Shown here: one piece after another, positions 1 through 64,000 of the stretch
Numbering within the stretch: the stretch's first letter is position 1
How the letters are laid out: the number at the start of each line of letters is the position of its first letter
From: a virus
Strand: one strand, 5' to 3'
DNA length: 64,000 nucleotides
IMG/VR virus record: IMGVR_UViG_3300027770_000029
The notes under the pieces: model-generated
What the model saw: only the letters and a program-made list of their open reading frames with translations
Databases searched by the model: none
Told to the model about the DNA's origin: nothing
Made by a program: the position numbers and the translations under genes

Positions 1-129
1 GGACTCTGGATCGCCGACGGCACACACAGGACCTGGAAGGCCCGGGAGCTCGGGCGACGTTCGATCAACGGATGGATCCTCGACTGGGAGGAGATCCTCG
101 ACGTTGAGCACGGTCCGCCTCGACGTTGA
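1..129 (+). CDS. 5'-truncated ORF (GLWIADGTHRTWKARELG...), possibly ParB-N-like
   Basis: Frame-1 translation to TGA at 127-129; DGxHR motif; ends inside a 22-nt tandem duplication. Confidence 0.35.
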   Translation, partial: GLWIADGTHRTWKARELGRRSINGWILDWEEILDVEHGPPRR

Positions 130-140
130 GCACGGTCCGC
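97..140 (+). repeat. Perfect 22-nt tandem duplication CTCGACGTTGAGCACGGTCCGC x2
   Basis: 97-118 equals 119-140. Confidence 0.9.
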
Positions 141-298
141 CAGGCCCAGAGTCGGCAACAAGCCCGTACTGAAGCCCGCCGACGGCCGTAAACAAAAAGG
201 TCAAGTGCTGGGCAATGTACGTTCGTCCGCCCTGATCCCGCTTCCGCTTCCGCTCCCTCCCCTCCATACTTAAAGGAAGAGGTATCAGGAGGCAGGAA

Positions 299-577
299 AT
301 GGCGCCCGCGGACGGTCAAAAAACAAATCCTCCCGCATCGGGTGATCTCATAATAGCAAGCGATGGGACTCCCCTCATTGTCCTCGGTCTACCGGATACG
401 ACAGGGGAGGATGAGAGGTTCGGTAGGCTGCTCGATGGGGTGATAGTCGTCCTGACACCGGATGGGACACCCTCGCTCCACCTCGTAAGCATGCCTCCAG
501 GGAGGAAGCCGTTCCTATCACCATGGGACTCGGGCTGGATCCCACTCCCGTGCAACCCGGCTCCCCATATGGTATGA
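299..577 (+). CDS. Hypothetical protein, GDL/SH3-like family
   Basis: GGAGG SD; 'SGDLII' motif. Confidence 0.6.
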   Translation: MAPADGQKTNPPASGDLIIASDGTPLIVLGLPDTTGEDERFGRLLDGVIVVLTPDGTPSLHLVSMPPGRKPFLSPWDSGWIPLPCNPAPHMV

Positions 578-584
578 TCGGTCC

Positions 585-908
585 ATGGACAGCACCCAAC
601 CCAGCACCACACTCGGCTCCCCCATCCCGCTCCTCCCCGGCGACCTTGTCCTCCTCCAGCAGAGGGAGAGGTACATCCCGGGAGCCCTCCGCCAGAGTCC
701 CGCGACCCTTGCCTCCGCCCTTGCCCGGGTCCCGATCTGGCGCCGTCCGGGGGGAAGCTACGACCACCTGCCGAGCGGCACCCTCGCGATGCTCGTCCGA
801 CCCGGCGGCGGCGTGGACATGGCGGCACGCTGGGAGATCATGCTCGCAGGGGGTGAGATCGTCTTCTGCTACGCGATCCACATTGACCTCGTCCCGAATG
901 CCCCATAA
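585..908 (+). CDS. Hypothetical protein, probably leaderless, GDLV family
   Basis: ATG 7 nt after -10 TATGAT, no SD; 'PGDLVL'. Confidence 0.6.
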   Translation: MDSTQPSTTLGSPIPLLPGDLVLLQQRERYIPGALRQSPATLASALARVPIWRRPGGSYDHLPSGTLAMLVRPGGGVDMAARWEIMLAGGEIVFCYAIHIDLVPNAP

Positions 909-930
909 GTGTGTCATCGATGTCACACTT
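907..930. promoter_or_regulatory. Palindromic operator-like site AAGTGTG(A/T)CA-N4-TG(T/A)CAC
   Basis: AAGTGTGTCA TCGA TGTCACACTT; related copies at 14418, 17956, 25306, 27914. Confidence 0.55.
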
Positions 931-1937
931 GTGCCCCCACCCGCACAGGGGATGGGGACAAGCGGACCATCGCCGGCGCCCGTGGCAGGGGGCGGGCTCT
1001 GCCCGCCCCGCCACGCAGATTCACACCGCGCCCTGTTGCCCTGCCCACCGCTCGGGCTCCGCCAAACCCCCTGTGAGACACCGCCGCGCTCTCCGAGAAT
1101 CGTTGCCCACAGCGCGCCCCGGCAGCCCTTCGTGACAGTCGGTGTGTCACATATCTCCCCCTGTAACGTGACACTCGGAGCGCCCGCCTCTGTAACCCCA
1201 ACTCCCTGTCACACTGCTCCCTCTCTACTCCGGGATACCCCACCCTGAGCACGCCCAACCCTCCGTGCTGCGGCTCCCCTGGATGATTTTTCTTTCTCCC
1301 GGCGCTGCACATCGGCTCCGAGCGCCATATATTTCATTGTGGACCGCCGCGGCTCTCCGTCGCCCGGGCCCTCCGAGACCCTCACATCCCATTCCGAGCC
1401 CCGTCCCCCTTCACTGACAATGGGCCGAGTCTAAGGGAACAGGGGATCTCGGAGCGCCAGGGTGAACTCCGAGCACGGGCCAGGTCCACGAGGACCGGGA
1501 TTCCCTCCGAGACCGGCACCTCGTCCCTGGGAGGAACCCCGCACCACGAAGATCACCATCCCCGAGAAGAGGCACAGGGTCCCAGAGACCCCAGGACCGT
1601 GAGGGGGCCGGCGGCATCGAGGAGCAAGACATCGCTGATCCATGAACGCTGAGGACGGCTCCTGACATCCTGTCACGGGTCCGGCAACCCCGGCGTGTCA
1701 AGTTGTCCCGGGGGCCCGCCTCCTGCCAACCTGTCACGACCCTGGACGGCCGGCCTGACAAGTTGTCACGCCACCCCGGCGGCCTCGCTGCGCTCGCCTC
1801 CCGGATGGACGGTCCAGGGGTGGGACCTTGCCTTATATATAGCGCCTCCTGCAGGCCGGTCGGACCCCCCTCACCGGGCGGGCAGGCGTGCAACCCCGAG
1901 CGGGCCATGGTATAGTGAACACATGATGGAGGGCGAC

Positions 1938-2147
1938 ATGAAGGTAGGTGATCTCGTCAGGGTGGCCCAACGCTTCTCCGGAAACTGGGCCGAGCGGGTC
2001 CCGGTCTTCAACGATGGATCAGCCGCCCACGGCGTCGTGATGGAGTTCTCCTCATTTGGATGCGACACCCTCGTCCTCATCGACGGGCATCCCACCTGGG
2101 TAGTCCTCAGGAACCTGGAGGCCGTCAATGAATCCGAAGGTCGGTGA
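1938..2147 (+). CDS. SH3/KOW-like mini-protein (MKVGDLVRV)
   Basis: Promoter 1888, SD, GDLV motif. Confidence 0.75.
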   Translation: MKVGDLVRVAQRFSGNWAERVPVFNDGSAAHGVVMEFSSFGCDTLVLIDGHPTWVVLRNLEAVNESEGR

Positions 2148-2343
2148 GCTCTGGCGGTCACCCGGATGGATCATGGTCGGCGCCGGCATATGGATCCATC
2201 CGGGCACCCTCCTCCTCATCGTTGAGCGCGACATGGTCGACACCGACACCGGCGATGGTGAGAGCCGGGTGGTCTGGGAGGGCGGGTCCGGATGGATCTC
2301 CGACCTCTGCATTCGGTGGGAGCGCGTCGATGCAGCCGGGTGA
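2128..2343 (+). CDS. SH3-like mini-protein (MNPKVGELW)
   Basis: Overlapping chain of paralog-like ORFs. Confidence 0.7.
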   Translation: MNPKVGELWRSPGWIMVGAGIWIHPGTLLLIVERDMVDTDTGDGESRVVWEGGSGWISDLCIRWERVDAAG

Positions 2344-2566
2344 TCTCGTCCGGGTGATGGACCCATCGGGCCGTCCGGTCATCGGGGCCTGGTTCAACTC
2401 GGATAACCACTGGCGGTCGGTTGACATCGAGGGCGGCTCCCTGGCGATGGTCGTGGAGCATGATGTCGTCGGCGCGCAGATGAGGGTCCTTGTTCACAGC
2501 AGGTCGGTCTGGGTCCGGGCGGAGTTCGTGCAACCGGCGGGTGGGGATGGTATACTGGCATCATAA
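2330..2566 (+). CDS. SH3-like mini-protein (MQPGDLVRV)
   Basis: ATG 2330 in frame with track ORF 2144..2566. Confidence 0.75.
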   Translation: MQPGDLVRVMDPSGRPVIGAWFNSDNHWRSVDIEGGSLAMVVEHDVVGAQMRVLVHSRSVWVRAEFVQPAGGDGILAS

Positions 2567-2576
2567 GGAGGGCGAC

Positions 2577-2810
2577 ATGGCATACGGACGGCTTCCCTGG
2601 ATCGGGGACATCTGGAGTCCCACCCACCCCGGCGCGGTTCGGGGCAATGCCCGGTGCCCTGAGGGTACGCACGTCCTCGTCATCGGTCGCCACTTCGACC
2701 ACAAGGTGCTCGACTGGGTCTCGACCGTCACCTGGGCTGGCAACGTTGGGACGATCCCGGACCGGACCGGTTACTTCGTGCCCGTCAGCTTTGCGGAGCG
2801 TGGTCAATGA
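2577..2810 (+). CDS. Hypothetical protein (MAYGRLPWIGDIW)
   Basis: Promoter 2528 plus SD. Confidence 0.7.
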   Translation: MAYGRLPWIGDIWSPTHPGAVRGNARCPEGTHVLVIGRHFDHKVLDWVSTVTWAGNVGTIPDRTGYFVPVSFAERGQ

Positions 2811-2962
2811 GGCCGGGTGATCTCGCCAGACGGATCGTCAGGGAGGATGAGCCGCTCGCGGTCGTGCTCCGGATCTACGGCGACGAGGTTGAGATCCTCA
2901 CCGACACCGGGGAGACCAAGTGGGTGTACTACGATGCTCTGGAGCCCGTCGATGAACTTTGA
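2807..2962 (+). CDS. 51-aa SH3-like mini-protein (MRPGDLARRIV)
   Basis: ATGA overlap, manual translation, below track length cut-off. Confidence 0.7.
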   Translation: MRPGDLARRIVREDEPLAVVLRIYGDEVEILTDTGETKWVYYDALEPVDEL

Positions 2963-3212
2963 TCGTGGTGACCTTGTCAGGGTGATCCACCCATGGAGCG
3001 CCCACGTCACGCTGGAGACCCACGCGGCGCTCGCGGCCCCGGACGCGGACGGCGGATTCTGGGGCATGAAGGACGGTAAGGAGTTCTTCATCAAGTCCGG
3101 CTCCCTGGGCACCGTCCTCGAGGACGGGAGGTGGCGCGTCCTTGTCACCTTCGGGGATCGGACCTGCTGGCTCGATGATCTCTCGCTGGAGCGTATCAAT
3201 GAAGCCGGGTGA
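2952..3212 (+). CDS. SH3-like mini-protein (MNFDRGDLVRV)
   Basis: Overlap with previous stop, GDLV. Confidence 0.75.
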   Translation: MNFDRGDLVRVIHPWSAHVTLETHAALAAPDADGGFWGMKDGKEFFIKSGSLGTVLEDGRWRVLVTFGDRTCWLDDLSLERINEAG

Positions 3213-3486
3213 TCTCGTCACCGTCAGGAAACCCACCGTGCCTTGGATCGTCGACCAGCCCCTCCACGACATGCCCTATCAGGATGGGCGGAAATGGGCT
3301 CGGTGGCTGACGGAGAACTGGGAGAAGAAGCCCGTGGTCATCACCTCGACCACGGGACTGGAGGGGGTCCGTGAGGAGATGCTGGAGACCCTGCGGAAGG
3401 GAGGATTCAAGGCGATCATCAACCCGGCGGATCACGCCGGCTGCGAGATCGAGTGGCTCAGCTGGATGAAGGGTGCGCTGGCGTGA
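3199..3486 (+). CDS. Hypothetical protein (MKPGDLVTV)
   Basis: GDLV start, overlap. Confidence 0.75.
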   Translation: MKPGDLVTVRKPTVPWIVDQPLHDMPYQDGRKWARWLTENWEKKPVVITSTTGLEGVREEMLETLRKGGFKAIINPADHAGCEIEWLSWMKGALA

Positions 3487-3812
3487 CCTTCCTCGATAAT
3501 CTCCAGTCCCACAAGGGTGGCCTCATCAAGCTGAAGACCCAGCTCTACTGGAATGATGGTCGAGGTTGGGACAACAATCCCGGCCGGATCTGCCTCCTCC
3601 TGGATGCCGAAGCCGTCACGACCTTCACCGGCACCGCCGCCGCCGCCGGGATCACCGTCAGCACCGTGACCGCCAGCGCCGCGGTGCCCGACTACGCGCG
3701 CATCGCCGCTGCCCTCCTCCTCGTCGACGGGGCTCCTCACTGGATCTGGGTCGGCGCTGACGACCTGGAGCTCCTGCAGCCCGGGTGCAACCCCTCGGGT
3801 GGGGTGGTATAG
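3483..3812 (+). CDS. Hypothetical protein
   Basis: GTGA overlap, phage-like codon usage. Confidence 0.65.
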   Translation: MTFLDNLQSHKGGLIKLKTQLYWNDGRGWDNNPGRICLLLDAEAVTTFTGTAAAAGITVSTVTASAAVPDYARIAAALLLVDGAPHWIWVGADDLELLQPGCNPSGGVV

Positions 3813-3819
3813 TGGACAC

Positions 3820-4008
3820 ATGATGGAGAGTGGCGTGAAACCTGGTGATCTCATCCAACTCAACAAGAACGTCTTCGGCGGCGGCGACATCGGGATGGTG
3901 CTCGGTCCCCACCCACTCGGTGGTGGATGCCTTGAGGTACTGTTCAATGACAGGCGCCGCCAGGTCCACCCTTCGAACGTCCAGAAGCTCAACGGGAGGA
4001 AGCCATGA
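3820..4008 (+). CDS. SH3-like mini-protein (VKPGDLIQL)
   Basis: Promoter 3785; clear paralog of 4005..4202. Confidence 0.75.
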   Translation: MMESGVKPGDLIQLNKNVFGGGDIGMVLGPHPLGGGCLEVLFNDRRRQVHPSNVQKLNGRKP

Positions 4009-4202
4009 ATCCCGGTGATCTCGTCCAGATCAGGAAGGGTGTCGACGGGCAGGGAGAGGTCGGGATCGTGATCGGTCCTGCCACCGGCCCGTCGTGGCTC
4101 ATGCGCGCCGGATGCCTGGACGTCCTGTTCCATGAAGGCATCCGACACGTCCACCCCTCGAACATCCAGGCGCCCGACGGGCGGACCAAACCCCGACGGT
4201 AG
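4005..4202 (+). CDS. SH3-like mini-protein (MNPGDLVQI)
   Basis: Shares G.V+GP...GCL.VLF......VHPSN+Q with previous ORF. Confidence 0.8.
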   Translation: MNPGDLVQIRKGVDGQGEVGIVIGPATGPSWLMRAGCLDVLFHEGIRHVHPSNIQAPDGRTKPRR

Positions 4203-4273
4203 GAACCGCCTGCGGCAAGTGTGCAACCCCTGGCAGGCTATGGTATAGTGTATCCACAACGGAGGAATCAATC

Positions 4274-4744
4274 ATGAAGTTCAGCGTCGACCAGCACGTC
4301 ATCATGAAGGGCCAGGGCCCGCTTTCGGGTCGCCGGCGTGTGATCATCGGGATCCTCGACCCCGGATACTACACCGTCGCCCGTCCTGACAATGTGGCGG
4401 AGAGCTGTCACATTGCCCACGAGAGCAACCTCATCCCCGAGGAGCCCGTGCAACCGGCGGGGCAGCATGGTAAGATCGAAACACAACCGGAGCGGATCAT
4501 GAAGAACGAGACCACCCACGACCTGCTCGACCGCGCGATGTGCAACGAGGCCCTCGCCTTCCTGCGTCAGATCTCCGCGCTCGAGAACGACGACCTCTGG
4601 GCTTTCGCCCGCCTCATCGCGGAGACGAAGCTGCCCGCCTGGACCACCCGCACGACCCTCGGCGATGTCTTCCACACGGCGAAGAGCATGGTCGTCCTTG
4701 AGGACGCCCAGAGCATGATCTACAACTTCAACGAAGGGGAGTGA
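4274..4744 (+). CDS. Hypothetical protein with internal promoter and second start at 4499
   Basis: Promoters at 4221 and 4448, both with SD. Confidence 0.7.
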   Translation: MKFSVDQHVIMKGQGPLSGRRRVIIGILDPGYYTVARPDNVAESCHIAHESNLIPEEPVQPAGQHGKIETQPERIMKNETTHDLLDRAMCNEALAFLRQISALENDDLWAFARLIAETKLPAWTTRTTLGDVFHTAKSMVVLEDAQSMIYNFNEGE

Positions 4745-4747
4745 ACC

Positions 4748-5092
4748 ATGAGCACCCGCTCAACGATCGGATACGAGACCGCTGACGGCGGATATGTCGG
4801 GGTCTACTGCCACTTCGACGGCTACCCCAGCAACATCGGGCCGTCCCTCCATGAGATGCTCCACGCCGATGTGGTCATCATGGTGGAGAAGGCTCTCCGT
4901 CGGGGCGGCATGCGCTGCCTCAACGGTCCCGGTGAATTCGAGGTTTACAACGAGCGCTCGGAGCGTGAGCACTGGCTCCACGACGCCTGGCCCGAGCGCA
5001 ATGAGGACTACGCCTACCGGAAGTGCCTCGATGGGCGGGTCGAGTACATCGACAGCAGTGACACCGTCTGGGAGTGGAAGCCGAAGGGCTGA
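4748..5092 (+). CDS. Conserved phage protein (MSTRS...YCHxDGYP family)
   Basis: Recognisable YCHFDGYP motif. Confidence 0.75.
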   Translation: MSTRSTIGYETADGGYVGVYCHFDGYPSNIGPSLHEMLHADVVIMVEKALRRGGMRCLNGPGEFEVYNERSEREHWLHDAWPERNEDYAYRKCLDGRVEYIDSSDTVWEWKPKG

Positions 5093-5158
5093 GGCTCCGA
5101 CGGCAGGCATGCAAAGGCCGGCGGTCCATGGTATAGTGTATCCACAACGGAGGAAGGA

Positions 5159-5812
5159 ATGGCAACTGAACGTAACCCCAGCTTTGGACTCACCGACGCC
5201 CATGTCGATGACATCGTGGATCGCCTGCTTCGCGGCAAGTACGAGAAGCACCGACCCGTCGAGGACATCGAGGTCATCCGCGCCGGCTTCATCCGCCCGG
5301 AGCACGCCCGTGACTACGTCGTTGCCCGCTGGGGTCAACGTCCCAACTGGAGCAAGGATCGCGGTGTCGGGCTCTCCTCCGCGGGGGTCACGATGCGGAG
5401 CAACAAGCTCTGGGACCGGTGCTCGAGCTCCGTGCAGCGTGTGAAGAACGGCTCCGTCGACGCTCCCGATTTCGTCTGGAAGGTCACCGATGGTCGGACC
5501 TACGAAACGGTCTGCTACGCAACGGGCTCGGCGCAGTCCGCCAAGCAGTGGGCCTTCACCCTCTTCGGTTGGACCCTCCGTGAGGGCATCCGGATCGAGG
5601 AGCTCCGGACGGAGCTCGCTGGGTGCGGTGGTGAGATCGCGGCCTCGATCGCCAACATGTCGATGCTGAAGAACCTCAGCGATCAGATCGAGAGCCTCGA
5701 GAACCGAGCGGCTCGGTACACCGCCGACGCTGAGAAGCTCCGGCTCCTCCATGGCACCATCTCCTCGGCGGCGGCCCACCTCGCCGGGGGAACCGGTGCA
5801 ACGGCCGGCTGA
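5159..5812 (+). CDS. Hypothetical protein, 217 aa
   Basis: Promoter 5109, SD, C-terminal coiled coil. Confidence 0.75.
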   Translation: MATERNPSFGLTDAHVDDIVDRLLRGKYEKHRPVEDIEVIRAGFIRPEHARDYVVARWGQRPNWSKDRGVGLSSAGVTMRSNKLWDRCSSSVQRVKNGSVDAPDFVWKVTDGRTYETVCYATGSAQSAKQWAFTLFGWTLREGIRIEELRTELAGCGGEIAASIANMSMLKNLSDQIESLENRAARYTADAEKLRLLHGTISSAAAHLAGGTGATAG

Positions 5813-5975
5813 CCGTGGTATAGTCTTCTTGTTGGTGCGGAGGTTGGAACCCTCCGGCACCAACCGGCCGGTCCGGTCCAAACGGGTTTCATGCAAAGGC
5901 CGGACCGGCATGGTATAACTAGAATGTTGGTGCGGAACGCCAACGGAAACAACAACAACGGAACGGAGTTCAATC

Positions 5976-7061
5976 ATGGCTGCCTCGAATCCCATCGACT
6001 TCGCGACCCTCAACATCGTGCTGCAGTTCGTCAAGGACGCGGTGCTCCTTCGCGGCCCTCACGGCATCGGCAAGAGCGCTGTCCCCGCCGCGGTCTCCAA
6101 GCGCACCGGCAAGCGCCTCCTCGACGTCCGCCTCTCCCTCTTCACGGAAGGCGACCTCGTCGGCGTCCCGAACCACGAGCTCATCAAGTCGACGGGGGTC
6201 ACCTCGTTCGCTCCCCCCGACTGGCTCCACGCGGCCTGCACTGAGCCCGTCATCCTCTTCCTGGACGAGATCAACCGTGCTACGCCGGGTGTCCAGAACT
6301 CCGCGTTCCAGCTCGTCCTCGACCGTGAGGTCAAGGGGTGGCGCCTCCACCCGGAGACCCTCGTCTTCGCGGCGATCAACGACAGCCCGGAGTACAACGT
6401 CAATGAGATGGATCCGGCTCTCCTGGACCGGTTCGTCACCTACGACCTCGTCCCCACCCACAAGGACTGGCTCACCTGGGCGGTCAGTGAGGGTCTCGAC
6501 GAGCTCATCGTGGACTTCATCCGCCAGCACCCCGAGCACCTTCGCCCGACGAAGGCGGTCGAGCCCGGATCGATCACGCCGACCCAGCGAAGCTGGGCCC
6601 GCCTGGCCCGGACGCTGATGGACAACGGCCTGGCTCCGAGCCAGCATGGTGGCTCCGACAAGGACTCGCTGCCCGCCGGCTTCTACGCGATCGCGATGGG
6701 CTACGTTGGTGCACCGACTGCGATCGCCTTCGTCAACTTCATCAAGGAGTACGACTCGGTGATCTCGGCCGAGGACATCGTGGACCGCTGGAAGAGCTTC
6801 GAGAAGAAGGTCGCCAAGCTGCCCGCCGAGAAGGTCCTGGCGATCATCGAGAAGGTTGGCAACCTCTGCAAGGAGAAGGAGCTCACCCTCACTCAGATCC
6901 AGAATCTCGGTGCCTTCGGCCAGGCCGTCAGCGGCGAGCAGGTCATGGCCCTCTGGTCCTCGGTGAGCTCCGGGAAGCAGGCCAACACCGTGAAGTTCCA
7001 CAAGTTCATCCAGCCCCGAATCCTCGAGGTCGCAACAAAGGCTAATGGCGTCAAGAAATGA
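5976..7061 (+). CDS. MoxR-like AAA+ ATPase
   Basis: Walker A GPHGIGKS, Walker B LFLDEINR, MDPALLDRF. Confidence 0.92.
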   Translation: MAASNPIDFATLNIVLQFVKDAVLLRGPHGIGKSAVPAAVSKRTGKRLLDVRLSLFTEGDLVGVPNHELIKSTGVTSFAPPDWLHAACTEPVILFLDEINRATPGVQNSAFQLVLDREVKGWRLHPETLVFAAINDSPEYNVNEMDPALLDRFVTYDLVPTHKDWLTWAVSEGLDELIVDFIRQHPEHLRPTKAVEPGSITPTQRSWARLARTLMDNGLAPSQHGGSDKDSLPAGFYAIAMGYVGAPTAIAFVNFIKEYDSVISAEDIVDRWKSFEKKVAKLPAEKVLAIIEKVGNLCKEKELTLTQIQNLGAFGQAVSGEQVMALWSSVSSGKQANTVKFHKFIQPRILEVATKANGVKK

Positions 7062-7398
7062 CATCTTCGGTGAGGGCACGCTCCTCCCTTCGGCGGGCCC
7101 AGTAAGCGCGGAGAGCCTTGGATCGCTTCTGATTGCTCTCCTCACTCTGGGCCCGCGTTCGTAGCTACTACTTTAGTCTCGGTCTGGGGGTGTTTGGAGG
7201 CAATCCCCGAGGGTTGGTGGGAGAAGGCCCACACCCCCAGACCCTTTCACTTTCGTGGACCGGCCCTTGAGCCCCGAGTCTTCCGTTCCGTTCCTCCGTT
7301 CCCTCGAGGCTCGGGCCGGTCCACCTTCTCCCCGACGCGTCCTGTGCAACCCCGCCGGCGCTATGGTATAGTCTACTTGAATGGAGGCAAGGAAACAA

Positions 7399-8784
7399 AT
7401 GGCAAAGGCAACCAAGACTCAGGGCACCGCGGGTACGACCCCCAACGTGGCAGCAACGAAGAAGGTCGTGGACCCCGTCCGTCTGCGCGACTTCGACATG
7501 GACAGCCACCTGGTGGCCCTCGCCTGGAACGAGTCGTTCTACGCGGACATCATCCGCTCGCTGACGAAGATCGAAACCGACGAGATCCCCACGGCGGGCG
7601 TCGTCCAGAAGGGCTCCGAGATCACCATGTGGTGGAACCGTGAGTTCTGCGCCGGCCTCTCCGACCGCCAGGTCCGAGGGCTCCTGAAGCATGAGAGCCT
7701 TCACCTCATCCTGCTTCACACGACGACCCGTCGATACGATCCTCACTGGGTCCACAACTGGGCCGCCGATCTCGCAATCAACTCGATGATCCCCGAGGAC
7801 GAGCTCCCTGAGGGTGGCCTCATCCCCGGACGCCCCTTCCCGAAGCTCACGGCAGAGCAGGCCGCCGAGCGCACCGAAGAGGAGATCGCCCGCCACGAGG
7901 CGCTCTCGAAGCTCATCGCCTCCTTCCCGAAGGGCGAGTCCACCGAGTGGTACTTCGGGAAGCTCATGGAGAACGAGACGGTCAAGGAGATGGAGGCCGA
8001 GCGTAAGAAGAGCGAGGAGGCCTTCAAGGAGATGATGGAGAAGCTCGCCGAAGCCATGGGTGGGGGTGACAGCCACGAGGGCTGGGGTGACTCCGAGAAT
8101 GTCAGCGAGGAGGACCGGCAGCTCGCCGAGGGCAAGGTCCGGCAGGTCCTCAAGGAGGCTTCCCAGAAGGCCGACCGTACGAACTCCTGGGGTACGGTGC
8201 CCTCCGAGATGCAGGCTGCCATCCGAAAGCTCGTGAGCGGTGAGATCCCCTGGCAAAGCGTTCTCCGACAGTTCGTCGGGTTCACCCACCGCCAGGATCG
8301 CCAGGAGACTTGGACCCGCTCCTCCAAGAAGGACCCGATGGGCCAGCCCGGAACTACGTACAACTACCTTCCGAGTATTGCGATCTTTGTCGATCAGTCC
8401 GGTTCGGTGCCGGACTCCTCACTTGAGCTCTTCTTCGGTGAGCTGGCATCGCTCTCCCGGAAGGCCACCTTCAAGGTCTACTACTTCGACACCGAGGTCG
8501 ACGTAAAGAACGGTTTCGTCTGGCGTCGGGGCTCGGCAGTCACCCCGAAGCGGACCCGGTGCGGTGGTACGGACTTCGAGGCACCGACCAAGTTTGCTGA
8601 TTCCCAGAAAGACATCGACGCTTTCATCATCCTCACTGACGGCGGTGCTCCGAAGCCGAGCTCTTCTCGGAAGCGGCGAGCTTGGATTCTCGATCCTGGA
8701 AACGAGCTCTACTTCAAGGATGTCGACAGCAAGGACGTCGTCATCAAGATGAAGCACCCTGAGAAGAAGTCCCAGGCCGCCTGA
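7399..8784 (+). CDS. Putative metallopeptidase plus VWA-like domain protein (DUF2201-type MoxR partner)
   Basis: HESLH (HExxH), NWAADLAIN, MIDAS-like DQSGS, GGTDF, ILTDG. Confidence 0.88.
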   Translation: MAKATKTQGTAGTTPNVAATKKVVDPVRLRDFDMDSHLVALAWNESFYADIIRSLTKIETDEIPTAGVVQKGSEITMWWNREFCAGLSDRQVRGLLKHESLHLILLHTTTRRYDPHWVHNWAADLAINSMIPEDELPEGGLIPGRPFPKLTAEQAAERTEEEIARHEALSKLIASFPKGESTEWYFGKLMENETVKEMEAERKKSEEAFKEMMEKLAEAMGGGDSHEGWGDSENVSEEDRQLAEGKVRQVLKEASQKADRTNSWGTVPSEMQAAIRKLVSGEIPWQSVLRQFVGFTHRQDRQETWTRSSKKDPMGQPGTTYNYLPSIAIFVDQSGSVPDSSLELFFGELASLSRKATFKVYYFDTEVDVKNGFVWRRGSAVTPKRTRCGGTDFEAPTKFADSQKDIDAFIILTDGGAPKPSSSRKRRAWILDPGNELYFKDVDSKDVVIKMKHPEKKSQAA

Positions 8785-9021
8785 GGGGCCGGTTGGGGCC
8801 GCCCGGGGGCCGGTGGAATGGGGCGCAAGCCCCACATATTCCACGGTTTCCTGGGCTTTCCTGGGTTCGGAGTCCGAGAAGAGGGCGCCAGGGCCCCCGA
8901 TTTGCGGTTAGGTGTGGGGTAACACACCCCGGGGCCCCAGAAGCCCACGCTGGCGGCCTTCCTGAAACCGTGCAATCCCGGGCCGGCTGTGGTATAACTG
9001 TATCATCAGGAGGAGGAAGGA

Positions 9022-9303
9022 ATGCCGAAGCCCGGTGTACGAATGCTGACTGACCGCCCGGTCGCTCGGAAGAAGCAGGGTCCCACGGTCCGCCTCGAGG
9101 TCGGCAAGGCCTACACGGCGCGGAAGGGGTCCTGGCTCCGAGTCCAGTTCGGTCTCGATGCGATCTACATGGTCACCCAGCTCCCACCCGTGGTGACAAC
9201 CTCGAGCATCGTCCAGGTGCTCGGACCCCGTGGCATCGCACTCTGCAATGCCGTTGATCTCCGACCCTGCGATGAGGTTCGCCTCGAGGAGGAAGAAGAA
9301 TGA
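9022..9303 (+). CDS. Hypothetical protein
   Basis: Promoter 8970 plus SD. Confidence 0.7.
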   Translation: MPKPGVRMLTDRPVARKKQGPTVRLEVGKAYTARKGSWLRVQFGLDAIYMVTQLPPVVTTSSIVQVLGPRGIALCNAVDLRPCDEVRLEEEEE

Positions 9304-9674
9304 AAGTAGCCATCGTCCGCGTGTCCCAGCGTGCTGGGATGATGAAGAGCATGTACGTCTACGAGATTCGGAGCGATGGTTGGTTCCGCGCTGGGCCTGA
9401 CCGTGACCCCTCCTGGAAGGATCAGTGGTTCGCTCCGAAGAACCTCATCCAGCTCATCGAGGCTGACACGCCCGAGGTCCGCAACTACGACTACAACGGC
9501 ATCGAGCCCGGGACCCTCGTTCAGCTCCGGCTCCACGAGCTGCAGGGGGTCGTTCTCAACCGGAAGGGCACGAAGTACAACGTGCTCCCACACGGCAGGT
9601 CGAAGCCCATCCATGTCGACTGGGAGAACGTCGTGCCAGTGTTGGTCGACGACGGAACCGATGCAACCGGCTGA
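9300..9674 (+). CDS. Hypothetical protein, C-terminal SH3-like (PGTLVQL)
   Basis: ATGA overlap, SD. Confidence 0.7.
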   Translation: MKVAIVRVSQRAGMMKSMYVYEIRSDGWFRAGPDRDPSWKDQWFAPKNLIQLIEADTPEVRNYDYNGIEPGTLVQLRLHELQGVVLNRKGTKYNVLPHGRSKPIHVDWENVVPVLVDDGTDATG

Positions 9675-9709
9675 CCACCATGGTATAACTGTATCATCAG
9701 GAGGGCGGA

Positions 9710-10294
9710 ATGGCAAAGGAACATCTGATCGTCAATGACTACAAGGTTCCCGGCGGGTACAGCGGGGTCGCGGTTCGCCGAGCCTGCGAGTTCGTCATCG
9801 CGAACCCCGGGGTCACCCAGACCGAGCTCCTCCGGGAGGCAGTCCGGTACTCCGGGATCAACTTCAGCACCGCGGGCTGGATCACCTCCCCGGGAAACCC
9901 GTGGAACGGCAAGAGCCCTGCGACCCGCCTCTGGGATCGACGTAAGCAGGCGGTCTTCAGGTGCTATCCCAACGAGTACACCGACAAGGTGGTCGGTGCC
10001 CAGGATGCTCTCGTCGATGAGTTCATCAAGAACTCGATGAGGGAGTACAAGTCCACGAAGTTCCACCCGAATCCCGGGGATCTCGTCAGGTCCTCACAGT
10101 ACGGGGCCGAGATCGAGGGTATCTTCCTCGGCTACCAGCTCGGTGAGAGGAAGAGTCTCCGAAGCACGGTCGCTGAGTGGATCGCTGAGCGACCGGCCGT
10201 CACCCACGGTGAGCGTCTCTGGATGATCGTCATGGAGAACGGCACGAATCTTCCGACCCCGATCTGGAACTTCGGGAGCATCCAGCCGGTTTGA
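9710..10294 (+). CDS. Hypothetical protein, N-terminal winged-helix-like (IANPGVTQTEL) plus GDLV domain
   Basis: Promoter 9661 plus SD. Confidence 0.7.
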   Translation: MAKEHLIVNDYKVPGGYSGVAVRRACEFVIANPGVTQTELLREAVRYSGINFSTAGWITSPGNPWNGKSPATRLWDRRKQAVFRCYPNEYTDKVVGAQDALVDEFIKNSMREYKSTKFHPNPGDLVRSSQYGAEIEGIFLGYQLGERKSLRSTVAEWIAERPAVTHGERLWMIVMENGTNLPTPIWNFGSIQPV

Positions 10295-10359
10295 TGCAAC
10301 GGCCCGCCCGGCATGGTATAACTGGATAGTCAGGAACAACCAACCAAGGAGCAAACGGA

Positions 10360-10611
10360 ATGCGCACCTTCATCTACATCATCGGCAGCATGGACGACTT
10401 CAGCTCCTACGAGGAGCTCGAGGCTGCCTACCGGGACGGCACCATCGGGGACTACAACGCCTCGGTCTACCCAGTCAGCCTCTCCGAGGACTGCAAGGTC
10501 AAGGGGTACAACACCCTGGAGGAGCTCGCTGTGATGATCGCCCGCGGCGAGGCGATGAGTGATGACTGGTGTCTCGACGGAACCTTCGGCGACCTCATCG
10601 AGGTGGAGTGA
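10360..10611 (+). CDS. Acidic hypothetical protein
   Basis: Promoter 10294 plus SD. Confidence 0.7.
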   Translation: MRTFIYIIGSMDDFSSYEELEAAYRDGTIGDYNASVYPVSLSEDCKVKGYNTLEELAVMIARGEAMSDDWCLDGTFGDLIEVE

Positions 10612-10613
10612 AC

Positions 10614-10778
10614 ATGGACTACGGAACTTTCGCAGCGCACCTGAACGCCCTCGTCAGCGAGTACCTGGATCGCGGGGGCGACCCTGCGCACGCCGCCGAC
10701 CTGCTGCGGGAGATCGCGGACGAGGTCTTCGGGGAGGACGAGGCCCCCGAGGTCGTCCGCCAGGTGGCTCTCTGGTGA
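10614..10778 (+). CDS. Small hypothetical protein (MDYGTFAAHL)
   Basis: SD GGAG, in frame with track ORF. Confidence 0.65.
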   Translation: MDYGTFAAHLNALVSEYLDRGGDPAHAADLLREIADEVFGEDEAPEVVRQVALW

Positions 10779-10834
10779 CGCACCCGTGCAACCGGCGGTG
10801 GACCATGGTATAACTGTATCATCAGGAGGAAGGA

Positions 10835-11236
10835 ATGGATCTTACCCAGCGCGTTCTCAATCGGTTCCGCGGCCGGCTCGATATCACGGTCTCCCACCCG
10901 GACTACGCGGGTCGATTCGTCGTCAAGGGCGTCTCCCGCAACGCCAAGGACTGGGGCTGGGAGCTCATGCCCCCTGAGATGAAGGTGGACCGGGCAGTCT
11001 ACTGCTGCCGGCCCGCCTGGGACGAGTCCGGGTTCGCGATCTTCTTCTTCGAGGACGACATCACGGTGGTCGATGCCCCCGCCGACATGGTGGTCGATGA
11101 GATGCTCGACATGCTGTGTGAGATGGGAGCTGACGGTGCGGTCGATCGCCTCGAGTTTGGTGAGGCTGACGGCAGCACCGACGTGGACGAGGACCCGAAC
11201 GGCGACTGGAACGACACGAGCGCGGAGCTGGAGTGA
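10835..11236 (+). CDS. Hypothetical protein with acidic tail
   Basis: Promoter 10786 plus SD. Confidence 0.7.
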   Translation: MDLTQRVLNRFRGRLDITVSHPDYAGRFVVKGVSRNAKDWGWELMPPEMKVDRAVYCCRPAWDESGFAIFFFEDDITVVDAPADMVVDEMLDMLCEMGADGAVDRLEFGEADGSTDVDEDPNGDWNDTSAELE

Positions 11237-11475
11237 TGCCGGTCTTCCATCTCGGTGATCTCGTCAGTCCAAGGTCGAATCCGATCCTGGATCCCAACGA
11301 GGACAATCCTGATGCGATCGGCCTCATCGTCGAGATGCGGTCGATGATGCACATGAAACCTGAGGCTCGGATCCTCTGGAACGATATGCTCGACGTCGGA
11401 CCCAGGTGGACGTACCTTGAGAGTGTCATTCCCCTCGAGCAGCAGGCATGCAACGGTCCGGAAACCGTGGTATAA
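11236..11475 (+). CDS. SH3-like mini-protein (LGDLVSP)
   Basis: Stop/start overlap. Confidence 0.65.
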   Translation: MPVFHLGDLVSPRSNPILDPNEDNPDAIGLIVEMRSMMHMKPEARILWNDMLDVGPRWTYLESVIPLEQQACNGPETVV

Positions 11476-11510
11476 CTGGATAGTCAAGCGGACCAACCAA
11501 CGGAGGCAAC

Positions 11511-11732
11511 ATGCAGTACTACTCCTACGTCACCGAGAATCCCTACTCGCCAAACTGGATCGACGAGCCCGTCGGCAGTGGGGGTCGCTCCATCGACCGT
11601 GATCTCAAGACCCTCCGTGGGGTGGTCAACCGTCTGAAGAAGGCGTGGCCGGGCAAGTCGTTCAAGGTCTTCACCTTCACGAACATCTACGACCCCAGCA
11701 CCTTCCGTCACCAGCACACCCACTGGGGGTGA
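11511..11732 (+). CDS. Hypothetical protein
   Basis: Promoter 11448 plus SD. Confidence 0.7.
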   Translation: MQYYSYVTENPYSPNWIDEPVGSGGRSIDRDLKTLRGVVNRLKKAWPGKSFKVFTFTNIYDPSTFRHQHTHWG

Positions 11733-11836
11733 AGCTCCGACGGCAAGCGTGCAAGGGTTCAAGTCCTGTGGTATAGTATTCTTGTTGGTGGGGAACACCA
11801 ACGGCCAGTCAACCAACCAATCAATCGAGGTACTGA

Positions 11837-12592
11837 ATGCGTCTCAAGGTCGCCACTGATTCCGTCGAGTTCGGCAGCAACATCAACGATGTCGTCGTCC
11901 CCGAGGCGATGCGGCACAAGTTCCTCTCCGGCCTCGACTTCTTCGATGCCGCGATCGGCGGTGTGGGGTTCACGCCCTCCGCCTCGATGATCTTCACCGG
12001 CGAGGCCGGTGCCGGCAAGACGACGATGATGCTCACCCTCGCCGACCACCTCACCCGCTCCGGTGCGGTCGCGGTCTTCAACACCGCCGAGGAGTCGCTC
12101 TTCCAGGTGAAGGCCGCCTGTGAGCGTCTCGGACTCCGCAAGGGGTTCGCGGTCGGCAGCGAGAACGAGGTCGGTGAGCTCCTGAAGAAGGCGGACAAGT
12201 TCCGCAACCTCGAGAAGAACAAGGGCAAGCCCTTCATGCTCATCGTGGACTCCCTCCAGTGCATGGATGACGGCCACTTCTCCACGGGCCGCATCACCAC
12301 TGCGACGGCCGAGCGAAGCTTGGAGCAGATCACCAACTGGTGCAAGGAGAACTACACCAACGCGATCGTCATCGGGCAGGTGACCAAGGGTGGAGTTTTC
12401 GCTGGGAGTAACAAGCTCAAGCATTGCGTCGACGCGATGGTGCAGCTCACCATCGAGAAGAAGGACAAGGATCTGCTCGGTTGCCGTCGCCTCGAGACCA
12501 CGAAGAACAGGTTCGGGGGATCGGGCGCTACCACCTGGCTCTCCCTGAACGCAAGCGGCTTCCAGGTAGTTGCGGTCGCTGAGGAGGAGTGA
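11837..12592 (+). CDS. RadA/Sms-like ATPase (ATPase core only)
   Basis: GEAGAGKTT, AEES, IVDSLQ, GQVTKGG.FAG...LKH.VDA, KNRFG signature; no Zn finger or Lon domain. Confidence 0.88.
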   Translation: MRLKVATDSVEFGSNINDVVVPEAMRHKFLSGLDFFDAAIGGVGFTPSASMIFTGEAGAGKTTMMLTLADHLTRSGAVAVFNTAEESLFQVKAACERLGLRKGFAVGSENEVGELLKKADKFRNLEKNKGKPFMLIVDSLQCMDDGHFSTGRITTATAERSLEQITNWCKENYTNAIVIGQVTKGGVFAGSNKLKHCVDAMVQLTIEKKDKDLLGCRRLETTKNRFGGSGATTWLSLNASGFQVVAVAEEE

Positions 12593-12822
12593 TGGGCTGG
12601 GAGCCGGGCACCTTGCTCGGACTCCAGGACACGACGCAACCCTTCGGGAAGTACCCGGGGGGTTCGTTGTTTGTGATGCTGCGCAACGACAGCGGCACCG
12701 CGGGGGTGATCGTTCTCACCCCGCACGGCACCCAGGCACTCATCCCCAGGGGGTATCTGGTGGCTATCCGGGGTGTGACTCCCGTGACCTCTGGACCCAC
12801 CCAACCCGGGTGTAAGGGGTAA
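12592..12822 (+). CDS. Hypothetical protein
   Basis: Stop/start overlap. Confidence 0.55.
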   Translation: MGWEPGTLLGLQDTTQPFGKYPGGSLFVMLRNDSGTAGVIVLTPHGTQALIPRGYLVAIRGVTPVTSGPTQPGCKG

Positions 12823-12933
12823 ACCAAGGCCGGCCGGCCAGATGGGTCCAGGGGGCCCGGGATGCAGGGGCGGTGCCTGTGCAACGCAGGATCCCCTGTG
12901 GTATAGTCTTCATATCAAGTGGAGGATACTAGA

Positions 12934-13473
12934 ATGGGTTGCAACATTCACGGGGTCTGGGAGTGCAAGCTGCCGAACGGCACCTGGGCGGCTTTTCGTG
13001 AGATCAACGAGGGCAGGTCCTACACCTGGTTTGGAATCATCGCCCAAGTTCGGGGCGGTGGGCGCGGTGCGGGCCCCTTCTCGTTCCCCTGGGATCCCCG
13101 CGGCCCCGACGGCAACACCGGGGCGTACTGGTCTGGATACTGTGAGAGCTGGGGCGGTGACCTGCACAACCACTCCCAGGCGTCATGGGACGACGTCTAC
13201 GCCGCGAATGCTGAGAAGCGGGCGATGGACCTTCTCAACAACAACGAGGGGATCCTGGATGAGGGGGAGTGCATCGATCATGAGACGTTGCCAGCTCTCG
13301 ATGATATGGTCGATGAGATCTGGATCGGGGGTCACCAGGATCGGGGGTGGCGTCCCAACGCGATCCCGATGAATGTCCCGCTGCGGGATGTCCTGGGTCT
13401 CGGCCCGGAAGCCACCCTCGACGATCTTGAGATCAGGTCGAGGATCAGGATGGTGGTGGCATTCGACAACTGA
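12934..13473 (+). CDS. Conserved phage protein (MGCxIH family)
   Basis: MGCNIH start, RSYTWFG motif, promoter 12879. Confidence 0.7.
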   Translation: MGCNIHGVWECKLPNGTWAAFREINEGRSYTWFGIIAQVRGGGRGAGPFSFPWDPRGPDGNTGAYWSGYCESWGGDLHNHSQASWDDVYAANAEKRAMDLLNNNEGILDEGECIDHETLPALDDMVDEIWIGGHQDRGWRPNAIPMNVPLRDVLGLGPEATLDDLEIRSRIRMVVAFDN

Positions 13474-13526
13474 CCCGTGCAACCGGCAGTCCGCTGTGGT
13501 ATAACTGGAACACAACAGGGGAAGGA

Positions 13527-14015
13527 ATGATCAGTATCATGCTGACGGCGACTGAGTGGGGGCAGGTGAACGCGGCCCTCGCGGCGGGCGACAAGATCCC
13601 AGCGATCAAGACCGTCCGGGATGCCGAGCGGCACCGGAAGTCCTCTGCGCCCAACCCCCTCCTTCCTGTCTCCACCGCCGGACGGACGTGGGCGCCCGGG
13701 ATCGGTCTCAGGGAGGCGAAGGAGGCAGTTGAGCTCCTGATGGCGGAGCGCGGGATGAAGCACTCGGACGGCACGCCCTGCCTCCCACCCCGCGACCCTG
13801 CCGCCAGGGTGGTTCCTTGCCAACCCATCAAGCGGATCATCTGCGACTTCGGTGAGGGCGAGATCGAAGTCGACCTTGAGGGCATGAGTCTCCGGATCCT
13901 GACGGGTCTCAACGGCAGCATGCGGATCGCGGATGTGATGTCTCTCGTCGACCTCTATCAGCGGGTGAAGAGCTGGGAGGATGGGGTGTGCAAACCGCCG
14001 GTGGATGTGGTATAG
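13527..14015 (+). CDS. Protein with ribosomal bL12 (L7/L12) C-terminal-like motif
   Basis: AGDKIPAIKTVR...GIGLREAKEAVE, compare KI.AIK.VR...GLGLKEAK.LVE. Confidence 0.65.
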   Translation: MISIMLTATEWGQVNAALAAGDKIPAIKTVRDAERHRKSSAPNPLLPVSTAGRTWAPGIGLREAKEAVELLMAERGMKHSDGTPCLPPRDPAARVVPCQPIKRIICDFGEGEIEVDLEGMSLRILTGLNGSMRIADVMSLVDLYQRVKSWEDGVCKPPVDVV

Positions 14016-14036
14016 TATACACAGGATGGAGGCGGA

Positions 14037-14393
14037 ATGATTCGTGAGTGCAAACACTGTGGGATTGAGTTCAACCCGGGCACGCCCCTGAAGCGGCAGG
14101 TGGGAGGGCTGATCAACGAATGTCCTGACTGCGTCGAGGAGCTCGGGACGGAGACTGCCGTCGCCTATGCCGGCGTCGCGGCGGGCGATGGTAAGGGAGT
14201 CGGTGTGACGGTGCTTGCTTTCAACAGCGAGAAGGACCGCTCGGCGTACGTGAAGGCGTGGCGGAGCAACTCGGGTCAGAACGTCGGCAAGAGCTGCCAG
14301 CTCAGCGGGAGCAACACCTACATGGGCAGCATGAAGTTCCGGAAGATCGGTGAGAGCGGCTCGATCGGAACGAACCACAAGGGGCGGATGTGA
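14037..14393 (+). CDS. Zn-ribbon protein (CKHC...CPDC)
   Basis: Promoter 13988, two CxxC pairs. Confidence 0.7.
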   Translation: MIRECKHCGIEFNPGTPLKRQVGGLINECPDCVEELGTETAVAYAGVAAGDGKGVGVTVLAFNSEKDRSAYVKAWRSNSGQNVGKSCQLSGSNTYMGSMKFRKIGESGSIGTNHKGRM

Positions 14394-14405
14394 TGGGGTC
14401 TCCAG

Positions 14406-14681
14406 ATGCCCCGGCGTAAGTGTGACAACGATGTCACGGATGCGCGCGCGCCGCCCCCGCGGGGGCCCGCCCGCAAGCCTGTCTGGCCCCGTACGGGGGA
14501 TCTCGTGAGCTGCACATGGACCGACGCGCGGGTGATAGAGGGCATCGTGATCGACGCGCAGGACAGGGGATGGAAGCCGCCGATGCTGACGATCCTCACC
14601 CACGGGGGTGAGAGGATGATGTTGTCGAGTCCACATGTGAGGATCATCTCGAACCGTCGGCGGCGACGAAGGAGGAAATGA
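14406..14681 (+). CDS. SH3-like protein (TGDLVSC), start uncertain
   Basis: 5' part overlaps the palindromic site. Confidence 0.5.
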   Translation: MPRRKCDNDVTDARAPPPRGPARKPVWPRTGDLVSCTWTDARVIEGIVIDAQDRGWKPPMLTILTHGGERMMLSSPHVRIISNRRRRRRRK

Positions 14682-14890
14682 TGAGCTGGGAACGAGGTGA
14701 CGGTGTCATCCTCCTCCGAGACTGGCTCGGTGCGAGGAAGGGAACGATTGGAACGGTGATCAACCTGATGGAGAAGCAGCAGAGTCAGGGCTCCATCCTG
14801 CTCATCGAGTGGAACACAGGTGGCAGCTGGATGAGCGTTGAGGATGATCTCGTTGAGAGACTCCCACCCCGATCCCACCTCCACGACTGA
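14678..14890 (+). CDS. SH3-like mini-protein (RGDGVIL)
   Basis: SD, ATGA overlap. Confidence 0.65.
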   Translation: MMSWERGDGVILLRDWLGARKGTIGTVINLMEKQQSQGSILLIEWNTGGSWMSVEDDLVERLPPRSHLHD

Positions 14891-14944
14891 AACGATGCAT
14901 CCGGTCCGGCACCATGGTATATTGATCTCACAACGGAGGAAGGA

Positions 14945-15193
14945 ATGAGTCGAACCGAAGCAGCAGACCGAATCCGCGAGATCGCTGACGAGATCCGGGA
15001 GCTCCTCGCCGAGGCGATGGACATCGCCGGTGGGGACGACATGGTGTACACCCGAGCTCGGAGCTACTGGTACCCGCACATCCTGATCGCCCTCGGAGGG
15101 GATCACGGGTACCTCGGTGGGTCGATGTGCTCGATGGAGGACACGGCGAACGAGCTCGAGGAGGACGAAGAGGAACCTGAGGACGACGAGTGA
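14945..15193 (+). CDS. Acidic hypothetical protein
   Basis: Promoter 14895 plus SD. Confidence 0.7.
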   Translation: MSRTEAADRIREIADEIRELLAEAMDIAGGDDMVYTRARSYWYPHILIALGGDHGYLGGSMCSMEDTANELEEDEEEPEDDE

Positions 15194-15265
15194 ACCCATG
15201 CAACGGTCTCCGGACCGTGGTATAACTGTACAGTCAATCGGCCAACCAACCAACTGGAGTGAATC

Positions 15266-15544
15266 ATGGCGTCCATCTACATCGTCAACGTCTCGGTCGG
15301 CGGCTACTACATCGGGCAGTACAGCTACTACCATCGCTCCGAGGGCGAGGCGGTGGACTCCTTCGAGGAGTGCAAGGCTTCCGTCGGTGAGGGCCCGACG
15401 ATCATCGAGCTCGTCCGCCTCGACACCGAGACCCTCGACGCAACCACGATCACCGGCTGGGAGGGTACGATCGACGACCTCGACGAGGAGGACGGGTACG
15501 ATGACGAGGACGACGGTATCGTCGAGGGCGCGCCCGGTGAGTGA
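15266..15544 (+). CDS. Acidic hypothetical protein
   Basis: Promoter 15198 plus SD. Confidence 0.7.
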   Translation: MASIYIVNVSVGGYYIGQYSYYHRSEGEAVDSFEECKASVGEGPTIIELVRLDTETLDATTITGWEGTIDDLDEEDGYDDEDDGIVEGAPGE

Positions 15545-15740
15545 GATCCTTCGAAGGTGGGTGACCATGGGTGTCGACGGGACACCCCTGGAGGAGATCA
15601 AGGCCTTCCACAGGGAGCATCATCGATCTATCGTCGATGAGGTCATCCGTTTCGAGTCAACTCTCGAAGGACACAAAGAGCTCAGGGCTCTGGTCGAGCA
15701 GATTCGGGATTCGTGCAACGGCCGGCCCACCATGGTATAA
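15537..15740 (+). CDS. Hypothetical protein (MSEILRRW)
   Basis: GTG overlapping previous stop. Confidence 0.55.
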   Translation: MSEILRRWVTMGVDGTPLEEIKAFHREHHRSIVDEVIRFESTLEGHKELRALVEQIRDSCNGRPTMV

Positions 15741-15816
15741 CTGAATAGTCAAGCGGGAAACGGTGCATTCCCGCCGCCCCTGTGGTATTGTAACCACACC
15801 AACCAAGGACGAGCCA

Positions 15817-16158
15817 ATGCAACTTCCCCTCTTCAAGTCCGACCCCGTCCTCGCTCTCAACAACATCGAGTACCTGTGCCTGAAGATGTACGCCAACCCG
15901 GGGATGCCGGCCCGCTGGTACCTCCGAGCCCTCCACCAGTACCGCTTCGGGACCCCCGGGGTGGGCTCCTGGAACTCGATGTACTTCAGGATCGGTAACG
16001 GGTACCGCGGTCGACTCTTCCGCGACACCGCCCCCAAGACCCGTCCCACCCGCGGCATGCTGACCCGGAGCTGCTCGGCGGTTGGAAGCTTCGTCCTCTC
16101 GGAGGAGGGCAAGTCCTACGCCGCGCGCGCCGCTGCGAAGATCGGGATTGCCCTGTGA
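15817..16158 (+). CDS. Winged-helix-like protein (MYANPG)
   Basis: Tandem promoters 15713/15763, SD; resembles 26273..26506. Confidence 0.65.
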   Translation: MQLPLFKSDPVLALNNIEYLCLKMYANPGMPARWYLRALHQYRFGTPGVGSWNSMYFRIGNGYRGRLFRDTAPKTRPTRGMLTRSCSAVGSFVLSEEGKSYAARAAAKIGIAL

Positions 16159-16403
16159 CAAAGGGTGACCTCGTCCAGGTGCGGCTCGGGGGGACCGGAA
16201 ACTCCCGGGCCCACTACGGCCAGGTCCTCGACTACCGCCCCAATGTCTTGGGCGGTTCCTCATCCTCTTCCTGGCAGGATCGTGACAGACGGATGCGCTC
16301 GGAGTTCACCACGACTCCCAAGCGTGGTGAGGTCCTTGTCCTCTTCTACGAGGACGGCGGGATCTCCTGGATCGACGAAGCGGCGGTGGTTCCGGTCACC
16401 TGA
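16155..16403 (+). CDS. SH3-like mini-protein (MTKGDLVQV)
   Basis: GTGA overlap. Confidence 0.7.
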   Translation: MTKGDLVQVRLGGTGNSRAHYGQVLDYRPNVLGGSSSSSWQDRDRRMRSEFTTTPKRGEVLVLFYEDGGISWIDEAAVVPVT

Positions 16404-16764
16404 GGTGTGCAACCCGCGGGTGGGCGTGGTATAGTACTATCATAAGGGGACGACAATGTTCACCATGCTCGCGATCGCTTCTGTCATCTACATCTGGACC
16501 CGCCCGGGGACCTCACTCGGTCTCTTCGCCAAGTCCGCTCTCACGATCTTCATCTGCTCAGGCGGGTGCGGCCTGGGCTCATGCCTGGGAACCCTGTGAT
16601 CCAGCTCGTCACCGTCATGATCTGCGTCGCGGCGGGCGGGGGGCTTATTCCGGTTGAGGTTCCCGGTGTTCCCACCATCACCAGGGCCGAGTACGTCTTC
16701 CAGGAGCTCGGCATCCGCTTCAGCAGGAAACAATGCTTCGTTGACCATGTGGAGGACTCGAAAG

Positions 16765-17001
16765 ATGTCATTCAGTGAGCCCGATGCTGGTGCCGTCATG
16801 GCTGCCTCGAACGGCTGGGACAGCTATCTCCTCTGGCGCTTCAGCGAGAAGCGCGGTGAGAAGTGGGAGTGCGAGTGCAGCGGCTGGCGAACCCTCGGAA
16901 GATCCTGCAAGCACATCGCGGCGGCGAAGCAGGCGGTGCTCGGTCGAAAGGTTCCGGGCATCGTCTCGAGCTGGTGCAATCCCCCGACCCGCCTGGTATA
17001 G
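16765..17001 (+). CDS. SWIM zinc-finger protein
   Basis: WECECSGW...SCKHI (CxC-Xn-CxH), SD GGAGG. Confidence 0.75.
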   Translation: MSFSEPDAGAVMAASNGWDSYLLWRFSEKRGEKWECECSGWRTLGRSCKHIAAAKQAVLGRKVPGIVSSWCNPPTRLV

Positions 17002-17041
17002 TATACACATGATCAAGCCAACCCGCAACACTGGAGCACAC

Positions 17042-17263
17042 ATGACCGCCACCCTCACTCCCTTCGAGCAGAGCCACCAGCGTGCCGCGACCCTCGGTGC
17101 CCGGATCGTCGAGGCCCTTGCGGTGAACAACTTCGTCTCCCAGACCCAGAGCTACGAGGCCCGGATGGCGGAGATCGGCAACGGCTGTCCCCCGCTGAGC
17201 GAGACCCTCCACATCGGCCTCATGTGGGCGAGCGTGGGCCAGTTCGCCGAGATCGAGGCGTGA
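17042..17263 (+). CDS. Hypothetical protein
   Basis: Promoter 16974 plus SD. Confidence 0.65.
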   Translation: MTATLTPFEQSHQRAATLGARIVEALAVNNFVSQTQSYEARMAEIGNGCPPLSETLHIGLMWASVGQFAEIEA

Positions 17264-17452
17264 GTCGAGCTGCACGGATCGCCGCGGTCCCGCTCGTCGC
17301 GGGCGTCATCTACGCCTGGATGATCAAGCAGGCCCTTCGCGATGCAGCCCATATGGCAGCCCGCCGATGGTGGCCCGGACCACCGATGGACTACCCATGA
17401 AGGGTGCAAGCGGCGGGCGGGTGTGGTATACTTACTTCATCAGGAGGAACCA

Positions 17453-17650
17453 ATGGCACGCACCCGCAAGGACATCGAAACCCGCCGCAAGATCAAGCAC
17501 CTGAAGGCGATCCGGGGTCTCGAGCGCCGGGCCCACTTCGAGGCCGGCGGCACCCTCGAGGGCTGGCTCGGACGGCACATGATGGAGATCGATCGGATGA
17601 AGGAAGCCCACCGGCGAGCATGCCGAAACTGGAAGAACGATGAGACGTAA
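17453..17650 (+). CDS. Basic hypothetical protein (MARTRKDI)
   Basis: Promoter 17404 plus SD. Confidence 0.7.
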   Translation: MARTRKDIETRRKIKHLKAIRGLERRAHFEAGGTLEGWLGRHMMEIDRMKEAHRRACRNWKNDET

Positions 17651-17963
17651 GGAGTTCACGCCGGGTCAGCTCGTATGGATCAGCTCAAGGGTTGAATCAT
17701 GGACAAATGGGATGATCCAGTGCAAAAGCGGATACCCGAAGTCTGTGAGGCTCACCAGGGGCGACCCCGCAACGATCATCAGGCGGGCCCTCGCGAAGGA
17801 CTTCGGGATCTACGGTCGGCACACCCACAAGGGGATCTCAACGGCAGCCACACTCGCCGGGGAGGCCTGGCTCGTCCTCTACAACGGGATCCCCGTGATG
17901 ATCGAGGACGCCCACCTCTGCAAGCGGCGGTACGTCCCCAAGAGGAAGCCCAAAGAAGTGTGA
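17640..17963 (+). CDS. Hypothetical protein (PGQLVWI, SH3-like)
   Basis: Overlap with previous gene. Confidence 0.65.
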   Translation: MRRKEFTPGQLVWISSRVESWTNGMIQCKSGYPKSVRLTRGDPATIIRRALAKDFGIYGRHTHKGISTAATLAGEAWLVLYNGIPVMIEDAHLCKRRYVPKRKPKEV

Positions 17964-18014
17964 CAGCGATGTCACGCATGCGCCCCCGCGGGGGCCCGTG
18001 TACAAGGAGGGAGA

Positions 18015-18314
18015 ATGGCAAAGAAGAAGACCATCAAGGCAACCTACGTGGTGTTTGTCTATGAGGATGATCCCGCGGAGGTGATGCTCCCGAACGGGCA
18101 GCTCGCGACCCTGCTCGATCATGAAGAGAACGAAGTCACAGCGGCAGACCTCGATACTGGTGTCTTCAGGATCCTCCGCGGCGGCAAGAAGAGTATTATT
18201 CAACGTGGCAACGACATCGAGGTCGCACGCGAGTACGGCAGGTGGGACGACGCCACGTGGGCTCAGCGAAAGAGGTGGAAGCTCGAGGTTCATCCGACAA
18301 TCTCTTTCTGGTGA
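18015..18314 (+). CDS. Hypothetical protein
   Basis: SD GGAGG. Confidence 0.7.
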   Translation: MAKKKTIKATYVVFVYEDDPAEVMLPNGQLATLLDHEENEVTAADLDTGVFRILRGGKKSIIQRGNDIEVAREYGRWDDATWAQRKRWKLEVHPTISFW

Positions 18315-18365
18315 CCATGCAACCCCTTGGTTGGTGTGGTATAACCAGAGGGTGAGGAGGGCAGG

Positions 18366-18611
18366 ATGGAGGGTGGTTACCTCTACGATATCGTTGATGA
18401 GCGCACCGGCGAGATCCTTGTCGAAGGGATCCGGTGGGAGATCGACGTCCACCTTGAGATCTTCAAGCGTGGATGGACCCTGAGATCGATCGATGAGATC
18501 AACGTCCCGGCGAGCGATGTTGTGCTGCCGTTCACGGACACTTCCCTTGCCGGAGGGTGGGTGAATGTCTTTGTCACGCGGCCGTGCAACCCCGCCACCA
18601 CCGTGGTATAA
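18366..18611 (+). CDS. Hypothetical protein
   Basis: Promoter 18317 plus SD. Confidence 0.6.
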   Translation: MEGGYLYDIVDERTGEILVEGIRWEIDVHLEIFKRGWTLRSIDEINVPASDVVLPFTDTSLAGGWVNVFVTRPCNPATTVV

Positions 18612-18635
18612 CTGAAAAGTAAGGAGCAGGACAAC

Positions 18636-18842
18636 ATGGCATACGTCAATCCGAACTTCAAGAGCAAGAAGGCCCTCAAGGACGCCCTCGTCGCGGGCAC
18701 ACTCGTCGAGGTGTTCCAGCCGGGTCTCGGCACCGTCCCCCTCAACGGGAAGATCAGCCTCGAGGGACCTCACTACCCGAAGCCCCACACCTGGTACGGC
18801 ACCGGGACGATCGTTGACGGGAAGTTGGTCAAGGTCAGCTAA
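18636..18842 (+). CDS. Conserved small phage protein (NFKSKKALKDA...EGPHYPKPHTWY)
   Basis: Promoter 18584; recognisable family motif. Confidence 0.75.
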   Translation: MAYVNPNFKSKKALKDALVAGTLVEVFQPGLGTVPLNGKISLEGPHYPKPHTWYGTGTIVDGKLVKVS

Positions 18843-18894
18843 ACCCGTGCAACGGTGAGGAGACCATGGTATAACTAACCATCAGGAGGGCAGA

Positions 18895-19062
18895 ATGACC
18901 AACGAAACCGAAAGCTTCTACTTCGACCACATCCGCAACGACATCCACCTCGACCTCATCGACCGTGATGACGGCGAACCTTTCGTCGCTGATGAGGGTC
19001 CGGGAGGGATCGAGCTCCTCCGGGACGAGCGGGCCGGCGACGAGGGCTGGCGGCCATTCTGA
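18895..19062 (+). CDS. 55-aa acidic protein
   Basis: Promoter 18847 plus SD, manual translation. Confidence 0.6.
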   Translation: MTNETESFYFDHIRNDIHLDLIDRDDGEPFVADEGPGGIELLRDERAGDEGWRPF

Positions 19063-19115
19063 AACCGTGCAAGGCCAACCAAACCGTGGTATACTGATCT
19101 AGCAAGGAGGAAGGA

Positions 19116-19346
19116 ATGACTGTTTCGGAACTGATCAAGGCTCTTCAGGCTCTCCCCCAGGACATGGAGATCCAGGTGATCAACGAGGACCGTCAGGATC
19201 CCGTCGACATCGTCACCGTCTCCCGGGGGTCCTGGTCGGACGACCTCGACGCTGATGACATCGAGCCCGACTACGAGGCACTGGTCGACCCCGAGTTCGT
19301 CCAGGACGATGAGACCGGCAAGATCGCCGTGCTGGTCACCTGGTAA
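19116..19346 (+). CDS. Acidic protein (MTVSELIKALQALPQD family)
   Basis: Promoter 19067 plus SD. Confidence 0.75.
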   Translation: MTVSELIKALQALPQDMEIQVINEDRQDPVDIVTVSRGSWSDDLDADDIEPDYEALVDPEFVQDDETGKIAVLVTW

Positions 19347-19493
19347 ACGGTGCAAGGGGCTCGAGACCATGGTATATTGGTCTCATGGTGGCGGCCGGCC
19401 ACCGGGGTTCAAACCCCCACCAAACCGGCCCACCGGAAACGGTGCAAGGCAAACCAAACCGTGGTATAGTCTAACAGTAAGGAGGAGGAACAA

Positions 19494-19994
19494 ATGAGCA
19501 ACGAAACCATCAACACCCCGACCGACAGCATCTTCAACGACCTGGAGACCATCATGGACACCGAAATCCCCGCCACCCTCATCGACCACCTCAACTACGA
19601 GACCCCCATCACGGTCAACGCCCTGGCCAAGCTCGCCGGGCTCTCCCAGACCGCCCTCACCCTCCAGCTCGTCGAGCTCGGTGGGCGGGTCGGTGTCAAG
19701 GACGGTGGCCTGGTCCGCCTCCCCGAGCCCGAGCCGGTCACCGAGAAGGCCAAGGCGGTCGGTCCTCGTGGACCCACGGCCAAGGTGGCTCCGCGACTGG
19801 AGGCCTGCCGTGAGACCCTCCTGGCCCTCATCGAGGCCGGCCCGGTCACCGCGATCGACCTCCTGAAGGTCGCCGAGGACCGGTTCATCTACACCGACAT
19901 CCTCCTCGTGGCCCGTACCCTCCTCGCGGATGGGGCCATCGTGGAAACCCGGAAGGGTCGCAAGGCCTCGTGGGCCAAGCCCTCGGAGGAGTGA
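19494..19994 (+). CDS. Winged-helix family paralog 1 (PRGPTAKV...YTDILLVA...RKGRKA)
   Basis: Shared motif with four other copies. Confidence 0.8.
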   Translation: MSNETINTPTDSIFNDLETIMDTEIPATLIDHLNYETPITVNALAKLAGLSQTALTLQLVELGGRVGVKDGGLVRLPEPEPVTEKAKAVGPRGPTAKVAPRLEACRETLLALIEAGPVTAIDLLKVAEDRFIYTDILLVARTLLADGAIVETRKGRKASWAKPSEE

Positions 19995-20096
19995 GGGTCC
20001 TCGAGGGGTGGGGGTGCCCTCGGCCCCTGCCCCTTGCGGGATTCGTGCAATGGCCGGTGGTCCGTGGTATAACTGTATCATCAGGAGGGCGGAGGA

Positions 20097-20384
20097 ATGA
20101 GCAACATGAGCAACAACGTGCCGCCGTCCCGTGCCACCACCGCCGCCCCCACCCGCGCCGCCGCCCTCCGCCGCGCCGGCCTCTCCTCCCTCCGCACCGG
20201 GGCCACCGTGACCGGCTCCTACCTCGGCAACGAGGTCTCCGGGACGCTCCGCGCCGTCCGCCCCGGGACGCACTGGAACGCGGAGCGGGCCGCCTACTCC
20301 GAGCAGGTCTGGTTCGCCCACGTCGCCACCGCGGACGGCGGGCTGAAGCTGGCCCTGCTCGACACCGTGAAGGTGCTCGCGTGA
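20097..20384 (+). CDS. Hypothetical protein
   Basis: Promoter 20045 plus SD. Confidence 0.7.
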   Translation: MSNMSNNVPPSRATTAAPTRAAALRRAGLSSLRTGATVTGSYLGNEVSGTLRAVRPGTHWNAERAAYSEQVWFAHVATADGGLKLALLDTVKVLA

Positions 20385-20582
20385 GCGGCGCCTACGTCGA
20401 GTGGGACGTGACCGCGCGGCGGGGCGGGGATGGAGATCGCGGTCTTCATATGTGTGCTCCCGTGGGCCACCGTCGCCGTCGGGCTCCTTATGGCCCTTGT
20501 GACCCTTGTGACATAACATCCCAGCAGGTTCCCATGCAACCCCCAGGCCACCATGGTATAACTGTATCATCAGGAGGGCAAC

Positions 20583-21032
20583 ATGGCTACGGACTACAAC
20601 CACACTGAGTACGGTCACCGCTGGGCACTCGCCACCGAGGTCAAGATGGCCGTCATGGGGATGGGGTTCAGTCCCAAGGCGATCCCCGGGACCGCCGAGC
20701 TCGTCCTCGCTCGGAGCTCGGCGCGCCTTCGTGGTGTCGAGGTCCTGGTGTACACGACGATCGTCGGTGAGGCCGTCCGCCCGATGGGCGTGGATGCCAT
20801 CCGAGTCTGCGCGGTCCTCAACACCTCCGACGGTCGGAGCCGCGGTATCCTCAAGGAGCGCAAGGTTCTCCGCACCGGTGAGATCACCGAGATCCCGGTC
20901 CGCGTGACCGACCGCGTCAAGGACATCGTTGATGAGCTCAACGAACTCCCTCACTGCAATGGCTGCGGTGCTCCGGGGCTCATCTCCAAGAAGGGCAACC
21001 TCTACTGCGCGGATGCCTGCTGGACCCGCTGA
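20583..21032 (+). CDS. Hypothetical protein with C-terminal Zn finger (CNGC...CADAC)
   Basis: Promoter 20534 plus SD. Confidence 0.75.
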   Translation: MATDYNHTEYGHRWALATEVKMAVMGMGFSPKAIPGTAELVLARSSARLRGVEVLVYTTIVGEAVRPMGVDAIRVCAVLNTSDGRSRGILKERKVLRTGEITEIPVRVTDRVKDIVDELNELPHCNGCGAPGLISKKGNLYCADACWTR

Positions 21033-21089
21033 CGGGTCCGGTGCAACCGGCCGGAGGTCGTGGTATAACTGAACCATAAGGAGGAAGCA

Positions 21090-21434
21090 ATGGAGATCAT
21101 CACACTCACCCGGGTCGAGGACCCCACCACCAGCCGCTGGATGACGGCGATCAGCACCGACTACAGCGTTCCCAGGGACGCCACGGTCTTCGCCGGCTGG
21201 GACAACGGGGGGAACGGCGAGCGAATCGCGATCTGGGTCGGCAAGGACGGAGGTGGCTTCGGCGCGATCGACGGTGACCCCGAGGGCTACGTGGAGCTCA
21301 GCGCAGCGCTGGCACGTGGTGACACGGGCTTCGCGTCAAACCACCCAGGCGTTGATGAGTACGAGTTCGAGCCCGGAGAGTTCGACCCGACGGCGAAGAC
21401 CCTCGAGCTCAAGGTGAGGCCCAGCTTCTTCTAG
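21090..21434 (+). CDS. Hypothetical protein
   Basis: Promoter 21041 plus SD. Confidence 0.7.
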   Translation: MEIITLTRVEDPTTSRWMTAISTDYSVPRDATVFAGWDNGGNGERIAIWVGKDGGGFGAIDGDPEGYVELSAALARGDTGFASNHPGVDEYEFEPGEFDPTAKTLELKVRPSFF

Positions 21435-21517
21435 TCGCTCCTGTGCAACGGTCGGTCAGGTGTGGTATATTGATCTCACAACGGGGATGGTGATGGACAC
21501 CATCCAAGGAGGAAGGA

Positions 21518-21811
21518 ATGAGCCCCTACATGGCGACCAAGCAGATCATCAAGCGCTTCTCCGAGGAGCACGACCTCGGCCTCGACGTCAGCAAGCACGT
21601 CTTCCGTGGGGGTGAGGACCCGGGCGGCTGGTCCCGGAAGGAGTCTCTCGTGTGCATCATCCACGAGGGCACGGACATCCCCAACGAGTACAACCACCGC
21701 GACCCCCTCGGCTGGTGGGTTCGGCTCGGGGACGAGGTGAGCGCGCTGAGCGGCAAGAAGGTCTACTTCGAGTGGATCAACAGCTGCGTGGCGGCGGCCT
21801 ACCCCGCCTGA
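21518..21811 (+). CDS. Hypothetical protein
   Basis: Promoter 21443 plus SD. Confidence 0.7.
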   Translation: MSPYMATKQIIKRFSEEHDLGLDVSKHVFRGGEDPGGWSRKESLVCIIHEGTDIPNEYNHRDPLGWWVRLGDEVSALSGKKVYFEWINSCVAAAYPA

Positions 21812-21864
21812 ACGGTGCAACCGTCCCCAGTCCGCGGTATAACTAACCATCAAGTGGAGGAAGC

Positions 21865-22170
21865 ATGGTCAAGAAGGGTGATATCGTTCAGTTCCACGCG
21901 ACGACGGAAACCTGGGGCATCTTCGACTGGGAGCTCGAGGGGGCGGATGCCGAGTACATGGAGCTCATCGAGCACCTCGACGGGGAGCTCGCGACCGTGA
22001 CGGGGGTCTCGGTCGATCACCTCGGGGAGCCCCTCTACGTTGATCTCTGCTTCGACGGGCTCCACAACCTCTACGCGATCTCGATCGTCCACATCGAGCC
22101 CATGCCGGGGGTCCTCCTCTTCCGGAAGCCCATACCGGGGGTCCTCCTCTTCCGGAAGAAGGCCGGCTGA
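21865..22170 (+). CDS. SH3-like protein (KKGDIVQF) with duplicated C-terminal decapeptide
   Basis: Promoter 21815. Confidence 0.7.
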   Translation: MVKKGDIVQFHATTETWGIFDWELEGADAEYMELIEHLDGELATVTGVSVDHLGEPLYVDLCFDGLHNLYAISIVHIEPMPGVLLFRKPIPGVLLFRKKAG

Positions 22171-22223
22171 AGCGTGCAACCGTCCCGTCGCCGTGGTATA
22201 ACTAACCATCAAGTGGAGGAAGC

Positions 22224-22451
22224 ATGGTCAAGAAGCTTGCAAAGTTCGGGTGTTACGTCACGCGGTGGAAGGAAGGAAAGGTCTACGAGTCCTGGACGGA
22301 GCACGTTGCCTTCCGCGCTGACCCGGCCCTGGAGCACACCGACACGGCCTGGGACACAGCCAAGGAGGCTGCGGGGAAGAAGTGGAAGCAGACGGCGAAG
22401 AGTGGCTGGGAGGTCACCGAGCTCTGGATGGAGCCGCCCTCCCGCTGGTGA
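22224..22451 (+). CDS. Hypothetical protein (MVKK start shared with 21865)
   Basis: Promoter 22174. Confidence 0.7.
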   Translation: MVKKLAKFGCYVTRWKEGKVYESWTEHVAFRADPALEHTDTAWDTAKEAAGKKWKQTAKSGWEVTELWMEPPSRW

Positions 22452-22504
22452 ACCCGTGCAACGGTCCCGGGTCCGTGGTATACTGGATTCATAAGGAGGA
22501 CGGA

Positions 22505-22684
22505 GTGAACTGGAAGCGAATCGAGCAGGAGTTCGAGCGGATCGACGACGCCACGTACGGACTCGCTGAGTTCGCGGTGATCGGCGGGGTGGGAGCGCCC
22601 CTCGTGATCGGCCTCTACTGCGTCCTCTCCGCCATCCTCTACGGGTATCTCCAACTCTTCACCCTCGCGACAGGAGCGTTCTGA
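22505..22684 (+). CDS. Small membrane protein
   Basis: Promoter 22456, hydrophobic segment. Confidence 0.6.
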   Translation: MNWKRIEQEFERIDDATYGLAEFAVIGGVGAPLVIGLYCVLSAILYGYLQLFTLATGAF

Positions 22685-22968
22685 TGCGCAGCTCTTTCCT
22701 TGACGATCCCAACTTTCCCTTCGTCTTCACCGGTTTGCTGATCGGCATGCCCCTCATCGCTGTCATCATCGGGGCGTGCACGCAGCCCAGCACCCCCGAG
22801 GAACGGGCTGAAGCCACACAGGCATACTCCGAGGACATCATCCACAACTCGGTCACCTTCACCCCACGTAGCGGGATCGAGTGCGTCGTCGTCCGCGGCT
22901 ACAGCTCGGCGAACCCCAGGGTGATGAGCTGCTACCCGGTCCCAGGGCCTGTCGAGTCGAACCCATGA
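22684..22968 (+). CDS. Membrane or lipoprotein-like protein
   Basis: Hydrophobic segment then IGAC. Confidence 0.6.
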   Translation: MRSSFLDDPNFPFVFTGLLIGMPLIAVIIGACTQPSTPEERAEATQAYSEDIIHNSVTFTPRSGIECVVVRGYSSANPRVMSCYPVPGPVESNP

Positions 22969-23020
22969 GCCCGTGCAACGGCGGCTGGACCGTGGTATAT
23001 TGGATTCATAAGGAGGGCAG

Positions 23021-23374
23021 ATGAAGAGCAACACGATCCCGAGCTTCAGCAAGGGTGACCTCGTCAAGCCGCGGGGACCTGGTGTCAATGCCTGGCGCCG
23101 GCTCACGAACGAGGAGCGGAACGCCTGGTACGCCGAGTTCTACCGACTCTGGGGCGAGGGCAAGGAGGTCCCCTACGACTCCGGAGGCGAGTCTCGGCTC
23201 GCTCCCAATGACACCTACACCCACCTCTCCCCGGACGTGGTGCTCACTGTCATCCGCGCCAGGGTCTCGGCTCCTGAGGGGTACGGTTCCCAGAAGGGGT
23301 GCTGCCAGGTCTTCGACCCCTCGAGCGGCCAGACCCTCTACGTCTACCGCGGGTCTCTCACCACCACCTGGTGA
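23021..23374 (+). CDS. SH3-like protein (KGDLVKP)
   Basis: Promoter 22973 plus SD. Confidence 0.7.
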   Translation: MKSNTIPSFSKGDLVKPRGPGVNAWRRLTNEERNAWYAEFYRLWGEGKEVPYDSGGESRLAPNDTYTHLSPDVVLTVIRARVSAPEGYGSQKGCCQVFDPSSGQTLYVYRGSLTTTW

Positions 23375-23429
23375 AACGGTGCAACGGTCCATCCGGCCTG
23401 GTATATTGGATTCATAAGGAGGGAAGAAC

Positions 23430-23678
23430 ATGGCAAGCGAAAACCGAATCACGAAGTCCCGCTACGACGAGGTGATGTGGTCCCGGGTCTGTCCTGGGTG
23501 CGGCGAGTACAAGGTTGTCGACGTCGTTCGCCGGAGCAAGGATGATGTCATGAGCCCGGGCAAGTTCCTCGGAAGCTTCCACCAGTGCGGTGGGCCCATG
23601 GGATCGAAGTGCTGGCACATGACGAAGTACGAAGCCACCAAGCCCAACAAGGCTCTCTACGAGAACGGTCGCCGTTAG
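23430..23678 (+). CDS. Zn-ribbon protein (CPGC...C..CWH)
   Basis: Promoter 23379 plus SD. Confidence 0.7.
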   Translation: MASENRITKSRYDEVMWSRVCPGCGEYKVVDVVRRSKDDVMSPGKFLGSFHQCGGPMGSKCWHMTKYEATKPNKALYENGRR

Positions 23679-23714
23679 AATCATCAAGGACTCTCAAAGG
23701 ACAAGGAGGTTCAC

Positions 23715-23999
23715 ATGTCTCTCAGCTTCTCCGCTCAGGTCGAGTGCAACTGCGAGGGCTGCGGCCACAGCGCTTCCCACGGCTTCTTCATCTGCGCCGA
23801 TACCGACCCCGACACCGAGACGTTCCTCTGCACCGGCTGTGCCCAGCGGGACCTTCCCTGCCGCGAGCTTGAGGACGCGATCGAGGATCACCGCCAGGTC
23901 TGCTTCGACCGGATCGAGGCGGCGGAGGCCGAGATGGAATGCTGCGACGAGGTCATCACCGGCTGGTTGGACTACTGCGAGGAGGAGATCGCGTGCTGA
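23715..23999 (+). CDS. Cys-rich acidic protein
   Basis: SD GGAGG, several CxxC pairs. Confidence 0.7.
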   Translation: MSLSFSAQVECNCEGCGHSASHGFFICADTDPDTETFLCTGCAQRDLPCRELEDAIEDHRQVCFDRIEAAEAEMECCDEVITGWLDYCEEEIAC

Positions 24000-24200
24000 T
24001 CGTCCTGCTGATCCTGAGCGTCGCTGGGACGGGCTTCTGCATCTGGGCTGAAGCCCATCCTCCCCGGTCACCGCAACCCGTCCCGGTCCAGACCCCAACA
24101 CCTGTTACGGTTGTGATTGATGACGATGATGGTGATCCCCCGACAGTTGTGCAAATCAAGCGTGGGTAGGGTATAGTAACAAGGTAGGAAGGAGGAAGCA

Positions 24201-24416
24201 ATGGCAAGCGACCCACGGTTCGAGATCCCACCGGCCCTCCGGAGCATGGGCATCTTCGGCGGGCTCATCATGATCGCGCTCGGTCTCATCATCGGCTGGC
24301 AGAAGAGCGGATCCCAGACGGAGCTTCCCCAGACGGGCTTCAAGGTTCCCCCCAAGGAACCCGGGCTCCTCGAGCGGCTCGCCCAAGCGGTCCTCGACGG
24401 AGGGAAGAAGACCTGA
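24201..24416 (+). CDS. Small membrane protein
   Basis: Promoter 24149, one TM segment. Confidence 0.65.
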   Translation: MASDPRFEIPPALRSMGIFGGLIMIALGLIIGWQKSGSQTELPQTGFKVPPKEPGLLERLAQAVLDGGKKT

Positions 24417-24991
24417 TGAAGTGGGCAACGTCCGACCATCACTGGGGTCACTGGCGCCTCAACACGACCTACTGCCGTGACTCCAGGGGCTTCCCCTCCG
24501 TCGAGGAGATGAACGCCCAGCTCATCGCCCGCTGGAACGAGTCGATCGCACCCGACGACGAGGTCTTCCTGGTGGGCGATGTGTTCGTCAGCCGTCGGAT
24601 GACCCTCGATGAGAAGGTCGGGATCCTCAGGATGCTCAACGGGAAGAAGACACTCATCCGTGGCAACCACGATGATGATCTCACGCCTTTCGAGCTCGCA
24701 GGATTCGAGTCAATCGTCGACCACATCTGGATGCCGGAGGAGCGGATCCTCATCATCCACAAGGGACCGGATCCCCGATACGCACCCGAGGAGCTCGCCC
24801 TTCAGAAGGAGCTCGGTGCCCTCCTGACGGTGCACGGGCATGATCACCGTCACGACACCCCGGACAACCCTGGCTGCCTCAACGTCTGCGTTGATCGCTG
24901 GGACCTCCGTCCTGTGCCCTGGGCAAGGGTCGAAGAGAGGCTCACCAGCATGCACGGGATCACTCCAGATTCACTCCACAGGATGGAATAG
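24416..24991 (+). CDS. Calcineurin-like metallophosphoesterase
   Basis: SDHHWGH, VGD, GNHD, HGHDH; NVCVDRW phage-type C-terminus. Confidence 0.9.
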   Translation: MKWATSDHHWGHWRLNTTYCRDSRGFPSVEEMNAQLIARWNESIAPDDEVFLVGDVFVSRRMTLDEKVGILRMLNGKKTLIRGNHDDDLTPFELAGFESIVDHIWMPEERILIIHKGPDPRYAPEELALQKELGALLTVHGHDHRHDTPDNPGCLNVCVDRWDLRPVPWARVEERLTSMHGITPDSLHRME

Positions 24992-24998
24992 GTTACCA

Positions 24999-25307
24999 AT
25001 GGCCAAACAGGATAAGGGGCAGGAGGGGGCACGAGGGAGCACCCCGCGGTGGCGCCCACCGGCGGCGGAGGATATCAACCCAGGGGACGTCCTCCAGTAC
25101 TTCTCGATCGACACCCGGTTCACCTTCAGGGTGCTCTCACTCCAGCACGGTGGGGAGTGGATCTTCGGACAGGACACACGTGACTCCGCCGAATCGAAGG
25201 TGGGTCCGATTGCCGTGAAGAGGACGGACTGCATGACCCTCTCCCAGGCGAACACCGTCCTCCGTGACTTCCCACTCTTCCAGATTGACGGACCGGAGGG
25301 GGAGTAA
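24999..25307 (+). CDS. Hypothetical protein (NPGDVLQY, SH3-like)
   Basis: In frame with track ORF 24840..25307. Confidence 0.55.
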   Translation: MAKQDKGQEGARGSTPRWRPPAAEDINPGDVLQYFSIDTRFTFRVLSLQHGGEWIFGQDTRDSAESKVGPIAVKRTDCMTLSQANTVLRDFPLFQIDGPEGE

Positions 25308-25407
25308 GTGTGACAGCGATGTCACGGATGCGTGCGAGCGCCCCCGTATACGGGCACCCGTGCAAAGGCCCCCGCGGGGGTGTATAGTATACACATAAGG
25401 AGCGCAA

Positions 25408-25725
25408 ATGATTCCCATTCCCGTCGCGATCTGGACCGCCTGCAACGCCTACATCTGCATCACCTCAGGAATGAGGTTCCATGAGAACAAGGTGGGCTTC
25501 GCTCTCGCTCTTGGAACGTCCGCCCTCTCCTGTGGTCTCCTCTCTGGGGGCGCCCACTCCCAGTGGCTGGCGATGGAGATCACCGTCTGGATCTTCCAGA
25601 TGCTCCTCGTCCTCCTTGCCCTGGGACTCCGACCCCCGGGAACAACGAGCAGGGACATCAACTCAATCGCCACCTGGGCTTCGATCCGACTCGTAGGAGC
25701 GACGGTCACCTGGCTCTGTCTTTGA
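25408..25725 (+). CDS. Multi-TM membrane protein
   Basis: Promoter 25360, hydrophobic. Confidence 0.65.
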   Translation: MIPIPVAIWTACNAYICITSGMRFHENKVGFALALGTSALSCGLLSGGAHSQWLAMEITVWIFQMLLVLLALGLRPPGTTSRDINSIATWASIRLVGATVTWLCL

Positions 25726-25744
25726 GCGCCATAGTTAGGATTGC

Positions 25745-25924
25745 ATGAGAACAGCAGCATTCGAAATCGCAGTTCAGAAGTTCCTCGACGCCCTCCTGGA
25801 GGGTGAGAGTATCGAGGCAGTCTGGGAGGAGCTCGCGGAGCTCCATGGCATCAACGGGGCGGATCTTCAGAGGGCCCTCCAGAGGGCGGAGATCCTCGAA
25901 GCGGAGTCCGAGGACGGCGTGTAG
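25745..25924 (+). CDS. 59-aa acidic protein preceded by ATAGTTA late motif
   Basis: Manual translation MRTAAFEIAVQKFLDALLEG... Confidence 0.55.
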   Translation: MRTAAFEIAVQKFLDALLEGESIEAVWEELAELHGINGADLQRALQRAEILEAESEDGV

Positions 25925-26272
25925 AATCATGCAACCCCCTCGGTGTTGTGGTATAGTGTATTCACAACGGAGGACGGAATGAGCACAGCAGCAGGCCTCA
26001 TCGCAGTGGCCCTCATCGCAGTCATCGGCTTCATCATCTCGGCCGAGATCGCCGAGCTCTGGGACGAGTGGGTGATCTCCAGGACCCGGGTCCTCACGGA
26101 AGAGGACGAGGACTGAGACGAAACCTGTGCAAGCCAGTTCAAACCATGGTATGATGTATTCATGGTGAGGGAAGGAAACATCGCGGCAAACCCAGGCCGG
26201 CCGGCAAAGGCGGTTTGGGAAAGCGTGCAAGGCCACCCAAACCATGGTATAACTAATCATCAAGGAGGCAGC

Positions 26273-26506
26273 ATGGTCAAGCAAGGCGCAAACATCGAGT
26301 TCATCTGCACCTACCTCTTCAACAACCCCGGTGCAAAGCCGGCCCAGGTTCGCCGAGCCCTGTGCTCGGAGCGCGGAATCGATGCAACGAAGCGGACGGG
26401 GTACTATGCCTGCTACTTCTACACTCTCCGATTCAAGCACCTGTTCACCCAGCGGGATGGGGGATTCTACCTCACCCAGCGCGGCCTTGCACGGGTTCGG
26501 GCCTAA
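26273..26506 (+). CDS. Winged-helix-like protein (LFNNPGAK)
   Basis: Tandem promoters 26127/26225. Confidence 0.65.
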   Translation: MVKQGANIEFICTYLFNNPGAKPAQVRRALCSERGIDATKRTGYYACYFYTLRFKHLFTQRDGGFYLTQRGLARVRA

Positions 26507-26675
26507 ACCCGGCCGGCCGGGTTTCCGTGCAAGCCGGTCCAAACCATGGTATAGTATATTCATGGTGAGGGAAGGCAAACACGGAATCCCGGCGGTCGGA
26601 AAGGCCGGTTTGGAAACGGTGCAAGGCCACCCAAACCATGGTAAGATAATCTCACCAACCAAGGAAGGAGTCAAC

Positions 26676-27074
26676 ATGGAAACCACCCTCAACGGAGCCA
26701 GCATGGAAACTATCCTCAACGCCGAAACCCTCCTCAGCCTGCCCCTCGAGGCCCTCCAGTCCACCCTCCTCTCGGTCCTGGCCGGTAACCTCAAGGCCAA
26801 GGATGGGGTCCTGGTGCCCTCCGAGAAGGCCCCCACCGGTCCTCGTGGACCCACGGCCAAGGTCGCTCCGCGACTCGAAGCATGCAAGGCCGCGTTCATC
26901 GAGATGGCCGGTCGCCCCGAGGGTGTCACGGCGAAGGAACTTCTCACGGCCGGTGGGGATTCCTACGTGTACACTGACATCCTCCTGGTTGCACGGAATC
27001 TCACGGAGTCCGGCACCATCACGGAATCTCGGAAGGGCCGCAAGGCAACCTGGAATCTTACCACCTCTGAGTGA
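26676..27074 (+). CDS. Winged-helix family paralog 2
   Basis: PRGPTAKVAPRLEAC...YTDILLVA...ESRKGRKATW. Confidence 0.8.
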   Translation: METTLNGASMETILNAETLLSLPLEALQSTLLSVLAGNLKAKDGVLVPSEKAPTGPRGPTAKVAPRLEACKAAFIEMAGRPEGVTAKELLTAGGDSYVYTDILLVARNLTESGTITESRKGRKATWNLTTSE

Positions 27075-27168
27075 GGTTTGCACCGGTCCCCGGGGGTTTC
27101 GGCCCCTGGGGATTCCGTGCAAGGGGCTGGCGGTCGTGGTATAACTGGATCATCAAGAGGGAGTTCAC

Positions 27169-27405
27169 ATGGGTTACGTCAAGGACATCTACATCGAAGC
27201 CGCCGATGAGCTCGCTTTCCAGGCCGGGGTCGGGAACTTCGGGACCCTCCTGACCATCCACGAGTTCCTGGAGGGCAAGGTCACCACCACGGGTGGGATC
27301 CTCCCCAAGGACATCGAGGCCACCCTCCTGGAGGCTCCGGATATGTTCCTGGAGTCCTGGGTGGGGATCCTCCGGGATCTGGTGGAGGATCGAGCCGGGG
27401 CCTGA
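27169..27405 (+). CDS. Hypothetical protein
   Basis: Promoter 27117. Confidence 0.7.
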   Translation: MGYVKDIYIEAADELAFQAGVGNFGTLLTIHEFLEGKVTTTGGILPKDIEATLLEAPDMFLESWVGILRDLVEDRAGA

Positions 27406-27644
27406 CGGCAGGCATGCAACCGATGAGGGACCGTGGTATAACTTAACCATCAAGGAGGCAACATGATCAACCGGATTCTGGACGCCCTCAGCGTCGTCCT
27501 CTTCTTCGCGATGGTCCCTCTGCTGCCGGTCACATGGCTCGCGATGTACATCATCATGGAGAAGCTCGGTCTCATCGGACTCTGACGGAAACCGTGCAAC
27601 CCCGCCCCAACCATGGTATAACTAAACCATAAAGAGGAGGTCAA

Positions 27645-27893
27645 ATGTTCCAGCTCACGATCCATCACAGCGAGGAAGAGTGCTTTGAGACCATCGGCGA
27701 GGCCCTTGCCCGTCTCAATCGTCATGGTCTCAAGGTGGTCGAGAACACCTACAACCCCAAGTGTGATGAGCACACCCTCCTCCTCCAAGGGACCCAGGAG
27801 CAGTTCCTCGAGTGGAACGACGAGTGCTCGGAGGGTGGACCGTCCATCGACGTGGAGGAGTTCCTGGCGGAGCTCATCTCGGTGGCGGCTTAG
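27645..27893 (+). CDS. Acidic hypothetical protein
   Basis: Promoter 27594 plus SD. Confidence 0.7.
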   Translation: MFQLTIHHSEEECFETIGEALARLNRHGLKVVENTYNPKCDEHTLLLQGTQEQFLEWNDECSEGGPSIDVEEFLAELISVAA

Positions 27894-28011
27894 GCCCTCC
27901 GGGCCCCCGGGGAAAGTGTGTCACCGATGACACACGCCCGTATACGGGGGCCCCCGCGGGGGTATGCAACGGGTCCGCACGCGTGGTATAACTCTTTCAT
28001 AAGGAGCGCAC

Positions 28012-28296
28012 ATGAGCAAGATTGAAGCCGCGGACCTCGCCCCCCTCCAGGAGAACTTCCAGGAACGCCTCTGGGCTTTCCAGGAATCCCTCTGCAAGGA
28101 GATCGTGGCTGGCCTCGAGGGACGGCAGATCCGGATCACCCGGAAGTTCAAGGGTCCCGGAGAGCTGTGGACCCTCCACGAGGTTGACGTGACGGTGGAG
28201 GACGCCCGGATCGGTTACGACGACGAGCTGGTCCTCATCGGGACCTACGCCCACCCCCACAACGGGAAGATCCAGCACGCTGAGGTGACCCCCTGA
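28012..28296 (+). CDS. Hypothetical protein
   Basis: Promoter 27964 plus SD. Confidence 0.7.
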   Translation: MSKIEAADLAPLQENFQERLWAFQESLCKEIVAGLEGRQIRITRKFKGPGELWTLHEVDVTVEDARIGYDDELVLIGTYAHPHNGKIQHAEVTP

Positions 28297-28349
28297 AACC
28301 GTGCAACCGATGGGGGACCGTGGTATAACTGAACCATCAAGGAGGCAGC

Positions 28350-28565
28350 ATGATCGATCCCCACACCCTCATCGGGAAGCAGGTGCCGGCGGCGGATGGC
28401 GGCGACTACGGCCACCTCGTCGTCGGGTTCCATGCGCCGTCCAACTACCTCGAGGTGGTCCCCATCCGGTGGTCGACGGGTGAGCCCCTGAACCCCAGCG
28501 GAGGGCCCCAGTTCATCGATGCATGGAAGGCGAGCTACCGGTACCAGCTCGACAAGGCCCGGTGA
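28350..28565 (+). CDS. Hypothetical protein
   Basis: Promoter 28301 plus SD. Confidence 0.7.
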   Translation: MIDPHTLIGKQVPAADGGDYGHLVVGFHAPSNYLEVVPIRWSTGEPLNPSGGPQFIDAWKASYRYQLDKAR

Positions 28566-28715
28566 ATCCGTGCAAGCCACCCGCCGGTATGGTATATTGA
28601 TCTCATGGTGGCGGAAGGAAACAACGGACGGCGGCCGGAAACGGCACAAACCGAAACGGTGCAAGCCCCCCGAAACCATGGTAGAATGATCTCACCAACC
28701 AAGGAAGGAGTCAAC

Positions 28716-29084
28716 ATGGAAGCCATCGACACCAACAGCATCACCTCCATGAACCTCGAGACCTGCCAGGCCACCCTCCTGGCCCTCCTGTCCGGGGACC
28801 TCAAGGTCAAGGATGGGGCCATCGTGGCCTACGAGAAGGCCCCCAGTGGGCCCCGTGGGCCCACGGCCAAGGTCCAACCCCGGTTGGAGGCCTGCCAGGC
28901 CAAGTTCCTGGAACTGTGCAACCGTCCGGAAGGGGTCACGGCCAAGGAACTCCTGGAGGGGGCCGGCGGCACCTTCCTCTACACCGACATCCTCCTCGTT
29001 GCACGGAACCTGACGGAGGCTGGAACCATCCAGGAGTCGCGGAAGGGTCGGAAGGCAACCTGGAATCTTACCACGGCAGAGTGA
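28716..29084 (+). CDS. Winged-helix family paralog 3
   Basis: Same motif; closest to 26676. Confidence 0.8.
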   Translation: MEAIDTNSITSMNLETCQATLLALLSGDLKVKDGAIVAYEKAPSGPRGPTAKVQPRLEACQAKFLELCNRPEGVTAKELLEGAGGTFLYTDILLVARNLTEAGTIQESRKGRKATWNLTTAE

Positions 29085-29264
29085 GGGATGCACGGACCCA
29101 GGGGGAGCGAGACTTCCTGGGTCCGTGCAACGGCGGGGAGGACCTGGTATATTGATCTCACGGTGGCGGTAACCACCACGGGGTTCGAATCCCCGGGGTC
29201 CACCGAAACGATGCAAGTCCAGCAAGAACCTGGTAAGATCTTCTTACCAACCACGGAGTCAATC

Positions 29265-29672
29265 ATGGAATCGATCCTCACCAATCTCTCCCTCACCGTC
29301 CCGGTCACCGTCAACGCCCTCCAGAAGGCCACCGGCCTCGGGGCCACGGCCCTCACGATGGCCCTGGTGGGGCTCGGTGGGAAGGTGACCGCCGTCCCCG
29401 AGGGTCTCCTCCTCGCCCCGGACTCGACGACCCCCGCCAAGGCCTCGGGCCCCCGTGGTCCCACGGCGAAGGTCCGGCCCCGGCTCGAAGCATGCAAGGC
29501 CAAGTTCCTCGAGATGGCTGGGTCCGGTGTGACGGCCAAGGGCCTCCTGGAAGCGGCGGACGGCCAGTTCCTCTACACCGACATCCTCCTGGTCGCCAAG
29601 GAACTGATGGCCTCCGGGGCCATCCAGGAGTCCCGGAAGGGCCGGAAGGCCACCTGGGTCCTGGGGTCCTGA
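29265..29672 (+). CDS. Winged-helix family paralog 4
   Basis: Same motif; closest to 33544. Confidence 0.8.
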   Translation: MESILTNLSLTVPVTVNALQKATGLGATALTMALVGLGGKVTAVPEGLLLAPDSTTPAKASGPRGPTAKVRPRLEACKAKFLEMAGSGVTAKGLLEAADGQFLYTDILLVAKELMASGAIQESRKGRKATWVLGS

Positions 29673-29795
29673 CCGGTCGGCCCGGCCTGGGGGACGATGG
29701 GTCCCCCGGGATTCGGTGCAACCCTCCTCCCACCGTGGTATAGTCTTCTTGTTGGTGGGGAACACCAACAGCAACCAACCAGCCAAGGAGCTCAC

Positions 29796-30014
29796 ATGGA
29801 CAAGACCATCGCCTTCACCACCCCCGCCCAGATCGACGCCTTCCGCCTCCTCACCCTCCGCGGGGCCCTCAAGCTGGAGTCGGTGGGCCTGAAGCGTCGA
29901 GGCCCCTCGGCCCTCACCCTGGTGAAGAAGGAGACCGGCATCAAGGCCCGCACGGCCAAGGAGGCCCTCCCTCTCTTCGAGGCCCACCTCCGCGGGCTCG
30001 GCATCCTGGCCTGA
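29796..30014 (+). CDS. Conserved small phage protein (FRLLTLRGALKLE)
   Basis: Promoter 29716 plus SD. Confidence 0.7.
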   Translation: MDKTIAFTTPAQIDAFRLLTLRGALKLESVGLKRRGPSALTLVKKETGIKARTAKEALPLFEAHLRGLGILA

Positions 30015-30088
30015 TGGTGGCAGGGGGTCGGCGGGTTCCATGCAATCCGTCGGCCCGCCTGGTATAACTGAACCATCAAGGAGGCAAC

Positions 30089-30343
30089 ATGGACACGATC
30101 AATACCATCATCACGAACGCCCAGGTCATCGCCCACGCCCACATCGACTGGAGCCCCACGGCGGGCCCGATCTGGCTCGTGGGGACGGCGGTCGTCTGGT
30201 TCGTGATGGCCACCGTCTGGACCACCCTGGGCATCCGCGCCGAGCGTCGTCAGGCGCGGTCGACCCTCTACCGGCAGGCTGAGCGGGTCGGTCACCTCAG
30301 GGACCGGGTACGGGTCGGCGCCGGTTACCAGGAAACGGTGTAA
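30089..30343 (+). CDS. Small membrane protein
   Basis: Promoter 30040, TM segment. Confidence 0.65.
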   Translation: MDTINTIITNAQVIAHAHIDWSPTAGPIWLVGTAVVWFVMATVWTTLGIRAERRQARSTLYRQAERVGHLRDRVRVGAGYQETV

Positions 30344-30884
30344 CGGCCCCGCCGGCATGGTATACTGATCTCACCAACCAACCAAGGAGTTCAAATGCTC
30401 GCTCTCTTCTTCGCCCTCTTCACCGGTCACAACACCGAGCCGGTCGTCACCCCCGAGGCCCTCATCATCACCCCCGACTTCGATGCGATCTGGGTGCCCG
30501 AGGGGGTCACCGGTCCCATCGTGGCCGCCCCCCTCGATGAGCGGGCCTTCGAGGCCTCGGGTGAGTGAGCCCACGAGCCCGGCCGGGTGGGTCGCCATCG
30601 TGGTGGCCCTCCTGCTCCCGGTGGTCACCACCTGGGCGGTGATCACGAACACCGGGGAGCGACGGAGCGAGGCCGAGGTCCGCTTCCACATCGACCTCCA
30701 GCGGCAGCTCGATCGCCAGGCCAGGGAGCTCCAGGAGCTTCGGGCGACGGTCGAGGAGCAGGCCCAGGAGATCAGGTCCTACGATCGCGAGCTCGACCAG
30801 ATCGTGGAGGCCGTCGACGATCCCTCGTGAAACCGTGCAATTCCCTGGCCGCCGTGGTATATTGATCTCACAACGGAGGAAGGA

Positions 30885-31070
30885 ATGAAGAGCAAGTACG
30901 TCATCACCGCCGACCACGGTCACGGCCTCGTCTACCTGGTTCACGGGGGCGGAGCGTTCGCCTGGTGGACCCCCCACAAGTCGATGGCCTCCCACTTCAG
31001 GGGCCTCGAGCTCGCCAACAGCCTGGTGAAGGCCAGGGGTGGGAGGGTTCACCGGGTGGTGGTCCCGTGA
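30885..31070 (+). CDS. Hypothetical protein
   Basis: Promoter 30835 plus SD. Confidence 0.7.
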   Translation: MKSKYVITADHGHGLVYLVHGGGAFAWWTPHKSMASHFRGLELANSLVKARGGRVHRVVVP

Positions 31071-31315
31071 CCTGGCCGCCTGGTCCAGGTGAGCTCTGGT
31101 TGGCCACCGACCGATGGCCACCGACGGAATTGGAGCCGGGGATCGAGGGAGGTGACCTGGTGATGGTCATCCGGAGTGAGGTGATGGAGTCCTGGGCGGG
31201 GCCGAACTGGTGGCGCGGGGAGGTCCTGGCACCCGGCGGTCGGCGGTTCATACGGGCGGTCGAGGGTGACCTCATCCCGGGTGACGACCCCCGCATCTGT
31301 GCACCGGCTGCCTGA
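31067..31315 (+). CDS. SH3-like protein (PGELW...GGDLVMV)
   Basis: GTGA overlap. Confidence 0.55.
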   Translation: MTWPPGPGELWLATDRWPPTELEPGIEGGDLVMVIRSEVMESWAGPNWWRGEVLAPGGRRFIRAVEGDLIPGDDPRICAPAA

Positions 31316-31348
31316 CCGTGGTATAGTTAGATCATCAAGGAGGGACGG

Positions 31349-31516
31349 ATGAACGAGTTCAAGTCCCACATCGAAGGCTGGTGGAAGGGTGGCAAGACCT
31401 GCCCATGCTGCGTTGAGGTCAAGGACAAGCAGCGCACCCGACGGGCGGCGCGGCGTCGCCTGAAACAGGCGGACCGAGTGCGCGACGCTCGCGCGGAATC
31501 CCAGGAAGCTGAATAG
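31349..31516 (+). CDS. 55-aa basic protein with CPCC
   Basis: Promoter 31299 plus SD, manual translation. Confidence 0.6.
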   Translation: MNEFKSHIEGWWKGGKTCPCCVEVKDKQRTRRAARRRLKQADRVRDARAESQEAE

Positions 31517-31553
31517 TTAGAGGAGCGCCGGCGGACCCGGCAGAGGAGACAGA

Positions 31554-31796
31554 ATGGCATTGACAGAGAGCAAGCTCCGTCGGATCATCCGCGAGGAGGC
31601 TGGCAAGATGATGAGAGAGGGACACTGGGATGATGATGACGGTGGCGACGAGGACGACGACTACTGGGATCGCGAGTTCGATGACGACTCCGATGACGAG
31701 TACGATGCAATCAAGGACTACGCCGCGATGACCGGCCAGGACAAGGACACGGTCTTCCGTGACCGGATGGCGGGACGTTACGGTCGCAGACGCTGA
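31554..31796 (+). CDS. Acidic protein with N-terminal LTESKLRRIIREE tag
   Basis: Late motif ATAGTTA at 31513. Confidence 0.75.
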   Translation: MALTESKLRRIIREEAGKMMREGHWDDDDGGDEDDDYWDREFDDDSDDEYDAIKDYAAMTGQDKDTVFRDRMAGRYGRRR

Positions 31797-31929
31797 GGCG
31801 GGAGCTGACATCGGTCTGATGTCAAGGGACCCTCCGGGGTCCCTTCGTCGTTTCATGCATCGGCCCTGCACCTGTGGTATTGTATTCTTGTTGGTGGGGA
31901 TGGACCCCACCGGAAACGAGGAGGACAAG

Positions 31930-32229
31930 ATGCCGAACAAGACCTGGACCCGCGGTGAGATCGAGGAGATGCTCCGGACGAACGATCGCGCCGTGGAGCG
32001 CGCGATGGTGGCGATCTGGGAGCGCCAGACCCAGGACGAGCAGGTGACCCAGACGGTCCGCCACCACAACAACAAGGGGTTCACCGGCTGGTCGGCCAAG
32101 TCGGGAACCTACTTCGCTGAGTGGGTCCAGTCCGGGCGCCGGCTCACCGGGAAGCACCTCGACAAGGCCCGCCGGATCGCCCTCCACCATGCCGGCCAGC
32201 TCACGGACTTCGCCAACGGGGTCCGGTGA
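31930..32229 (+). CDS. Conserved phage protein (AVERAMVAIWERQT...NNKGF)
   Basis: Promoter 31855 plus SD. Confidence 0.75.
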   Translation: MPNKTWTRGEIEEMLRTNDRAVERAMVAIWERQTQDEQVTQTVRHHNNKGFTGWSAKSGTYFAEWVQSGRRLTGKHLDKARRIALHHAGQLTDFANGVR

Positions 32230-32281
32230 ACGGTGCAAAGGTGACCGGACCGTGGTATAACTGAATCATCAAGGAGGCCAA

Positions 32282-32500
32282 ATGAGCAATCTCGAGTTCA
32301 CCGCCCGCGCCAACACCACCTGCGACTCCTGCGGTCGGCACACCAAGGTGGGGTTCTACCACCTCCACAACGGGACCCCGGTCCTGTTCGACTGCCCGCC
32401 CTGCGCGGAGCGGATCGTCGGCACCAAGGCCGTCGCGGAGGCGGTGGAGGAGCACAGGGGTCACGCCTTCCGGTGGATGGAGGCCCAGCCGGCGGGCTGA
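32282..32500 (+). CDS. Zn-ribbon protein (CDSC...CPPC)
   Basis: Promoter 32233. Confidence 0.7.
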   Translation: MSNLEFTARANTTCDSCGRHTKVGFYHLHNGTPVLFDCPPCAERIVGTKAVAEAVEEHRGHAFRWMEAQPAG

Positions 32501-32555
32501 GCTCCGTGCAAGGTGACGGCAGCCATGGTATATTCTAATCACAACGGAGGCAATC

Positions 32556-32816
32556 ATGGACTTCTTCAAGCTGCTCGTCACCCTGCCCGACCACTCCGAG
32601 ATGGGGATGGGGGGCCTCATCACCTCGGTCCCGACCTGGGAGGCGAAGTACGGTCCGGACTGGTCCACGGTCGAGCTCCTGTCCTGCGCCGATGGCCTCG
32701 AGGCCCGGGCCGAGGCGAACACCGGTGTGGAGTGGGGTGACATCCGGTCCCGTCACCAGAACTTCGAGAAGGCCCACTTCCTCCGGCGGGTGGCGTCGGA
32801 ACGGTTCGGTGGGTAG
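32556..32816 (+). CDS. Hypothetical protein
   Basis: Promoter 32506. Confidence 0.7.
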   Translation: MDFFKLLVTLPDHSEMGMGGLITSVPTWEAKYGPDWSTVELLSCADGLEARAEANTGVEWGDIRSRHQNFEKAHFLRRVASERFGG

Positions 32817-32881
32817 AGGACCCAGGGGTCCGTGCAACGGTCGGTCGGCCATGGTATAGTTCTTTCATCAAGGAGGCAATC

Positions 32882-33169
32882 ATGAACGGTTTCATCATCA
32901 CGCTCCCTTCCTCCCGCGGCGAGTCCATCTACCTGGTGGATCCGGCCCGGGTCGGTCACCCGGTCACCACCCACTACCCCTGGGCCCGGGCCGACTTCGT
33001 GGCCACCGTCTTCCCCACCCAGGAGTCTGCGCAGGCTGCCCTGGACAAGATGAAGGGGATCCACCACTACATCGCCCCCGAGGTCAACGGTGGTCTCACC
33101 AAGCGGCTCGATCAGGCCCGGGTGGTATCCACTGCTCAGGTTCGAGGGGTCATGCTCGAGGCCCTCTGA
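32882..33169 (+). CDS. Hypothetical protein
   Basis: Promoter 32832. Confidence 0.7.
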   Translation: MNGFIITLPSSRGESIYLVDPARVGHPVTTHYPWARADFVATVFPTQESAQAALDKMKGIHHYIAPEVNGGLTKRLDQARVVSTAQVRGVMLEAL

Positions 33170-33222
33170 GGCCCGTGCAAACCTGGTGGCGGTGGGGTAT
33201 ACTGATCTAGCAAGGAGCAAAC

Positions 33223-33456
33223 ATGGACCTCTTCATCAACGCCTTCTCGTTCACCTTCGGCATCCTGGCGGCCCTCGCCTGCGTCCCGGTCCTCTTCATC
33301 TTCGTGATGGTCCTCCTCCCCAACCTGCTCGGGGCCGCCGTCACCCTGCACTCCTCGAAGGAGCACAAGGCCAAGAAGTGGAACCGGGCGGTCGAGCTCG
33401 GGGACGAGAGCCAGATGAAGTTCATGCGCAAGTGGGGTTGGGACAAGGCCGCCTGA
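33223..33456 (+). CDS. Small membrane protein
   Basis: Promoter 33175, hydrophobic N-terminal half. Confidence 0.65.
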   Translation: MDLFINAFSFTFGILAALACVPVLFIFVMVLLPNLLGAAVTLHSSKEHKAKKWNRAVELGDESQMKFMRKWGWDKAA

Positions 33457-33543
33457 TTCCGTGCAACCCTCCTCCCACCGTGGTATATTCTTCTTGTTGG
33501 TGGGGAACACCAACGGCAACAACAAACGGCCAAGGAGCCAATC

Positions 33544-33966
33544 ATGAGCACCGACCTCCTCTCCCTCCTCTCCACCACCCCGGTCACCTTCAACGCCCTC
33601 CAGAAGGCCTCCGGCCTCTCGGCCACCAACCTGGCCCTCGGCCTGGTCGGCCTGGGTGGCAAGGTGACGGTCCAGGACGGTGGTCTGGTCCTCGCCCCGG
33701 AACCCCAGGTCCAGGCCAAGGAGAAGGCCCCCACCGGCCCCCGTGGACCCACGGCCAAGGTCCAGCCCCGTCTGGATGCCTGCCGGTCCCTCCTCCTGAC
33801 CATGGTCGGTGGGGCGGAGGGGGTCACGGCGAAGGCCCTCCTGGAGGCCGGTGGTGGGGCCTTCGTCTACACGGACATCCTCCTGGTGGCCCGTGAGGAG
33901 CTGGCCAAGGGGACCATCCAGGAGAGCCGGAAGGGCCGGAAGGCCACCTGGGTGGCCGGTTCCTAA
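33544..33966 (+). CDS. Winged-helix family paralog 5
   Basis: Same motif. Confidence 0.8.
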   Translation: MSTDLLSLLSTTPVTFNALQKASGLSATNLALGLVGLGGKVTVQDGGLVLAPEPQVQAKEKAPTGPRGPTAKVQPRLDACRSLLLTMVGGAEGVTAKALLEAGGGAFVYTDILLVAREELAKGTIQESRKGRKATWVAGS

Positions 33967-34076
33967 CCCGGTCGGACCGGTGGGACCTGGGGGTGCTGGT
34001 GGCCCTCCGGACCCTTCGCCGTTTCGGTGCAACCCCGCCGGCGGCATGGTATAGTTCTTTCATCAAGGAGGAAGGA

Positions 34077-34241
34077 ATGAGTCTCAAGCAATGGTACAAG
34101 CGGCGCGCGGATCGTGACTCGGGTGCCGAGGATCTGGCCCCTCCCCGTGAGCAGGTGTGTTACACCGCGGCCGCGCCCCGCCACCCGGTCCCCCTGACCG
34201 TGACGCCTCCGCCCCCGAGGAAGCTCACCGCCCCGGACTGA
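34077..34241 (+). CDS. Small hypothetical protein
   Basis: Promoter 34027 plus SD. Confidence 0.55.
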   Translation: MSLKQWYKRRADRDSGAEDLAPPREQVCYTAAAPRHPVPLTVTPPPPRKLTAPD

Positions 34242-34294
34242 TCCTGTGCAAGCCCGATGACGGCATGGTATATTGTTCTTACAAGGAGGCAATC

Positions 34295-34549
34295 ATGACG
34301 CACTTCATCACCGACGAGCACGGCAACCGGACCTTCGAGCACGCCGGATGGCGGGTCAGGATCTGGAGTGGACGGGGTGATGTCCCGACCGTGACCGCCC
34401 CGGGGAGCAGCGAGGACGTGGAGATCTGGCCCGAGGGCATCCGCGTGTACGGGGAGTCCCATGTGGGGCGGGAGACCAGCCCCCGCGCCGTCATCCTCCC
34501 CTGGCCCGTGGTCGAGGCGATTGTTGCCGCCCGTGCAATCGTCGGCTGA
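34295..34549 (+). CDS. Hypothetical protein
   Basis: Promoter 34246 plus SD. Confidence 0.65.
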   Translation: MTHFITDEHGNRTFEHAGWRVRIWSGRGDVPTVTAPGSSEDVEIWPEGIRVYGESHVGRETSPRAVILPWPVVEAIVAARAIVG

Positions 34550-34584
34550 ACCTGGTATAACCTTCTTACCAAGGAGAGAGCAAC

Positions 34585-34782
34585 ATGAACAAGCCCGAAA
34601 CCAACGGTTACCTCGCCGCCGTCACGGCCCAGCTTCGCGCGGTGGAGGCCGCGCTCAACGAGATCAACAGGACCGGTGACCTCACCGGCGTCGCGTTCGA
34701 CGTCTTCCGGGAGGTCCGGATGGATGTCATCAACGCCGGGGCGAAGCTCGACACCGTCCGCAGCTGGAACCTCCGCGACTGA
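34585..34782 (+). CDS. Small helical protein
   Basis: Promoter 34533 plus SD. Confidence 0.7.
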   Translation: MNKPETNGYLAAVTAQLRAVEAALNEINRTGDLTGVAFDVFREVRMDVINAGAKLDTVRSWNLRD

Positions 34783-35052
34783 TCCTGTGCAACCCGGGCG
34801 GCGGCGTGGTATAACCTTCTTACAAGGAGCCAATCATGAACGCCAACATCACCAACAACGACCTCGAGATCATCGCCCTGGGCCTGGACGGGAGCCTCCG
34901 GCGCGCGAAGGACCAGTTGATCCACGGTGTCCAGACCCTCCTGGTCGGACGGTCGAGCACACCCACCACACGACGACCCGGTACCTGATGACGTGAGGGA
35001 TCCGTGCAAGGCGGTCGGCTCCATGGTATAACTGTATCATCAAGGAGGCAAG

Positions 35053-35247
35053 ATGCAGAAGGAAGGAACCACGACCTACGGCTCGAACGGCGCTCACACC
35101 TGGACGGTCTGGGTCGCCCGGTACGGTGGGTGGCGCTGGGAGGTCTCGGGTCCCCTCGGCTGGATGGAGAGTGGCGGGGCAGCGAGCAAGGGGGATGCCT
35201 TCATCGCCCTCCGGCAGGTCCTCCTCCGGCGGGGGGAAACGGTGTAA
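35053..35247 (+). CDS. Hypothetical protein
   Basis: Promoter 35004 plus SD. Confidence 0.65.
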   Translation: MQKEGTTTYGSNGAHTWTVWVARYGGWRWEVSGPLGWMESGGAASKGDAFIALRQVLLRRGETV

Positions 35248-35296
35248 CGGTCCTGACCCCGTGGTATAACTGAATCATCAAGGAGGAAGGAACAAC

Positions 35297-35560
35297 ATGA
35301 ACGCCACCGACATCCAGATCGAGCTCCACGGTTTCCACTCGGACGTCTACAAGGAGGTCCACAACATCCGCCCCCGTTGGCTCCGCCCGGAGGACCGGAC
35401 GGCCGAGGAGTGGCAGGCGATGATCTCCCGCCTGATCGAGGAGGGTCAGGAGCTCGCCCGCAGGGAGCAGGAGGAGGCCGAGGCCCACGCGCGGTGGCAG
35501 GCCGAGGTGACGGCGTGCAAGCCCCTTCGGGTGCCCCTGGCGGCCTTCCTCCGGCTCTAG
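35297..35560 (+). CDS. Conserved phage protein (HSDVYKEVHNIRPRW)
   Basis: Promoter 35242; SDxYKxxxGxRPR-like motif. Confidence 0.75.
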   Translation: MNATDIQIELHGFHSDVYKEVHNIRPRWLRPEDRTAEEWQAMISRLIEEGQELARREQEEAEAHARWQAEVTACKPLRVPLAAFLRL

Positions 35561-35615
35561 GAGCCCGTGCAACGCCGGCGACAGCCTGGTATAACTGAAT
35601 CATCAAGGAGGCAGC

Positions 35616-35804
35616 ATGCAGACGGAACGCATCGGCATCACCGAGCTCTTCGAGCGGGTCGAGGCCTTCAAGGCGGCGGACCCCCGCAACGGTGGAAGCA
35701 CCGACGAGATGGTCTCCCTCTACGTCGACGTCAGTGCAATCATCCGCGCGGCTGGCTGGGGGATCTGGGAGTACGAGGCTGCCCTCAGCTACGTGCCCGC
35801 GTAA
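35616..35804 (+). CDS. Hypothetical protein, last gene of the early array
   Basis: Promoter 35567. Confidence 0.7.
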   Translation: MQTERIGITELFERVEAFKAADPRNGGSTDEMVSLYVDVSAIIRAAGWGIWEYEAALSYVPA

Positions 35805-36200
35805 CCCCGGCAGGGGGCGGGGCCCCAAGGTTACAGTTACAGGTTACAGGGGCCCCAAATTGTCAGTGGGGGGCGGGCCCCATTGATATGTGACAGGGCC
35901 CCCCTAAATTAATGGGGCCCCCGCCCCCGGGGCCCCGGCCTACTCTGTGGGGGGTCCCCCGGCAGCGGCCGCCAAGCCCCTTCTCACAAAATTTTTCCGG
36001 AGAGTTTTTCCAAACAACCTATTCCCCCTGAGCGCTCGTGGCATGGAATCGCCGCCCCATTTTCCTGCGGAACTCACATTTCCCGAGGGCCCCGCCCACC
36101 CGAAAATTTTTCGGGAGATTTTTCGAGGATTTCGGGTCCCCCTGAGCGCCCGTAGCAGAGTTTTCCTCCAGAACCCCCGCGCGAAGCGCGGGGGCGTATA
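35805..36200. repeat. Non-coding boundary with GGGGCCCC palindromes, GTTACA x3 and duplicated A/T-tract block
   Basis: About 6 GGGCCCC; AAAATTTTTC...TTTTTC at ~35988 and ~36102; CCCCTGAGCGCYCGTRGCA at ~36025 and ~36140. Confidence 0.7.
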
Positions 36201-36236
36201 CTTAACCCCAGCTGGATGCAGCGAGGAGATTTTAGC

Positions 36237-37100
36237 ATGGCAATCACGGAAAGCAGGATCCGTCGGATCATCAGGGAAGAGGTTGAGCAGGCTGTCGATG
36301 AGATGGCATACGCGGGTGACCTCGGGGTGCGGAGGAGCGCAGATCAGGAGACTGACAGCTTCATCTCCTCCAACCTCTCGGACATGGGCGTCAATCGCTC
36401 GGGCGCTGAGAAGTACGCCCGCTCGGGTCGCTTCAAGACCCTCGCGAAGCGGCACTTCGACAACATTCCTTACAACGTCTGGGTCGCCCCGCTCATTGGG
36501 ATCGGCGCCGAGGCGGGTGTCGGAGACGATCCTGAGTATGGGAATCGTGGCAGGGTCCTCGATCTCGTTCCTAAGGGTATCGAGATGCTCGAGCGTCTCG
36601 GTTTTGAGGCACCCGCCCGGGTGGGCAGGGGCGATCTCGTCATCCTCTACTCGGCGATGGGGGTCGACCCCAATTTCCTCGCGACGCCCTGGATGGTGAT
36701 GCACTCGATCTTCGATACGAACTCGATGACCGAAAAGCTCATCCCGGGTTTCAGTGAGCTCAACACCCACCTTGTCTACGGTGATGCGGAGCTCGAGGAT
36801 GATGCGCTGCTGCCCCTCGTGAACCTGACCGATAACGCCGAGGCGACGGAGGATGTCACCCAGACCCTCACGATGGCCTCGGCCCGGAATGGGCAGCTCT
36901 CAAGTGGAGGCGATATCCTCGCCGAGATGATGTGCCAGGAGCTCCTCACGAAGGGCGGGCTCCGGATCGACTTCAACACCGTGCAGGAGAAGCCGGAGAT
37001 GGCGCGGGCGATCCGCGCGCTCGCCCGCCACGTGAAGCGGATGGCCGCCGATTTCCGTCGGAACGCGCAGGGCAAGCTCATCGTGACAGCAACGAACTGA
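36237..37100 (+). CDS. Hypothetical (possibly virion) protein with ITESRIRRIIREE tag
   Basis: Late motif, SD GAGGAG. Confidence 0.8.
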   Translation: MAITESRIRRIIREEVEQAVDEMAYAGDLGVRRSADQETDSFISSNLSDMGVNRSGAEKYARSGRFKTLAKRHFDNIPYNVWVAPLIGIGAEAGVGDDPEYGNRGRVLDLVPKGIEMLERLGFEAPARVGRGDLVILYSAMGVDPNFLATPWMVMHSIFDTNSMTEKLIPGFSELNTHLVYGDAELEDDALLPLVNLTDNAEATEDVTQTLTMASARNGQLSSGGDILAEMMCQELLTKGGLRIDFNTVQEKPEMARAIRALARHVKRMAADFRRNAQGKLIVTATN

Positions 37101-37112
37101 GGGGACAGCATC

Positions 37113-37727
37113 ATGGGAATCAGTGGAAGCAGGATCCGTCGGATCATCAGGGAGGAGCTCCTTGAAGGAATCCTCGACGCAACTTCCGGCTCGACCCGAC
37201 CGGCGCCAGCCAGTGCAGACACCCGGGCTGTGAACCGGACGCAGGATCTCGCGAACGCAAAGAAAACTGCGGATGCTGCTGCGAAGAAGATCTCCTCTGC
37301 TGTCGGATCAAAGAAGCCCGAAGTTTCAAAGATGAGTGTTTCCGATCTCAAGGGTTGGGTCAAAGATTACGGAAAGAACGGTGAGGAGGGAAAGAAGAAA
37401 GCAGCCGATCCCGACGAGATGAAAAAAGCTTCCGCGGCGGTGCTTAACCTCTCGAAACGTGACGCGCAGGGCTCGACCGATATGCTCTCGAATCTCAAGG
37501 ATAACCCTCAGCTGCGGAGTGCGGTGCTTGCTACGCCGGGAATGACGGATATGCAGTCGGCGGTCGACATGAATCTCAGGGCTGCTGGACGTGATCCAAA
37601 GACAGCGGTCGCCGACAGCTGGCGTGAGCTCGGGAAGATGTCGAGCAAGTACAATCTTGCCGAGGAAAGGATTCTACGAATCATCAAGGAAAAAATCCTG
37701 CTGATGTCCAGCAACACGTATAATTAA
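37113..37727 (+). CDS. Tagged protein, paralog of 39108..39827
   Basis: SRIRRIIREE at N-terminus, RILRIIKE at C-terminus. Confidence 0.8.
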   Translation: MGISGSRIRRIIREELLEGILDATSGSTRPAPASADTRAVNRTQDLANAKKTADAAAKKISSAVGSKKPEVSKMSVSDLKGWVKDYGKNGEEGKKKAADPDEMKKASAAVLNLSKRDAQGSTDMLSNLKDNPQLRSAVLATPGMTDMQSAVDMNLRAAGRDPKTAVADSWRELGKMSSKYNLAEERILRIIKEKILLMSSNTYN

Positions 37728-37747
37728 GCAACGGAGGTTTTAAAGTT

Positions 37748-38170
37748 ATGAGAATTAAAGAGAGCAGAATACGTCAGATCATCAAGGAAGAAGCGTCCAG
37801 GGTAATTCGCGAGGCGAGCGACGACCTCCCGGGACCCAAGTTCCCCCCGGGCAGCGTGAAGCGTCCGGGCCTCGGCGCTTTCGGCAACTTTGAGCCCCCC
37901 GAGGGCTGGGATGACGAGGAGGATTACGAGGATGAGGAGGGCGGTGAGGGCCCTCGTGGATGGCACGGTAGAGGACTCTTCGGCGAGGAGGACTTCCTCG
38001 ACAGCGGAAACCCGGAGCTTGATTCCGCCTGGGGTGAGTGGGTCTCATGCACCGATCGTGTGTTGGGCATGCTCGACAGCATGGGCACCCACGAGTTCCC
38101 GCAGGAGGATGACCCGCGCTCCAAGATCAGCGTCTCGCGTATGATGCGTGATTACATCGAAAATCGCTGA
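37748..38170 (+). CDS. Tagged acidic protein (MRIKESRIRQIIKEE)
   Basis: Late motif 37720. Confidence 0.8.
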   Translation: MRIKESRIRQIIKEEASRVIREASDDLPGPKFPPGSVKRPGLGAFGNFEPPEGWDDEEDYEDEEGGEGPRGWHGRGLFGEEDFLDSGNPELDSAWGEWVSCTDRVLGMLDSMGTHEFPQEDDPRSKISVSRMMRDYIENR

Positions 38171-38278
38171 TTCCCCGCGGACGCGCAGAGCGCCCAAAAG
38201 TGCCCCGGGCCGGAAGCTTATCCGCCGGGGCGCTTCTTTGCTCGGATCACCATACTTATCGACCAGGAGATTGGGAAA

Positions 38279-39084
38279 TGAGGGTCACGGAAAGCGCGCT
38301 GCGCCAGATCATCCAGGAGGAGCTCACGCTGCTCTCCGAGGTTGTGAAGAACACGCACGGTTACAGCGTGAGATCGGTGGGTGATGTGACGTGGACACCC
38401 GATAAGCGGCGAATCCCGGCTGATCGAAATCCGTTCGTCGGGAGCTCGCCCGCTTTCGATAGCTGGTACAACGATGGTCAGATGTCCCGTCGCTGGAGCA
38501 AGGAGTTCGAGAGGCCGAACGGGGACGTCACGACGCTCCGTGGAGCGAACGACATCTACTTCAACGATGGTGATCACGTCATCGTCCCGACCCTGGACAA
38601 GATCGATGGCATGTACACCCTCCCAGGCGTCGTGATGAACATCCACCACAAGGATCCCGAGGCTCTCGGAGTTCCTGGAGCAGCGCGTGGCGCCACAATC
38701 CCGCTTGTCGATGTCAGGTGGCAGCTGGCGGGAACGAACAGGACAACCTGGCTCCGTGATGTTGGTCTCGCCTTCCTCATCAAGCTCGGCGGTGAGAGAA
38801 TGTTCGATCCTGTCGCTGCAGCAAGCACGGCGATGAGGTATCACAATAAGGGTCGTGAGGAGCAGGACGAGAAGGATTCCCGCGCGGCTGAACGGGCTGC
38901 GCGCCGGGCTGCGCGTGAGGACGAGGATATACCGCTTCCCAGGCGTGAGCCTGAAGCTCCAAGCTCATCACCTGCCCGTGCGATCAGGAGGGTCGGTGGC
39001 GTCGCTGCACCGCCTCCAGAGAGAAAGCCACAGAAGATGTCGGATGCTGAGATCAGGCAGATGCTGGGTCTTCGTAAACGCTGA
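38279..39084 (+). CDS. Tagged protein (MRVTESALRQIIQEE)
   Basis: Late motif 38252, SD. Confidence 0.8.
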
Positions 39085-39107
39085 GGTCGAAACCGGAGAT
39101 TCTTGGG

Positions 39108-39827
39108 ATGCGTATCACAGAAAGTCAGCTGCGCCAGATCATTTGGGAAGAGATCACCGAAAGTAAACTTCCGGGACTCTGGAAGAATATCGAAAGGAGA
39201 CGTAAGGCTGGAAAGAGAAAGCTTCGTCCCGGGGAAAAGAATTACCCAAAGACGCTCAAGATCGATGAGATCGAATCTGTTGTTGAGGGAATTCTTGACG
39301 GAATCTCTGGCGCGACAAAACCGACCCCCGTGCCACCGGACGTGAAAGCAGCCAACAGGCAACGAGATATCGAGAACTCGAAAAAAGTGAGCGATGCTGC
39401 GGCCAAGAAGCTCAGCCCATCCATAACTCCGAAAAAGTCAGAGATCGAGAAGATGCCTGTCGCTGACGTGAAGAAGATGGTAAAGGATTTCGGAAAAGAC
39501 AAGGAAATTCCCGATAAAGAGGATTCAAAGAAAGCCGCGGCGGCCGTTCTCAACCTTTCGAAACGAGACGCCCAGGGAGCCAACGACATGCTTTCGATCA
39601 TGAAGTCAAACCCGAAGCTCCGTGCGGCGGTCGTCAGCACCCCGGGCATGATGGACATGCAGTCTGCCGTTGACGCGAACCTGAAGGTTAACGGAAGGGA
39701 CCCGAGCACCGCGGTCTCGGATGGGTGGAGAGAGCTCGGCAGGCTATCGAGTAAGTACAATCTCTCCGAATCCCAGGTGATTCGTATCATACGGGAAGAG
39801 CTTGAAGCTTTCGACGAGATGTACTGA
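39108..39827 (+). CDS. Tagged protein with GLWKNI..RRKAG...PGEKNYPK insert, paralog of 37113
   Basis: Shared AAAVLNLSKRDAQG...TPGM.DMQSAVD...WRELG..SSKYNL. Confidence 0.8.
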   Translation: MRITESQLRQIIWEEITESKLPGLWKNIERRRKAGKRKLRPGEKNYPKTLKIDEIESVVEGILDGISGATKPTPVPPDVKAANRQRDIENSKKVSDAAAKKLSPSITPKKSEIEKMPVADVKKMVKDFGKDKEIPDKEDSKKAAAAVLNLSKRDAQGANDMLSIMKSNPKLRAAVVSTPGMMDMQSAVDANLKVNGRDPSTAVSDGWRELGRLSSKYNLSESQVIRIIREELEAFDEMY

Positions 39828-39860
39828 TAAACGAAGCTTTAAGGCTGGTATAATGCCACG

Positions 39861-40094
39861 ATGAAACGTCTCTACTGTCTCTTCACCATCACCCACAACA
39901 CGCATTACACGACAATCCAAGGCTGCGAGCCGACGGAAGATTACGAGCTGCTGGAAAATATTCGTGGGCTGGTCTCGGTCGTCAAGAAGCCCAGCAGATC
40001 AGCTATAACGGAAATCCTTGAGACTGATGAAAGATGCGTCCTGACCGAGGCTGGGCAATCCGAGCTCCAGGAGATACGAAAGCAGCTCTCCTGA
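39861..40094 (+). CDS. Hypothetical protein
   Basis: Preceded by TGGTATAAT. Confidence 0.6.
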   Translation: MKRLYCLFTITHNTHYTTIQGCEPTEDYELLENIRGLVSVVKKPSRSAITEILETDERCVLTEAGQSELQEIRKQLS

Positions 40095-40146
40095 AATCAT
40101 GCAACCGCCTTCGTACCGTGGTAGTATGGTTACATAAGGAGGCGGT

Positions 40147-40890
40147 ATGGAAATCACGATGGATCAAATCCGGGAGCTCCACGGTCAATATGTCGAGGCT
40201 GGGCTCGGTGAGACAAGCTCGGGACGATTCCTTCGAAGCATCACTGTCGAGGGTCGCATGCCTCGTGGGCGTGGTGAGAGCTGGCTTCGGGATCTCATCA
40301 CGAAGGGTAACCCGCAGAGTGTCTCCCCTCTCGTAGCTGAGATCGAGGACCTGATGCTTCGTTCCAAGCGTCAGGACACGATCCTGATCCTCTCCAACAT
40401 TCTAAACCGCGTGAAGTCCGGTTGGATGCTCACTGATCACAAGAAGTCTGAGCTTGAGCGCCTGAGGAAGCAGGTGAATGATGCTCTTCCCGACCTCGAG
40501 CTCACTTCGCGTCAGGTGGAGCTGCTCTTCGGTCTTGGGGTTCGAAAGCATCGCTCCTCCTACAACTACTGGGCAAGTCGTCCCGTCATTTCAGGACGAC
40601 TCGACGATATCTTCAGGCGTTGGGGGTCAGATCTGAAGATCTCCCCGGATGACTGGCAGTTCGTTCGCGATAACTTCAAGAGCGTTGTCGAGGAGTTTGA
40701 GGGAGAGCGGCACCCTGTCGGCGCTCTGCGCTGGTCTCGTGGTTCCCTAACAGCCTACACGATCATGGGACTGCCACAGTTCAATGAATACGGGGTCGTT
40801 GTGATCGAGACTCTTCAGGCTGGGCGAGGAGTTGTCGCTGTACCAGCAGCGGGTCTCCTGATTCGTCCGCCCAAGCTTGTGCAACGGTAG
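40147..40890 (+). CDS. Hypothetical protein, 247 aa
   Basis: Promoter 40099 plus SD. Confidence 0.75.
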   Translation: MEITMDQIRELHGQYVEAGLGETSSGRFLRSITVEGRMPRGRGESWLRDLITKGNPQSVSPLVAEIEDLMLRSKRQDTILILSNILNRVKSGWMLTDHKKSELERLRKQVNDALPDLELTSRQVELLFGLGVRKHRSSYNYWASRPVISGRLDDIFRRWGSDLKISPDDWQFVRDNFKSVVEEFEGERHPVGALRWSRGSLTAYTIMGLPQFNEYGVVVIETLQAGRGVVAVPAAGLLIRPPKLVQR

Positions 40891-41013
40891 ACGGGACCTG
40901 GTATACTAGTAACATAAGGAGTGAATCATGGCAAGTCTCTGGCGTAACTTCTGGCTCTTCACCTTCGTCCTCGCGATCTTCGGTCTCATCATGACCGCCC
41001 TTCGGGGTCGGAA

Positions 41014-41823
41014 GTGATCATGCGATTCAAAACCTTCTCCCTCGAGGAAGCACTCACGCCCGGAGCGCGAGCTGACCTCAATCATATTCTCGCGGATGTC
41101 CCCTGCGTCGGAACTGCCCTGGACATGGGTGGGTGGATTTGTGGCGGGTTCGCTCGGCACCTGCTTCTCGATCGTGCGAGTCGCACATACTTCAGGTCCA
41201 TCTCTGGTGAGACTCCGCTCGGTGACATCGATCTGTTCTTCAACTCTCACGCGGACGTTCTCGCTGCAACGCCCAAAGGGGTCCGAAAAAGTCTCGCGGG
41301 ATTCGCGAAGGAGCTCAACGACCTTGTGAAGGTCCAGTTCGTTGATGACCCAGATCTCATCAAGCCGACGATCAGGGAGACACTCTCAAGCTTCGACATC
41401 GTGAACTGCCAGGTTGCGATCAACAATCGATGCGTTGTCATGCCCGAAGGATGGCGAGAGCTCGAGGCGAGTAAGCTTCTTCAGATCGCACGAAACGACA
41501 CACCCTTCCTCGGAAGCCGCCTCCTGAAGTACCTGAACCATCGCGGCCTCGAGGGTCTCACGGATGACTCCTACGAGGCTCTCACGGGCTGGCTCGCTCA
41601 CGCCGCGAATGACTTCAAGGAGGGTGGATGGAACGATCAACACATCAACGGCGTGAAGGGACACGTCAAGAAGCTTCGTGAGCGTGGTCTCGTCCGTCGT
41701 GAGGATCTCATCTTCTTCATCAACAAGTGGAAGGAGATTGTCCTCGAGGGTCGGTACGGGTCCTCCCACGCGTACGAGGTCGATTGGGCGCTGAATGAGC
41801 TCTCAACCGAATCTAGCCCTTAA
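41014..41823 (+). CDS. Nucleotidyltransferase-like protein (CCA/poly(A) polymerase head-like)
   Basis: GGFAR...GDIDLFF...SSFD pattern. Confidence 0.7.
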   Translation: MIMRFKTFSLEEALTPGARADLNHILADVPCVGTALDMGGWICGGFARHLLLDRASRTYFRSISGETPLGDIDLFFNSHADVLAATPKGVRKSLAGFAKELNDLVKVQFVDDPDLIKPTIRETLSSFDIVNCQVAINNRCVVMPEGWRELEASKLLQIARNDTPFLGSRLLKYLNHRGLEGLTDDSYEALTGWLAHAANDFKEGGWNDQHINGVKGHVKKLRERGLVRREDLIFFINKWKEIVLEGRYGSSHAYEVDWALNELSTESSP

Positions 41824-42514
41824 TGATCTCAGAGACAATCTCACGAATTAATTTCTCCGAAAGAGGTCCGAACTTAACGTCGAATCTGACGCTGTTAACG
41901 TTCACTCCGCTTCTAAGGCTCATGTGATTTCTCTCATCAGCCTGTGACCTGCTGACCCCAGTAGCTTTGTTGAAGATGGTTCGTGCTAGATCACTTTTGA
42001 TTAGATCGATCTCTTGCTCGATCGCTGTGATCGCCGCGTCTCTTGTCATTGTGGACGTGTTTATTGATTTTGCTGGGGTGAAACCCATAGACTGCTGTTT
42101 GTTCGCTAAATTATACAGCTCGTCGTAAAGAAAATCAGAACGTATTGTCCAAATCTTGTATTCCTTTTTCTTTTTAAGATCTAATGATCCCTCAGTGAAA
42201 AAGTACCATTTGTCAGTTACCCTTCGGACTCCGACAGAGTCGTTCGGAAATTGTCTGTGCTCGGTGCTTGAGTGCTTGATCTCGATCTCAACATTTCGGA
42301 ATACGGCATCTGGATGCGTCTCTTGTCTTCTGTCACCCAGAGCATCGCGAATAGCTCCCTCCATGACGTGGTCGACCCACGGCGTCAAATGAACTTTGAG
42401 AACTACTTTGTGGTTCGCTACATTCATTTGACCCTGCATCTCTGCGTAGAGAGGATCAGAGCTTGATTTTTGATCCGCGTCGTTTAGAGCTTGTCTAAAA
42501 TCATTCTTGTACAC
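41813..42514 (-). CDS. Hypothetical protein with C-terminal KLIREIVSE helix
   Basis: Long minus-strand ORF, no competing + ORF. Confidence 0.65.
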   Translation of the reverse strand: MYKNDFRQALNDADQKSSSDPLYAEMQGQMNVANHKVVLKVHLTPWVDHVMEGAIRDALGDRRQETHPDAVFRNVEIEIKHSSTEHRQFPNDSVGVRRVTDKWYFFTEGSLDLKKKKEYKIWTIRSDFLYDELYNLANKQQSMGFTPAKSINTSTMTRDAAITAIEQEIDLIKSDLARTIFNKATGVSRSQADERNHMSLRSGVNVNSVRFDVKFGPLSEKLIREIVSEIIKG

Positions 42515-42527
42515 GGGTCAGCCTCGC

Positions 42528-42896
42528 TCAATAATCACGATCGCGATCACGATCACGCATGAATGACTTGAATCGATCAAGCTCGCTCCTCTCGCGATCG
42601 GTCGCCGCCCCACCGAAGGGCTTTTCATCCTGCTCGTCTGGGTCGCCCGCAGCTTTATCGTGAAGCTCTTCAACGTGATCAAGAAGTCCAGCGAGAGTGA
42701 CGACTGCATCATCATCCATCTCGGACCCTTCGTCATTGATCATATCTTCGATCATGCTCTTGATCTTTCCAAGCGCTCTCTGAAGATCCGACTGCTCGCG
42801 AGGTTTCGGGCCGCCGCCGAACTGGGTGTGAATGACCTCGCCCTCCGAGATTCGAGCGAGCTCCTCGCGAATAATCCTCTTGATGTTGATTGACAC
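42528..42896 (-). CDS. Tagged protein (IKRIIREE)
   Basis: Minus-strand late motif 42914, SD GAGG, GTG start. Confidence 0.7.
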   Translation of the reverse strand: MSINIKRIIREELARISEGEVIHTQFGGGPKPREQSDLQRALGKIKSMIEDMINDEGSEMDDDAVVTLAGLLDHVEELHDKAAGDPDEQDEKPFGGAATDRERSELDRFKSFMRDRDRDRDY

Positions 42897-42960
42897 ACGC
42901 ACCTCTTGAGATCTAAATATTCGGCTCACGTGTTAAACTTCACGGTGATCCCTTAAAGTT

Positions 42961-43917
42961 GTGAAAGCTTTAGGAGAGATCGTGGCTTTATTCAGATCTG
43001 CTTCGGCGATCTACCGTGAAATTGAATCTTCGCAGGGTCTTTTCAAGTACAACAAAATCAGGTTAACGCTCCGAGATCCCAAGGCCAAGCCTTTTTCGGG
43101 CATGAGCGATGATGAGATCAAGCACTTTCTGTCATCGATGATTGAACGTGTTGGACTGGTCGTTCATCAGATTCTCGTTCCTGGTTCTCCCGGCTCGAGA
43201 TCGAGTAAATTCCCGACTTTCGTAGTCGGTGAACCTCGAAGCTCACGCAAGTTCACGATAGTGTTCGGATACGCCCATTCTGCCGCTGAGGAGATTCAGG
43301 TAACCGAGCTTTCACGAGCGTTGCAACGAATCATTGACGAAAACGGTTTCGCCAAAGTGTGGAACGGTCGAGGATTTGTCATCGTCAACGGAATCATACG
43401 AAAGGGCGGAAGCCGAGTGAAAGCTGACGCGATTATGCACCTTGACGGCAATCCACAAATTTCGATCTCACTCAAGAACCTGGCGACCGGAAAGGCGAGC
43501 GAGATGCAGGGATGGTCAGGAGTTGTGGGTGTGCGCGGAGATCGACAAATCGTTGATTTTGCCGATTCTACGCACATGTCTGGATCATCGAGAACTTGGC
43601 GCCGTCTAAGCGATGATTCTTTGAAGCAAAATGCGTGCTGGGGATCCGGCTCCGACCGGGTCGACGTCATCGTGGCTGGGTCGCGACTTGATCTTGTTCC
43701 AGACGGAGAGGGCTACAGGATCAGCGCGGCGCGACTCGGTGGAATCTGGTATGAATGCGATGGGAAAATTCCTGACGGCGATTTTGAGCCCGTTCTCTTC
43801 TGCCGTCCGAGCGGGGATCATTCGATCATAACAAGCTCAGGGATTGTTCAGGGGACGAGGATGATGATCGCTCCTGTCGCTCATGCAAGGGCGAGCAGTC
43901 GATCGATCGAGATCTAG
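42961..43917 (+). CDS. PD-(D/E)XK restriction-endonuclease-like protein
   Basis: KAD...ISISLK motif. Confidence 0.55.
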   Translation: MKALGEIVALFRSASAIYREIESSQGLFKYNKIRLTLRDPKAKPFSGMSDDEIKHFLSSMIERVGLVVHQILVPGSPGSRSSKFPTFVVGEPRSSRKFTIVFGYAHSAAEEIQVTELSRALQRIIDENGFAKVWNGRGFVIVNGIIRKGGSRVKADAIMHLDGNPQISISLKNLATGKASEMQGWSGVVGVRGDRQIVDFADSTHMSGSSRTWRRLSDDSLKQNACWGSGSDRVDVIVAGSRLDLVPDGEGYRISAARLGGIWYECDGKIPDGDFEPVLFCRPSGDHSIITSSGIVQGTRMMIAPVAHARASSRSIEI

Positions 43918-43985
43918 AAAAATTGCAAAACTTGTGCAAACGTGACGCGAGTGTGGTATATTATGTTCATAAGGAAAAGATTGGC

Positions 43986-44198
43986 ATGCTTACCACGGAT
44001 CAAGTCTCTGCTCGGCAGTCCACCATCGGACATTACGGATTTCACTATCCTGATTTTAGCGTTGCGGAGGTTGAGATCCCAACGGGCACTCGTCTTGAAG
44101 CCTTCAGCTGGTCTCCCCAGCTCGGTCATCAAGCTTTCAAGTGGGAGAGAGATTCTGGATCGATCGTCATTTGGATCGAATCTGAAAAGCTTAAGTAA
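43986..44198 (+). CDS. Hypothetical protein
   Basis: Promoter 43934 plus SD. Confidence 0.55.
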   Translation: MLTTDQVSARQSTIGHYGFHYPDFSVAEVEIPTGTRLEAFSWSPQLGHQAFKWERDSGSIVIWIESEKLK

Positions 44199-44266
44199 TC
44201 TCCTTCGGACCATGGTGAAACAGGATATCGCAGAACTTGAATACTTAGTCAAGGTAAGGAGTTCAA

Positions 44267-45022
44267 GTGATTTGTGAGAACTGTTCAGCAGAACACTCGG
44301 GAAGCTATGGGAGTGGAAGATTTTGCAATTCCAAGTGTGCAAGAGGTTATTCTACAAAGACAAAGCGAGCTGAGATCAGCAAGAAAGTCTCAGCATCCAT
44401 TAGACGTGCCCATGGAACGGACTTGCTGACATGTCCGTCCTGTCAGTCCCAGTTCTCATGGGATCATTTTGCGACTGCAGCTGAAAAACTTGGCACAAAG
44501 GAAACTAAGTTTTGCAGCAAGACTTGCAAACGAGCAGCGAAAGATTCTCAAAATTGTTCTCCTGTTTTTCGACAGAAAATGTCAGATGCCGCGGTCAGGA
44601 GACTAGAGATGGGAGACGTTTGGTTTGGGAAGCAGAATCACATTGAAGCTTTCGGAAAGTCGATAAGGTGTGACTCTCTTCTTGAGAGAAGCTTTGTTCT
44701 AATGATGTCAAGAAACTCACTCATCAAAGATGTAAGAAGATCTGGCGTTTGGATTCCCTACGCGGATGACGAAATCAAGCGACAATACAATCCTGACTTT
44801 GTTGTTGAGTTTTCTGACGGGACTCTTGCAGTCGCTGAAGTCAAATCTGAAAGAATAGGAAAACGCGACGTCTGGGAAGATTACAGAAAGAAGTCAGAGA
44901 TCAAGCGCAGACTCCTTGAGGATTACGCAGCTTCCAACGACATGAAATTGATCTGGTACACTCAGAAAACTTCTCCACAAACTTATAAAGAAGTTTGTAA
45001 ATGCATTTCACCTGTAGTATAG
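44267..45022 (+). CDS. Free-standing endonuclease: Zn-finger N-terminus plus TnsA-like PD-(D/E)XK domain
   Basis: CENC...SYGSGRFC..KC; DSLLE...YNPDF...AEVK. Confidence 0.75.
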   Translation: MICENCSAEHSGSYGSGRFCNSKCARGYSTKTKRAEISKKVSASIRRAHGTDLLTCPSCQSQFSWDHFATAAEKLGTKETKFCSKTCKRAAKDSQNCSPVFRQKMSDAAVRRLEMGDVWFGKQNHIEAFGKSIRCDSLLERSFVLMMSRNSLIKDVRRSGVWIPYADDEIKRQYNPDFVVEFSDGTLAVAEVKSERIGKRDVWEDYRKKSEIKRRLLEDYAASNDMKLIWYTQKTSPQTYKEVCKCISPVV

Positions 45023-45061
45023 TATCAATGTGGTTGGAACAAACCAAGCACTCTTCGGAAC

Positions 45062-45138
45062 GTCCTCATACCGGCTTCGTTTCCTAAACGAAGTACCGTA
45101 ACTGGATTATGCTGGTTCGAGTCCAGCTGAGGACGCCA
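45062..45138 (+). tRNA. tRNA-like RNA, Arg(CCT), lacking a D-arm
   Basis: 7-bp acceptor GTCCTCA/TGAGGAC, G73, CCA, T-arm GCTGG-TTCGAGT-CCAGC, loop TTCCTAA. Confidence 0.65.
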
Positions 45139-45142
45139 CTTT

Positions 45143-45237
45143 GAACATGGACGGCGGGTGTACAGTATCCCATGCAAATGGGGAGCACAGCTGGACCGGG
45201 ACTGATGACGCTGTACGGGCTCCGGGTCTCCATGTTC
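45143..45237 (+). ncRNA. Unassigned structured RNA
   Basis: 9-bp closing helix GAACATGGA/TCCATGTTC; GTACAG/CTGTAC; GACC/GGTC. Confidence 0.4.
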
Positions 45238-45247
45238 TTTCTTCAAT

Positions 45248-45321
45248 GCTTCGCTGGCCTAGCGGTCGGGCAACTGCCTTCCAAGCAGTCTAGACCAGTT
45301 CAACTCTGGTGCGAAGCTCCA
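45248..45321 (+). tRNA. trnG: tRNA-Gly(TCC)
   Basis: Cloverleaf, ACTGC-CTTCCAA-GCAGT, U73, CCA. Confidence 0.9.
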
Positions 45322-45337
45322 CTTCAAAACTCAATAT

Positions 45338-45609
45338 GCCCGATTAGCTCAGTTGGTTAGAGCAACGGACTGTCAAATGGCAGCTTTGGTGGGTAACCAC
45401 CATCGAAAAGATCGTAAATTCGGTGAACTCCCTGTCGAAAGACGAGACAACGCCGAGCCAAGCCCGAAAGGGAAGGTGTAGAGACTGTAATCGATCCATC
45501 CCACCGGGATGATGGCACAGTCCAGACCACGAACGGTGAGAACCGGCGATGAAAATCGAAGTGGCACGTAATCCGTGGGTCCCCTGTTCAAGTCAGGGAT
45601 CGGGCGCCA
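45338..45609 (+). tRNA. trnN: tRNA-Asn(GTT) split by group I intron (exons 45338-45373, 45569-45609)
   Basis: Joined exons give ACGGA-CTGT|TAA-TCCGT, G73, CCA. Confidence 0.88.
45374..45568 (+). mobile_element. Group I intron (~195 nt, IC-like) in tRNA-Asn
   Basis: P AAATTCGGTGAA, Q AACGCCGAGC, R GTGTAGAGACT, S GGCACAGTCC; terminal G; U.G P1. Confidence 0.88.
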
Positions 45610-45616
45610 TATCAAT

Positions 45617-45707
45617 GAGACCGAGCCTGGCGGGCACACCCGACGGGGTGCAGGTTGGTTCAATTCCAACGGGGTCAAACGTGGTTCGAATCCACGCGGT
45701 CTCATCA
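45617..45707 (+). ncRNA. tRNA-like RNA with two T-loop hairpins
   Basis: GAGACCG/CGGTCTC acceptor; GTTGG-TTCAATT-CCAAC and CGTGG-TTCGAAT-CCACG. Confidence 0.5.
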
Positions 45708-45709
45708 CT

Positions 45710-45823
45710 TTCCCACCCCAGACCGCCGGATAACCGGCACCACTCGCAACCAGTGGTATCTGCGTTAGCACGGTCAGAAAGTTTGAGGCTTCAGTCTCAT
45801 TCGCGCAGATTAAGGGGTGGGAA
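45710..45823 (+). ncRNA. Unassigned pseudoknotted RNA
   Basis: 10-bp closing helix, three hairpins, crossing GACC/GGTC and ATCTGCG/CGCAGAT. Confidence 0.5.
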
Positions 45824-45847
45824 TTAACAAACAACAGCGGAGACAAA

Positions 45848-46153
45848 ATGATTTACGAAATCGTGATCGTTGCCGACACAAACGATGCTGACTACGTCAC
45901 AAAGATAAGTGACATTACTCCTGGCGAACTCGAACGATTTACACCTCTGATTGCAGAGATTGCAAAAGTCAAGCACTACAATTGGGACACTTCGGCGTAT
46001 GGAGATGATGAAGACAAGCCAGAGATCATGTATTCTCAGTTTGCCGAGCTGGTGGAGGAATTTGGGGAGTTTGTCCCGCACGGCGAACACGGTGTTCACA
46101 CCATCAAGTCTATTGTTTATTACGAAAAGCCCACAAAGATTGTTCTTCTTTAA
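45848..46153 (+). CDS. Acidic hypothetical protein
   Basis: SD GGAG. Confidence 0.75.
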   Translation: MIYEIVIVADTNDADYVTKISDITPGELERFTPLIAEIAKVKHYNWDTSAYGDDEDKPEIMYSQFAELVEEFGEFVPHGEHGVHTIKSIVYYEKPTKIVLL

Positions 46154-46258
46154 ATAAAAACCATGCAAACCGCCCGCGGGCATGTTATAATAAGAACATA
46201 AGCTGGATCGGATCGGACGCCACTAAGAATCTGCTCATTAGATGACCACTACCATTAT

Positions 46259-46334
46259 AGGCGGGTAGCTCAGCGGTCAGAGCAGGTGGCTTATATCCAC
46301 CCGGTCGTGGGTTCAATCCCCACCCCGCCTACCA
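46259..46334 (+). tRNA. trnI: tRNA-Ile(TAT)
   Basis: Cloverleaf, GGTGG-CTTATAT-CCACC, A73, CCA. Confidence 0.85.
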
Positions 46335-46339
46335 ATGCC

Positions 46340-46445
46340 AATGATCGTAAGGCCTGATTCCATTAGATGGGTTCTCCTGAATTAACAGGGCAATACTATG
46401 ATCCAGCTAATGGAATCCGATCTGACACTCTGGAAAGACAGAGAA
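46340..46445 (+). ncRNA. Unassigned structured RNA
   Basis: 11-bp GATTCCATTAG/CTAATGGAATC; CTCTG-GAAAGA-CAGAG hairpin. Confidence 0.45.
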
Positions 46446-46451
46446 CTTCTT

Positions 46452-46528
46452 CTCACCATAGCTCAGCTGGATAGAGCAGCAGCCTTCTAAGCTGCGGGTC
46501 ATTGGTTCGAATCCAATTGGTGAGGCCA
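46452..46528 (+). tRNA. trnR: tRNA-Arg(TCT)
   Basis: GCAGC-CTTCTAA-GCTGC, CCA. Confidence 0.92.
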
Positions 46529-46625
46529 TTTCGTTGAAGGTTTACGATGAAACTTCTATCAGTAATTTACCAGCTTGTGAGAGCGATTCACCGCGCTCTG
46601 AGGTGCTTCGGAAAGTCAAAGTAGA

Positions 46626-46646
46626 GGGGGCGTAGCTCAGCTGGGA
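46626..46646 (+). pseudogene. 5' remnant of a canonical tRNA-Ala
   Basis: GGGGGCGTAGCTCAGCTGGGA then abrupt loss of tRNA pattern. Confidence 0.7.
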
Positions 46647-46697
46647 AAACTTCAAATTTGATTGCAATTTATTTGCTCTCCCAGAATAATTAGGTTT

Positions 46698-47273
46698 ATG
46701 TGGACATGCAAACATTGCAAGAATAATTTTGAGTTTGATTCTTTGTCTGATAAAGCTAATCACTCTAGATGGTGCGAAAAAAATCCAAAAAAAGAAAACA
46801 CTGAGAGCTTAAAACTCGCGCAGTCACTTTCAGTAGAAAAAAGACTTGGGCCGATTCAAGAATTTGAAGTCTTTTGCGAGACTTGCTCCAAACTCTTTAT
46901 GATTAAAGAGAGAGCAAAGAAATTTCCGTCTAAAGAAAAATACTTTTGCTCAAGAAGCTGCGCAAATTCTTTAGGCGGAAAAGCAAAATCAGAAAAATAC
47001 AGGATCAATGAACCGAAGCATTACGTAGCTATTGCGTGGAAATACCATGATAAAGTTTGCTGCGTTTGCGACGAAAATAAGATTGTAGCTGTTCATCATT
47101 GTGATGAGAATCACGACAATAATGATCCAAAAAATCTAGTTCCTCTTTGTCCAACTCATCATCAGTACATGCATAGCAGATACAAAATCGAAATACAAGA
47201 TAAAGTTCAGAAATACATCAATGATAAATGGGCTGTAAGTGTTGTCGGGGGCACACGGGCTTTGCAAGCCTGA
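46698..47273 (+). CDS. HNH homing-endonuclease-like protein
   Basis: CCVC...VHH.D....NNDPKNLVPLCPTHH; AT-rich; stop inside tRNA-Ala. Confidence 0.85.
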   Translation: MWTCKHCKNNFEFDSLSDKANHSRWCEKNPKKENTESLKLAQSLSVEKRLGPIQEFEVFCETCSKLFMIKERAKKFPSKEKYFCSRSCANSLGGKAKSEKYRINEPKHYVAIAWKYHDKVCCVCDENKIVAVHHCDENHDNNDPKNLVPLCPTHHQYMHSRYKIEIQDKVQKYINDKWAVSVVGGTRALQA

Positions 47274-47304
47274 AGGACCGGTTCGATTCCGGTACGGTCC
47301 ACCA
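47230..47304 (+). tRNA. trnA: tRNA-Ala(TGC), atypical D-arm
   Basis: G3.U70, loop TTTGCAA, A73, CCA. Confidence 0.85.
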
Positions 47305-47342
47305 TTCAACAATCGCACGAGAGTGCACAATCAAGGAGAAAA

Positions 47343-47651
47343 ATGCGTAACTTCACGATCTCTGCTTTTGCAGTCGCAGCTCTGGCCCTTGCTGGCTGCC
47401 ATCATGACGATGACAAGGACGACGACACTGTTACCTGCCCTCAGGATACTGCTGGTCAGGACACTGCCGTGACCGATCCGGTTGACACCGCGGACACCAG
47501 CGGTGGCGATACTGCCGATACTTCGACTCCGCAGGATACGGCGTCCCAGGATACCGGGGCTGACACTGGTGCTGGTAGCGACACCGGCGCAACTGATACT
47601 GGCGCTTCCAGCGACACTGGTTCCGGCGGCACCGACACCTCGGCTCCCTAA
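47343..47651 (+). CDS. Asp/Thr-rich lipoprotein
   Basis: Lipobox LAGC, DTG/DTA repeats. Confidence 0.75.
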   Translation: MRNFTISAFAVAALALAGCHHDDDKDDDTVTCPQDTAGQDTAVTDPVDTADTSGGDTADTSTPQDTASQDTGADTGAGSDTGATDTGASSDTGSGGTDTSAP

Positions 47652-47659
47652 CAGATTTT

Positions 47660-47751
47660 GGGAGAGCTGCTAGGGCGGTGGTCTAGCGACGAGCTGTAAA
47701 CCCGTTCCCTCAGGGCAAACACTGTCAGTTCGAATCTGACCTCTCCCACCA
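47660..47751 (+). tRNA. trnY: tRNA-Tyr(GTA)
   Basis: Loop CTGTAAA, long variable arm, CCA. Confidence 0.88.
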
Positions 47752-47755
47752 TCGA

Positions 47756-47832
47756 AGGACTATAGCTCAGTTGGTTAGAGCTAGCGTTTCATACACACTC
47801 GGTCACTTGTTCGAATCAAGTTAGTGCCACCA
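47756..47832 (+). tRNA. tRNA with CAT anticodon (Met or Ile2), stem mismatches
   Basis: Loop TTCATAC, canonical D and T arms, mismatched acceptor. Confidence 0.65.
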
Positions 47833-47833
47833 T

Positions 47834-47908
<75 letters not shown>

Positions 47909-47912
47909 CATT

Positions 47913-47989
<77 letters not shown>

Positions 47990-47995
47990 CATGAC

Positions 47996-48079
47996 GCGCG
48001 GATGGTGGAATGGTATACACGCAGGTCTTAGAAGCCTGTGCCTGACGGCTTGAGGGTTCAAGTCCCTCTTCGCGCACCA
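47996..48079 (+). tRNA. trnL: tRNA-Leu(TAG)
   Basis: Loop CTTAGAA, long variable arm, CCA. Confidence 0.92.
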
Positions 48080-48146
48080 CCTATAAAATTAGAAAGTTGA
48101 TTAACCTGAATCAATCGTATGAGTATATTTAGAACCGAGGGTTCGA

Positions 48147-48929
48147 ATGTTTTCATGCGACTGTGAGTTTTTGACAGATTCTCTTAGAACTTTAAGGAGT
48201 CATTACGCAGCAAATCACGGCAGCGGAATCTCTTTCTTTGAAAAGTTCGATGACGTAATCACTTCCAATTGGGAAGATTTCCCACAAAGAGCGATTCGCT
48301 CGTTCTTACTTTGGAAGTCAAATTACAAATGCACGTCATGTGGATACGAAAAAACACGAGAGTGCGGTGCTTCGATACTTGAAGTTGATCACATCGATGG
48401 AAATCATGATAATAACTCTTTAAGTAACCTTCGCATTCTTTGCCCAAACTGTCACGCTCTAACTCCAAAATATCGAAATTGGTCGAACAAAGGAAACGAA
48501 AAGCATGCTTCATCACTAAGACCGGGTAATGCTGGTTATAATGAAAGGCACAAGACCCAAGAAGCGAAGAGATTTGAACGACAACTCAAAATTGAAACGA
48601 AGAAAGCTCAGACGACTGAGATAAAACGTGATAAGAAGAAAGTTTTTCGAGAGTTTGAAAAAACTAAGATTAACTTTCAGGAAAGGTTTATTCAAAAAGT
48701 GAATGAGCTTCATCAATCTAAAGAGATTGACTTTTCAAAGTATGGATGGGTTCAGTTATTAGCTGAACGTTGTAATGAACATCCACAAGTCGTCGGTCGT
48801 AGAGTTCGCTCACTAATGCCTGATTTTTATCTTGAACATTGCTTCAGCAGAAGATATAATCATTACATCAAGAATATGGAGAGCATCCGGCCAGATGAGG
48901 AAACAGCCTTGAAAACTGTCGCGGGTTAA
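48147..48929 (+). CDS. HNH homing-endonuclease-like protein
   Basis: CTSC...LEVDHIDGNHDNNSLSNLRILCPNCH; stop inside tRNA-Ser. Confidence 0.9.
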   Translation: MFSCDCEFLTDSLRTLRSHYAANHGSGISFFEKFDDVITSNWEDFPQRAIRSFLLWKSNYKCTSCGYEKTRECGASILEVDHIDGNHDNNSLSNLRILCPNCHALTPKYRNWSNKGNEKHASSLRPGNAGYNERHKTQEAKRFERQLKIETKKAQTTEIKRDKKKVFREFEKTKINFQERFIQKVNELHQSKEIDFSKYGWVQLLAERCNEHPQVVGRRVRSLMPDFYLEHCFSRRYNHYIKNMESIRPDEETALKTVAG

Positions 48930-48966
48930 GAGCCCGTTGTGGGTGCGAGTCCCACGCTCTCCGCCA
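48878..48966 (+). tRNA. trnS: tRNA-Ser(TGA), atypical D and T loops
   Basis: GGAGAGC/GCTCTCC, loop CTTGAAA, variable arm, T-loop TGCGAGT, G73, CCA. Confidence 0.8.
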
Positions 48967-48970
48967 TCTT

Positions 48971-49044
48971 GCCCCCTTAATTTAATGGTAAAATACCTGT
49001 TTTGTAATCAGGCTTTGTTGGTTCGATTCCGACAGGGGGCACCA
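48971..49044 (+). tRNA. trnT: tRNA-Thr(TGT)
   Basis: Loop TTTGTAA, CCA. Confidence 0.88.
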
Positions 49045-49049
49045 CACGG

Positions 49050-49081
49050 CCGGCATCTAATAATAGATGCCGGCTTTTTTG
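49050..49081 (+). terminator. Intrinsic terminator
   Basis: GCCGGCATCTA-ATAA-TAGATGCCGGC then T-run. Confidence 0.8.
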
Positions 49082-49115
49082 ATGATAGCAATCAACAACA
49101 AAGGAACAATCAACA

Positions 49116-49462
49116 TGAAGCTCGCTAATGTCCTACTTCTTCTTCCTCTCCTCACCCTTGCAGCATGCGGCGGAGATGATGACAAGACCAGCACCGTTGA
49201 TACCGCAGCTTGCGGTGAGGGTGATACCAGCTCGGTCGATACTGCTGTGACTGTCACCTGCACCGACGCCACGGGCACCTACGACGTCGGCGCCACGTGG
49301 ACCTGCGAGGATGGCTGCAACTCCTGCTCTTGCCAGGAGGATGGAACGGTCGCTCAGACCGAGATGGCGTGCCCTGATACCGGTGACACGGGCGGTGAGG
49401 TTCCCCCTGACACTGGCTCCTCTGATACGGGTTCCTCTACCGACACCTCCACCGAGGGTTGA
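49116..49462 (+). CDS. Lipoprotein with pacifastin/VWC-like Cys motif
   Basis: LAAC lipobox; GATWTCEDGCNSCSCQEDG. Confidence 0.7.
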
Positions 49463-49466
49463 TAAA

Positions 49467-50456
49467 ATGATCGCGATTCTTTCCCTGCTCATCGCATGCT
49501 CCGATGCCAGCAACGTTGCGGAGCCCGTAAATCCGCAGATCACGGATGCTGTCACGGTTGATCGTACTAAGCTTGGAGCGTTCCAGCCGCTCCCGGAAAA
49601 CTTCTTCATTGCGGGAGCGGAGCCTTCTCCTGATCTGATCTTTCTCGGTCGCCGTCTCTTCTTTGAGACCCAGCTCTCGGCCGACGCCAACATGTCATGC
49701 TCCACCTGTCATAATGTTGCGAAGGACGGCGCTGATGAGCATAAGTTCTCCCCGGGTCACAAGATGACGCCGGCAGGTCGTAACTCTCCGACGGTCTTCA
49801 ACGCAGCAGGACAGGCTTCCCAGTTTTGGGACGGTCGAGCAAAGACGGTCGAGGAGCAGGCACTCGGTCCTATCCTCGCTGCGGGTGAGATGGCGATGCC
49901 GGATGCCGAGACCGTTGCCCGCGTCCTCAAGGAGGATCCCACCTACGTTGTTGAGTTCGCGAAGGCATTCCCGGGTGAGAAGGATCCCCTCACTTTTGAG
50001 AACGTCGGTGTCGCCATCGGTGCCTACGAGCGAACGCTGGTCACACCCTCCAGGTGGGACGCTTTCCTCCAGGGTGACGATGCCGCTCTCACCAACGACG
50101 AGAAGCGGGGCCTCAATACCTTCATGGAGGTCGGTTGCACGGCATGTCATAACGGCACTCTTCTCGGTGGTGCGTCTTTCATGAAGCTCGGTGCTGTGGA
50201 GCCTTGGCCCAACCAGGCAGACCAGGGGCGATTCGGAGTGACGGGACAGGAAACCGATCGGATGGTCTTCAAGGTGTCTTCCCTTCGCAATTCCACTGAG
50301 ACGGCACCCTACTTCCACGATGCATCTTCCGAGAGCCTGGGCGCAGCCGTCTACATGATGGGAAAGCACCAGCTTGGTAAGTCTCTCACCCCTGAGCAGG
50401 TGACTGATATTGTGAGCTTTCTCGGGTCCACAAAGGGAAATCCAGCTTCCTTCTGA
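49467..50456 (+). CDS. Di-heme cytochrome c peroxidase (CcpA/MauG family), lipoprotein-type N-terminus
   Basis: CSTCH and CTACH heme motifs, RNSPTVFNA, QFWDGRA, APYFHD. Confidence 0.93.
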   Translation: MIAILSLLIACSDASNVAEPVNPQITDAVTVDRTKLGAFQPLPENFFIAGAEPSPDLIFLGRRLFFETQLSADANMSCSTCHNVAKDGADEHKFSPGHKMTPAGRNSPTVFNAAGQASQFWDGRAKTVEEQALGPILAAGEMAMPDAETVARVLKEDPTYVVEFAKAFPGEKDPLTFENVGVAIGAYERTLVTPSRWDAFLQGDDAALTNDEKRGLNTFMEVGCTACHNGTLLGGASFMKLGAVEPWPNQADQGRFGVTGQETDRMVFKVSSLRNSTETAPYFHDASSESLGAAVYMMGKHQLGKSLTPEQVTDIVSFLGSTKGNPASF

Positions 50457-50461
50457 ACTTT

Positions 50462-50548
50462 GGAGACGTGGGTGAGTGGCTCAAACCAGTCCCTTGCTAA
50501 GGGACCACCGGCGAAAGTTGGTCGCAGGTTCGAATCCTGCCGTCTCCG
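50462..50548 (+). tRNA. trnS: tRNA-Ser(GCT), no encoded CCA
   Basis: GTCCC-TTGCTAA-GGGAC, long variable arm. Confidence 0.9.
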
Positions 50549-50708
50549 TACTAACGGCTCCTGATCAGAGATCGTATACACGGGACCATGCTCGCATGGC
50601 GAAATCCCGTCCAAATCGTAGGTTGGCACAGTTCGCGGCTCTGGAGGTATTCCAAAAGCCGCTTTTCTTTTATCTGATACAGACTTAACGGCATCAGGAC
50701 AAGAACAA

Positions 50709-51008
50709 ATGGCAATTCACATATCAGAAATCAAGCTCCGCCAGATCATCAAAGAAGAATTGTTTCGTGAGTCGAAGGATAACGACCCTCCGGCTGAAAT
50801 TTCTTACGAAGTTGAGGTCCCGCACCGGCCGCATGATCATGATGAGGAGATCGCTGATGCTATCCAGAAAGCTCAGACGAAAGCTATCGACGATCACAGC
50901 GCGAGATATGATATAAGCGATGATCACGGTGATGGATATAAGAAACTTGGGAAGACAAAGGGCGGAAAAATTCGATACAAGGTCTACTTGTCCCATATCA
51001 AGAGGTAG
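50709..51008 (+). CDS. Tagged protein (ISEIKLRQIIKEE)
   Basis: Tag motif. Confidence 0.75.
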   Translation: MAIHISEIKLRQIIKEELFRESKDNDPPAEISYEVEVPHRPHDHDEEIADAIQKAQTKAIDDHSARYDISDDHGDGYKKLGKTKGGKIRYKVYLSHIKR

Positions 51009-51020
51009 CAGGAGAAAATT

Positions 51021-51593
51021 ATGAGCTCTACACCGACTCTCCTTCGCCAGCTTATTCGTGAGAGCATCTCTCGACCCAAAATTTACGTTCTTGTCGGACC
51101 TCCCGGAGTCGGAAAGTCGCACTGGGTTCGACAGAACGTGCGTGACGCTTATATCATCAGCAGGGATGACATTGTTGATGCAGTTCGAGCTCCTCACGGA
51201 ATCAAATACAATGACACGTTTGGCCCAGCGGGTCGTCACATCTCAAAGGAAGTTGATAGAGAATTTCGTAATCGTGTCGCGGGAGCAGCCCAGTCGGGTC
51301 AGGATATAGTCGTTGACATGACAAATATGGGGGTCGGTTCCAGAAAGAGCGCTCTGAAAGCCATTGCGGGACGTGAGAGAGAATATGAGAAGATTGCTGT
51401 CTTCTTTGACTATCGCGGGATGGAGAGCAAAGTGCAACGATCGGTCGATCTCCGTGCTGCAGAGCTCCAGGACAAAAACTTGAGCCCTGCAATCATGCAA
51501 AGCATGTTTAATCGTCTGGAACTACCGACACGAGAAGAGGGTTTCGATGATATTATTGTCGTTGACCCGTCAGAGACATTAAATCGTCCCTAG
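51021..51593 (+). CDS. P-loop kinase (AAA_33 / polynucleotide-kinase-like)
   Basis: GPPGVGKS, ISRDD, VVDMTN, PT.EEGF; N-terminal LRQLIRES tag. Confidence 0.85.
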   Translation: MSSTPTLLRQLIRESISRPKIYVLVGPPGVGKSHWVRQNVRDAYIISRDDIVDAVRAPHGIKYNDTFGPAGRHISKEVDREFRNRVAGAAQSGQDIVVDMTNMGVGSRKSALKAIAGREREYEKIAVFFDYRGMESKVQRSVDLRAAELQDKNLSPAIMQSMFNRLELPTREEGFDDIIVVDPSETLNRP

Positions 51594-51622
51594 CTCCTCC
51601 TATAGTTAGAAGAGGAGCGACA

Positions 51623-52804
51623 ATGAACAGAATCCCACGTTTACTACTTTTCGCCCTTCTGCTGCCACTCGAGAACGGCTGCATGGATTCTGAGCTTCAT
51701 CCGGTTAAAGATCCGCCTCCGGATGGGACGCCTGCGATCCAGGTCGACCCGGAGTCAATTGACTTTGGGATCGTTCCAGCGGGTGAGAGCTCAGCTAGCA
51801 TCATAACGATGTCATCGGTGGGTTCTGTCGCTCTCAATGTGACAGCGATGCAGATAGGAGAGGGACGAGAGACGTTCACGCTCCTTGAGCCATTGACGGG
51901 AACATATGAGCCTGATGATTCTGTTGAGCTAACGATCACTTACAATTCAGATGGGAGTGAAACAAGCGGTGTCCTTCAAATCCTTTCTAACGATCCTAGC
52001 CATCCTAATACTAGTGTGCCTCTGCTAGCTCACGCAGAGATCAATGTCGATACGGGAGAGACAGGCGATACTGCACCGCCACTTTCGCAACCCGTTGCAG
52101 TCTGCTCCGTTGATCCGATTGAGGTGGAGGCGATTCACGGATCAGCCGATTGGGTCGGAAATTCTTCATACGATTCAGATGGTTCAATCGTTGATTATCG
52201 CTGGACGTTGATCTCGTCACCAGCGGGTGCAACAGCAACAACGCCAGCTGGAACTGCGAATCGTCGTAACTTTGTTCCTGATGTCGCTGGAGAATACATC
52301 GGAGAGCTTGTAGTGGTCGACAACGATGGCCTAGAGTCGGAGCCGTGTCAGGCGACCTTGAACGCCACCGCTGGTAGCGGTCTCTGGATCGAGATGTTCT
52401 GGACCTACTCGGGAGATGACATGGACCTTCACCTCCTGGATGACGGTGGGGTCCTGACGGGAACATCCGACTGCTATTACGCGAACTGCACCTGGGGCGG
52501 ACTTAACTGGGGCGCCGCAGGCACTGCTGACAACCCCGTTCTCGATCTCGATGACATCATGGGAACTGGTCCCGAGAACATCAACATCGACTCACCGGCA
52601 CGAGGGACCTACACGGTCTACGTGCACGACTACCCAGGTTCCGTCTACATGGGTCAGAACGACGTTACGGTGAGTGTGTATCTTGGAGGCTCTCTCATCT
52701 GGACTGACACTAGAAACGTCAACTCGGAAGGTTGCTATGAGCCGTTTGTTGAAGTCAACGTTCCTGGAGGGGCTACGACCGATCTTTACGGCAGCTGTAG
52801 ATGA
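51623..52804 (+). CDS. Secreted/lipoprotein with ASPM-SPD2-Hydin, PKD-like and YfaP-like domains
   Basis: Signal peptide plus C; IDFG, SNDP, SYDSDGSIVDYRW, DMDLHL, GPENI. Confidence 0.75.
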   Translation: MNRIPRLLLFALLLPLENGCMDSELHPVKDPPPDGTPAIQVDPESIDFGIVPAGESSASIITMSSVGSVALNVTAMQIGEGRETFTLLEPLTGTYEPDDSVELTITYNSDGSETSGVLQILSNDPSHPNTSVPLLAHAEINVDTGETGDTAPPLSQPVAVCSVDPIEVEAIHGSADWVGNSSYDSDGSIVDYRWTLISSPAGATATTPAGTANRRNFVPDVAGEYIGELVVVDNDGLESEPCQATLNATAGSGLWIEMFWTYSGDDMDLHLLDDGGVLTGTSDCYYANCTWGGLNWGAAGTADNPVLDLDDIMGTGPENINIDSPARGTYTVYVHDYPGSVYMGQNDVTVSVYLGGSLIWTDTRNVNSEGCYEPFVEVNVPGGATTDLYGSCR

Positions 52805-52946
52805 TTTTTAAGATTGTCGACTACTGGTTCAGGCTCTTCATGTGGATGCTGCTTGATCCGATGGGTCGAACATTTTTCTGGATCTCAGATGTCACGTTGC
52901 TAATTGCGTGCGCATCATTTCTGTGGTACACAAAGGATGAAAAGAA

Positions 52947-53174
52947 ATGAGATGGAGAACGTCAGGTGAGTCACCAGCCGGGAGGCATAAACTCTCGGAG
53001 CCGCGCGCGAAGACAAAGGCACCACATGACCCGACTTATGGTCACGAGCCTGACATGCTTGACGCGCCGGGTCTCATGGTGGAACCTGACGTTCGTCGTA
53101 AGATCGCAAAATACTTCAAGCAGATGAGGCTTCGCGAGATGATAGAGGAAATTATCGATGAGATGATTAGGTGA
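52947..53174 (+). CDS. Small protein with C-terminal LREMIEEII helix
   Basis: SD, ORF track. Confidence 0.6.
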   Translation: MRWRTSGESPAGRHKLSEPRAKTKAPHDPTYGHEPDMLDAPGLMVEPDVRRKIAKYFKQMRLREMIEEIIDEMIR

Positions 53175-54201
53175 AGTGACCTAGATCAGCCAGAACAAGC
53201 TCACCTGTCTCCGGCCTTAGCATGATGTTGTTTCCGTGAACGTCAGACGGATTGATGTTCATTGACTTTAGATCCTCAAGTGCGCTCACGAGTTCCCGGA
53301 CTCCCTTGATTCTTCCAAGCGGTCCAGGGACTTCTTTCGTCGGCTCTTTCGGAACCGCTCGACGTCCGAGCAAGCTCGTTATTGAGCTCATTATCATCTG
53401 ATTCAACGACTGTATTGAACCAGGTCTGGTGATTCCAAGCGCGCGGCACCAGAGCTCAACTTTCTTTCCAATCGCCGATCTTAGTCCGTCAATGGCCGAG
53501 AGCATTATTCCACTACCTTGATCTGTTACCTCAGGGTCATAAGATGCGGAGACCAGCATTTTCTTAAGTCTGCTGAATTCTTCGGCTGGGTCTGATTTTC
53601 TTGGAGCACCGGCAATCGCTGCGTCGACCGCGCGCTTCGATCTGCTCATTGCCTCATCAACGACTGCTGAGAAAGCTTCACGATCGCTAACAAGAGAGCC
53701 TAAAGAGTGGATGGATCGAGTCGCTGGCTGGGTAATGAGATCGAACATATTTCCCGGTAGCTCCTCGAGTCTCTCCATGACAATGACACCCAGATTCTCT
53801 GGACTTCCAAAGTCATCAGTTGGAAGCGGAACTCCCAGGTCCTCTAGCGTTCTGATCTTATAGATCACTGGCATATGGCGAGCAACCCGGTCTGGTAGTC
53901 TGACAATCGCTTGCTGGGCGCGTTTGTAGCTCTCGATCTCATTCAGGGGCTGAATCTTAAGAATTACGTTTTCATTTCTCTCGTCGACGGCTGAGAATGT
54001 GTAAGCTCCGTACAGCCTCTTGGATCTTGACAGGTATCGAACGTCGGCCAATCCCATCTCTTCTGCGACATCTTTGGCCACACTTTCCATCTTCGCTCGT
54101 CTCTGCACAAACGGATCTGCTGGGACATGGTGGGCTGGTAGTGGCGCGGTGGCGTCCGATTCCAGCATCAAGCGTATCAGCTTTCTTAGGTTTCCGTTCA
54201 T
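53167..54201 (-). CDS. Protein-kinase-like (APH/RIO-like) protein
   Basis: ILKI, IVMERL, DVHGNN, LADLG; late motif 54207; N-terminal LRKLIR tag. Confidence 0.75.
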   Translation of the reverse strand: MNGNLRKLIRLMLESDATAPLPAHHVPADPFVQRRAKMESVAKDVAEEMGLADVRYLSRSKRLYGAYTFSAVDERNENVILKIQPLNEIESYKRAQQAIVRLPDRVARHMPVIYKIRTLEDLGVPLPTDDFGSPENLGVIVMERLEELPGNMFDLITQPATRSIHSLGSLVSDREAFSAVVDEAMSRSKRAVDAAIAGAPRKSDPAEEFSRLKKMLVSASYDPEVTDQGSGIMLSAIDGLRSAIGKKVELWCRALGITRPGSIQSLNQMIMSSITSLLGRRAVPKEPTKEVPGPLGRIKGVRELVSALEDLKSMNINPSDVHGNNIMLRPETGELVLADLGHFT

Positions 54202-54255
54202 CTTGTTAAATATTCGTTGCAAATTGAACTCGTCACCAGTATAGTCTTTCTGTTG

Positions 54256-54331
54256 GCCCCGGTAGACCAGCGGCAGAGTCAGGAGACTTAAAATCTCTGT
54301 AGGGCGGGTTCGAATCCCGCCCGGGGCACCA
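54256..54331 (+). tRNA. trnL: tRNA-Leu(TAA) with short variable loop
   Basis: GGAGA-CTTAAAA-TCTCT, A73, CCA. Confidence 0.82.
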
Positions 54332-54387
54332 CTCTGTTTATAGTCTCAGTAAAAGAGTTAAAATTAACGTCTCAAAGGAGAAGCACA

Positions 54388-54495
54388 ATGAAGTTCGTCA
54401 TTCTTGCAGTTCTCGGTTCTCTCTTCCTCGGTGGTTGCACCGGTGGTAAGGACGATACCGGCACTGATACGAGCTCTGCCACTACGGCCGAGTGA
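54388..54495 (+). CDS. 35-aa lipoprotein (MKFVILAVLGSLFLGGC...DTG)
   Basis: SD GGAG, lipobox, manual translation. Confidence 0.6.
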   Translation: MKFVILAVLGSLFLGGCTGGKDDTGTDTSSATTAE

Positions 54496-54571
54496 TCCTA
54501 AAGCTCAAAATAGAGCGACGGCTGGCACTGGTTGCCAGCCGTTTTCATATTTACGAGCGGAGAAAATTAGC

Positions 54572-55168
54572 ATGCTAACTGCAATTGGCGACGTGATGAG
54601 GAAGTGCTACGATCGTGGATGGATCACAAATCGTGACGGAAATATCTCACTGTGTCGTAATAACTCGAAGACTCTGTACATCACGCCTTCAGGCTGGAGG
54701 AAGACTATCATCCACCCAGAGCATATCGTGAAGTGCAAGCTTGTCGATGACGGCGTAATCGCTCCTTCCGGACAAACCGCAAGCGGTGAGCTTCATATGC
54801 ACTGGCTCATTCAGAAGGATTTCACAAAAACCCGCGCCGTCGTTCATGTTCACGCGACCCATGTGGTTGCAGCAATGTTTGCAGGTTGGGACCTTCAGGA
54901 GCTCGCCAGACAGTTTCCAGAAGTGAACCGGTACACCCGAGTAGGGCCTAACGTACCTGCCCTGCCGGCAACATCACGTGAACTGGGCGATATGACTGGG
55001 GTGCATCTGGGGTGCCTACCGGACGGGTCGCTCCAGTATGATATCGTAGGGCAAGCGAATCACGGGGTCTGCGCAGTCGCTGGTGATCCGTGGTCAGCTT
55101 TTGAGCACGTTGAGCGTCTCGATCACATCTGCGAGATTGTGCTAAAAAGTGGCGTGAAGCCGAAATAA
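54572..55168 (+). CDS. Class II aldolase/adducin family protein
   Basis: DGNIS, ITPSG, SGE..MH, VVHVH, NHG. Confidence 0.9.
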   Translation: MLTAIGDVMRKCYDRGWITNRDGNISLCRNNSKTLYITPSGWRKTIIHPEHIVKCKLVDDGVIAPSGQTASGELHMHWLIQKDFTKTRAVVHVHATHVVAAMFAGWDLQELARQFPEVNRYTRVGPNVPALPATSRELGDMTGVHLGCLPDGSLQYDIVGQANHGVCAVAGDPWSAFEHVERLDHICEIVLKSGVKPK

Positions 55169-55218
55169 AGATCACAAATTCGAACTCAGGTTAATATCTA
55201 AAACAAGAGGATTAACTT

Positions 55219-55899
55219 ATGTTCGAATGCGAAAATTGCTCAATCTCTCATGATGCCTCGTATGGAAGCGGAAGATTCTGCAGCGCAAAATGTTCGAGGT
55301 CATTTTCGACTAGATCGAAGAGAAAAGAGATAAATGAAAAAGTCTCAAAGTCTTTGTCTGGTAGAGAATGTCCCAAAGATTTTGAGTGTGATGGGTGCGG
55401 TAAAAAATTCGGTTCGAAGATGGCTCTGATAGGGCACAAGTCAAATTGCGATAAAAATGATGCAAAGCTTGAACGCGAAAGATATAATCAAAACAGATTG
55501 GAAGTCAAGCTAAATGCTTCATTTGAAGAACTTTCAATCATCTTGAAAAGAGAAAAAATTTTCCGTGAACAATCTGGTAAATGTAACCATTGCGGATTAG
55601 AAAACTGGCTCGGACAAAAAATAACTCTAGAGCTTGAACATCGCGATGGAAACACAAATAATAATGACAGATCGAACCTAGAGCTTCTTTGCCCAAATTG
55701 CCATTCTCTAACTCACACGTGGAGAGGCAGAAATAAAAGCAAAAGTAACTCTAGAAAAAGAGTGAGTGATGAAGATCTTTCAGAAGCACTAAAAAGCAGC
55801 TTGTCAATTCGTCAGGCGCTGATTAAAGTTGGTTTAGCTCCTAAAGGTGCAAACTACTTCAGAGCGAAAAAGTTAAAAGAAAATTTAACGGGCCTTTAG
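55219..55899 (+). CDS. HNH homing-endonuclease-like protein with SYGSGRFC Zn-finger N-terminus
   Basis: CNHC...LELEHRDGN..NNDRSNLELLCPNCH; stop inside tRNA-Lys. Confidence 0.9.
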   Translation: MFECENCSISHDASYGSGRFCSAKCSRSFSTRSKRKEINEKVSKSLSGRECPKDFECDGCGKKFGSKMALIGHKSNCDKNDAKLERERYNQNRLEVKLNASFEELSIILKREKIFREQSGKCNHCGLENWLGQKITLELEHRDGNTNNNDRSNLELLCPNCHSLTHTWRGRNKSKSNSRKRVSDEDLSEALKSSLSIRQALIKVGLAPKGANYFRAKKLKENLTGL

Positions 55900-56168
55900 C
55901 TCAACTGGCAGAGCAAGGGACTTTCAATGGAAGCTTCAGGGAGAAATCTCTGTCGAACACAGCCCAAATTCGGGGAACTCTTAACAGGTAATGCTGATGA
56001 CAATCCCGAGCGAAGCCCGAAAGGGAACGTGTAGAGACTAGAGGGGCTGCACCCTAACGAGAAAGACGAGGGTGATGGTATAGTCCAGACCACGAACTGC
56101 AAAGGCGACGAAAGTCGAAGTGGTATGTAATCCCAAGGTTGTGGGTTCGATTCCCACAGGGCCCACCA
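55890..56168 (+). tRNA. trnK: tRNA-Lys(TTT) split by group I intron (exons 55890-55924, 56128-56168)
   Basis: Joined exons GGGA-CTTT|TAA-TCCC, A73, CCA. Confidence 0.88.
55925..56127 (+). mobile_element. Group I intron (~203 nt) in tRNA-Lys
   Basis: P AAATTCGGGGAA, Q AATCCCGAGC, R GTGTAGAGACT, S GGTATAGTCC; terminal G. Confidence 0.9.
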
Positions 56169-56210
56169 TCTGAAGGTTTCAGGAAACCCTTCCAAAAAAC
56201 GGAACCATGT

Positions 56211-56284
56211 TGGGGCGTCGTTCAACGGTAGGACAGCGGGCTTTGACCCCGCGAATTAAGGTTCGAATCCTTGCGCCCCAACCA
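56211..56284 (+). tRNA. trnQ: tRNA-Gln(TTG)
   Basis: GCGGG-CTTTGAC-CCCGC, CCA. Confidence 0.9.
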
Positions 56285-56288
56285 CATC

Positions 56289-56363
56289 GATCCCATCGTC
56301 TATCGGTTAGGACTCGAGACTTTCAATCTCGTAAGCTGGATTCAACTCCCAGTGGGATCACCA
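56289..56363 (+). tRNA. trnE: tRNA-Glu(TTC)
   Basis: CGAGA-CTTTCAA-TCTCG, CCA. Confidence 0.9.
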
Positions 56364-56578
56364 GATGCTGTTGATTCGTCAACTGCAGTAGCGTGCAAAA
56401 TCATGGGGTTGCGCGCTCGAGAGGCACAAACTTATTGCAATCCACGGGTCTGAGCGCTCGAGATTGGGACCGAGGTCTCTCCGGTCTTATAACACGCAGG
56501 TCGTACCGATCAGCTTCAGTGACCAGACCGTTGTTTGACCAGTTGAACGTCCTCACGGTACTGGGGGTCAGTAAACAT

Positions 56579-56620
56579 CCGCCGGGTCGCCGAATATTTA
56601 TCGGGGCCCGGCGGTTTTTT
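56579..56620 (+). terminator. Intrinsic terminator with late motif in its loop
   Basis: CCGCCGGG...CCCGGCGG then T6. Confidence 0.75.
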
Positions 56621-56633
56621 CTAGGAGGTAAAC

Positions 56634-56945
56634 ATGTACAGGCAAATCGAAATTTTCAGCGATCTGGTCGCCCTGCAGCTTGGGATTGTCCACCCGACAG
56701 TCGCATGCGCATCGAAGGACGATCGTCCGAAGAGCATCGACGAGGCACTCGCCTCCATGTCAGAGAGAGAAGCACGCGTCTGCAAGCGCAAGTTTCGCAA
56801 GCTCCTTCGTCAGCGCAGCAATCCCAAGTTTCGTAATCGGTGGAATCCGCGTCGGCGTCGCAGCGAGGTGATGCTCGACATTCGAGCCCGCGCGTGGTCT
56901 ATCGCTCAGGCCACGGGGAATCAGCTCACGGATAATGATGAGTAG
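56634..56945 (+). CDS. Basic hypothetical protein
   Basis: SD GGAGG. Confidence 0.7.
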   Translation: MYRQIEIFSDLVALQLGIVHPTVACASKDDRPKSIDEALASMSEREARVCKRKFRKLLRQRSNPKFRNRWNPRRRRSEVMLDIRARAWSIAQATGNQLTDNDE

Positions 56946-57453
56946 GGCCCTTCTGCTGGCCTGTTGTTTAGGAGTTTTTCTTTGGCCATCTAAGGTTGCG
57001 GTCCCACCGCAGCCTGCTCCTAATCCATTCCCTGTAACTTCATTGTTCATTCTTGACTCAGATCAAGAAGCTGTAGCTCATCAAGTTGAGGAGCGTTTGA
57101 GAGAGCATGGATTCTCAAATGAGCTCATTATCGGAGCACTTGTCAACGCTTATGCCGAGAGTGGTCTTGATGTTTCTGTTGTTGGCAAAGCTGGTGAGCG
57201 TGGCATCTTTCAGCTCAACCCGAAAGGTCTTGGCCACAACATGACGAAGGAAGAGATGAGAGATGTGGTCACATCGGTAGATCGTATCGCAAAAGCTGTT
57301 CGAAAGAACGAGCGTGTGATGGCTCTCGAAGAAAGTGAAGGAACTGCTACTCAGCACGCTCTCGCTTTCTGCAAGGAGATCGAACGCCCGAAACACAAGG
57401 AGCGAAAAGCACGTGAGCGTGTCAAGCTCATGGAAAAAATTATGATCGATTGA
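56938..57453 (+). CDS. Secreted lysozyme-like (phage tail lysozyme/SLT-like) protein
   Basis: Signal peptide; NAYAESGL...GIFQL; FCKEIERP. Confidence 0.7.
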   Translation: MSRALLLACCLGVFLWPSKVAVPPQPAPNPFPVTSLFILDSDQEAVAHQVEERLREHGFSNELIIGALVNAYAESGLDVSVVGKAGERGIFQLNPKGLGHNMTKEEMRDVVTSVDRIAKAVRKNERVMALEESEGTATQHALAFCKEIERPKHKERKARERVKLMEKIMID

Positions 57454-57524
57454 TGATAGTGTTTGGGCTCGCTTCGGCGAGCCCAAACTGTTTCTGGGGC
57501 ATACTTAAGGATGGAGACGAAACC

Positions 57525-57689
57525 TTGGCAACGGATGACCAAAAAATAAGGGCGCAACAGCTACTCCGGAGGGCGCTAAAGGATCTGGAGCAGGCAGCCA
57601 GGTTACTGGACCTACAGGATGCCGCGGTGCTCCAGAGGCTCCGGAGTGCATCCCGTGAGGTTAAGATTGCGGAGTCCCAGCTGCGATGA
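57525..57689 (+). CDS. Small helical protein (TTG start)
   Basis: Late motif 57501, SD GGAG. Confidence 0.5.
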   Translation: MATDDQKIRAQQLLRRALKDLEQAARLLDLQDAAVLQRLRSASREVKIAESQLR

Positions 57690-57988
57690 TTGAGCTTCTC
57701 AGAAAATTGATACGTGAGGAGCTTGGGCGTGACCTGAAGTCTCCTCGACCCGACCCGCTCACATGGAAAGATTACCCTGGTGTCCACGTTATGATCACTG
57801 CTGATCCGGTCGGCGGGGTCTACATCGCCCAGGTTAAAGTTGATGATGATGATTCGCTCTCGACACCATCGCGTCGTTTCAAGTCGGAGAATGATGCGAT
57901 GTTTTGGGCACGTGACAAAGCTGATCGAGCCTACAAGAGTCTGCTAAACTCTCCGGGTTTCGATCCGAACAAGCCAAAATTCAAGTAA
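57686..57988 (+). CDS. Tagged protein (LLRKLIREE)
   Basis: ATGA overlap. Confidence 0.7.
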   Translation: MIELLRKLIREELGRDLKSPRPDPLTWKDYPGVHVMITADPVGGVYIAQVKVDDDDSLSTPSRRFKSENDAMFWARDKADRAYKSLLNSPGFDPNKPKFK

Positions 57989-58050
57989 ATCTTTCTGTTC
58001 ATACCTGCTGTGCAGTTTACAATTGACTACACACCCATGAGGACATCAGA

Positions 58051-59679
58051 ATGATTTCGTACGAGAGCTTCTTCCCGTTTGGCGCAATCCGTGACCAGCA
58101 GCGTGAGGCGATCGAGTTCGCTCTCAGCGAGTTTGAGAGCGGAAAGAGGTTCGTTATTGTCGAGGCAGGGACCGGTGTCGGCAAATCCGCCATCGGTGTC
58201 TGCATCTCTCGAGCTCTTTCGAACTGGCTTCCCCATCAGGAGGACTACAAGCGAGGGTCTTACTTCCTCACGACCCAGAAGATCCTGCAGGAGCAGTACC
58301 TTGATGACTTCGGCGGTTGCAAGGGCCCGATGACCTCGATTAAGTCGAGTTCGAACTACCAGTGCAAGTACCACAAGAAGCAGTCTTGTGGTGAGTCGCA
58401 GCGGCTTCTCAAGCTCGAGCAGGACAAGACCTCCAAGTTTTTCCGTACCTGCTCGTTCAGCTGCAATTACAAGGAAGCAAAGGGAAAGTTCATGGAATCT
58501 CCGGAGTCCATCACTAACTTCTCCTACTTCATGGCTGAAACGACCTACGCGGGCAAGCTTCTTCCCCGTGATGTTCTTGTTATCGATGAGGCTCACAACT
58601 CAGATTCCGAGCTCAGCAAGTTTATCGAGGTCTCAGTTTCTGAGAAGTTTGCCCAGACTGTTCTGAACCTCCAGATGCCGAAGACTCTCAACAGCGAGCG
58701 AGCTGCATTCGACTGGATCAAAAACGTCTACATCACGAAGCTCACCTCTCATCTAAAGCATATCGAGGCGATGTTCGAGCAGCATGCTGGTCTTCGTGAG
58801 AAGGTGAAGGAGTTCGACGCTCTATCGCGTCAGATTGAGATGCTTGACAAGCACATGTGCAAGGTGAATCGATTCATCGATCTTTTCGATGAGGACAACT
58901 GGGTCTTTAACATCACCGAGACTGAAGATCGAAAGACCCGTCGGCTCGAGTTCAAGCCCATCGATATCTCTCCGTACTCGGAGCAGTCGCTGTTCAAGTT
59001 CGGTCGAAAGGTTCTCATGCTCTCCGCCACGATCCTCAATCAGCGTGCATTCTGTGAAAGTCTCGGCATTCCACTCGAGCAGACGGCTTTCATCAGCCTT
59101 CCGTCTCCCTTCCCGGTTGAGAATCGACCCGTTCTCGTGAGCTCGATCGGTAAGATGAGTGCTGCGGAGATTGACAACACTCTTCCGAAGCTTGCCGAGG
59201 CGGTCCGGCAGATCCTCGCCGCTCACCCGAACGAGAAGGGCATCATCCACTGCCATTCTTACAAGGTGTCCAGCTACATCATGAAGAACATCAGGAGTAA
59301 GCGTCTCTTGACTCACAAGTCCGAGGATCGTGAGGATGTTCTCAACCAGCACATCAGCAGCAAGGAGCCGACGGTTCTCGTAACCCCATCGATGACTGAA
59401 GGAGTTGACCTCAAGGGAGACCTAAGTCGATTCCAGATCATCTGTAAGGTGCCGTATCCTTACCTTGGTGACAAGCTGGTCCAGAAGCGCATGCGAAAGT
59501 GGAGCTGGTGGTACCCTCTTCAGACTGCAAAGACCATCATCCAATCACTCGGTCGTTCAATCCGCTCTGCAGATGATCATGCAATCTCCTATATCTTGGA
59601 CTCTGATTGGGATAGATTTTACGGACAGCAGCGGGACATGTTTCCTGAGTCGTTCCGCGAGTCTATTCACAAAACTTAG
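58051..59679 (+). CDS. DinG/Rad3-like SF2 helicase
   Basis: EAGTGVGKS, IDEAH, MLSAT, EGVDL, KVPYP, QSLGRSIR..DD. Confidence 0.92.
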   Translation: MISYESFFPFGAIRDQQREAIEFALSEFESGKRFVIVEAGTGVGKSAIGVCISRALSNWLPHQEDYKRGSYFLTTQKILQEQYLDDFGGCKGPMTSIKSSSNYQCKYHKKQSCGESQRLLKLEQDKTSKFFRTCSFSCNYKEAKGKFMESPESITNFSYFMAETTYAGKLLPRDVLVIDEAHNSDSELSKFIEVSVSEKFAQTVLNLQMPKTLNSERAAFDWIKNVYITKLTSHLKHIEAMFEQHAGLREKVKEFDALSRQIEMLDKHMCKVNRFIDLFDEDNWVFNITETEDRKTRRLEFKPIDISPYSEQSLFKFGRKVLMLSATILNQRAFCESLGIPLEQTAFISLPSPFPVENRPVLVSSIGKMSAAEIDNTLPKLAEAVRQILAAHPNEKGIIHCHSYKVSSYIMKNIRSKRLLTHKSEDREDVLNQHISSKEPTVLVTPSMTEGVDLKGDLSRFQIICKVPYPYLGDKLVQKRMRKWSWWYPLQTAKTIIQSLGRSIRSADDHAISYILDSDWDRFYGQQRDMFPESFRESIHKT

Positions 59680-59687
59680 GAGATACT

Positions 59688-60179
59688 TTGTCAGAGATTC
59701 TTGATTCAGTCGATGATCTTCGCATTCTTGCAGACATAAAGAGCGAGCGACTCATCGTCACATCAGGTGGATTTGATCCGATGCACGTCGGTCATTTACG
59801 TTGCTTAATAGAGTCTGCTAGTCTTGCGCAGAAGATCGGTGGAAGGACCAAACTAGCCGTCATCGTCAATGGTGACGGCTTTCTTCTGCGCAAGAAAGGA
59901 TACGCATTCATGCCAGCATCCGAAAGGATGGAGATCATCGCAGGTGTGAAGGGGGTCGATTACGTTGTTCCATGGGACGATGGAAGTCAGACTGTCACGG
60001 GTGCCCTGGCTATTTTGAAACCCTTCGCATTCACAAAAGGGGGAGACAGGGACGCAGCCTCGAACGTTCCCGAGTTTGACCTTTGCGAGCAAATGGGAAC
60101 TCAAGTGATTTTCAATGTTGGAGGAGGAAAAGTTCAATCGTCTTCCACACTCGTTGATGCGCTTAAGTCCAAGTCGTGA
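59688..60179 (+). CDS. Cytidylyltransferase-like protein (HxGH family)
   Basis: SGGFDPMHVGH, FTKGGD, KVQSSS. Confidence 0.9.
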   Translation: MSEILDSVDDLRILADIKSERLIVTSGGFDPMHVGHLRCLIESASLAQKIGGRTKLAVIVNGDGFLLRKKGYAFMPASERMEIIAGVKGVDYVVPWDDGSQTVTGALAILKPFAFTKGGDRDAASNVPEFDLCEQMGTQVIFNVGGGKVQSSSTLVDALKSKS

Positions 60180-60191
60180 TATTTAAGATGC

Positions 60192-60665
60192 ATGAAAACA
60201 TCGCAGCTTGTCAAAAGCCTAATGTCCAAACTGGAAGACGGGGTTGAGATCAATAAGACCTCGAATTTTTCTATTTTTATTGACAAGGGCCTTAAGATTG
60301 AAAAGAAGGACCAGAAAATCATTAGAGATTTTCTGTCTCTTTGCGTCGACTCTTTAGAACTTGAGGGAGAGTATAAATGCTTTCTCAGCGCAAATAGGAA
60401 GAGATCGCACATCGTAACAACTGCAATTTGCTCATTCAGCGAAAATAGAATCAAGATCTACTGTCATGGGAGATCTTTGGCTGATATGCTAAGATCTATC
60501 GCTCATGAGGTTTTTCATCTCAGACAGCACGAATTAGGTCTTGTCCCTGAAAAAATAACGAAACCTCACCACCTTAGTCCGATAGAATGGCAAGCTAACA
60601 TTGCCGGTGGTTCATTGCTCAGCTACTTTGCGCAGAAAGTTGGTAAGGATAAAATTTACCGTTAA
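60192..60665 (+). CDS. HExxH-motif protein, putative metallopeptidase
   Basis: RSIAHEVFH...E; late motif 60179. Confidence 0.6.
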   Translation: MKTSQLVKSLMSKLEDGVEINKTSNFSIFIDKGLKIEKKDQKIIRDFLSLCVDSLELEGEYKCFLSANRKRSHIVTTAICSFSENRIKIYCHGRSLADMLRSIAHEVFHLRQHELGLVPEKITKPHHLSPIEWQANIAGGSLLSYFAQKVGKDKIYR

Positions 60666-60726
60666 GTTCCCTGCATCTGAACTTGTTCGGAAGTTGTTTA
60701 TAAGATCTATTTAACTTTAGGTCATT

Positions 60727-61158
60727 ATGAAAGCGAAAAAACAAAAAGAAAGATCAGCTGGTTTCGTAATTGTTCGAAGAAACGGTACAACGTGGGAAGT
60801 ACTCGGTCTCAGAGTGTGGGGAAAGATTGATATCCCAAAAGGACACGTTGAGGTTGGAGAAAGTGATATTGATGCTGCAGTGAGAGAGTGCAGAGAAGAA
60901 GCTGGTATCAATGTTTCTTCATCTGACATGCTGTGGGGGAACCATTATTTCGTTTCCGAACGCCCTCACAAAGATGTTATCGTCTACATCGCATCTACGG
61001 ATCAGGAGCCGGAGATACTCATGAATCCCGAAACAAAGCAGTACGAGCACGATGGCTATCATTGGCTCACTTGGGACGAAATGAGAAGAAGATGCTATCC
61101 TTATCTTCTGGGAGCTATCGACTGGGCAGAGTCGACCGTTAAGAATAGATCAACATAA
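60727..61158 (+). CDS. NUDIX hydrolase (Ap4A-hydrolase-like)
   Basis: PKGHVEVGESDIDAAVRECREEAG. Confidence 0.92.
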   Translation: MKAKKQKERSAGFVIVRRNGTTWEVLGLRVWGKIDIPKGHVEVGESDIDAAVRECREEAGINVSSSDMLWGNHYFVSERPHKDVIVYIASTDQEPEILMNPETKQYEHDGYHWLTWDEMRRRCYPYLLGAIDWAESTVKNRST

Positions 61159-61189
61159 CGTTCACCATCGTTTATCTCTTAACCATCGA

Positions 61190-62422
61190 ATGAGTACAAT
61201 TCAAACGATGAAGCGCAGACTCACAAAAAATCCCGAAAACAGCCAAAAGCTCTGGAGATCTTTTGCTTCTGATCTTCTTAGAAAGTTAAAAGAAAGAAGT
61301 ATTTTCGTAAATCTTGGAGATTCTTCAATCTCTCTTTGCGAATGTGAGAGTATTAGAGCTATTTCAGAAACTGTTCCTGAGTCTCCCACCAGGAACCTCC
61401 TTCTAAAATGCTTGCTTGACGCTGAGCAGCAAAGCGCTGGTGGTTCTTTTGTTGCTCTTTCTGAGATCGCTAGATCAAAAAACTTAGATCTGGACTTTGG
61501 TCATAGGTTCAGTGTGGATGATCTTAGGAAGAGTCTGCTGTCTCTATCTGACCAAATAGTCTCTGACATTGTGGTTGATTCAATTTCGATAGCTGGGAGA
61601 AACGGAAAGATCGTCTTAGACTCTAGTGACGTTCAAAAGACAGAGATCACCTACGGAACGCAATCATGTCGATGGCATCCACCGTCAGATTTTTTTGCAG
61701 CTGCGGGTCAATCTAAAATTGCAGTCCAGAATTGCAAAATAGTCTTTATCGATGGAATCATTGAAAGCGTCTCAGAGTGTCATAGGATATTTCAAGACTC
61801 TTACGACAAAAAAATTCCCGTTGTTATCTTCGCAAGAGGATTTAACGAAGAGGTCATCGCGACCTCAGCCGTCAACATCAAGAGACAGACGGCACGAGTG
61901 GTTCCTGTGGTGATTCCATTCGATGAAGTTGGAGTGAATGGGATGGCAGATCTTGCGAATTGCTTTGGCGCGGAACCTGTATCGGCGGACAAAGGACAGC
62001 TTATCTCATCGGTTGATCTAGATTCCTGCGTTGCTGCTGATCAAATTGTCTGTAACTTGTCATCTACTGAGATTGAGTTTAAAGAGAATAGAGTTTCTAA
62101 CGTTGTTTCTAGATTAGCATCAAAATTATCAAGCTGCGATCAAGATCAGTCAGATCTCATCCGGCGTCGTCTTGGCGCACTTGGTTCTGGTCTCGTAACA
62201 ATAAAGATCGGTGCTGACAAGAAGTCACTTTCCGGTATTCAAAGAGATCGTGTTGATTTTGGACTTCGATACGCAAAATCGTGCATGTCTTCCGGCGTAG
62301 TTAATTACTCCGGCACGCTTCTTCCATTCTCAGCTTTAAAAGCTGGAACATCGAGCTCTAAATCTTTCATTTCTATTCTGACCAAGTGTAGCACCATTTT
62401 GGAGGTTGACAAATGTGGTTAG
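61190..62422 (+). CDS. Divergent GroEL/Cpn60-like protein
   Basis: AG..G.I, FIDG.IESV.E, IFARGF.EEV, DLA...GA, R...L..G...IKIGA. Confidence 0.65.
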   Translation: MSTIQTMKRRLTKNPENSQKLWRSFASDLLRKLKERSIFVNLGDSSISLCECESIRAISETVPESPTRNLLLKCLLDAEQQSAGGSFVALSEIARSKNLDLDFGHRFSVDDLRKSLLSLSDQIVSDIVVDSISIAGRNGKIVLDSSDVQKTEITYGTQSCRWHPPSDFFAAAGQSKIAVQNCKIVFIDGIIESVSECHRIFQDSYDKKIPVVIFARGFNEEVIATSAVNIKRQTARVVPVVIPFDEVGVNGMADLANCFGAEPVSADKGQLISSVDLDSCVAADQIVCNLSSTEIEFKENRVSNVVSRLASKLSSCDQDQSDLIRRRLGALGSGLVTIKIGADKKSLSGIQRDRVDFGLRYAKSCMSSGVVNYSGTLLPFSALKAGTSSSKSFISILTKCSTILEVDKCG

Positions 62423-62856
62423 ACCCGAGCGGAAATCAAAACGATTTCTCACAGATAATTTCTCAAATTGACAACGAGTGCCAGGTGTTTGTGGGATCGG
62501 ATTCCCAGCTTTCGTCAGGTTCTTGGGTCTTTGCCTCGGTCATTTGTCTCTACTGGCCCGGACGGGGCGGTAAGTATTTCTTCAAAAGAGACAAAAGAGT
62601 TAGATCAACTTACGCGTGTCTTGAGGACAGGCTCCTGTCTGAAGTTCACAGCTCAGTTACTGTAGCCGATCAGATAAGAAAGATGAATCCTAATCTTCAA
62701 ATACACGTTCACGCTGATATCGCGTCGAATCCCAAGAACAAGTCTAATCGGGTCGCAAAAATAGCTCAGAATTACATTTCTGGTATGGGATTCTCTCCGA
62801 CAATCAAGCCAGACGCTTGGGCTGCTGCAACAATAGCTGACAGACTCACAAAATAA
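62413..62856 (+). CDS. RNase H-like YkuK/DUF458 family protein
   Basis: VGSDSQ, RLLSEV..S, HAD, KP.AWAA..IAD. Confidence 0.85.
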   Translation: MWLDPSGNQNDFSQIISQIDNECQVFVGSDSQLSSGSWVFASVICLYWPGRGGKYFFKRDKRVRSTYACLEDRLLSEVHSSVTVADQIRKMNPNLQIHVHADIASNPKNKSNRVAKIAQNYISGMGFSPTIKPDAWAAATIADRLTK

Positions 62857-62903
62857 CCTTTACTTTTTTGAGCTTTATTGTGAATTTTAATGGAGAGGAA
62901 AAA

Positions 62904-63158
62904 ATGAGTCTTGAATCTGATGTCGGTAGAGTAACGCATGACGTTCTCGGTGCAATTTCTGATAACGTAACGGCTAACTTGACCTTGGTCCTAAAGAACG
63001 AGATGAAGCTTTCGGACGATCAGGTTGTTCGTGCGACAAGCATCGTAAAGTCAACGATTGAGAGTGTGGGGTACAACGGCGTTAATCAGTACATCTCGCT
63101 TTTCAAAGAAATTCAGAAAGAGTCTGATGCTCCCAAGAAGAACAAGCTCTTCGGGTGA
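62904..63158 (+). CDS. Hypothetical protein
   Basis: SD GAGG, ORF track. Confidence 0.6.
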   Translation: MSLESDVGRVTHDVLGAISDNVTANLTLVLKNEMKLSDDQVVRATSIVKSTIESVGYNGVNQYISLFKEIQKESDAPKKNKLFG

Positions 63159-63161
63159 AAC

Positions 63162-63605
63162 TTGCAAGGGATCAAGCACTTAATTCAATGTCATTGCATT
63201 CTTCCACAGTTTAAGAATGCTGCTGATCCCGTATTTCATAAGTTTGCAGTTTTTTCTGTGATTGATGATTCTGACACTGTCCAACCGAAATTTGCTCAAT
63301 GCAATAACTGTGGTGTCATTCATAAAATCACAGATATCTGTAAATCAGAGTTGACCTCAAAAGAAGATGCAAAATCTCTTCCGAATATTGAAGACATAAA
63401 ATTTTCAATATCTCAAGATCTTATCAGAGTCTTAGAATCTTACCAATGTGACATTGCTACATGGGAGCAGGCCGAGTGGATTTATCTCACTAAATCTTGG
63501 GATCAGTGGATAACACTAGCTAAAGAGGAAGACGAGGTGGGTGACCTGCACGGTAAGAGATTAATTTTTGTAGATGACGGAAAGTTCAGGATAGAGGCGT
63601 TCTAA
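63162..63605 (+). CDS. Zn-binding hypothetical protein (CHC...CNNC)
   Basis: ORF track. Confidence 0.7.
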   Translation: MQGIKHLIQCHCILPQFKNAADPVFHKFAVFSVIDDSDTVQPKFAQCNNCGVIHKITDICKSELTSKEDAKSLPNIEDIKFSISQDLIRVLESYQCDIATWEQAEWIYLTKSWDQWITLAKEEDEVGDLHGKRLIFVDDGKFRIEAF

Positions 63606-63841
63606 TGACTGAGAAAGTTGGACAAACAGAGACTGAGAAGTGGGCGCAGGAAACTCTAAAATCAAGACAAATTGTCTCTGAAATATTGAAGTTTGGCGTA
63701 AATCAGCGTCAAATTCTAAATATCATTAAGCTTTTGGCAATGGAGCTGGAAGACAGAGAAGCCCTAATGGTCATCTCTACAGTTGCCAAAGAAGCGCTCG
63801 AAGGAGCGCAAGTTTCTTCAAACATCATAACAACGGAGTAA
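63605..63841 (+). CDS. Hypothetical protein
   Basis: Stop/start overlap. Confidence 0.7.
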   Translation: MTEKVGQTETEKWAQETLKSRQIVSEILKFGVNQRQILNIIKLLAMELEDREALMVISTVAKEALEGAQVSSNIITTE

Positions 63842-63844
63842 AAA

Positions 63845-64000
63845 ATGGCAAATGAAGCAATCGCTGAGACTTGGAATCGTGTTAAGACCCTAATCGAGTC
63901 GATGGATCTTGACATCCAGAAGAATGCAGGCGGAAACGCGTCTGCTGGTGTTCGTGCTCGTCGTGGACTCAGACTTCTGAAGAAAGAAGCTGCGACTCTT
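63845..64000 (+). CDS. 3'-truncated histone-H1-like/Hc1-type small basic protein
   Basis: KNAGGNASAGVRARRGLRLLK matches the GN..AG.RAR family motif. Confidence 0.6.
   Translation, partial: MANEAIAETWNRVKTLIESMDLDIQKNAGGNASAGVRARRGLRLLKKEAATL

Follow-up and report, generated by a model that had tools for sequence, protein, structure and literature searches.

What does it mean for a phage to repeat one promoter in front of gene after gene? The window (the whole 64,000-nucleotide stretch of viral DNA analysed here, IMG/VR record IMGVR_UViG_3300027770_000029) contains a block of this kind, and the question it raises is whether the repeat is an expression signal only or also a site at which genes are exchanged. 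An earlier note on this DNA had described ~75 same-strand copies of a motif, one every ~470 nt, and had proposed that each promoter–gene unit is an exchangeable cassette.

A promoter module repeated on one strand

Using a weight matrix built from literal and looser matches to the motif, we identified 74 plus-strand sites between 551 and 35568 of the type CCGTGCAA-N13-TGGTATAAY, with a mean spacing of ~480 nt, in agreement with the earlier count; shuffled sequence gave 0. The array sites score ~15–39, compared with a best score of 12 in shuffled sequence, and the minus strand holds only three weak sites. Exact copies of the literal motif RTGCAA-N17-TATRRY number 52 in the window; every one lies on the plus strand, 50 of them within 550–35804 (0.03 in shuffles). 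The looser TGCAA-N17-TAT has 71 matches (0.6 expected). Site positions below refer to the T of TGCAA.

551–35804, plus strand: array of 74 promoter–leader modules and ~92 small genes, 63% GC (weight matrix, gene calls)
551, 1889, 2529, 3786, 4222, 4449, 5110, 5797, 5892, 7345, 8971, 9662, 10295, 10787, 11449, plus strand: array promoters 1–15 (weight matrix)
11750, 12880, 13478, 13989, 14896, 15199, 15714, 15764, 16408, 16975, 17405, 18318, 18585, 18848, 19068, plus strand: array promoters 16–30 (weight matrix)
19351, 19443, 20046, 20535, 21042, 21444, 21816, 22175, 22457, 22974, 23380, 24150, 25361, 25930, 26128, plus strand: array promoters 31–45 (weight matrix)
26226, 26528, 26620, 27118, 27415, 27595, 27965, 28302, 28571, 28660, 29126, 29717, 30041, 30339, 30836, plus strand: array promoters 46–60 (weight matrix)
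31300, 31856, 32234, 32507, 32833, 33176, 33462, 34028, 34247, 34534, 34788, 35005, 35243, 35568, plus strand: array promoters 61–74 (weight matrix)
40100, 40880, 43935, 46164 (40100–46192), plus strand: four further promoters of the same type in the lower-GC region (weight matrix)
15712–15762, plus strand: best-scoring promoter–leader module, as an example (weight-matrix score 39.1)

The four downstream sites show that one transcription signal is common to the array and the remainder of the window. In a relative (L127), the same promoter lies 36 nt upstream of a tRNA-Lys gene.

The conserved block proved to be longer than the 30 nt first described. In the consensus derived from 393 distinct modules, the standard module, which nearly all small array genes carry, measures ~55 nt. 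It starts ~3 nt upstream of the −35 hexamer and ends at the start codon: the extended −35 box (CCGTGCAA) is followed, at a hexamer spacing of 17 nt, by an extended −10 box (TGGTATAAY), then by a ~12-nt leader, a consensus SD and ATG. The start codon, with its consensus SD, lies 19–23 nt past the −10 box in 43 of 74 cases, which bears out the succession of motif, SD and short ORF noted earlier. In sequence form, the module therefore resembles the promoters of PeSL (promoter-early stem-loop) cassettes, which have σ70-like −35 and −10 boxes ~17 nt apart followed by an SD and a start codon. Its −35 hexamer, GTGCAA, agrees with TTGACA at only three of six positions, and a generic TTGACA/TATAAT (σ70) scanner detects none of the array sites because of this difference in the −35 box. 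A hairpin in the spacer between −35 and −10 was considered and rejected: among the 393 distinct promoters, no pair of columns is complementary above expectation, the spacer folds with background energy and no conserved pairing is present within the module.

The modules crowd the genes that precede them, as the earlier note had remarked. From the previous stop codon to the −35 box the median distance is 9 nt, and 55% of the distances fall inside −30 to +10, with peaks at +4 to +6 (21 cases) and at −27 (5 cases), where the stop codon is a TAA or TAG inside the −10 hexamer. The ~20% of cases with distances >100 nt are partly explained by genes that the simple gene caller missed; a few promoters (4449, 22457) sit within ORFs. 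Terminator-like sites in the array are no more frequent than expected by chance (8 versus 9.2; 6 versus 10.2), in keeping with the scarcity of intrinsic terminators in the earlier note. A strong upstream stem-loop, defined as a 34-nt upstream fold below the fifth percentile of the coding background, occurs at 11 of 74 sites compared with 3.7 expected. Most of the 74 sites therefore lack the stem-loop or terminator that directly precedes a PeSL promoter; most units have no space for one, because the −35 box directly adjoins the preceding stop codon or overlaps it.

Genes of the array

The description of the units as single-gene cassettes applies to 49 of them and fails for a third: 13 units carry two genes, four carry three and one carries five, whereas seven are tandem promoters or have no called gene. 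The array genes are real, as judged by their GC1/2/3 of 0.63/0.45/0.84 and a median dN/dS against relatives of 0.37. About 85% of 90 array proteins are without a Pfam or PHROG match, and the anti-host effectors of the earlier note are a conjecture as to what they do. The protein names in the following list denote putative roles.

1889–3812, plus strand: multi-gene units, eight overlapping small genes behind promoters 1889 and 2529 (overlaps of 4–20 nt, no promoter between genes)
5976–7058, plus strand: MoxR-type AAA ATPase (Pfam AAA_5, 6.8e-13)
7399–8781, plus strand: VWA/DUF2201 metallopeptidase-like protein (Pfam DUF2201_N, 3.6e-18)
11837–12589, plus strand: KaiC/RecA-fold ATPase (Pfam KaiC ATPase, 2.2e-09)
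19494–19994, plus strand: member of the only sizeable paralog family of the array (all-against-all BLASTP)
24416–24988, plus strand: calcineurin-like phosphoesterase (Pfam Metallophos, 5.8e-07; PHROG 547, 8e-32)
35805–36215, no strand: right border of the array, non-coding, with GC-box repeats; first plus-strand terminator-like hairpin at 36099–36115

The MoxR-type and VWA/DUF2201 genes (5976–8781), which match PHROG 1297 and 1314, are the largest in the array and have a promoter each, and the promoter of the KaiC/RecA-fold gene (11750) has a 5′ stem-loop leader. We also considered whether one expanded protein family fills the array. This was rejected, as all-against-all BLASTP yielded three small paralog groups, the largest with five members (19494, 26676, 28716, 29265 and 33544) and weak winged-helix hints (DprA_WH, 9e-4; DUF3489, 4e-3; both below curated cut-offs). 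Pfam and PHROG searches with the array proteins detected no integrase-type gene. Rfam gave no match in the array and, downstream, only tRNAs and one group I intron.

Relatives and affiliation

A megablast search of the first 20 kb of the window against 50,697 phage records returned no match. Sixty-four related freshwater contigs contain 349 promoters and 214 gene families, 128 of which are absent from the window. A gp23-type capsid gene (T4) is present in the relatives G001, G002 and G004 (E values of 1e-63 to 1e-66), and the window helicase is 95–96% identical to those of G001 and G002. The gp23 genes of the relatives and the many unmatched proteins place the array in the setting known for PeSLs, a hyperplastic region beside ORFans in a T4-type phage. 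The source is probably a giant freshwater phage, uncultured and belonging to the wider T4 superfamily; its whole genome is estimated at ~330 kb, and the array would be its early-gene (hyperplastic, ORFan-rich) region.

Related arrays are mosaics with breakpoints in the promoter module

Gene content diverges strongly among the arrays of the relatives. Gene-order comparison revealed mosaics rather than collinear arrays, with single cassettes inserted, replaced, deleted or reordered and with breakpoints at the promoters, as the earlier note had anticipated. Adjacency is kept at 0.35 of promoter junctions (0.39 per junction) but at 0.64 (0.63) of promoter-less ones, a contrast of modest significance between contigs that are not independent samples (Mann–Whitney p = 0.03). 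Homology ends within the promoter–leader in 41–46% of cases, compared with 13.6% for random positions; insertions, deletions and replacements that break in the module are likewise found between PeSL phages. One locus illustrates the pattern.

32170–32900, plus strand: junction region between gene families 3 and 4; relatives have 0, 1 or 2 different cassettes here, with chimeric promoters

The variants at this locus contain no cassette, cassette 83, cassette 1, or cassettes 1 and 72. In the form in which family 4 directly follows family 3, the −35 box and spacer come from gene 3, and the leader has a 31-nt identity to the leader of gene 4 elsewhere. Using the spacer as a barcode (a match being at least 11 of 14 positions; background 1%), we found 12 distinct cases in which one upstream gene and its spacer barcode are joined to different downstream genes. 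In at least 12 cases the promoter is chimeric, and the crossover lies downstream of the −10 box but ahead of the start codon. The mosaic arrays, the loss of adjacency and the chimeric promoters together support the proposal that, over evolutionary time, promoter–gene units have been exchanged as cassettes.

These observations fit a model that we consider probable, in which an early array of a T4-superfamily giant phage has standard, host-read promoter modules that also serve as homology for cassette shuffling. Host σ70-type RNA polymerase would fire from all array promoters right after DNA entry, their activity and early timing being read from sequence form and by analogy with T4. Without terminators, the transcripts would be nested and would read through to ~36.1 kb. 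The repeated promoter–leader module would double as a stretch of homology, such that two modules could recombine at any point from the −10 block up to the start codon. Each such event could delete, insert, replace or move whole promoter–gene cassettes and leave one intact chimeric promoter. Such recombination would give the phage population a large early-gene pool in common.

Codon usage and tRNA genes

The array differs in composition from the remainder of the window (63% GC versus 42–55%), which contains the following tRNA genes.

45248–56363, plus strand: cluster of 14 tRNA genes

Eleven of the 14 tRNAs have U at the first anticodon position and pair with codons that end in A; the remaining three are Tyr-GTA, Ser-GCT and Met-CAT. 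Every A-ending codon that is read by the phage's own tRNAs is avoided in the array.

Alternative explanations

The chief difficulty in reading the breakpoints is that the intergenic space of the array is the promoter. Any gene turnover combined with selection for intact genes would therefore also place breakpoints there, and the promoters could be alike only through selection for strong early promoters in a compact genome, with turnover proceeding by illegitimate recombination or other routes in which they have no causal part. Stop codons squeezed into or against the promoter speak for strong compaction, and the variable positions of paired promoters are only ~41% identical. However, the junctions are seamless: each has a single intact chimeric promoter, and the switch in identity falls within the invariant −10/leader block. 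Promoter-less junctions that are just as tight keep their gene adjacency more often than promoter junctions do, and promoters resemble their neighbours slightly more than they resemble distant ones (permutation p < 0.001). There is also experimental precedent for PeSLs (PMC2839356). We therefore judge a purely passive role of the promoters to be unlikely. An origin of the whole GC-rich block outside this genome, through mis-assembly of two genomes or insertion of a mobile element, would account for the sharpness of the composition step and for the contigs of the close relatives G001 and G002, which stop at the right border of the array. It appears very improbable, however, because the same type of promoter occurs at four lower-GC sites, independent contigs bridge both borders (the right one in L138 and G001, the left one in L111) and the arrangement recurs in a second lineage, G004, whose contig carries a gp23-type capsid gene.

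A further alternative concerns the reader of the promoters rather than their exchange. The poor −35 match of GTGCAA and the different box of the sister lineage G004 suggest that a factor other than host σ70 could read it; CCGTGCAA would then be bound by a phage sigma-like protein or by a transcription factor that the phage encodes or injects, and the array would be a phage-controlled regulon. The G004 array has homologous cassettes but, at ~20 of 21 sites, a uniform GTGCGG box with a TAGAAT −10 flavour, a pattern that co-evolution of the box with a reader specific to each lineage would produce. Its one window-type promoter, considered as a candidate for recent transfer, belongs to a gene no closer to window-type homologues than the neighbouring genes are. 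Concerted evolution or a difference in hosts would explain the lineage difference equally well, host RNA polymerase needs no more than the canonical 17-nt spacing and a TG-extended −10, T4-type phages use host polymerase for their early genes, and no candidate factor was identified. A dedicated phage factor thus seems rather unlikely, although it could coexist with the shuffling model.

Comparison with known systems

The host-takeover module of SPO1, in its terminal redundancy, and the pre-early region of T5 are clusters of small early genes, mostly of unknown function, under several strong host-type promoters. The array resembles them in these respects, but their promoters are far less numerous, and what defines the two modules is a position in a terminal repeat or first-step transfer; promoter-mediated shuffling is not known from either. 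The contigs of relatives that end at the array border would be compatible with a terminal position of the array without favouring it. Integron cassettes lack promoters of their own and are transcribed from one Pc promoter. Like the array, integrons are one-directional sets of small, exchangeable single-gene cassettes, mostly of unknown function, with a large population-level pool. In the array, by contrast, a promoter comes with each cassette and is itself the repeat, and we found neither an integrase among the array proteins nor an attC-type folded site or conserved pairing in the repeat. Of the recombinase-free, integron-like library that had been proposed, the lack of an integrase-type gene among the array proteins stands, whereas the principle is not new.

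The array is a larger, mostly stem-loop-less and GC-rich form of the PeSL-type modular shuffling already known from T4-like phages (Arbiol et al. 2010, PMC2839356; Comeau et al. 2014, PMC4122927). PeSLs are described from RB49/phi1, T4/PST and KVP40/nt-1; they number 51–52 per genome and up to 8 per 5 kb (PMC2839356, PMC4122927), such that the 'much lower copy number' ascribed to them in the earlier note was overstated. In RB49/phi1, recombination between PeSLs yields mini-circles, with crossovers between −10 and ATG (PMC2839356). Both systems place repeated σ70-type early promoter and SD modules just upstream of ORFans in hyperplastic regions of T4-type phages, both show indels, replacements and displacements between relatives that break in the module, with crossovers between −10 and ATG, and their peak local densities are about equal. 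They differ in that the array concentrates its 74 sites in one 35-kb block, whereas the 51–52 PeSLs are scattered over a 164-kb genome; in that most array units are without an upstream stem-loop terminator; in the −35 box (GTGCAA versus TTGACA or GTTTAC); in the absence of an AT-rich upstream region; and in the codon usage of a GC-rich island. The ORFanage of the T4-like cyanophage S-PM2 is an uninterrupted run of ORFans that can be lost in one piece; its ORFs turn up in freshwater metagenomes, where their synteny is poorly conserved (Puxty et al. 2015, PMC4503421). It has few early promoters or stem-loops, and its authors argue against PeSL-type exchange (PMC4503421); the window array, in contrast, has promoters at nearly every junction.

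Implications

If the shuffling model is correct, the array would represent an extreme of PeSL-type exchange, one continuous block in which the promoter is both expression signal and recombination site and in which the stem-loop half of the PeSL is dispensable. Lake populations would have an early-gene pool in common, with 214 families in only ~240 kb sampled. Because short-read assemblies fragment such arrays, these regions are probably under-reported in metagenomic phage genomes.

More tentatively, the array may be a separate compartment, a terminator-less, recombination-driven pool of >200 early families written in a host-like, GC3-rich dialect that avoids phage-tRNA codons, with the rest of the genome relying on those tRNAs. 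Frequent promoter-mediated recombination, through GC-biased conversion, might help to keep the array GC-rich. Were this so, the genome would be split in time, with early genes served by the host tRNA pool and later genes by phage tRNAs, and this division of codon usage between array and tRNA-dependent remainder would be a clean test case for phage tRNAs that serve later genes. The array itself would be a natural system for the gain and loss of host-takeover and counter-defence genes by phages without a dedicated recombinase.

A conserved promoter–leader module recurs throughout the array

The literal motif RTGCAA-N17-TATRRY has 52 exact matches in the window, all on the + strand and 50 of them within 550–35804, against 0.03 in shuffled sequences; its relaxed form, TGCAA-N17-TAT, was found 71 times with 0.6 expected. 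A position weight matrix (PWM) was derived from the TGCAA-N17-TAT sites, with 12 as the best score in shuffled sequence. It located 74 + strand sites between 551 and 35568 (scores of ~15–39; positions are those of the T of the TGCAA core), bearing out the earlier note's count of about 75 recurrences on one strand. Four additional sites lie downstream of the array (40100, 40880, 43935 and 46164), and the minus strand of the window holds three weak ones. These last (26491, 27082 and 29092) face backwards just past the 3′ ends of + strand genes, two of which are paralogs; antisense promoters are one possibility, a by-product of shared C-terminal coding sequence the other.

The conserved block exceeds the 30 nt first ascribed to it and runs from CCGTGCAA to the ATG. 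Across the window and its relatives, 393 distinct copies yield the same module consensus: CCGTGCAA, 13 variable GC-rich bases, TGGTATAAY, a leader near TCATCAAGGAGG, 5–6 nt and the ATG. The hexamers are spaced by 17 nt, the −10 carries a TG extension, and 19–23 nt separate the −10 from the start codon at 43 of the 74 sites. The upstream gene's stop codon most commonly ends 4–6 nt before the TGCAA core. At five promoters (3786, 11449, 13989, 16975 and 18585), a TAA or TAG within the −10 hexamer is itself that stop, and at two (30339 and 35243) the stop is a TAA that changes the −35 into GTGTAA.

About 19% of modules (77 of 413, window and relatives) lack the short SD leader. Most of these have a stem-loop ~6–8 nt after the −10, that is, at the predicted 5′ end of the transcript. 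One stem-loop class is GTTGGTG-GGGAA-CACCAAC; in another leader class, the tRNA T-arm-like GGGGTTCGAATCCCC follows. Such a leader may carry a signal for RNA stability or processing.

Variant leaders in the window (many more in relatives)
Promoters 5797, 5892, 11750, 29717, 31856 and 33462, + strand: stem-loop type
Promoters 19351 and 29126, + strand: T-arm type

In the related array fragment L127 (870–981), an array-type promoter precedes a tRNA-Lys(TTT) gene by 36 nt, so the module seems also to be positioned for driving RNA synthesis from a non-coding gene.

The repeated unit is regulatory and mostly serves one gene

All convincing coding frames in the array are on the + strand, with a high-GC signature (GC1/2/3 of 0.63/0.45/0.84). 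The median dN/dS against homologues in related contigs is 0.37, with 82% of genes below 0.5, which indicates that the genes are real and under moderately relaxed constraint. Among the 90 array proteins of at least 40 aa, ~85% have no Pfam or PHROG match; the exceptions include a MoxR-type AAA ATPase with a VWA/DUF2201 partner, a KaiC/RecA-fold ATPase and a calcineurin-like phosphoesterase. The proteins are mutually unrelated save for three small paralog groups, the largest of which numbers five and shows weak winged-helix hints; what repeats is therefore the regulatory module and not the gene.

The description of the array as promoter-delimited single-gene units holds for 49 units, whereas 18 contain 2–5 genes; seven more are tandem promoters or have no called gene. 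Because the gene caller was simple, some long 'gaps' are probably missed genes. Tandem promoters 50–100 nt apart occur at 26128/26226, 26528/26620, 28571/28660, 19351/19443, 5797/5892 and 15714/15764. In three pairs that precede members of the largest paralog group, the first promoter's ATG lies 6 nt past its −10, a leaderless-type layout, and is in frame with the gene behind the second promoter; judged from this layout, such pairs would give long and short isoforms.

In line with the earlier note's remark that intrinsic terminators are almost absent, terminator-like sites are no commoner than chance in either half (8 against 9.2 expected, and 6 against 10.2). Only just beyond the array does a first + strand candidate appear, within a 410-nt non-coding right border whose role could be regulatory, or that of a boundary or an origin.

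Features of the right border
35805–36215: non-coding, with repeated GGGGCCCC boxes and GTTACAG repeats
35914–35936: strong hairpin
36099–36115, + strand: terminator-like site

The array belongs to a giant T4-type phage

We found no DNA-level match to cultured phages. The helicase (58051–59679) is 95–96% identical to those of two IMG/VR contigs, G001 and G002 (152 and 172 kb), whose CheckV completeness of 45–51% implies a genome of ~330 kb. A T4 gp23-type capsid gene is present in both, as well as in G004, a contig of 104 kb that is more distant; its closest relatives among cultured phages, all of them distant, are in Flavobacterium, Microcystis, Rhodothermus and Xanthomonas phages. The source of the window is a freshwater giant phage of the wider T4 superfamily. 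A mis-joined array was considered and rejected: promoters of the same type are also found where the window is lower in GC, and independent contigs span the right border (L138 and G001) and the left border (L111). G001 and G002 stop at the array border, and array fragments of relatives (L062–L141) are mostly 1–9-kb contigs, which suggests repeat-induced or microdiversity-induced fragmentation. Such arrays are therefore probably under-represented in metagenomic phage genomes.

Related arrays are mosaics joined at the module

When metagenome contigs were scanned for a 17-base form of the motif, at least 118 stretches matched, nearly all of them short freshwater contigs; 80 were taken as loci, 64 of them GC-rich array fragments. 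Among the matches listed, these fragments total 202 kb, 349 promoters and 478 genes; clustering them with the window genes gave 214 families, 128 of which are absent from the window, and 69 of the 86 window families are shared.

Written as strings of families and promoters, related arrays retain a loose common order and differ through insertion, replacement or loss of single cassettes and occasional reordering. For example, the window reads 8 > 33 >> 0 > 0 > 52 > 9 ... 32 > 3 > 1, whereas fragment L073 reads 8 > 33 > 1 > 32 > 3 > 9 > 0 (numbers denote gene families). The downstream neighbour is kept in 35% of observations across a promoter (0.39 per junction) and in 64% without one (0.63 per junction), a difference that is only modestly significant (Mann–Whitney p = 0.03, multi-copy families excluded). 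BLAST homology ends within the promoter–leader in 41–46% of cases, against 13.6% for random positions. At junctions sharing only the upstream or only the downstream gene, identity profiles switch at ~−10 to +50 relative to the −35. Throughout this comparison of arrays, the intergenic space is itself the promoter, and the contigs are not independent samples.

Cassettes between families 3 and 4
L084: none
L064 and L128: cassette 83
L072, L082 and L098: cassette 1
Window: cassettes 1 and 72

The single promoter between families 3 and 4 in L084 has the −35 and spacer found after gene 3 elsewhere and, from TGGTATAAC on (31 nt), exactly the leader that precedes gene 4 elsewhere. Across the whole data set, there are 12 distinct cases in which one upstream gene, with a matching spacer barcode (at least 11 of 14 positions; 1% in background), adjoins different downstream genes, the sequences diverging from the −10, within the leader or from the start codon. 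These are the products that homologous exchange between modules would be expected to leave. The proposal that promoter–gene units act as exchangeable cassettes is supported, on an evolutionary timescale, by this comparison of gene order, in the mosaic arrays, the adjacency difference and the chimeric junctions alike.

Codon usage differs sharply between the array and the rest of the window

GC content is 63% in the array and declines from 59% to 42% over the rest of the window; at third codon positions (GC3), array genes reach 0.84, against 0.53 elsewhere. Positions 1–36000 were contrasted with 36000–64000. At 45248–56363 lie 14 tRNA genes, 11 of which have U as the first anticodon base. The cognate A-ending codons are nearly unused in the array and used in the rest of the window.

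Share of each amino acid's codons
AGA: array 1.3%, remainder 24%
ATA: array 1.9%, remainder 12.6%
CTA: array 0%, remainder 8.8%
ACA: array 4%, remainder 22%
CCA: array 6%, remainder 21%

Codon composition would be explained most readily if early genes matched the tRNA supply of the host and later genes that encoded by the phage; less likely alternatives are a foreign origin of the array and GC-biased conversion acting on a block prone to recombination. It has long been suggested that phage tRNAs favour later genes; a split as sharp as this one is unusual. The tRNA region also contains a di-haem cytochrome c peroxidase gene (49311–50456; Pfam CCP_MauG, 9.5e-50) and, beside the cluster, a group I intron match (55913–56109; Rfam RF00028, 56.6 bits).

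Relation to known promoter cassettes

PeSLs are ~100-bp early promoter/stem-loop modules adjoining ORFans in hyperplastic regions of T4-like phages, with 52 in phi1, 51 in RB49 and up to 8 in 5 kb (PMC2839356, PMC4122927). Inverse PCR has yielded PeSL mini-circles whose crossovers fall in the interval from the −10 to the ATG (PMC2839356). The 'much lower copy number' attributed to known systems was therefore overstated, and the principle was already known. What differs here is that peak PeSL density is maintained over 35 kb in one block, that the stem-loop/terminator half is missing from most units (an unusually stable fold lies upstream of the promoter at only 11 of 74 sites) and that the −35 box is not TTGACA-like.

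The sister lineage G004 carries homologous cassettes with a GTGCGG box and a −10 of TAGAAT at ~20 of 21 sites. Its array, L060 (G004:C1:84213-104212, reverse strand), has 63% GC, at least 21 modules and homologous genes on a distant T4-type contig; the module consensus is CCGTGCGgg ... TGGTAGAATAAC, and one module retains the window-type consensus. The uniformity of the G004 variant suggests either that the modules evolve in concert or that the box co-evolves with its reader.

The array fits the model proposed and partly demonstrated for the PeSLs of T4-like phages. By established T4 biology, host RNA polymerase would transcribe the array promoters early; because terminators are lacking, nested read-through transcripts would extend to ~36.1 kb; and cassettes would be moved through homologous recombination between modules, as the junctions and the example of the PeSLs suggest.

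Follow-up and report, generated by a model that had tools for sequence, protein, structure and literature searches.

Two small group I introns of the bacterial pre-tRNA type split the tRNA-Asn and tRNA-Lys genes of an uncultured freshwater phage

Introduction

How can a phage use tRNA genes that are interrupted within the anticodon, and where do the interruptions come from? This question is raised by a 64,000-nucleotide stretch of DNA (the window) from an uncultured freshwater phage, found only in freshwater metagenome DNA runs, in which the genes for tRNA-Asn(GUU) and tRNA-Lys(UUU) are each split between positions 35 and 36. A reading made from the letters alone, hereafter the sequence-only reading, had proposed that the two inserts are homologous group I introns, and that one lineage had moved between the two genes by changing a single base of its guide.

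Bacterial tRNA genes that carry group I introns have counted as textbook examples since the early 1990s, and the small pre-tRNA introns of the IC3 family include those of Anabaena tRNA-Leu, Agrobacterium tRNA-Arg and Azoarcus tRNA-Ile. As for phages, a 2014 review noted that the introns then known all lay in protein-coding genes despite the many tRNAs that phages carry (PMC3984707). Five years later, ‘enigmatic’ tRNA introns, inserted in the anticodon region, were described in Lak megaphages, and phage tRNA introns were stated to be previously unreported (Devoto et al. 2019, PMC6784885). The Lak inserts are short and not group I, whereas the inserts of the window have a full ribozyme core. Inserts of 22-49 nt claimed in 2017 as ‘group I introns’ of cyanobacterial tRNA-Arg, Gly and Lys (PMC5733544) are too short for ribozymes and were rejected as comparable. 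In the literature searched, the coverage of which was incomplete, no report was found of phage tRNA genes with group I introns or of 35/36 sites, nor any description of the tRNA-Lys introns at 34/35 and 35/36 given below.

Structure of the split tRNA genes and their junctions

Both genes lie on the plus strand. In tRNA-Asn the 5' exon (45338-45373; tRNA positions 1-35, ending in CUGU) is followed by an intron of 195 nt (45374-45568, terminal G at 45568) and a 3' exon (45569-45609; positions 36-76) that starts with UAAUCC and encodes the CCA end. In tRNA-Lys the corresponding parts are a 5' exon ending in CUUU (55890-55924), an intron of 203 nt (55925-56127, terminal G at 56127) and a 3' exon (56128-56168), again starting with UAAUCC and with an encoded CCA. 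The insertion point in both tRNAs is 35/36, inside the anticodon; both 5' exons end in U35 and both introns in G. Neither intron holds an open reading frame: inspection of the list of short, mechanically called ORFs found few that overlap an intron and none that lies wholly inside one.

On the raw window ARAGORN reported neither split gene. After excision in silico of 45374-45568 and 55925-56127 it reported tRNA-Asn(gtt) of 77 nt and tRNA-Lys(ttt) of 76 nt, both canonical, and the coordinates and lengths given in the sequence-only reading proved exact. The intron mode of the same program was unusable for group I introns, in that splice sites were misplaced and the genes mislabelled as Asp and SeC. 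No other tRNA-Asn or tRNA-Lys was found by ARAGORN in the otherwise broad array, so the phage would depend on splicing to use these two.

The junctions could be read from related viral contigs that carry the same genes uninterrupted. An intron-less tRNA-Lys is present in L229, where it is identical to the ligated window exons (73/73) and gene order is conserved, and in L011 (72/73); in BLAST comparisons with these two contigs similarity resumes exactly at 56128. An uninterrupted, syntenic tRNA-Asn in L178 matches the ligated exons at 76/77 positions. The indel boundaries cannot be shifted, because the flanking bases differ, and these natural alleles therefore fix both junctions exactly, at 45373/45569 and 55924/56128 as predicted beforehand. 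Contig mapping from four partial sources was noisy, with tRNA pieces of other organisms mapping to the stretch, and two joints that span the Lys intron (55918/55928 to 56136/56137) were discarded on account of sides shorter than 30 nt and replaced letters.

Ribozyme core and secondary structure

At the level of sequence and predicted fold, the assignment of both inserts to the IC3-like group I introns of bacterial pre-tRNAs is confirmed: the Rfam model, our own covariance model and strong covariation over 42 homologues agree. The Rfam check that had been suggested came out positive for the Lys intron (RF00028, 56.6 bits, E 1e-11; gathering score 50). For the Asn intron it gave a significant hit when a short stretch was searched (32.9 bits, E 5.9e-7), but one below the gathering score, and at full-window or 11-kb scale this intron was not reported. 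Our own model (R1) scored the Lys intron at 191.7 bits and the Asn intron at 176.9 bits, the Asn sequence being part of its training set. The shared core and P9 segment that had been described in both introns are real, and the combined core pattern has two matches in the window, against none expected from shuffles. Neither core motifs searched with mismatches nor an unfiltered covariance model scan found a third intron in the window; near-matches at about 39.9 kb have their motifs out of order and were put down to chance.

The alignment of the 42 homologues (A2) supports 44 pairs in 11 helices, including the P3/P7 pseudoknot. In it 97.1% of cells are paired and 26 of the pairs show compensatory change, giving a covariation score of 0.461, compared with 0.134 for shuffles (0/500 as high) and at most 0.082 for slid registers. 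The closing pair of P7, for example, is G-C, A-U or U-A across homologues. Placed on the Asn intron, the alignment gives P2 at 45387-45392/45397-45402 with a GUAA loop (L2), P3 at 45410-45414/45492-45496, P4 at 45420-45425/45451-45456, and P5 at 45429-30/45446-47 with a GAAA hairpin at 45433-45444. These are followed by P6 (45457-59/45475-77), P6a (45463-65/45470-72), P7 (45483-87/45518-22), P8 (45497-45501/45507-11), and a P9 domain made up of P9 (45527-30/45561-64), P9a (45534-37/45542-45) and P9b (45547-50/45555-58, with a GAAA loop). In the Lys intron the same helices are P2 (55937-42/55947-52, L2 being GAAA), P3 (55960-65/56044-49), P4 (55970-75/56004-09), P5 (55979-80/55999-56000), P6 (56010-12/56028-30), P6a (56016-18/56023-25), P7 (56036-40/56081-85), P8 (56050-54/56070-74), P9 (56090-93/56120-23), P9a (56097-98/56103-04) and P9b (56106-09/56114-17, again with a GAAA loop). 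The minimum free energy fold of the Lys intron recovers P2, P3, P4, P6, P8 and P9, and its thermodynamic stability is unremarkable (z = -1.05). A convincing P10 pairing of the P1 loop (CAAAUG, CAAUG) with the 3' exon UAAUCC was not found.

An orthologue of the Asn intron in L011 is 96% identical to it (179/186). Two of the seven differences make up a compensatory change from G-C to A-U in P7 (45487/45518) and the other five all fall at unpaired positions, a pattern that we count as a probable mark of selection on the Asn intron of the window.

Guide-exon pairing and distribution of the intron family

In the Asn gene the exon tetramer CUGU (45370-45373) pairs with GCAG in the intron (45380-45383), leaving the wobble U45373.G45380 at the splice site; in the Lys gene CUUU (55921-55924) pairs with GAAG (55930-55933) and the wobble is U55924.G55930. 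As had been observed from the sequence, the guide covaries with its exon: a single guide base differs, matching G34 in one tRNA and U34 in the other, and the U.G pair is kept. The same rule holds well beyond the window, with ACU facing GGUC, CUU facing GAGU, CUGU facing GCAG, CUCU facing GGAG, CUUU facing GAAG, GGAG or GGAA, and UCCU facing GGGx. A P1 of at least 3 bp is formed in 132 of 142 non-redundant introns among the matches listed. Altogether the rule holds in at least 11 tRNA/site classes and, bacteria and viruses taken together, in at least 170 loci. The numbers per class and the placement in the tree are biased by a homologue sample that was drawn with the exact core motif and in which the bacterial loci are a lower bound.

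That motif, a 26-nt core common to both window introns, has exact matches in 54 contigs from viruses and at least 120 from bacteria. Among the matches listed, a split tRNA could be assigned at 155 of 176 such loci by the rule that the 5' exon ends in U and the intron in G. Most of the bacterial contigs carry it in tRNA-Leu(UAA), Arg(CCU) or Met(CAU), and the homologues sampled all align in A2. The tRNA preference among these matches differs between hosts, phage introns favouring Lys, Asn, Arg(UCU), Thr and Ile(UAU) and bacterial ones Leu, Arg(CCU) and Met. A viral tRNA cluster sometimes holds three such introns. A covariance model built from the aligned introns finds related introns in further phages, and unannotated introns are present in cultured phages, namely Gordonia phage Daredevil and the E. 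coli jumbo phages Turkey5 and TH47. An exact search with the P7-P3'-P8 segment of the Lys intron had no matches in viral contigs, and a search with the P5 motif returned 18 contigs, most of them with other, more distant group I introns.

Introns at 35/36 recur in tRNA-Asn (L010, L128, L241) and in tRNA-Lys (L018, L024, L030, L031, L147, L164, L172, L234). Two background statements in the sequence-only reading have to be corrected. It gave no 35/36 intron for tRNA-Lys, whereas Lys(UUU) and Lys(CUU) introns occur at 34/35 and 35/36 in many viral contigs and in bacteria (Gluconobacter, Gluconacetobacter, Pyrinomonadaceae, Tsukamurella and Microbacterium). It also placed Arg among the classic introns that follow position 33 or 34, whereas the Arg(CCU) intron lies at 36/37 in our survey.

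An HNH endonuclease gene beside tRNA-Lys

A free-standing HNH endonuclease gene (55219-55899, plus strand; phrog_14736, E 1.5e-28) abuts tRNA-Lys, and its stop codon falls within the first 10 nt of the tRNA. This gene and the Lys intron are absent together from the syntenic loci of L229 and L011. In L035, L241 and L245, HNH homologues accompany related tRNA introns, either next to them or, as in L241 and L245, within them. The arrangement recalls collaborative homing, reportedly described by Bonocora and Shub and by Zeng et al., both in 2009, for T7-like phages and cyanophage psbA. As there, a phage gene holds an ORF-less intron with an HNH gene next to it, and relatives lack both; the target in those cases is a protein gene and here it is a tRNA gene. 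A further difference is that HNH genes of the window also adjoin intron-free tRNAs, at 46662-47273 and 48147-48929, so the adjacency of HNH gene and intron could be coincidental. An adjacent endonuclease with linked presence and absence was seen at tRNA-Lys only; no endonuclease gene was identified next to tRNA-Asn, and a detectable homologue of these HNH genes lies within 1.5 kb of only 4 of the 39 viral intron loci. From this comparison the Lys intron probably travels with its HNH gene by collaborative homing, the least certain step of our account.

Discussion

We consider it highly likely, judging from comparative sequence data, that both inserts are working IC3-like introns of the tRNA type and separate members of a mobile pool, the Lys intron probably being assisted by its HNH neighbour. 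Splicing would take the course that is standard for this intron family. The pre-tRNA cloverleaf would fold around the intron, and the guide (GCAG or GAAG) would pair with the last four bases of the exon to form P1, which would place the U35.G wobble at the cleavage site. P7 would bind an external guanosine for the attack after U35; the terminal G of the intron would then enter the same site and the exons would be joined, leaving anticodon loops that read CUGUUAA (Asn) and CUUUUAA (Lys). On the evolutionary side, a large pool of introns would move between the tRNA genes of phages and bacteria, insertion being possible after any U of the anticodon loop (33 to 36) once a guide of 3-4 nt matches.

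The best-surviving alternative is that one window intron was copied recently from the other and entered the neighbouring tRNA gene through reverse splicing or ectopic homing, with a single change of guide base (C to A or the reverse). The one base that differs between the guides is indeed that matching G34 in Asn and U34 in Lys, and the introns share both the insertion position and the 3' exon start UAAUCC. However, identity between the introns is only about 70%, and each has relatives as close or closer elsewhere: a Met(CAU) intron in L055 is 71-72% identical to the Asn intron, and the Lys 35/36 intron of L234 is 80% identical to that of the window. A first quick tree was poor, a constrained tree being 54 log-likelihood units better, and a careful search was then used. 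In the best maximum-likelihood tree the two introns are not sisters, the Asn intron instead joining two viral Met(CAU) introns at 33/34 with support of 100/95. Constraining them to be sisters costs 5 log-likelihood units and is not rejected (AU p = 0.43). Against direct copying, L011 has the Asn intron and an intact tRNA-Lys, so the two introns have separate histories of gain or loss, and an HNH gene accompanies the Lys intron only. We therefore regard recent copying as unlikely; from these comparisons the introns appear to have been gained or lost independently. The proposal that homologous ORF-less introns occupy 35/36 in both tRNAs is well supported, and movement of one lineage among tRNA genes by guide change stands at the level of the family, since the tree requires at least 24 changes of host or site, the minimum possible being 12; the direct one-base step between the two window genes is not supported.

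Less probable still is that the inserts are removed by proteins, an endonuclease and a ligase, or that they serve to delay the maturation of tRNA-Lys and tRNA-Asn for regulation or against host defence, rather than being simple selfish elements. The distinct tRNA preferences of phage and bacterial introns lend this some appeal, but the complete core, the guide covariation and adherence to the U.G and terminal-G rules are the requirements of self-splicing and suffice to explain removal, and a selfish element agrees with both the presence/absence alleles and the HNH association. That the introns are decayed relics, no longer spliced, and the split genes pseudogenes kept by chance, is scarcely credible: the Asn intron does score under the Rfam threshold and has a U-U mismatch at the first position of P3, but the invariant core positions of the family are intact and all helices pair in both introns, the P7 change between orthologues is compensatory with all others unpaired, the exons are canonical and 99-100% identical to the uninterrupted tRNAs of relatives, and the genes are the sole Asn and Lys tRNAs of a broad array.

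The window introns resemble the classical bacterial tRNA introns, which have the identical 26-nt P7/J-P9 core, the same helices from P2 to P9 and a GNRA loop at both L2 and the P9b hairpin. The classical introns are likewise ORF-less, about 200-250 nt long and inserted in the anticodon loop after a U, with the guide immediately 5' of P2; an Agrobacterium sp. locus (L126) is among the aligned sequences. They differ in their guide tetramers, in being slightly longer and in residing in bacterial chromosomes rather than in a phage tRNA array. The Azoarcus intron presumably shares with the window introns J3/4-P4 AAAUUCGG, P4' CCGAG and P7 GUGUAGAGACU. It has a simpler P9, is not known to have the CCAC...GUGG three-way junction of the window introns, and is inserted after U36 of CAU. 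Like the window introns, this pre-tRNA-Ile(CAU) intron, a structural model system, is small, IC3-type and placed in the anticodon loop without large peripheral domains (PMC13168695). The insertion site in Asn(GUU) and Lys(UUU), at 35/36, falls outside the classical set (Leu-UAA at 34/35, Arg-CCU and Ile-CAU at 36/37, and fMet), which is a difference of site and not of ribozyme. With the window introns, the range of a known ribozyme family comes to include phages, new tRNAs and a new insertion site; they reveal no new mechanism.

More tentatively, phage tRNA arrays may be a major, overlooked habitat of IC3 tRNA introns. This possibility, put forward as a joint claim, takes the introns to be retargeted by one to three guide bases, to colonise many tRNA species after any anticodon-loop U (33-36), and to be driven by tRNA-targeting HNH endonucleases that are either free-standing, as at tRNA-Lys here, or lodged in the intron (L241, L245). 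If so, the pair in the window would capture a step from free-standing endonuclease to mobile intron with a tRNA as the target. The same ribozyme family is present in dozens of viral contigs, where the genes are unannotated. Standard tRNA finders miss the split genes, and analyses of phage tRNA repertoire and codon supply consequently undercount Lys, Asn, Arg, Thr, Ile and Leu tRNAs. Furthermore, the loci form a large natural series in which one ribozyme has been retargeted to at least 11 exon contexts, with intron-plus and intron-minus alleles, a series useful for studying changes of site in group I introns and the partnership of endonuclease and intron.

Two tRNA genes split within the anticodon

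The window has a + strand tRNA array that spans roughly 45.2-56.4 kb, and ARAGORN, run on the raw sequence, reported 14 tRNAs in it, none of them Asn or Lys. After in-silico joining, a canonical tRNA-Asn(GUU) of 77 nt (45338-45373 + 45569-45609, + strand) is obtained across an insert of 195 nt (45374-45568, +), and a tRNA-Lys(UUU) of 76 nt (55890-55924 + 56128-56168, +) across an insert of 203 nt (55925-56127, +). U35 is the last base of the 5' exon and G the last base of the insert in both genes, and both 3' exons begin with UAAUCC; no alternative choice of U-ending exon and G-ending insert gave a 7-nt anticodon loop. The intron mode of ARAGORN, which presumes the archaeal/eukaryal intron position, returned the labels Asp and SeC, and these were rejected as wrong.

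Exact 28-nt probes spanning the predicted ligated junctions matched 50 viral contigs for Asn and four for Lys, three of these contigs being relatives of the window phage. The first, L229 (152 kb), carries an uninterrupted tRNA-Lys identical to the predicted product (73/73) in the gene order of the window, flanked upstream by a class II aldolase gene (79% identity) and downstream (76%) by the Gln/Glu tRNAs and the following ORF. The other two are L011 (176 kb), whose tRNA-Lys is uninterrupted (72/73), and L178, whose tRNA-Asn is uninterrupted (76/77) with matching flanks. BLAST matches to these intron-less alleles end with the 5' exon and restart exactly at 56128 and 45569, and the indel boundaries cannot be slid because the flanking bases differ (T/C and G/T). 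The insert limits are exactly 45374-45568 and 55925-56127, and the junctions proposed in an earlier, sequence-only reading (45373/45569 and 55924/56128) are those of the natural alleles in L229, L011 and L178.

The window is phage-like, with HNH endonucleases and a phage-type helicase (phrog_2488, E 1.7e-114), the majority of its ORFs being unknown, and among sequencing runs its DNA was found in freshwater metagenomes only. Around 38-42 kb its G+C content drops, being 0.60-0.66 before and 0.42-0.55 after (1-40000 vs 40000-64000). The array lies in the lower-GC part, and interspersed with its tRNAs are metabolic-looking cargo genes for a di-haem cytochrome c peroxidase (49311-50456; PF03150, E 9.5e-50), a class II aldolase (54404-55168; PF00596, E 9.3e-26) and an AAA_33 kinase-like protein (51021-51593). 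Two further tRNA-like stretches received no ARAGORN call: a weak mascRNA-like match (45623-45703, 23 bits) directly 3' of tRNA-Asn, and a tRNA-Sec-like match (48877-48963, 35.3 bits, gathering score 47) directly 5' of tRNA-Thr, overlapping the end of an HNH gene.

Group I identity and fold

Both inserts matched the Rfam Intron_gpI model: the Lys intron at 56.6 bits (E 1e-11; gathering score 50) and the Asn intron at 32.9 bits (E 5.9e-7), the latter under the gathering score, with a short stretch searched, and filtered out in larger scans. They have in common a 26-base core (GTGTAGAGACT ... GTCCAGACCACGAAC), the exact pattern of which occurs in 54 IMG/VR viral contigs and at least 120 bacterial genome contigs. 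Among the matches listed, the bacterial carriers were mostly Alphaproteobacteria, the others being Acidobacteriota, Gemmatimonadota, Actinomycetota, Cyanobacteriota and one Saccharibacteria bin.

In an alignment of 42 core-bearing homologues with the two window introns, the consensus comprised P2, P3, P4, P5, P6/P6a, P8, P9 and two P9 hairpins, to which P7 was added as a pseudoknot. Pairing held in 97.1% of cells, with changes on both sides in 26/44 pairs; the covariation score was 0.461 vs 0.134 in shuffles (0/500 as high), and at most 0.082 with partners slid by 1-3 columns. Every helix is formed by both window introns, L2 is a GNRA loop in each (GUAA in Asn, GAAA in Lys) and both have a P9b hairpin with the GAAA that is invariant in the family. 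Homology and covariation place both inserts among the bacterial pre-tRNA group I introns. The subgroup label IC3 would follow from homology to bacterial tRNA introns rather than from a direct alignment with the Azoarcus reference, and we infer that both introns are spliced. Searches of the window with the covariance model built from the alignment (R1, filters off) and with the core motif, mismatches allowed, found no third copy.

The L011 Asn intron differs from that of the window at seven positions over 186 nt, the locus stopping short of the intron 3' end. Two of the changes, G to A at 45487 and C to T at 45518, affect both bases of the last P7 pair and therefore constitute a compensatory swap, while the remaining five are at positions unpaired in the model. 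The Asn intron is evidently selected for its fold.

Guide-exon pairing and insertion sites

In the Asn intron, P1 (CUGU/GCAG) is formed by U45373.G45380 followed by G-C, U-A and C-G, and in the Lys intron (CUUU/GAAG) by U55924.G55930 followed by U-A, U-A and C-G, so that the guides differ by a single base, opposite position 34. For loci drawn by the exact motif common to both window introns (the bacterial ones among matches listed), all U-ending/G-ending splice choices were enumerated, and those giving an ARAGORN tRNA, a canonical loop and the conserved 3' end of the family were kept. This rule set of our own, together with ARAGORN, assigned 155/176 loci to split tRNAs, both window introns counted and five loci being ambiguous.

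Met(CAU) was split at 33/34 in at least 18 loci, bacterial and viral. At 34/35 were Leu(UAA) (at least 60 loci) and Lys(UUU) (at least 11), both bacterial and viral, Arg(UCU) (four listed, all viral), Ile(UAU) (three listed, all viral), Thr(UGU) (two listed, viral) and Ser(UGA) (at least one, bacterial). The 35/36 site was occupied in Asn(GUU) (at least three loci: viral L010, Gemmatimonadaceae L128 and the window), Lys(CUU) (at least three, Acidobacteriota) and Lys(UUU) (at least 11: seven viral, the window, Gluconobacter, Gluconacetobacter and a Rhodobacterales bin). A survey for tRNA-Lys 35/36 introns, as suggested by the sequence-only reading, yields seven viral Lys(UUU) loci besides the window within this motif-drawn sample; its restriction of classical sites to 33 or 34 fails, since Arg(CCU) is split at 36/37 (at least 34 loci, bacterial and viral). 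The four remaining loci, two at unusual Leu sites, one assigned to Leu(AAG) and one read with a stop anticodon, were treated as unreliable.

The guide tetramer tracks the exon in each class: ACU with GGUC, CUU with GAGU, CUGU with GCAG or GCGG, CUCU with GGAG, CUUU with GAAG, GGAG or GGAA, and UCCU with GGGN. P1 has at least 3 bp in 132/142 non-redundant introns, and the retargeted guide, first proposed for the window pair, is therefore real and a general property of the family.

The rule set left 21 loci without a tRNA. Twenty such loci with the exact core are named here (L003, L013, L016, L025, L027, L039, L041, L042, L044, L045, L049, L052, L054, L059, L061, L064, L068, L087, L166 and, in a Saccharibacteria bin, L094); they may represent incomplete loci, tRNAs of an unusual kind or different host genes.

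Related introns in phages

The ribozyme, anticodon-loop position and mechanism of the window introns are classical. A literature search of incomplete coverage found no description of phage tRNA genes with group I introns, nor of the 35/36 site or of Asn and Lys as host tRNAs. According to a 2014 review, the phage introns known by then were all in protein-coding genes (PMC3984707), and a 2019 study of Lak phages stated that introns in phage tRNAs were previously unreported, its own not being group I (PMC6784885).

Judged by sequence, tRNA introns of this family are common in phages, cultured ones included. Gordonia phage Daredevil (NC_048021.1, 568-816) has a tRNA-Lys(UUU) 34/35 intron (R1, 153 bits), and the E. 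coli jumbo phages Turkey5 (PQ471516.1, 647-872) and TH47 (MT446416.1) have an intron after CAU, at 36/37 (73 bits), 69 nt upstream of an annotated HNH homing endonuclease. Its guide is GUG, as in Azoarcus. All three introns are unannotated, and the host tRNA is likewise missing from the Daredevil and Turkey5 records. In each of the jumbo-phage contigs L234 (IMGVR_UViG_3300022935_000005, 281 kb; 3555-5023) and L244, introns split Arg-UCU (34/35), Leu-UAA (34/35) and Lys-UUU (35/36), all three tRNAs falling within 1.5 kb. Another contig, L241 (1329-2618), has a further Asn 35/36 intron and a Leu-UAA intron of roughly 670 nt that contains, on the opposite strand, a homologue of the window HNH gene.

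In Rhizobium phage RHph_N3_13 (MN988507.1, 1501-1579), a partial core match (P4-P6, R1 51 bits) has a 'partial ribonucleoside reductase' CDS on either side, and the two CDS also flank an 'Srd-like' ORF; the reductase gene is probably split here by an unannotated group I intron.

Origin of the two introns

The sequence-only reading had one intron copied directly from one tRNA gene to the other, and this was not shown. Identity between the two is about 70%, and equally close or closer relatives of each exist in other genes. A careful maximum-likelihood tree, built without the guide region, grouped the Asn intron with two viral Met(CAU) 33/34 introns (100/95 support) and left the Lys intron in a long-branch pairing. 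Holding the two together cost 5 log-likelihood units (AU p = 0.43), and with about 200 usable columns the tree does not decide whether they are sisters. Apart from the tree, the Asn intron is present and the Lys intron absent in L011, and the closest relative found for the Lys intron (80% identity) is the Lys 35/36 intron of the jumbo-phage contigs L234, L244 and L248. These two observations favour separate acquisition or loss, with the introns probably drawn from a shared pool. On the family tree, host and site labels require at least 24 changes, against a minimum of 12 and a shuffled mean of 75.6; site switching is therefore frequent and not random.

The neighbouring HNH endonuclease

An HNH endonuclease ORF (55219-55899; phrog_14736, E 1.5e-28) overlaps tRNA-Lys, terminating within its 5'-most 10 nt; L229 and L011 have neither this gene nor the Lys intron. 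In L035 a homologue precedes an intron-split tRNA-Leu by 54 nt, and in L241 and L245 related tRNA introns span further homologues. Free-standing endonucleases paired with ORF-less introns are known from T7-like phages and cyanophage psbA, and the shared absence in L229 and L011 and the recurrence of homologues at tRNA introns fit this scheme, with weak support. An HNH homologue was within 1.5 kb in only 4/39 viral intron loci, and HNH genes also adjoin intron-free tRNAs in the window array. Three HNH genes (55219-55899, 46662-47273 and 48147-48929) each run up to or into the 5' end of the tRNA gene that follows, the first alone adjoining an intron-bearing tRNA.
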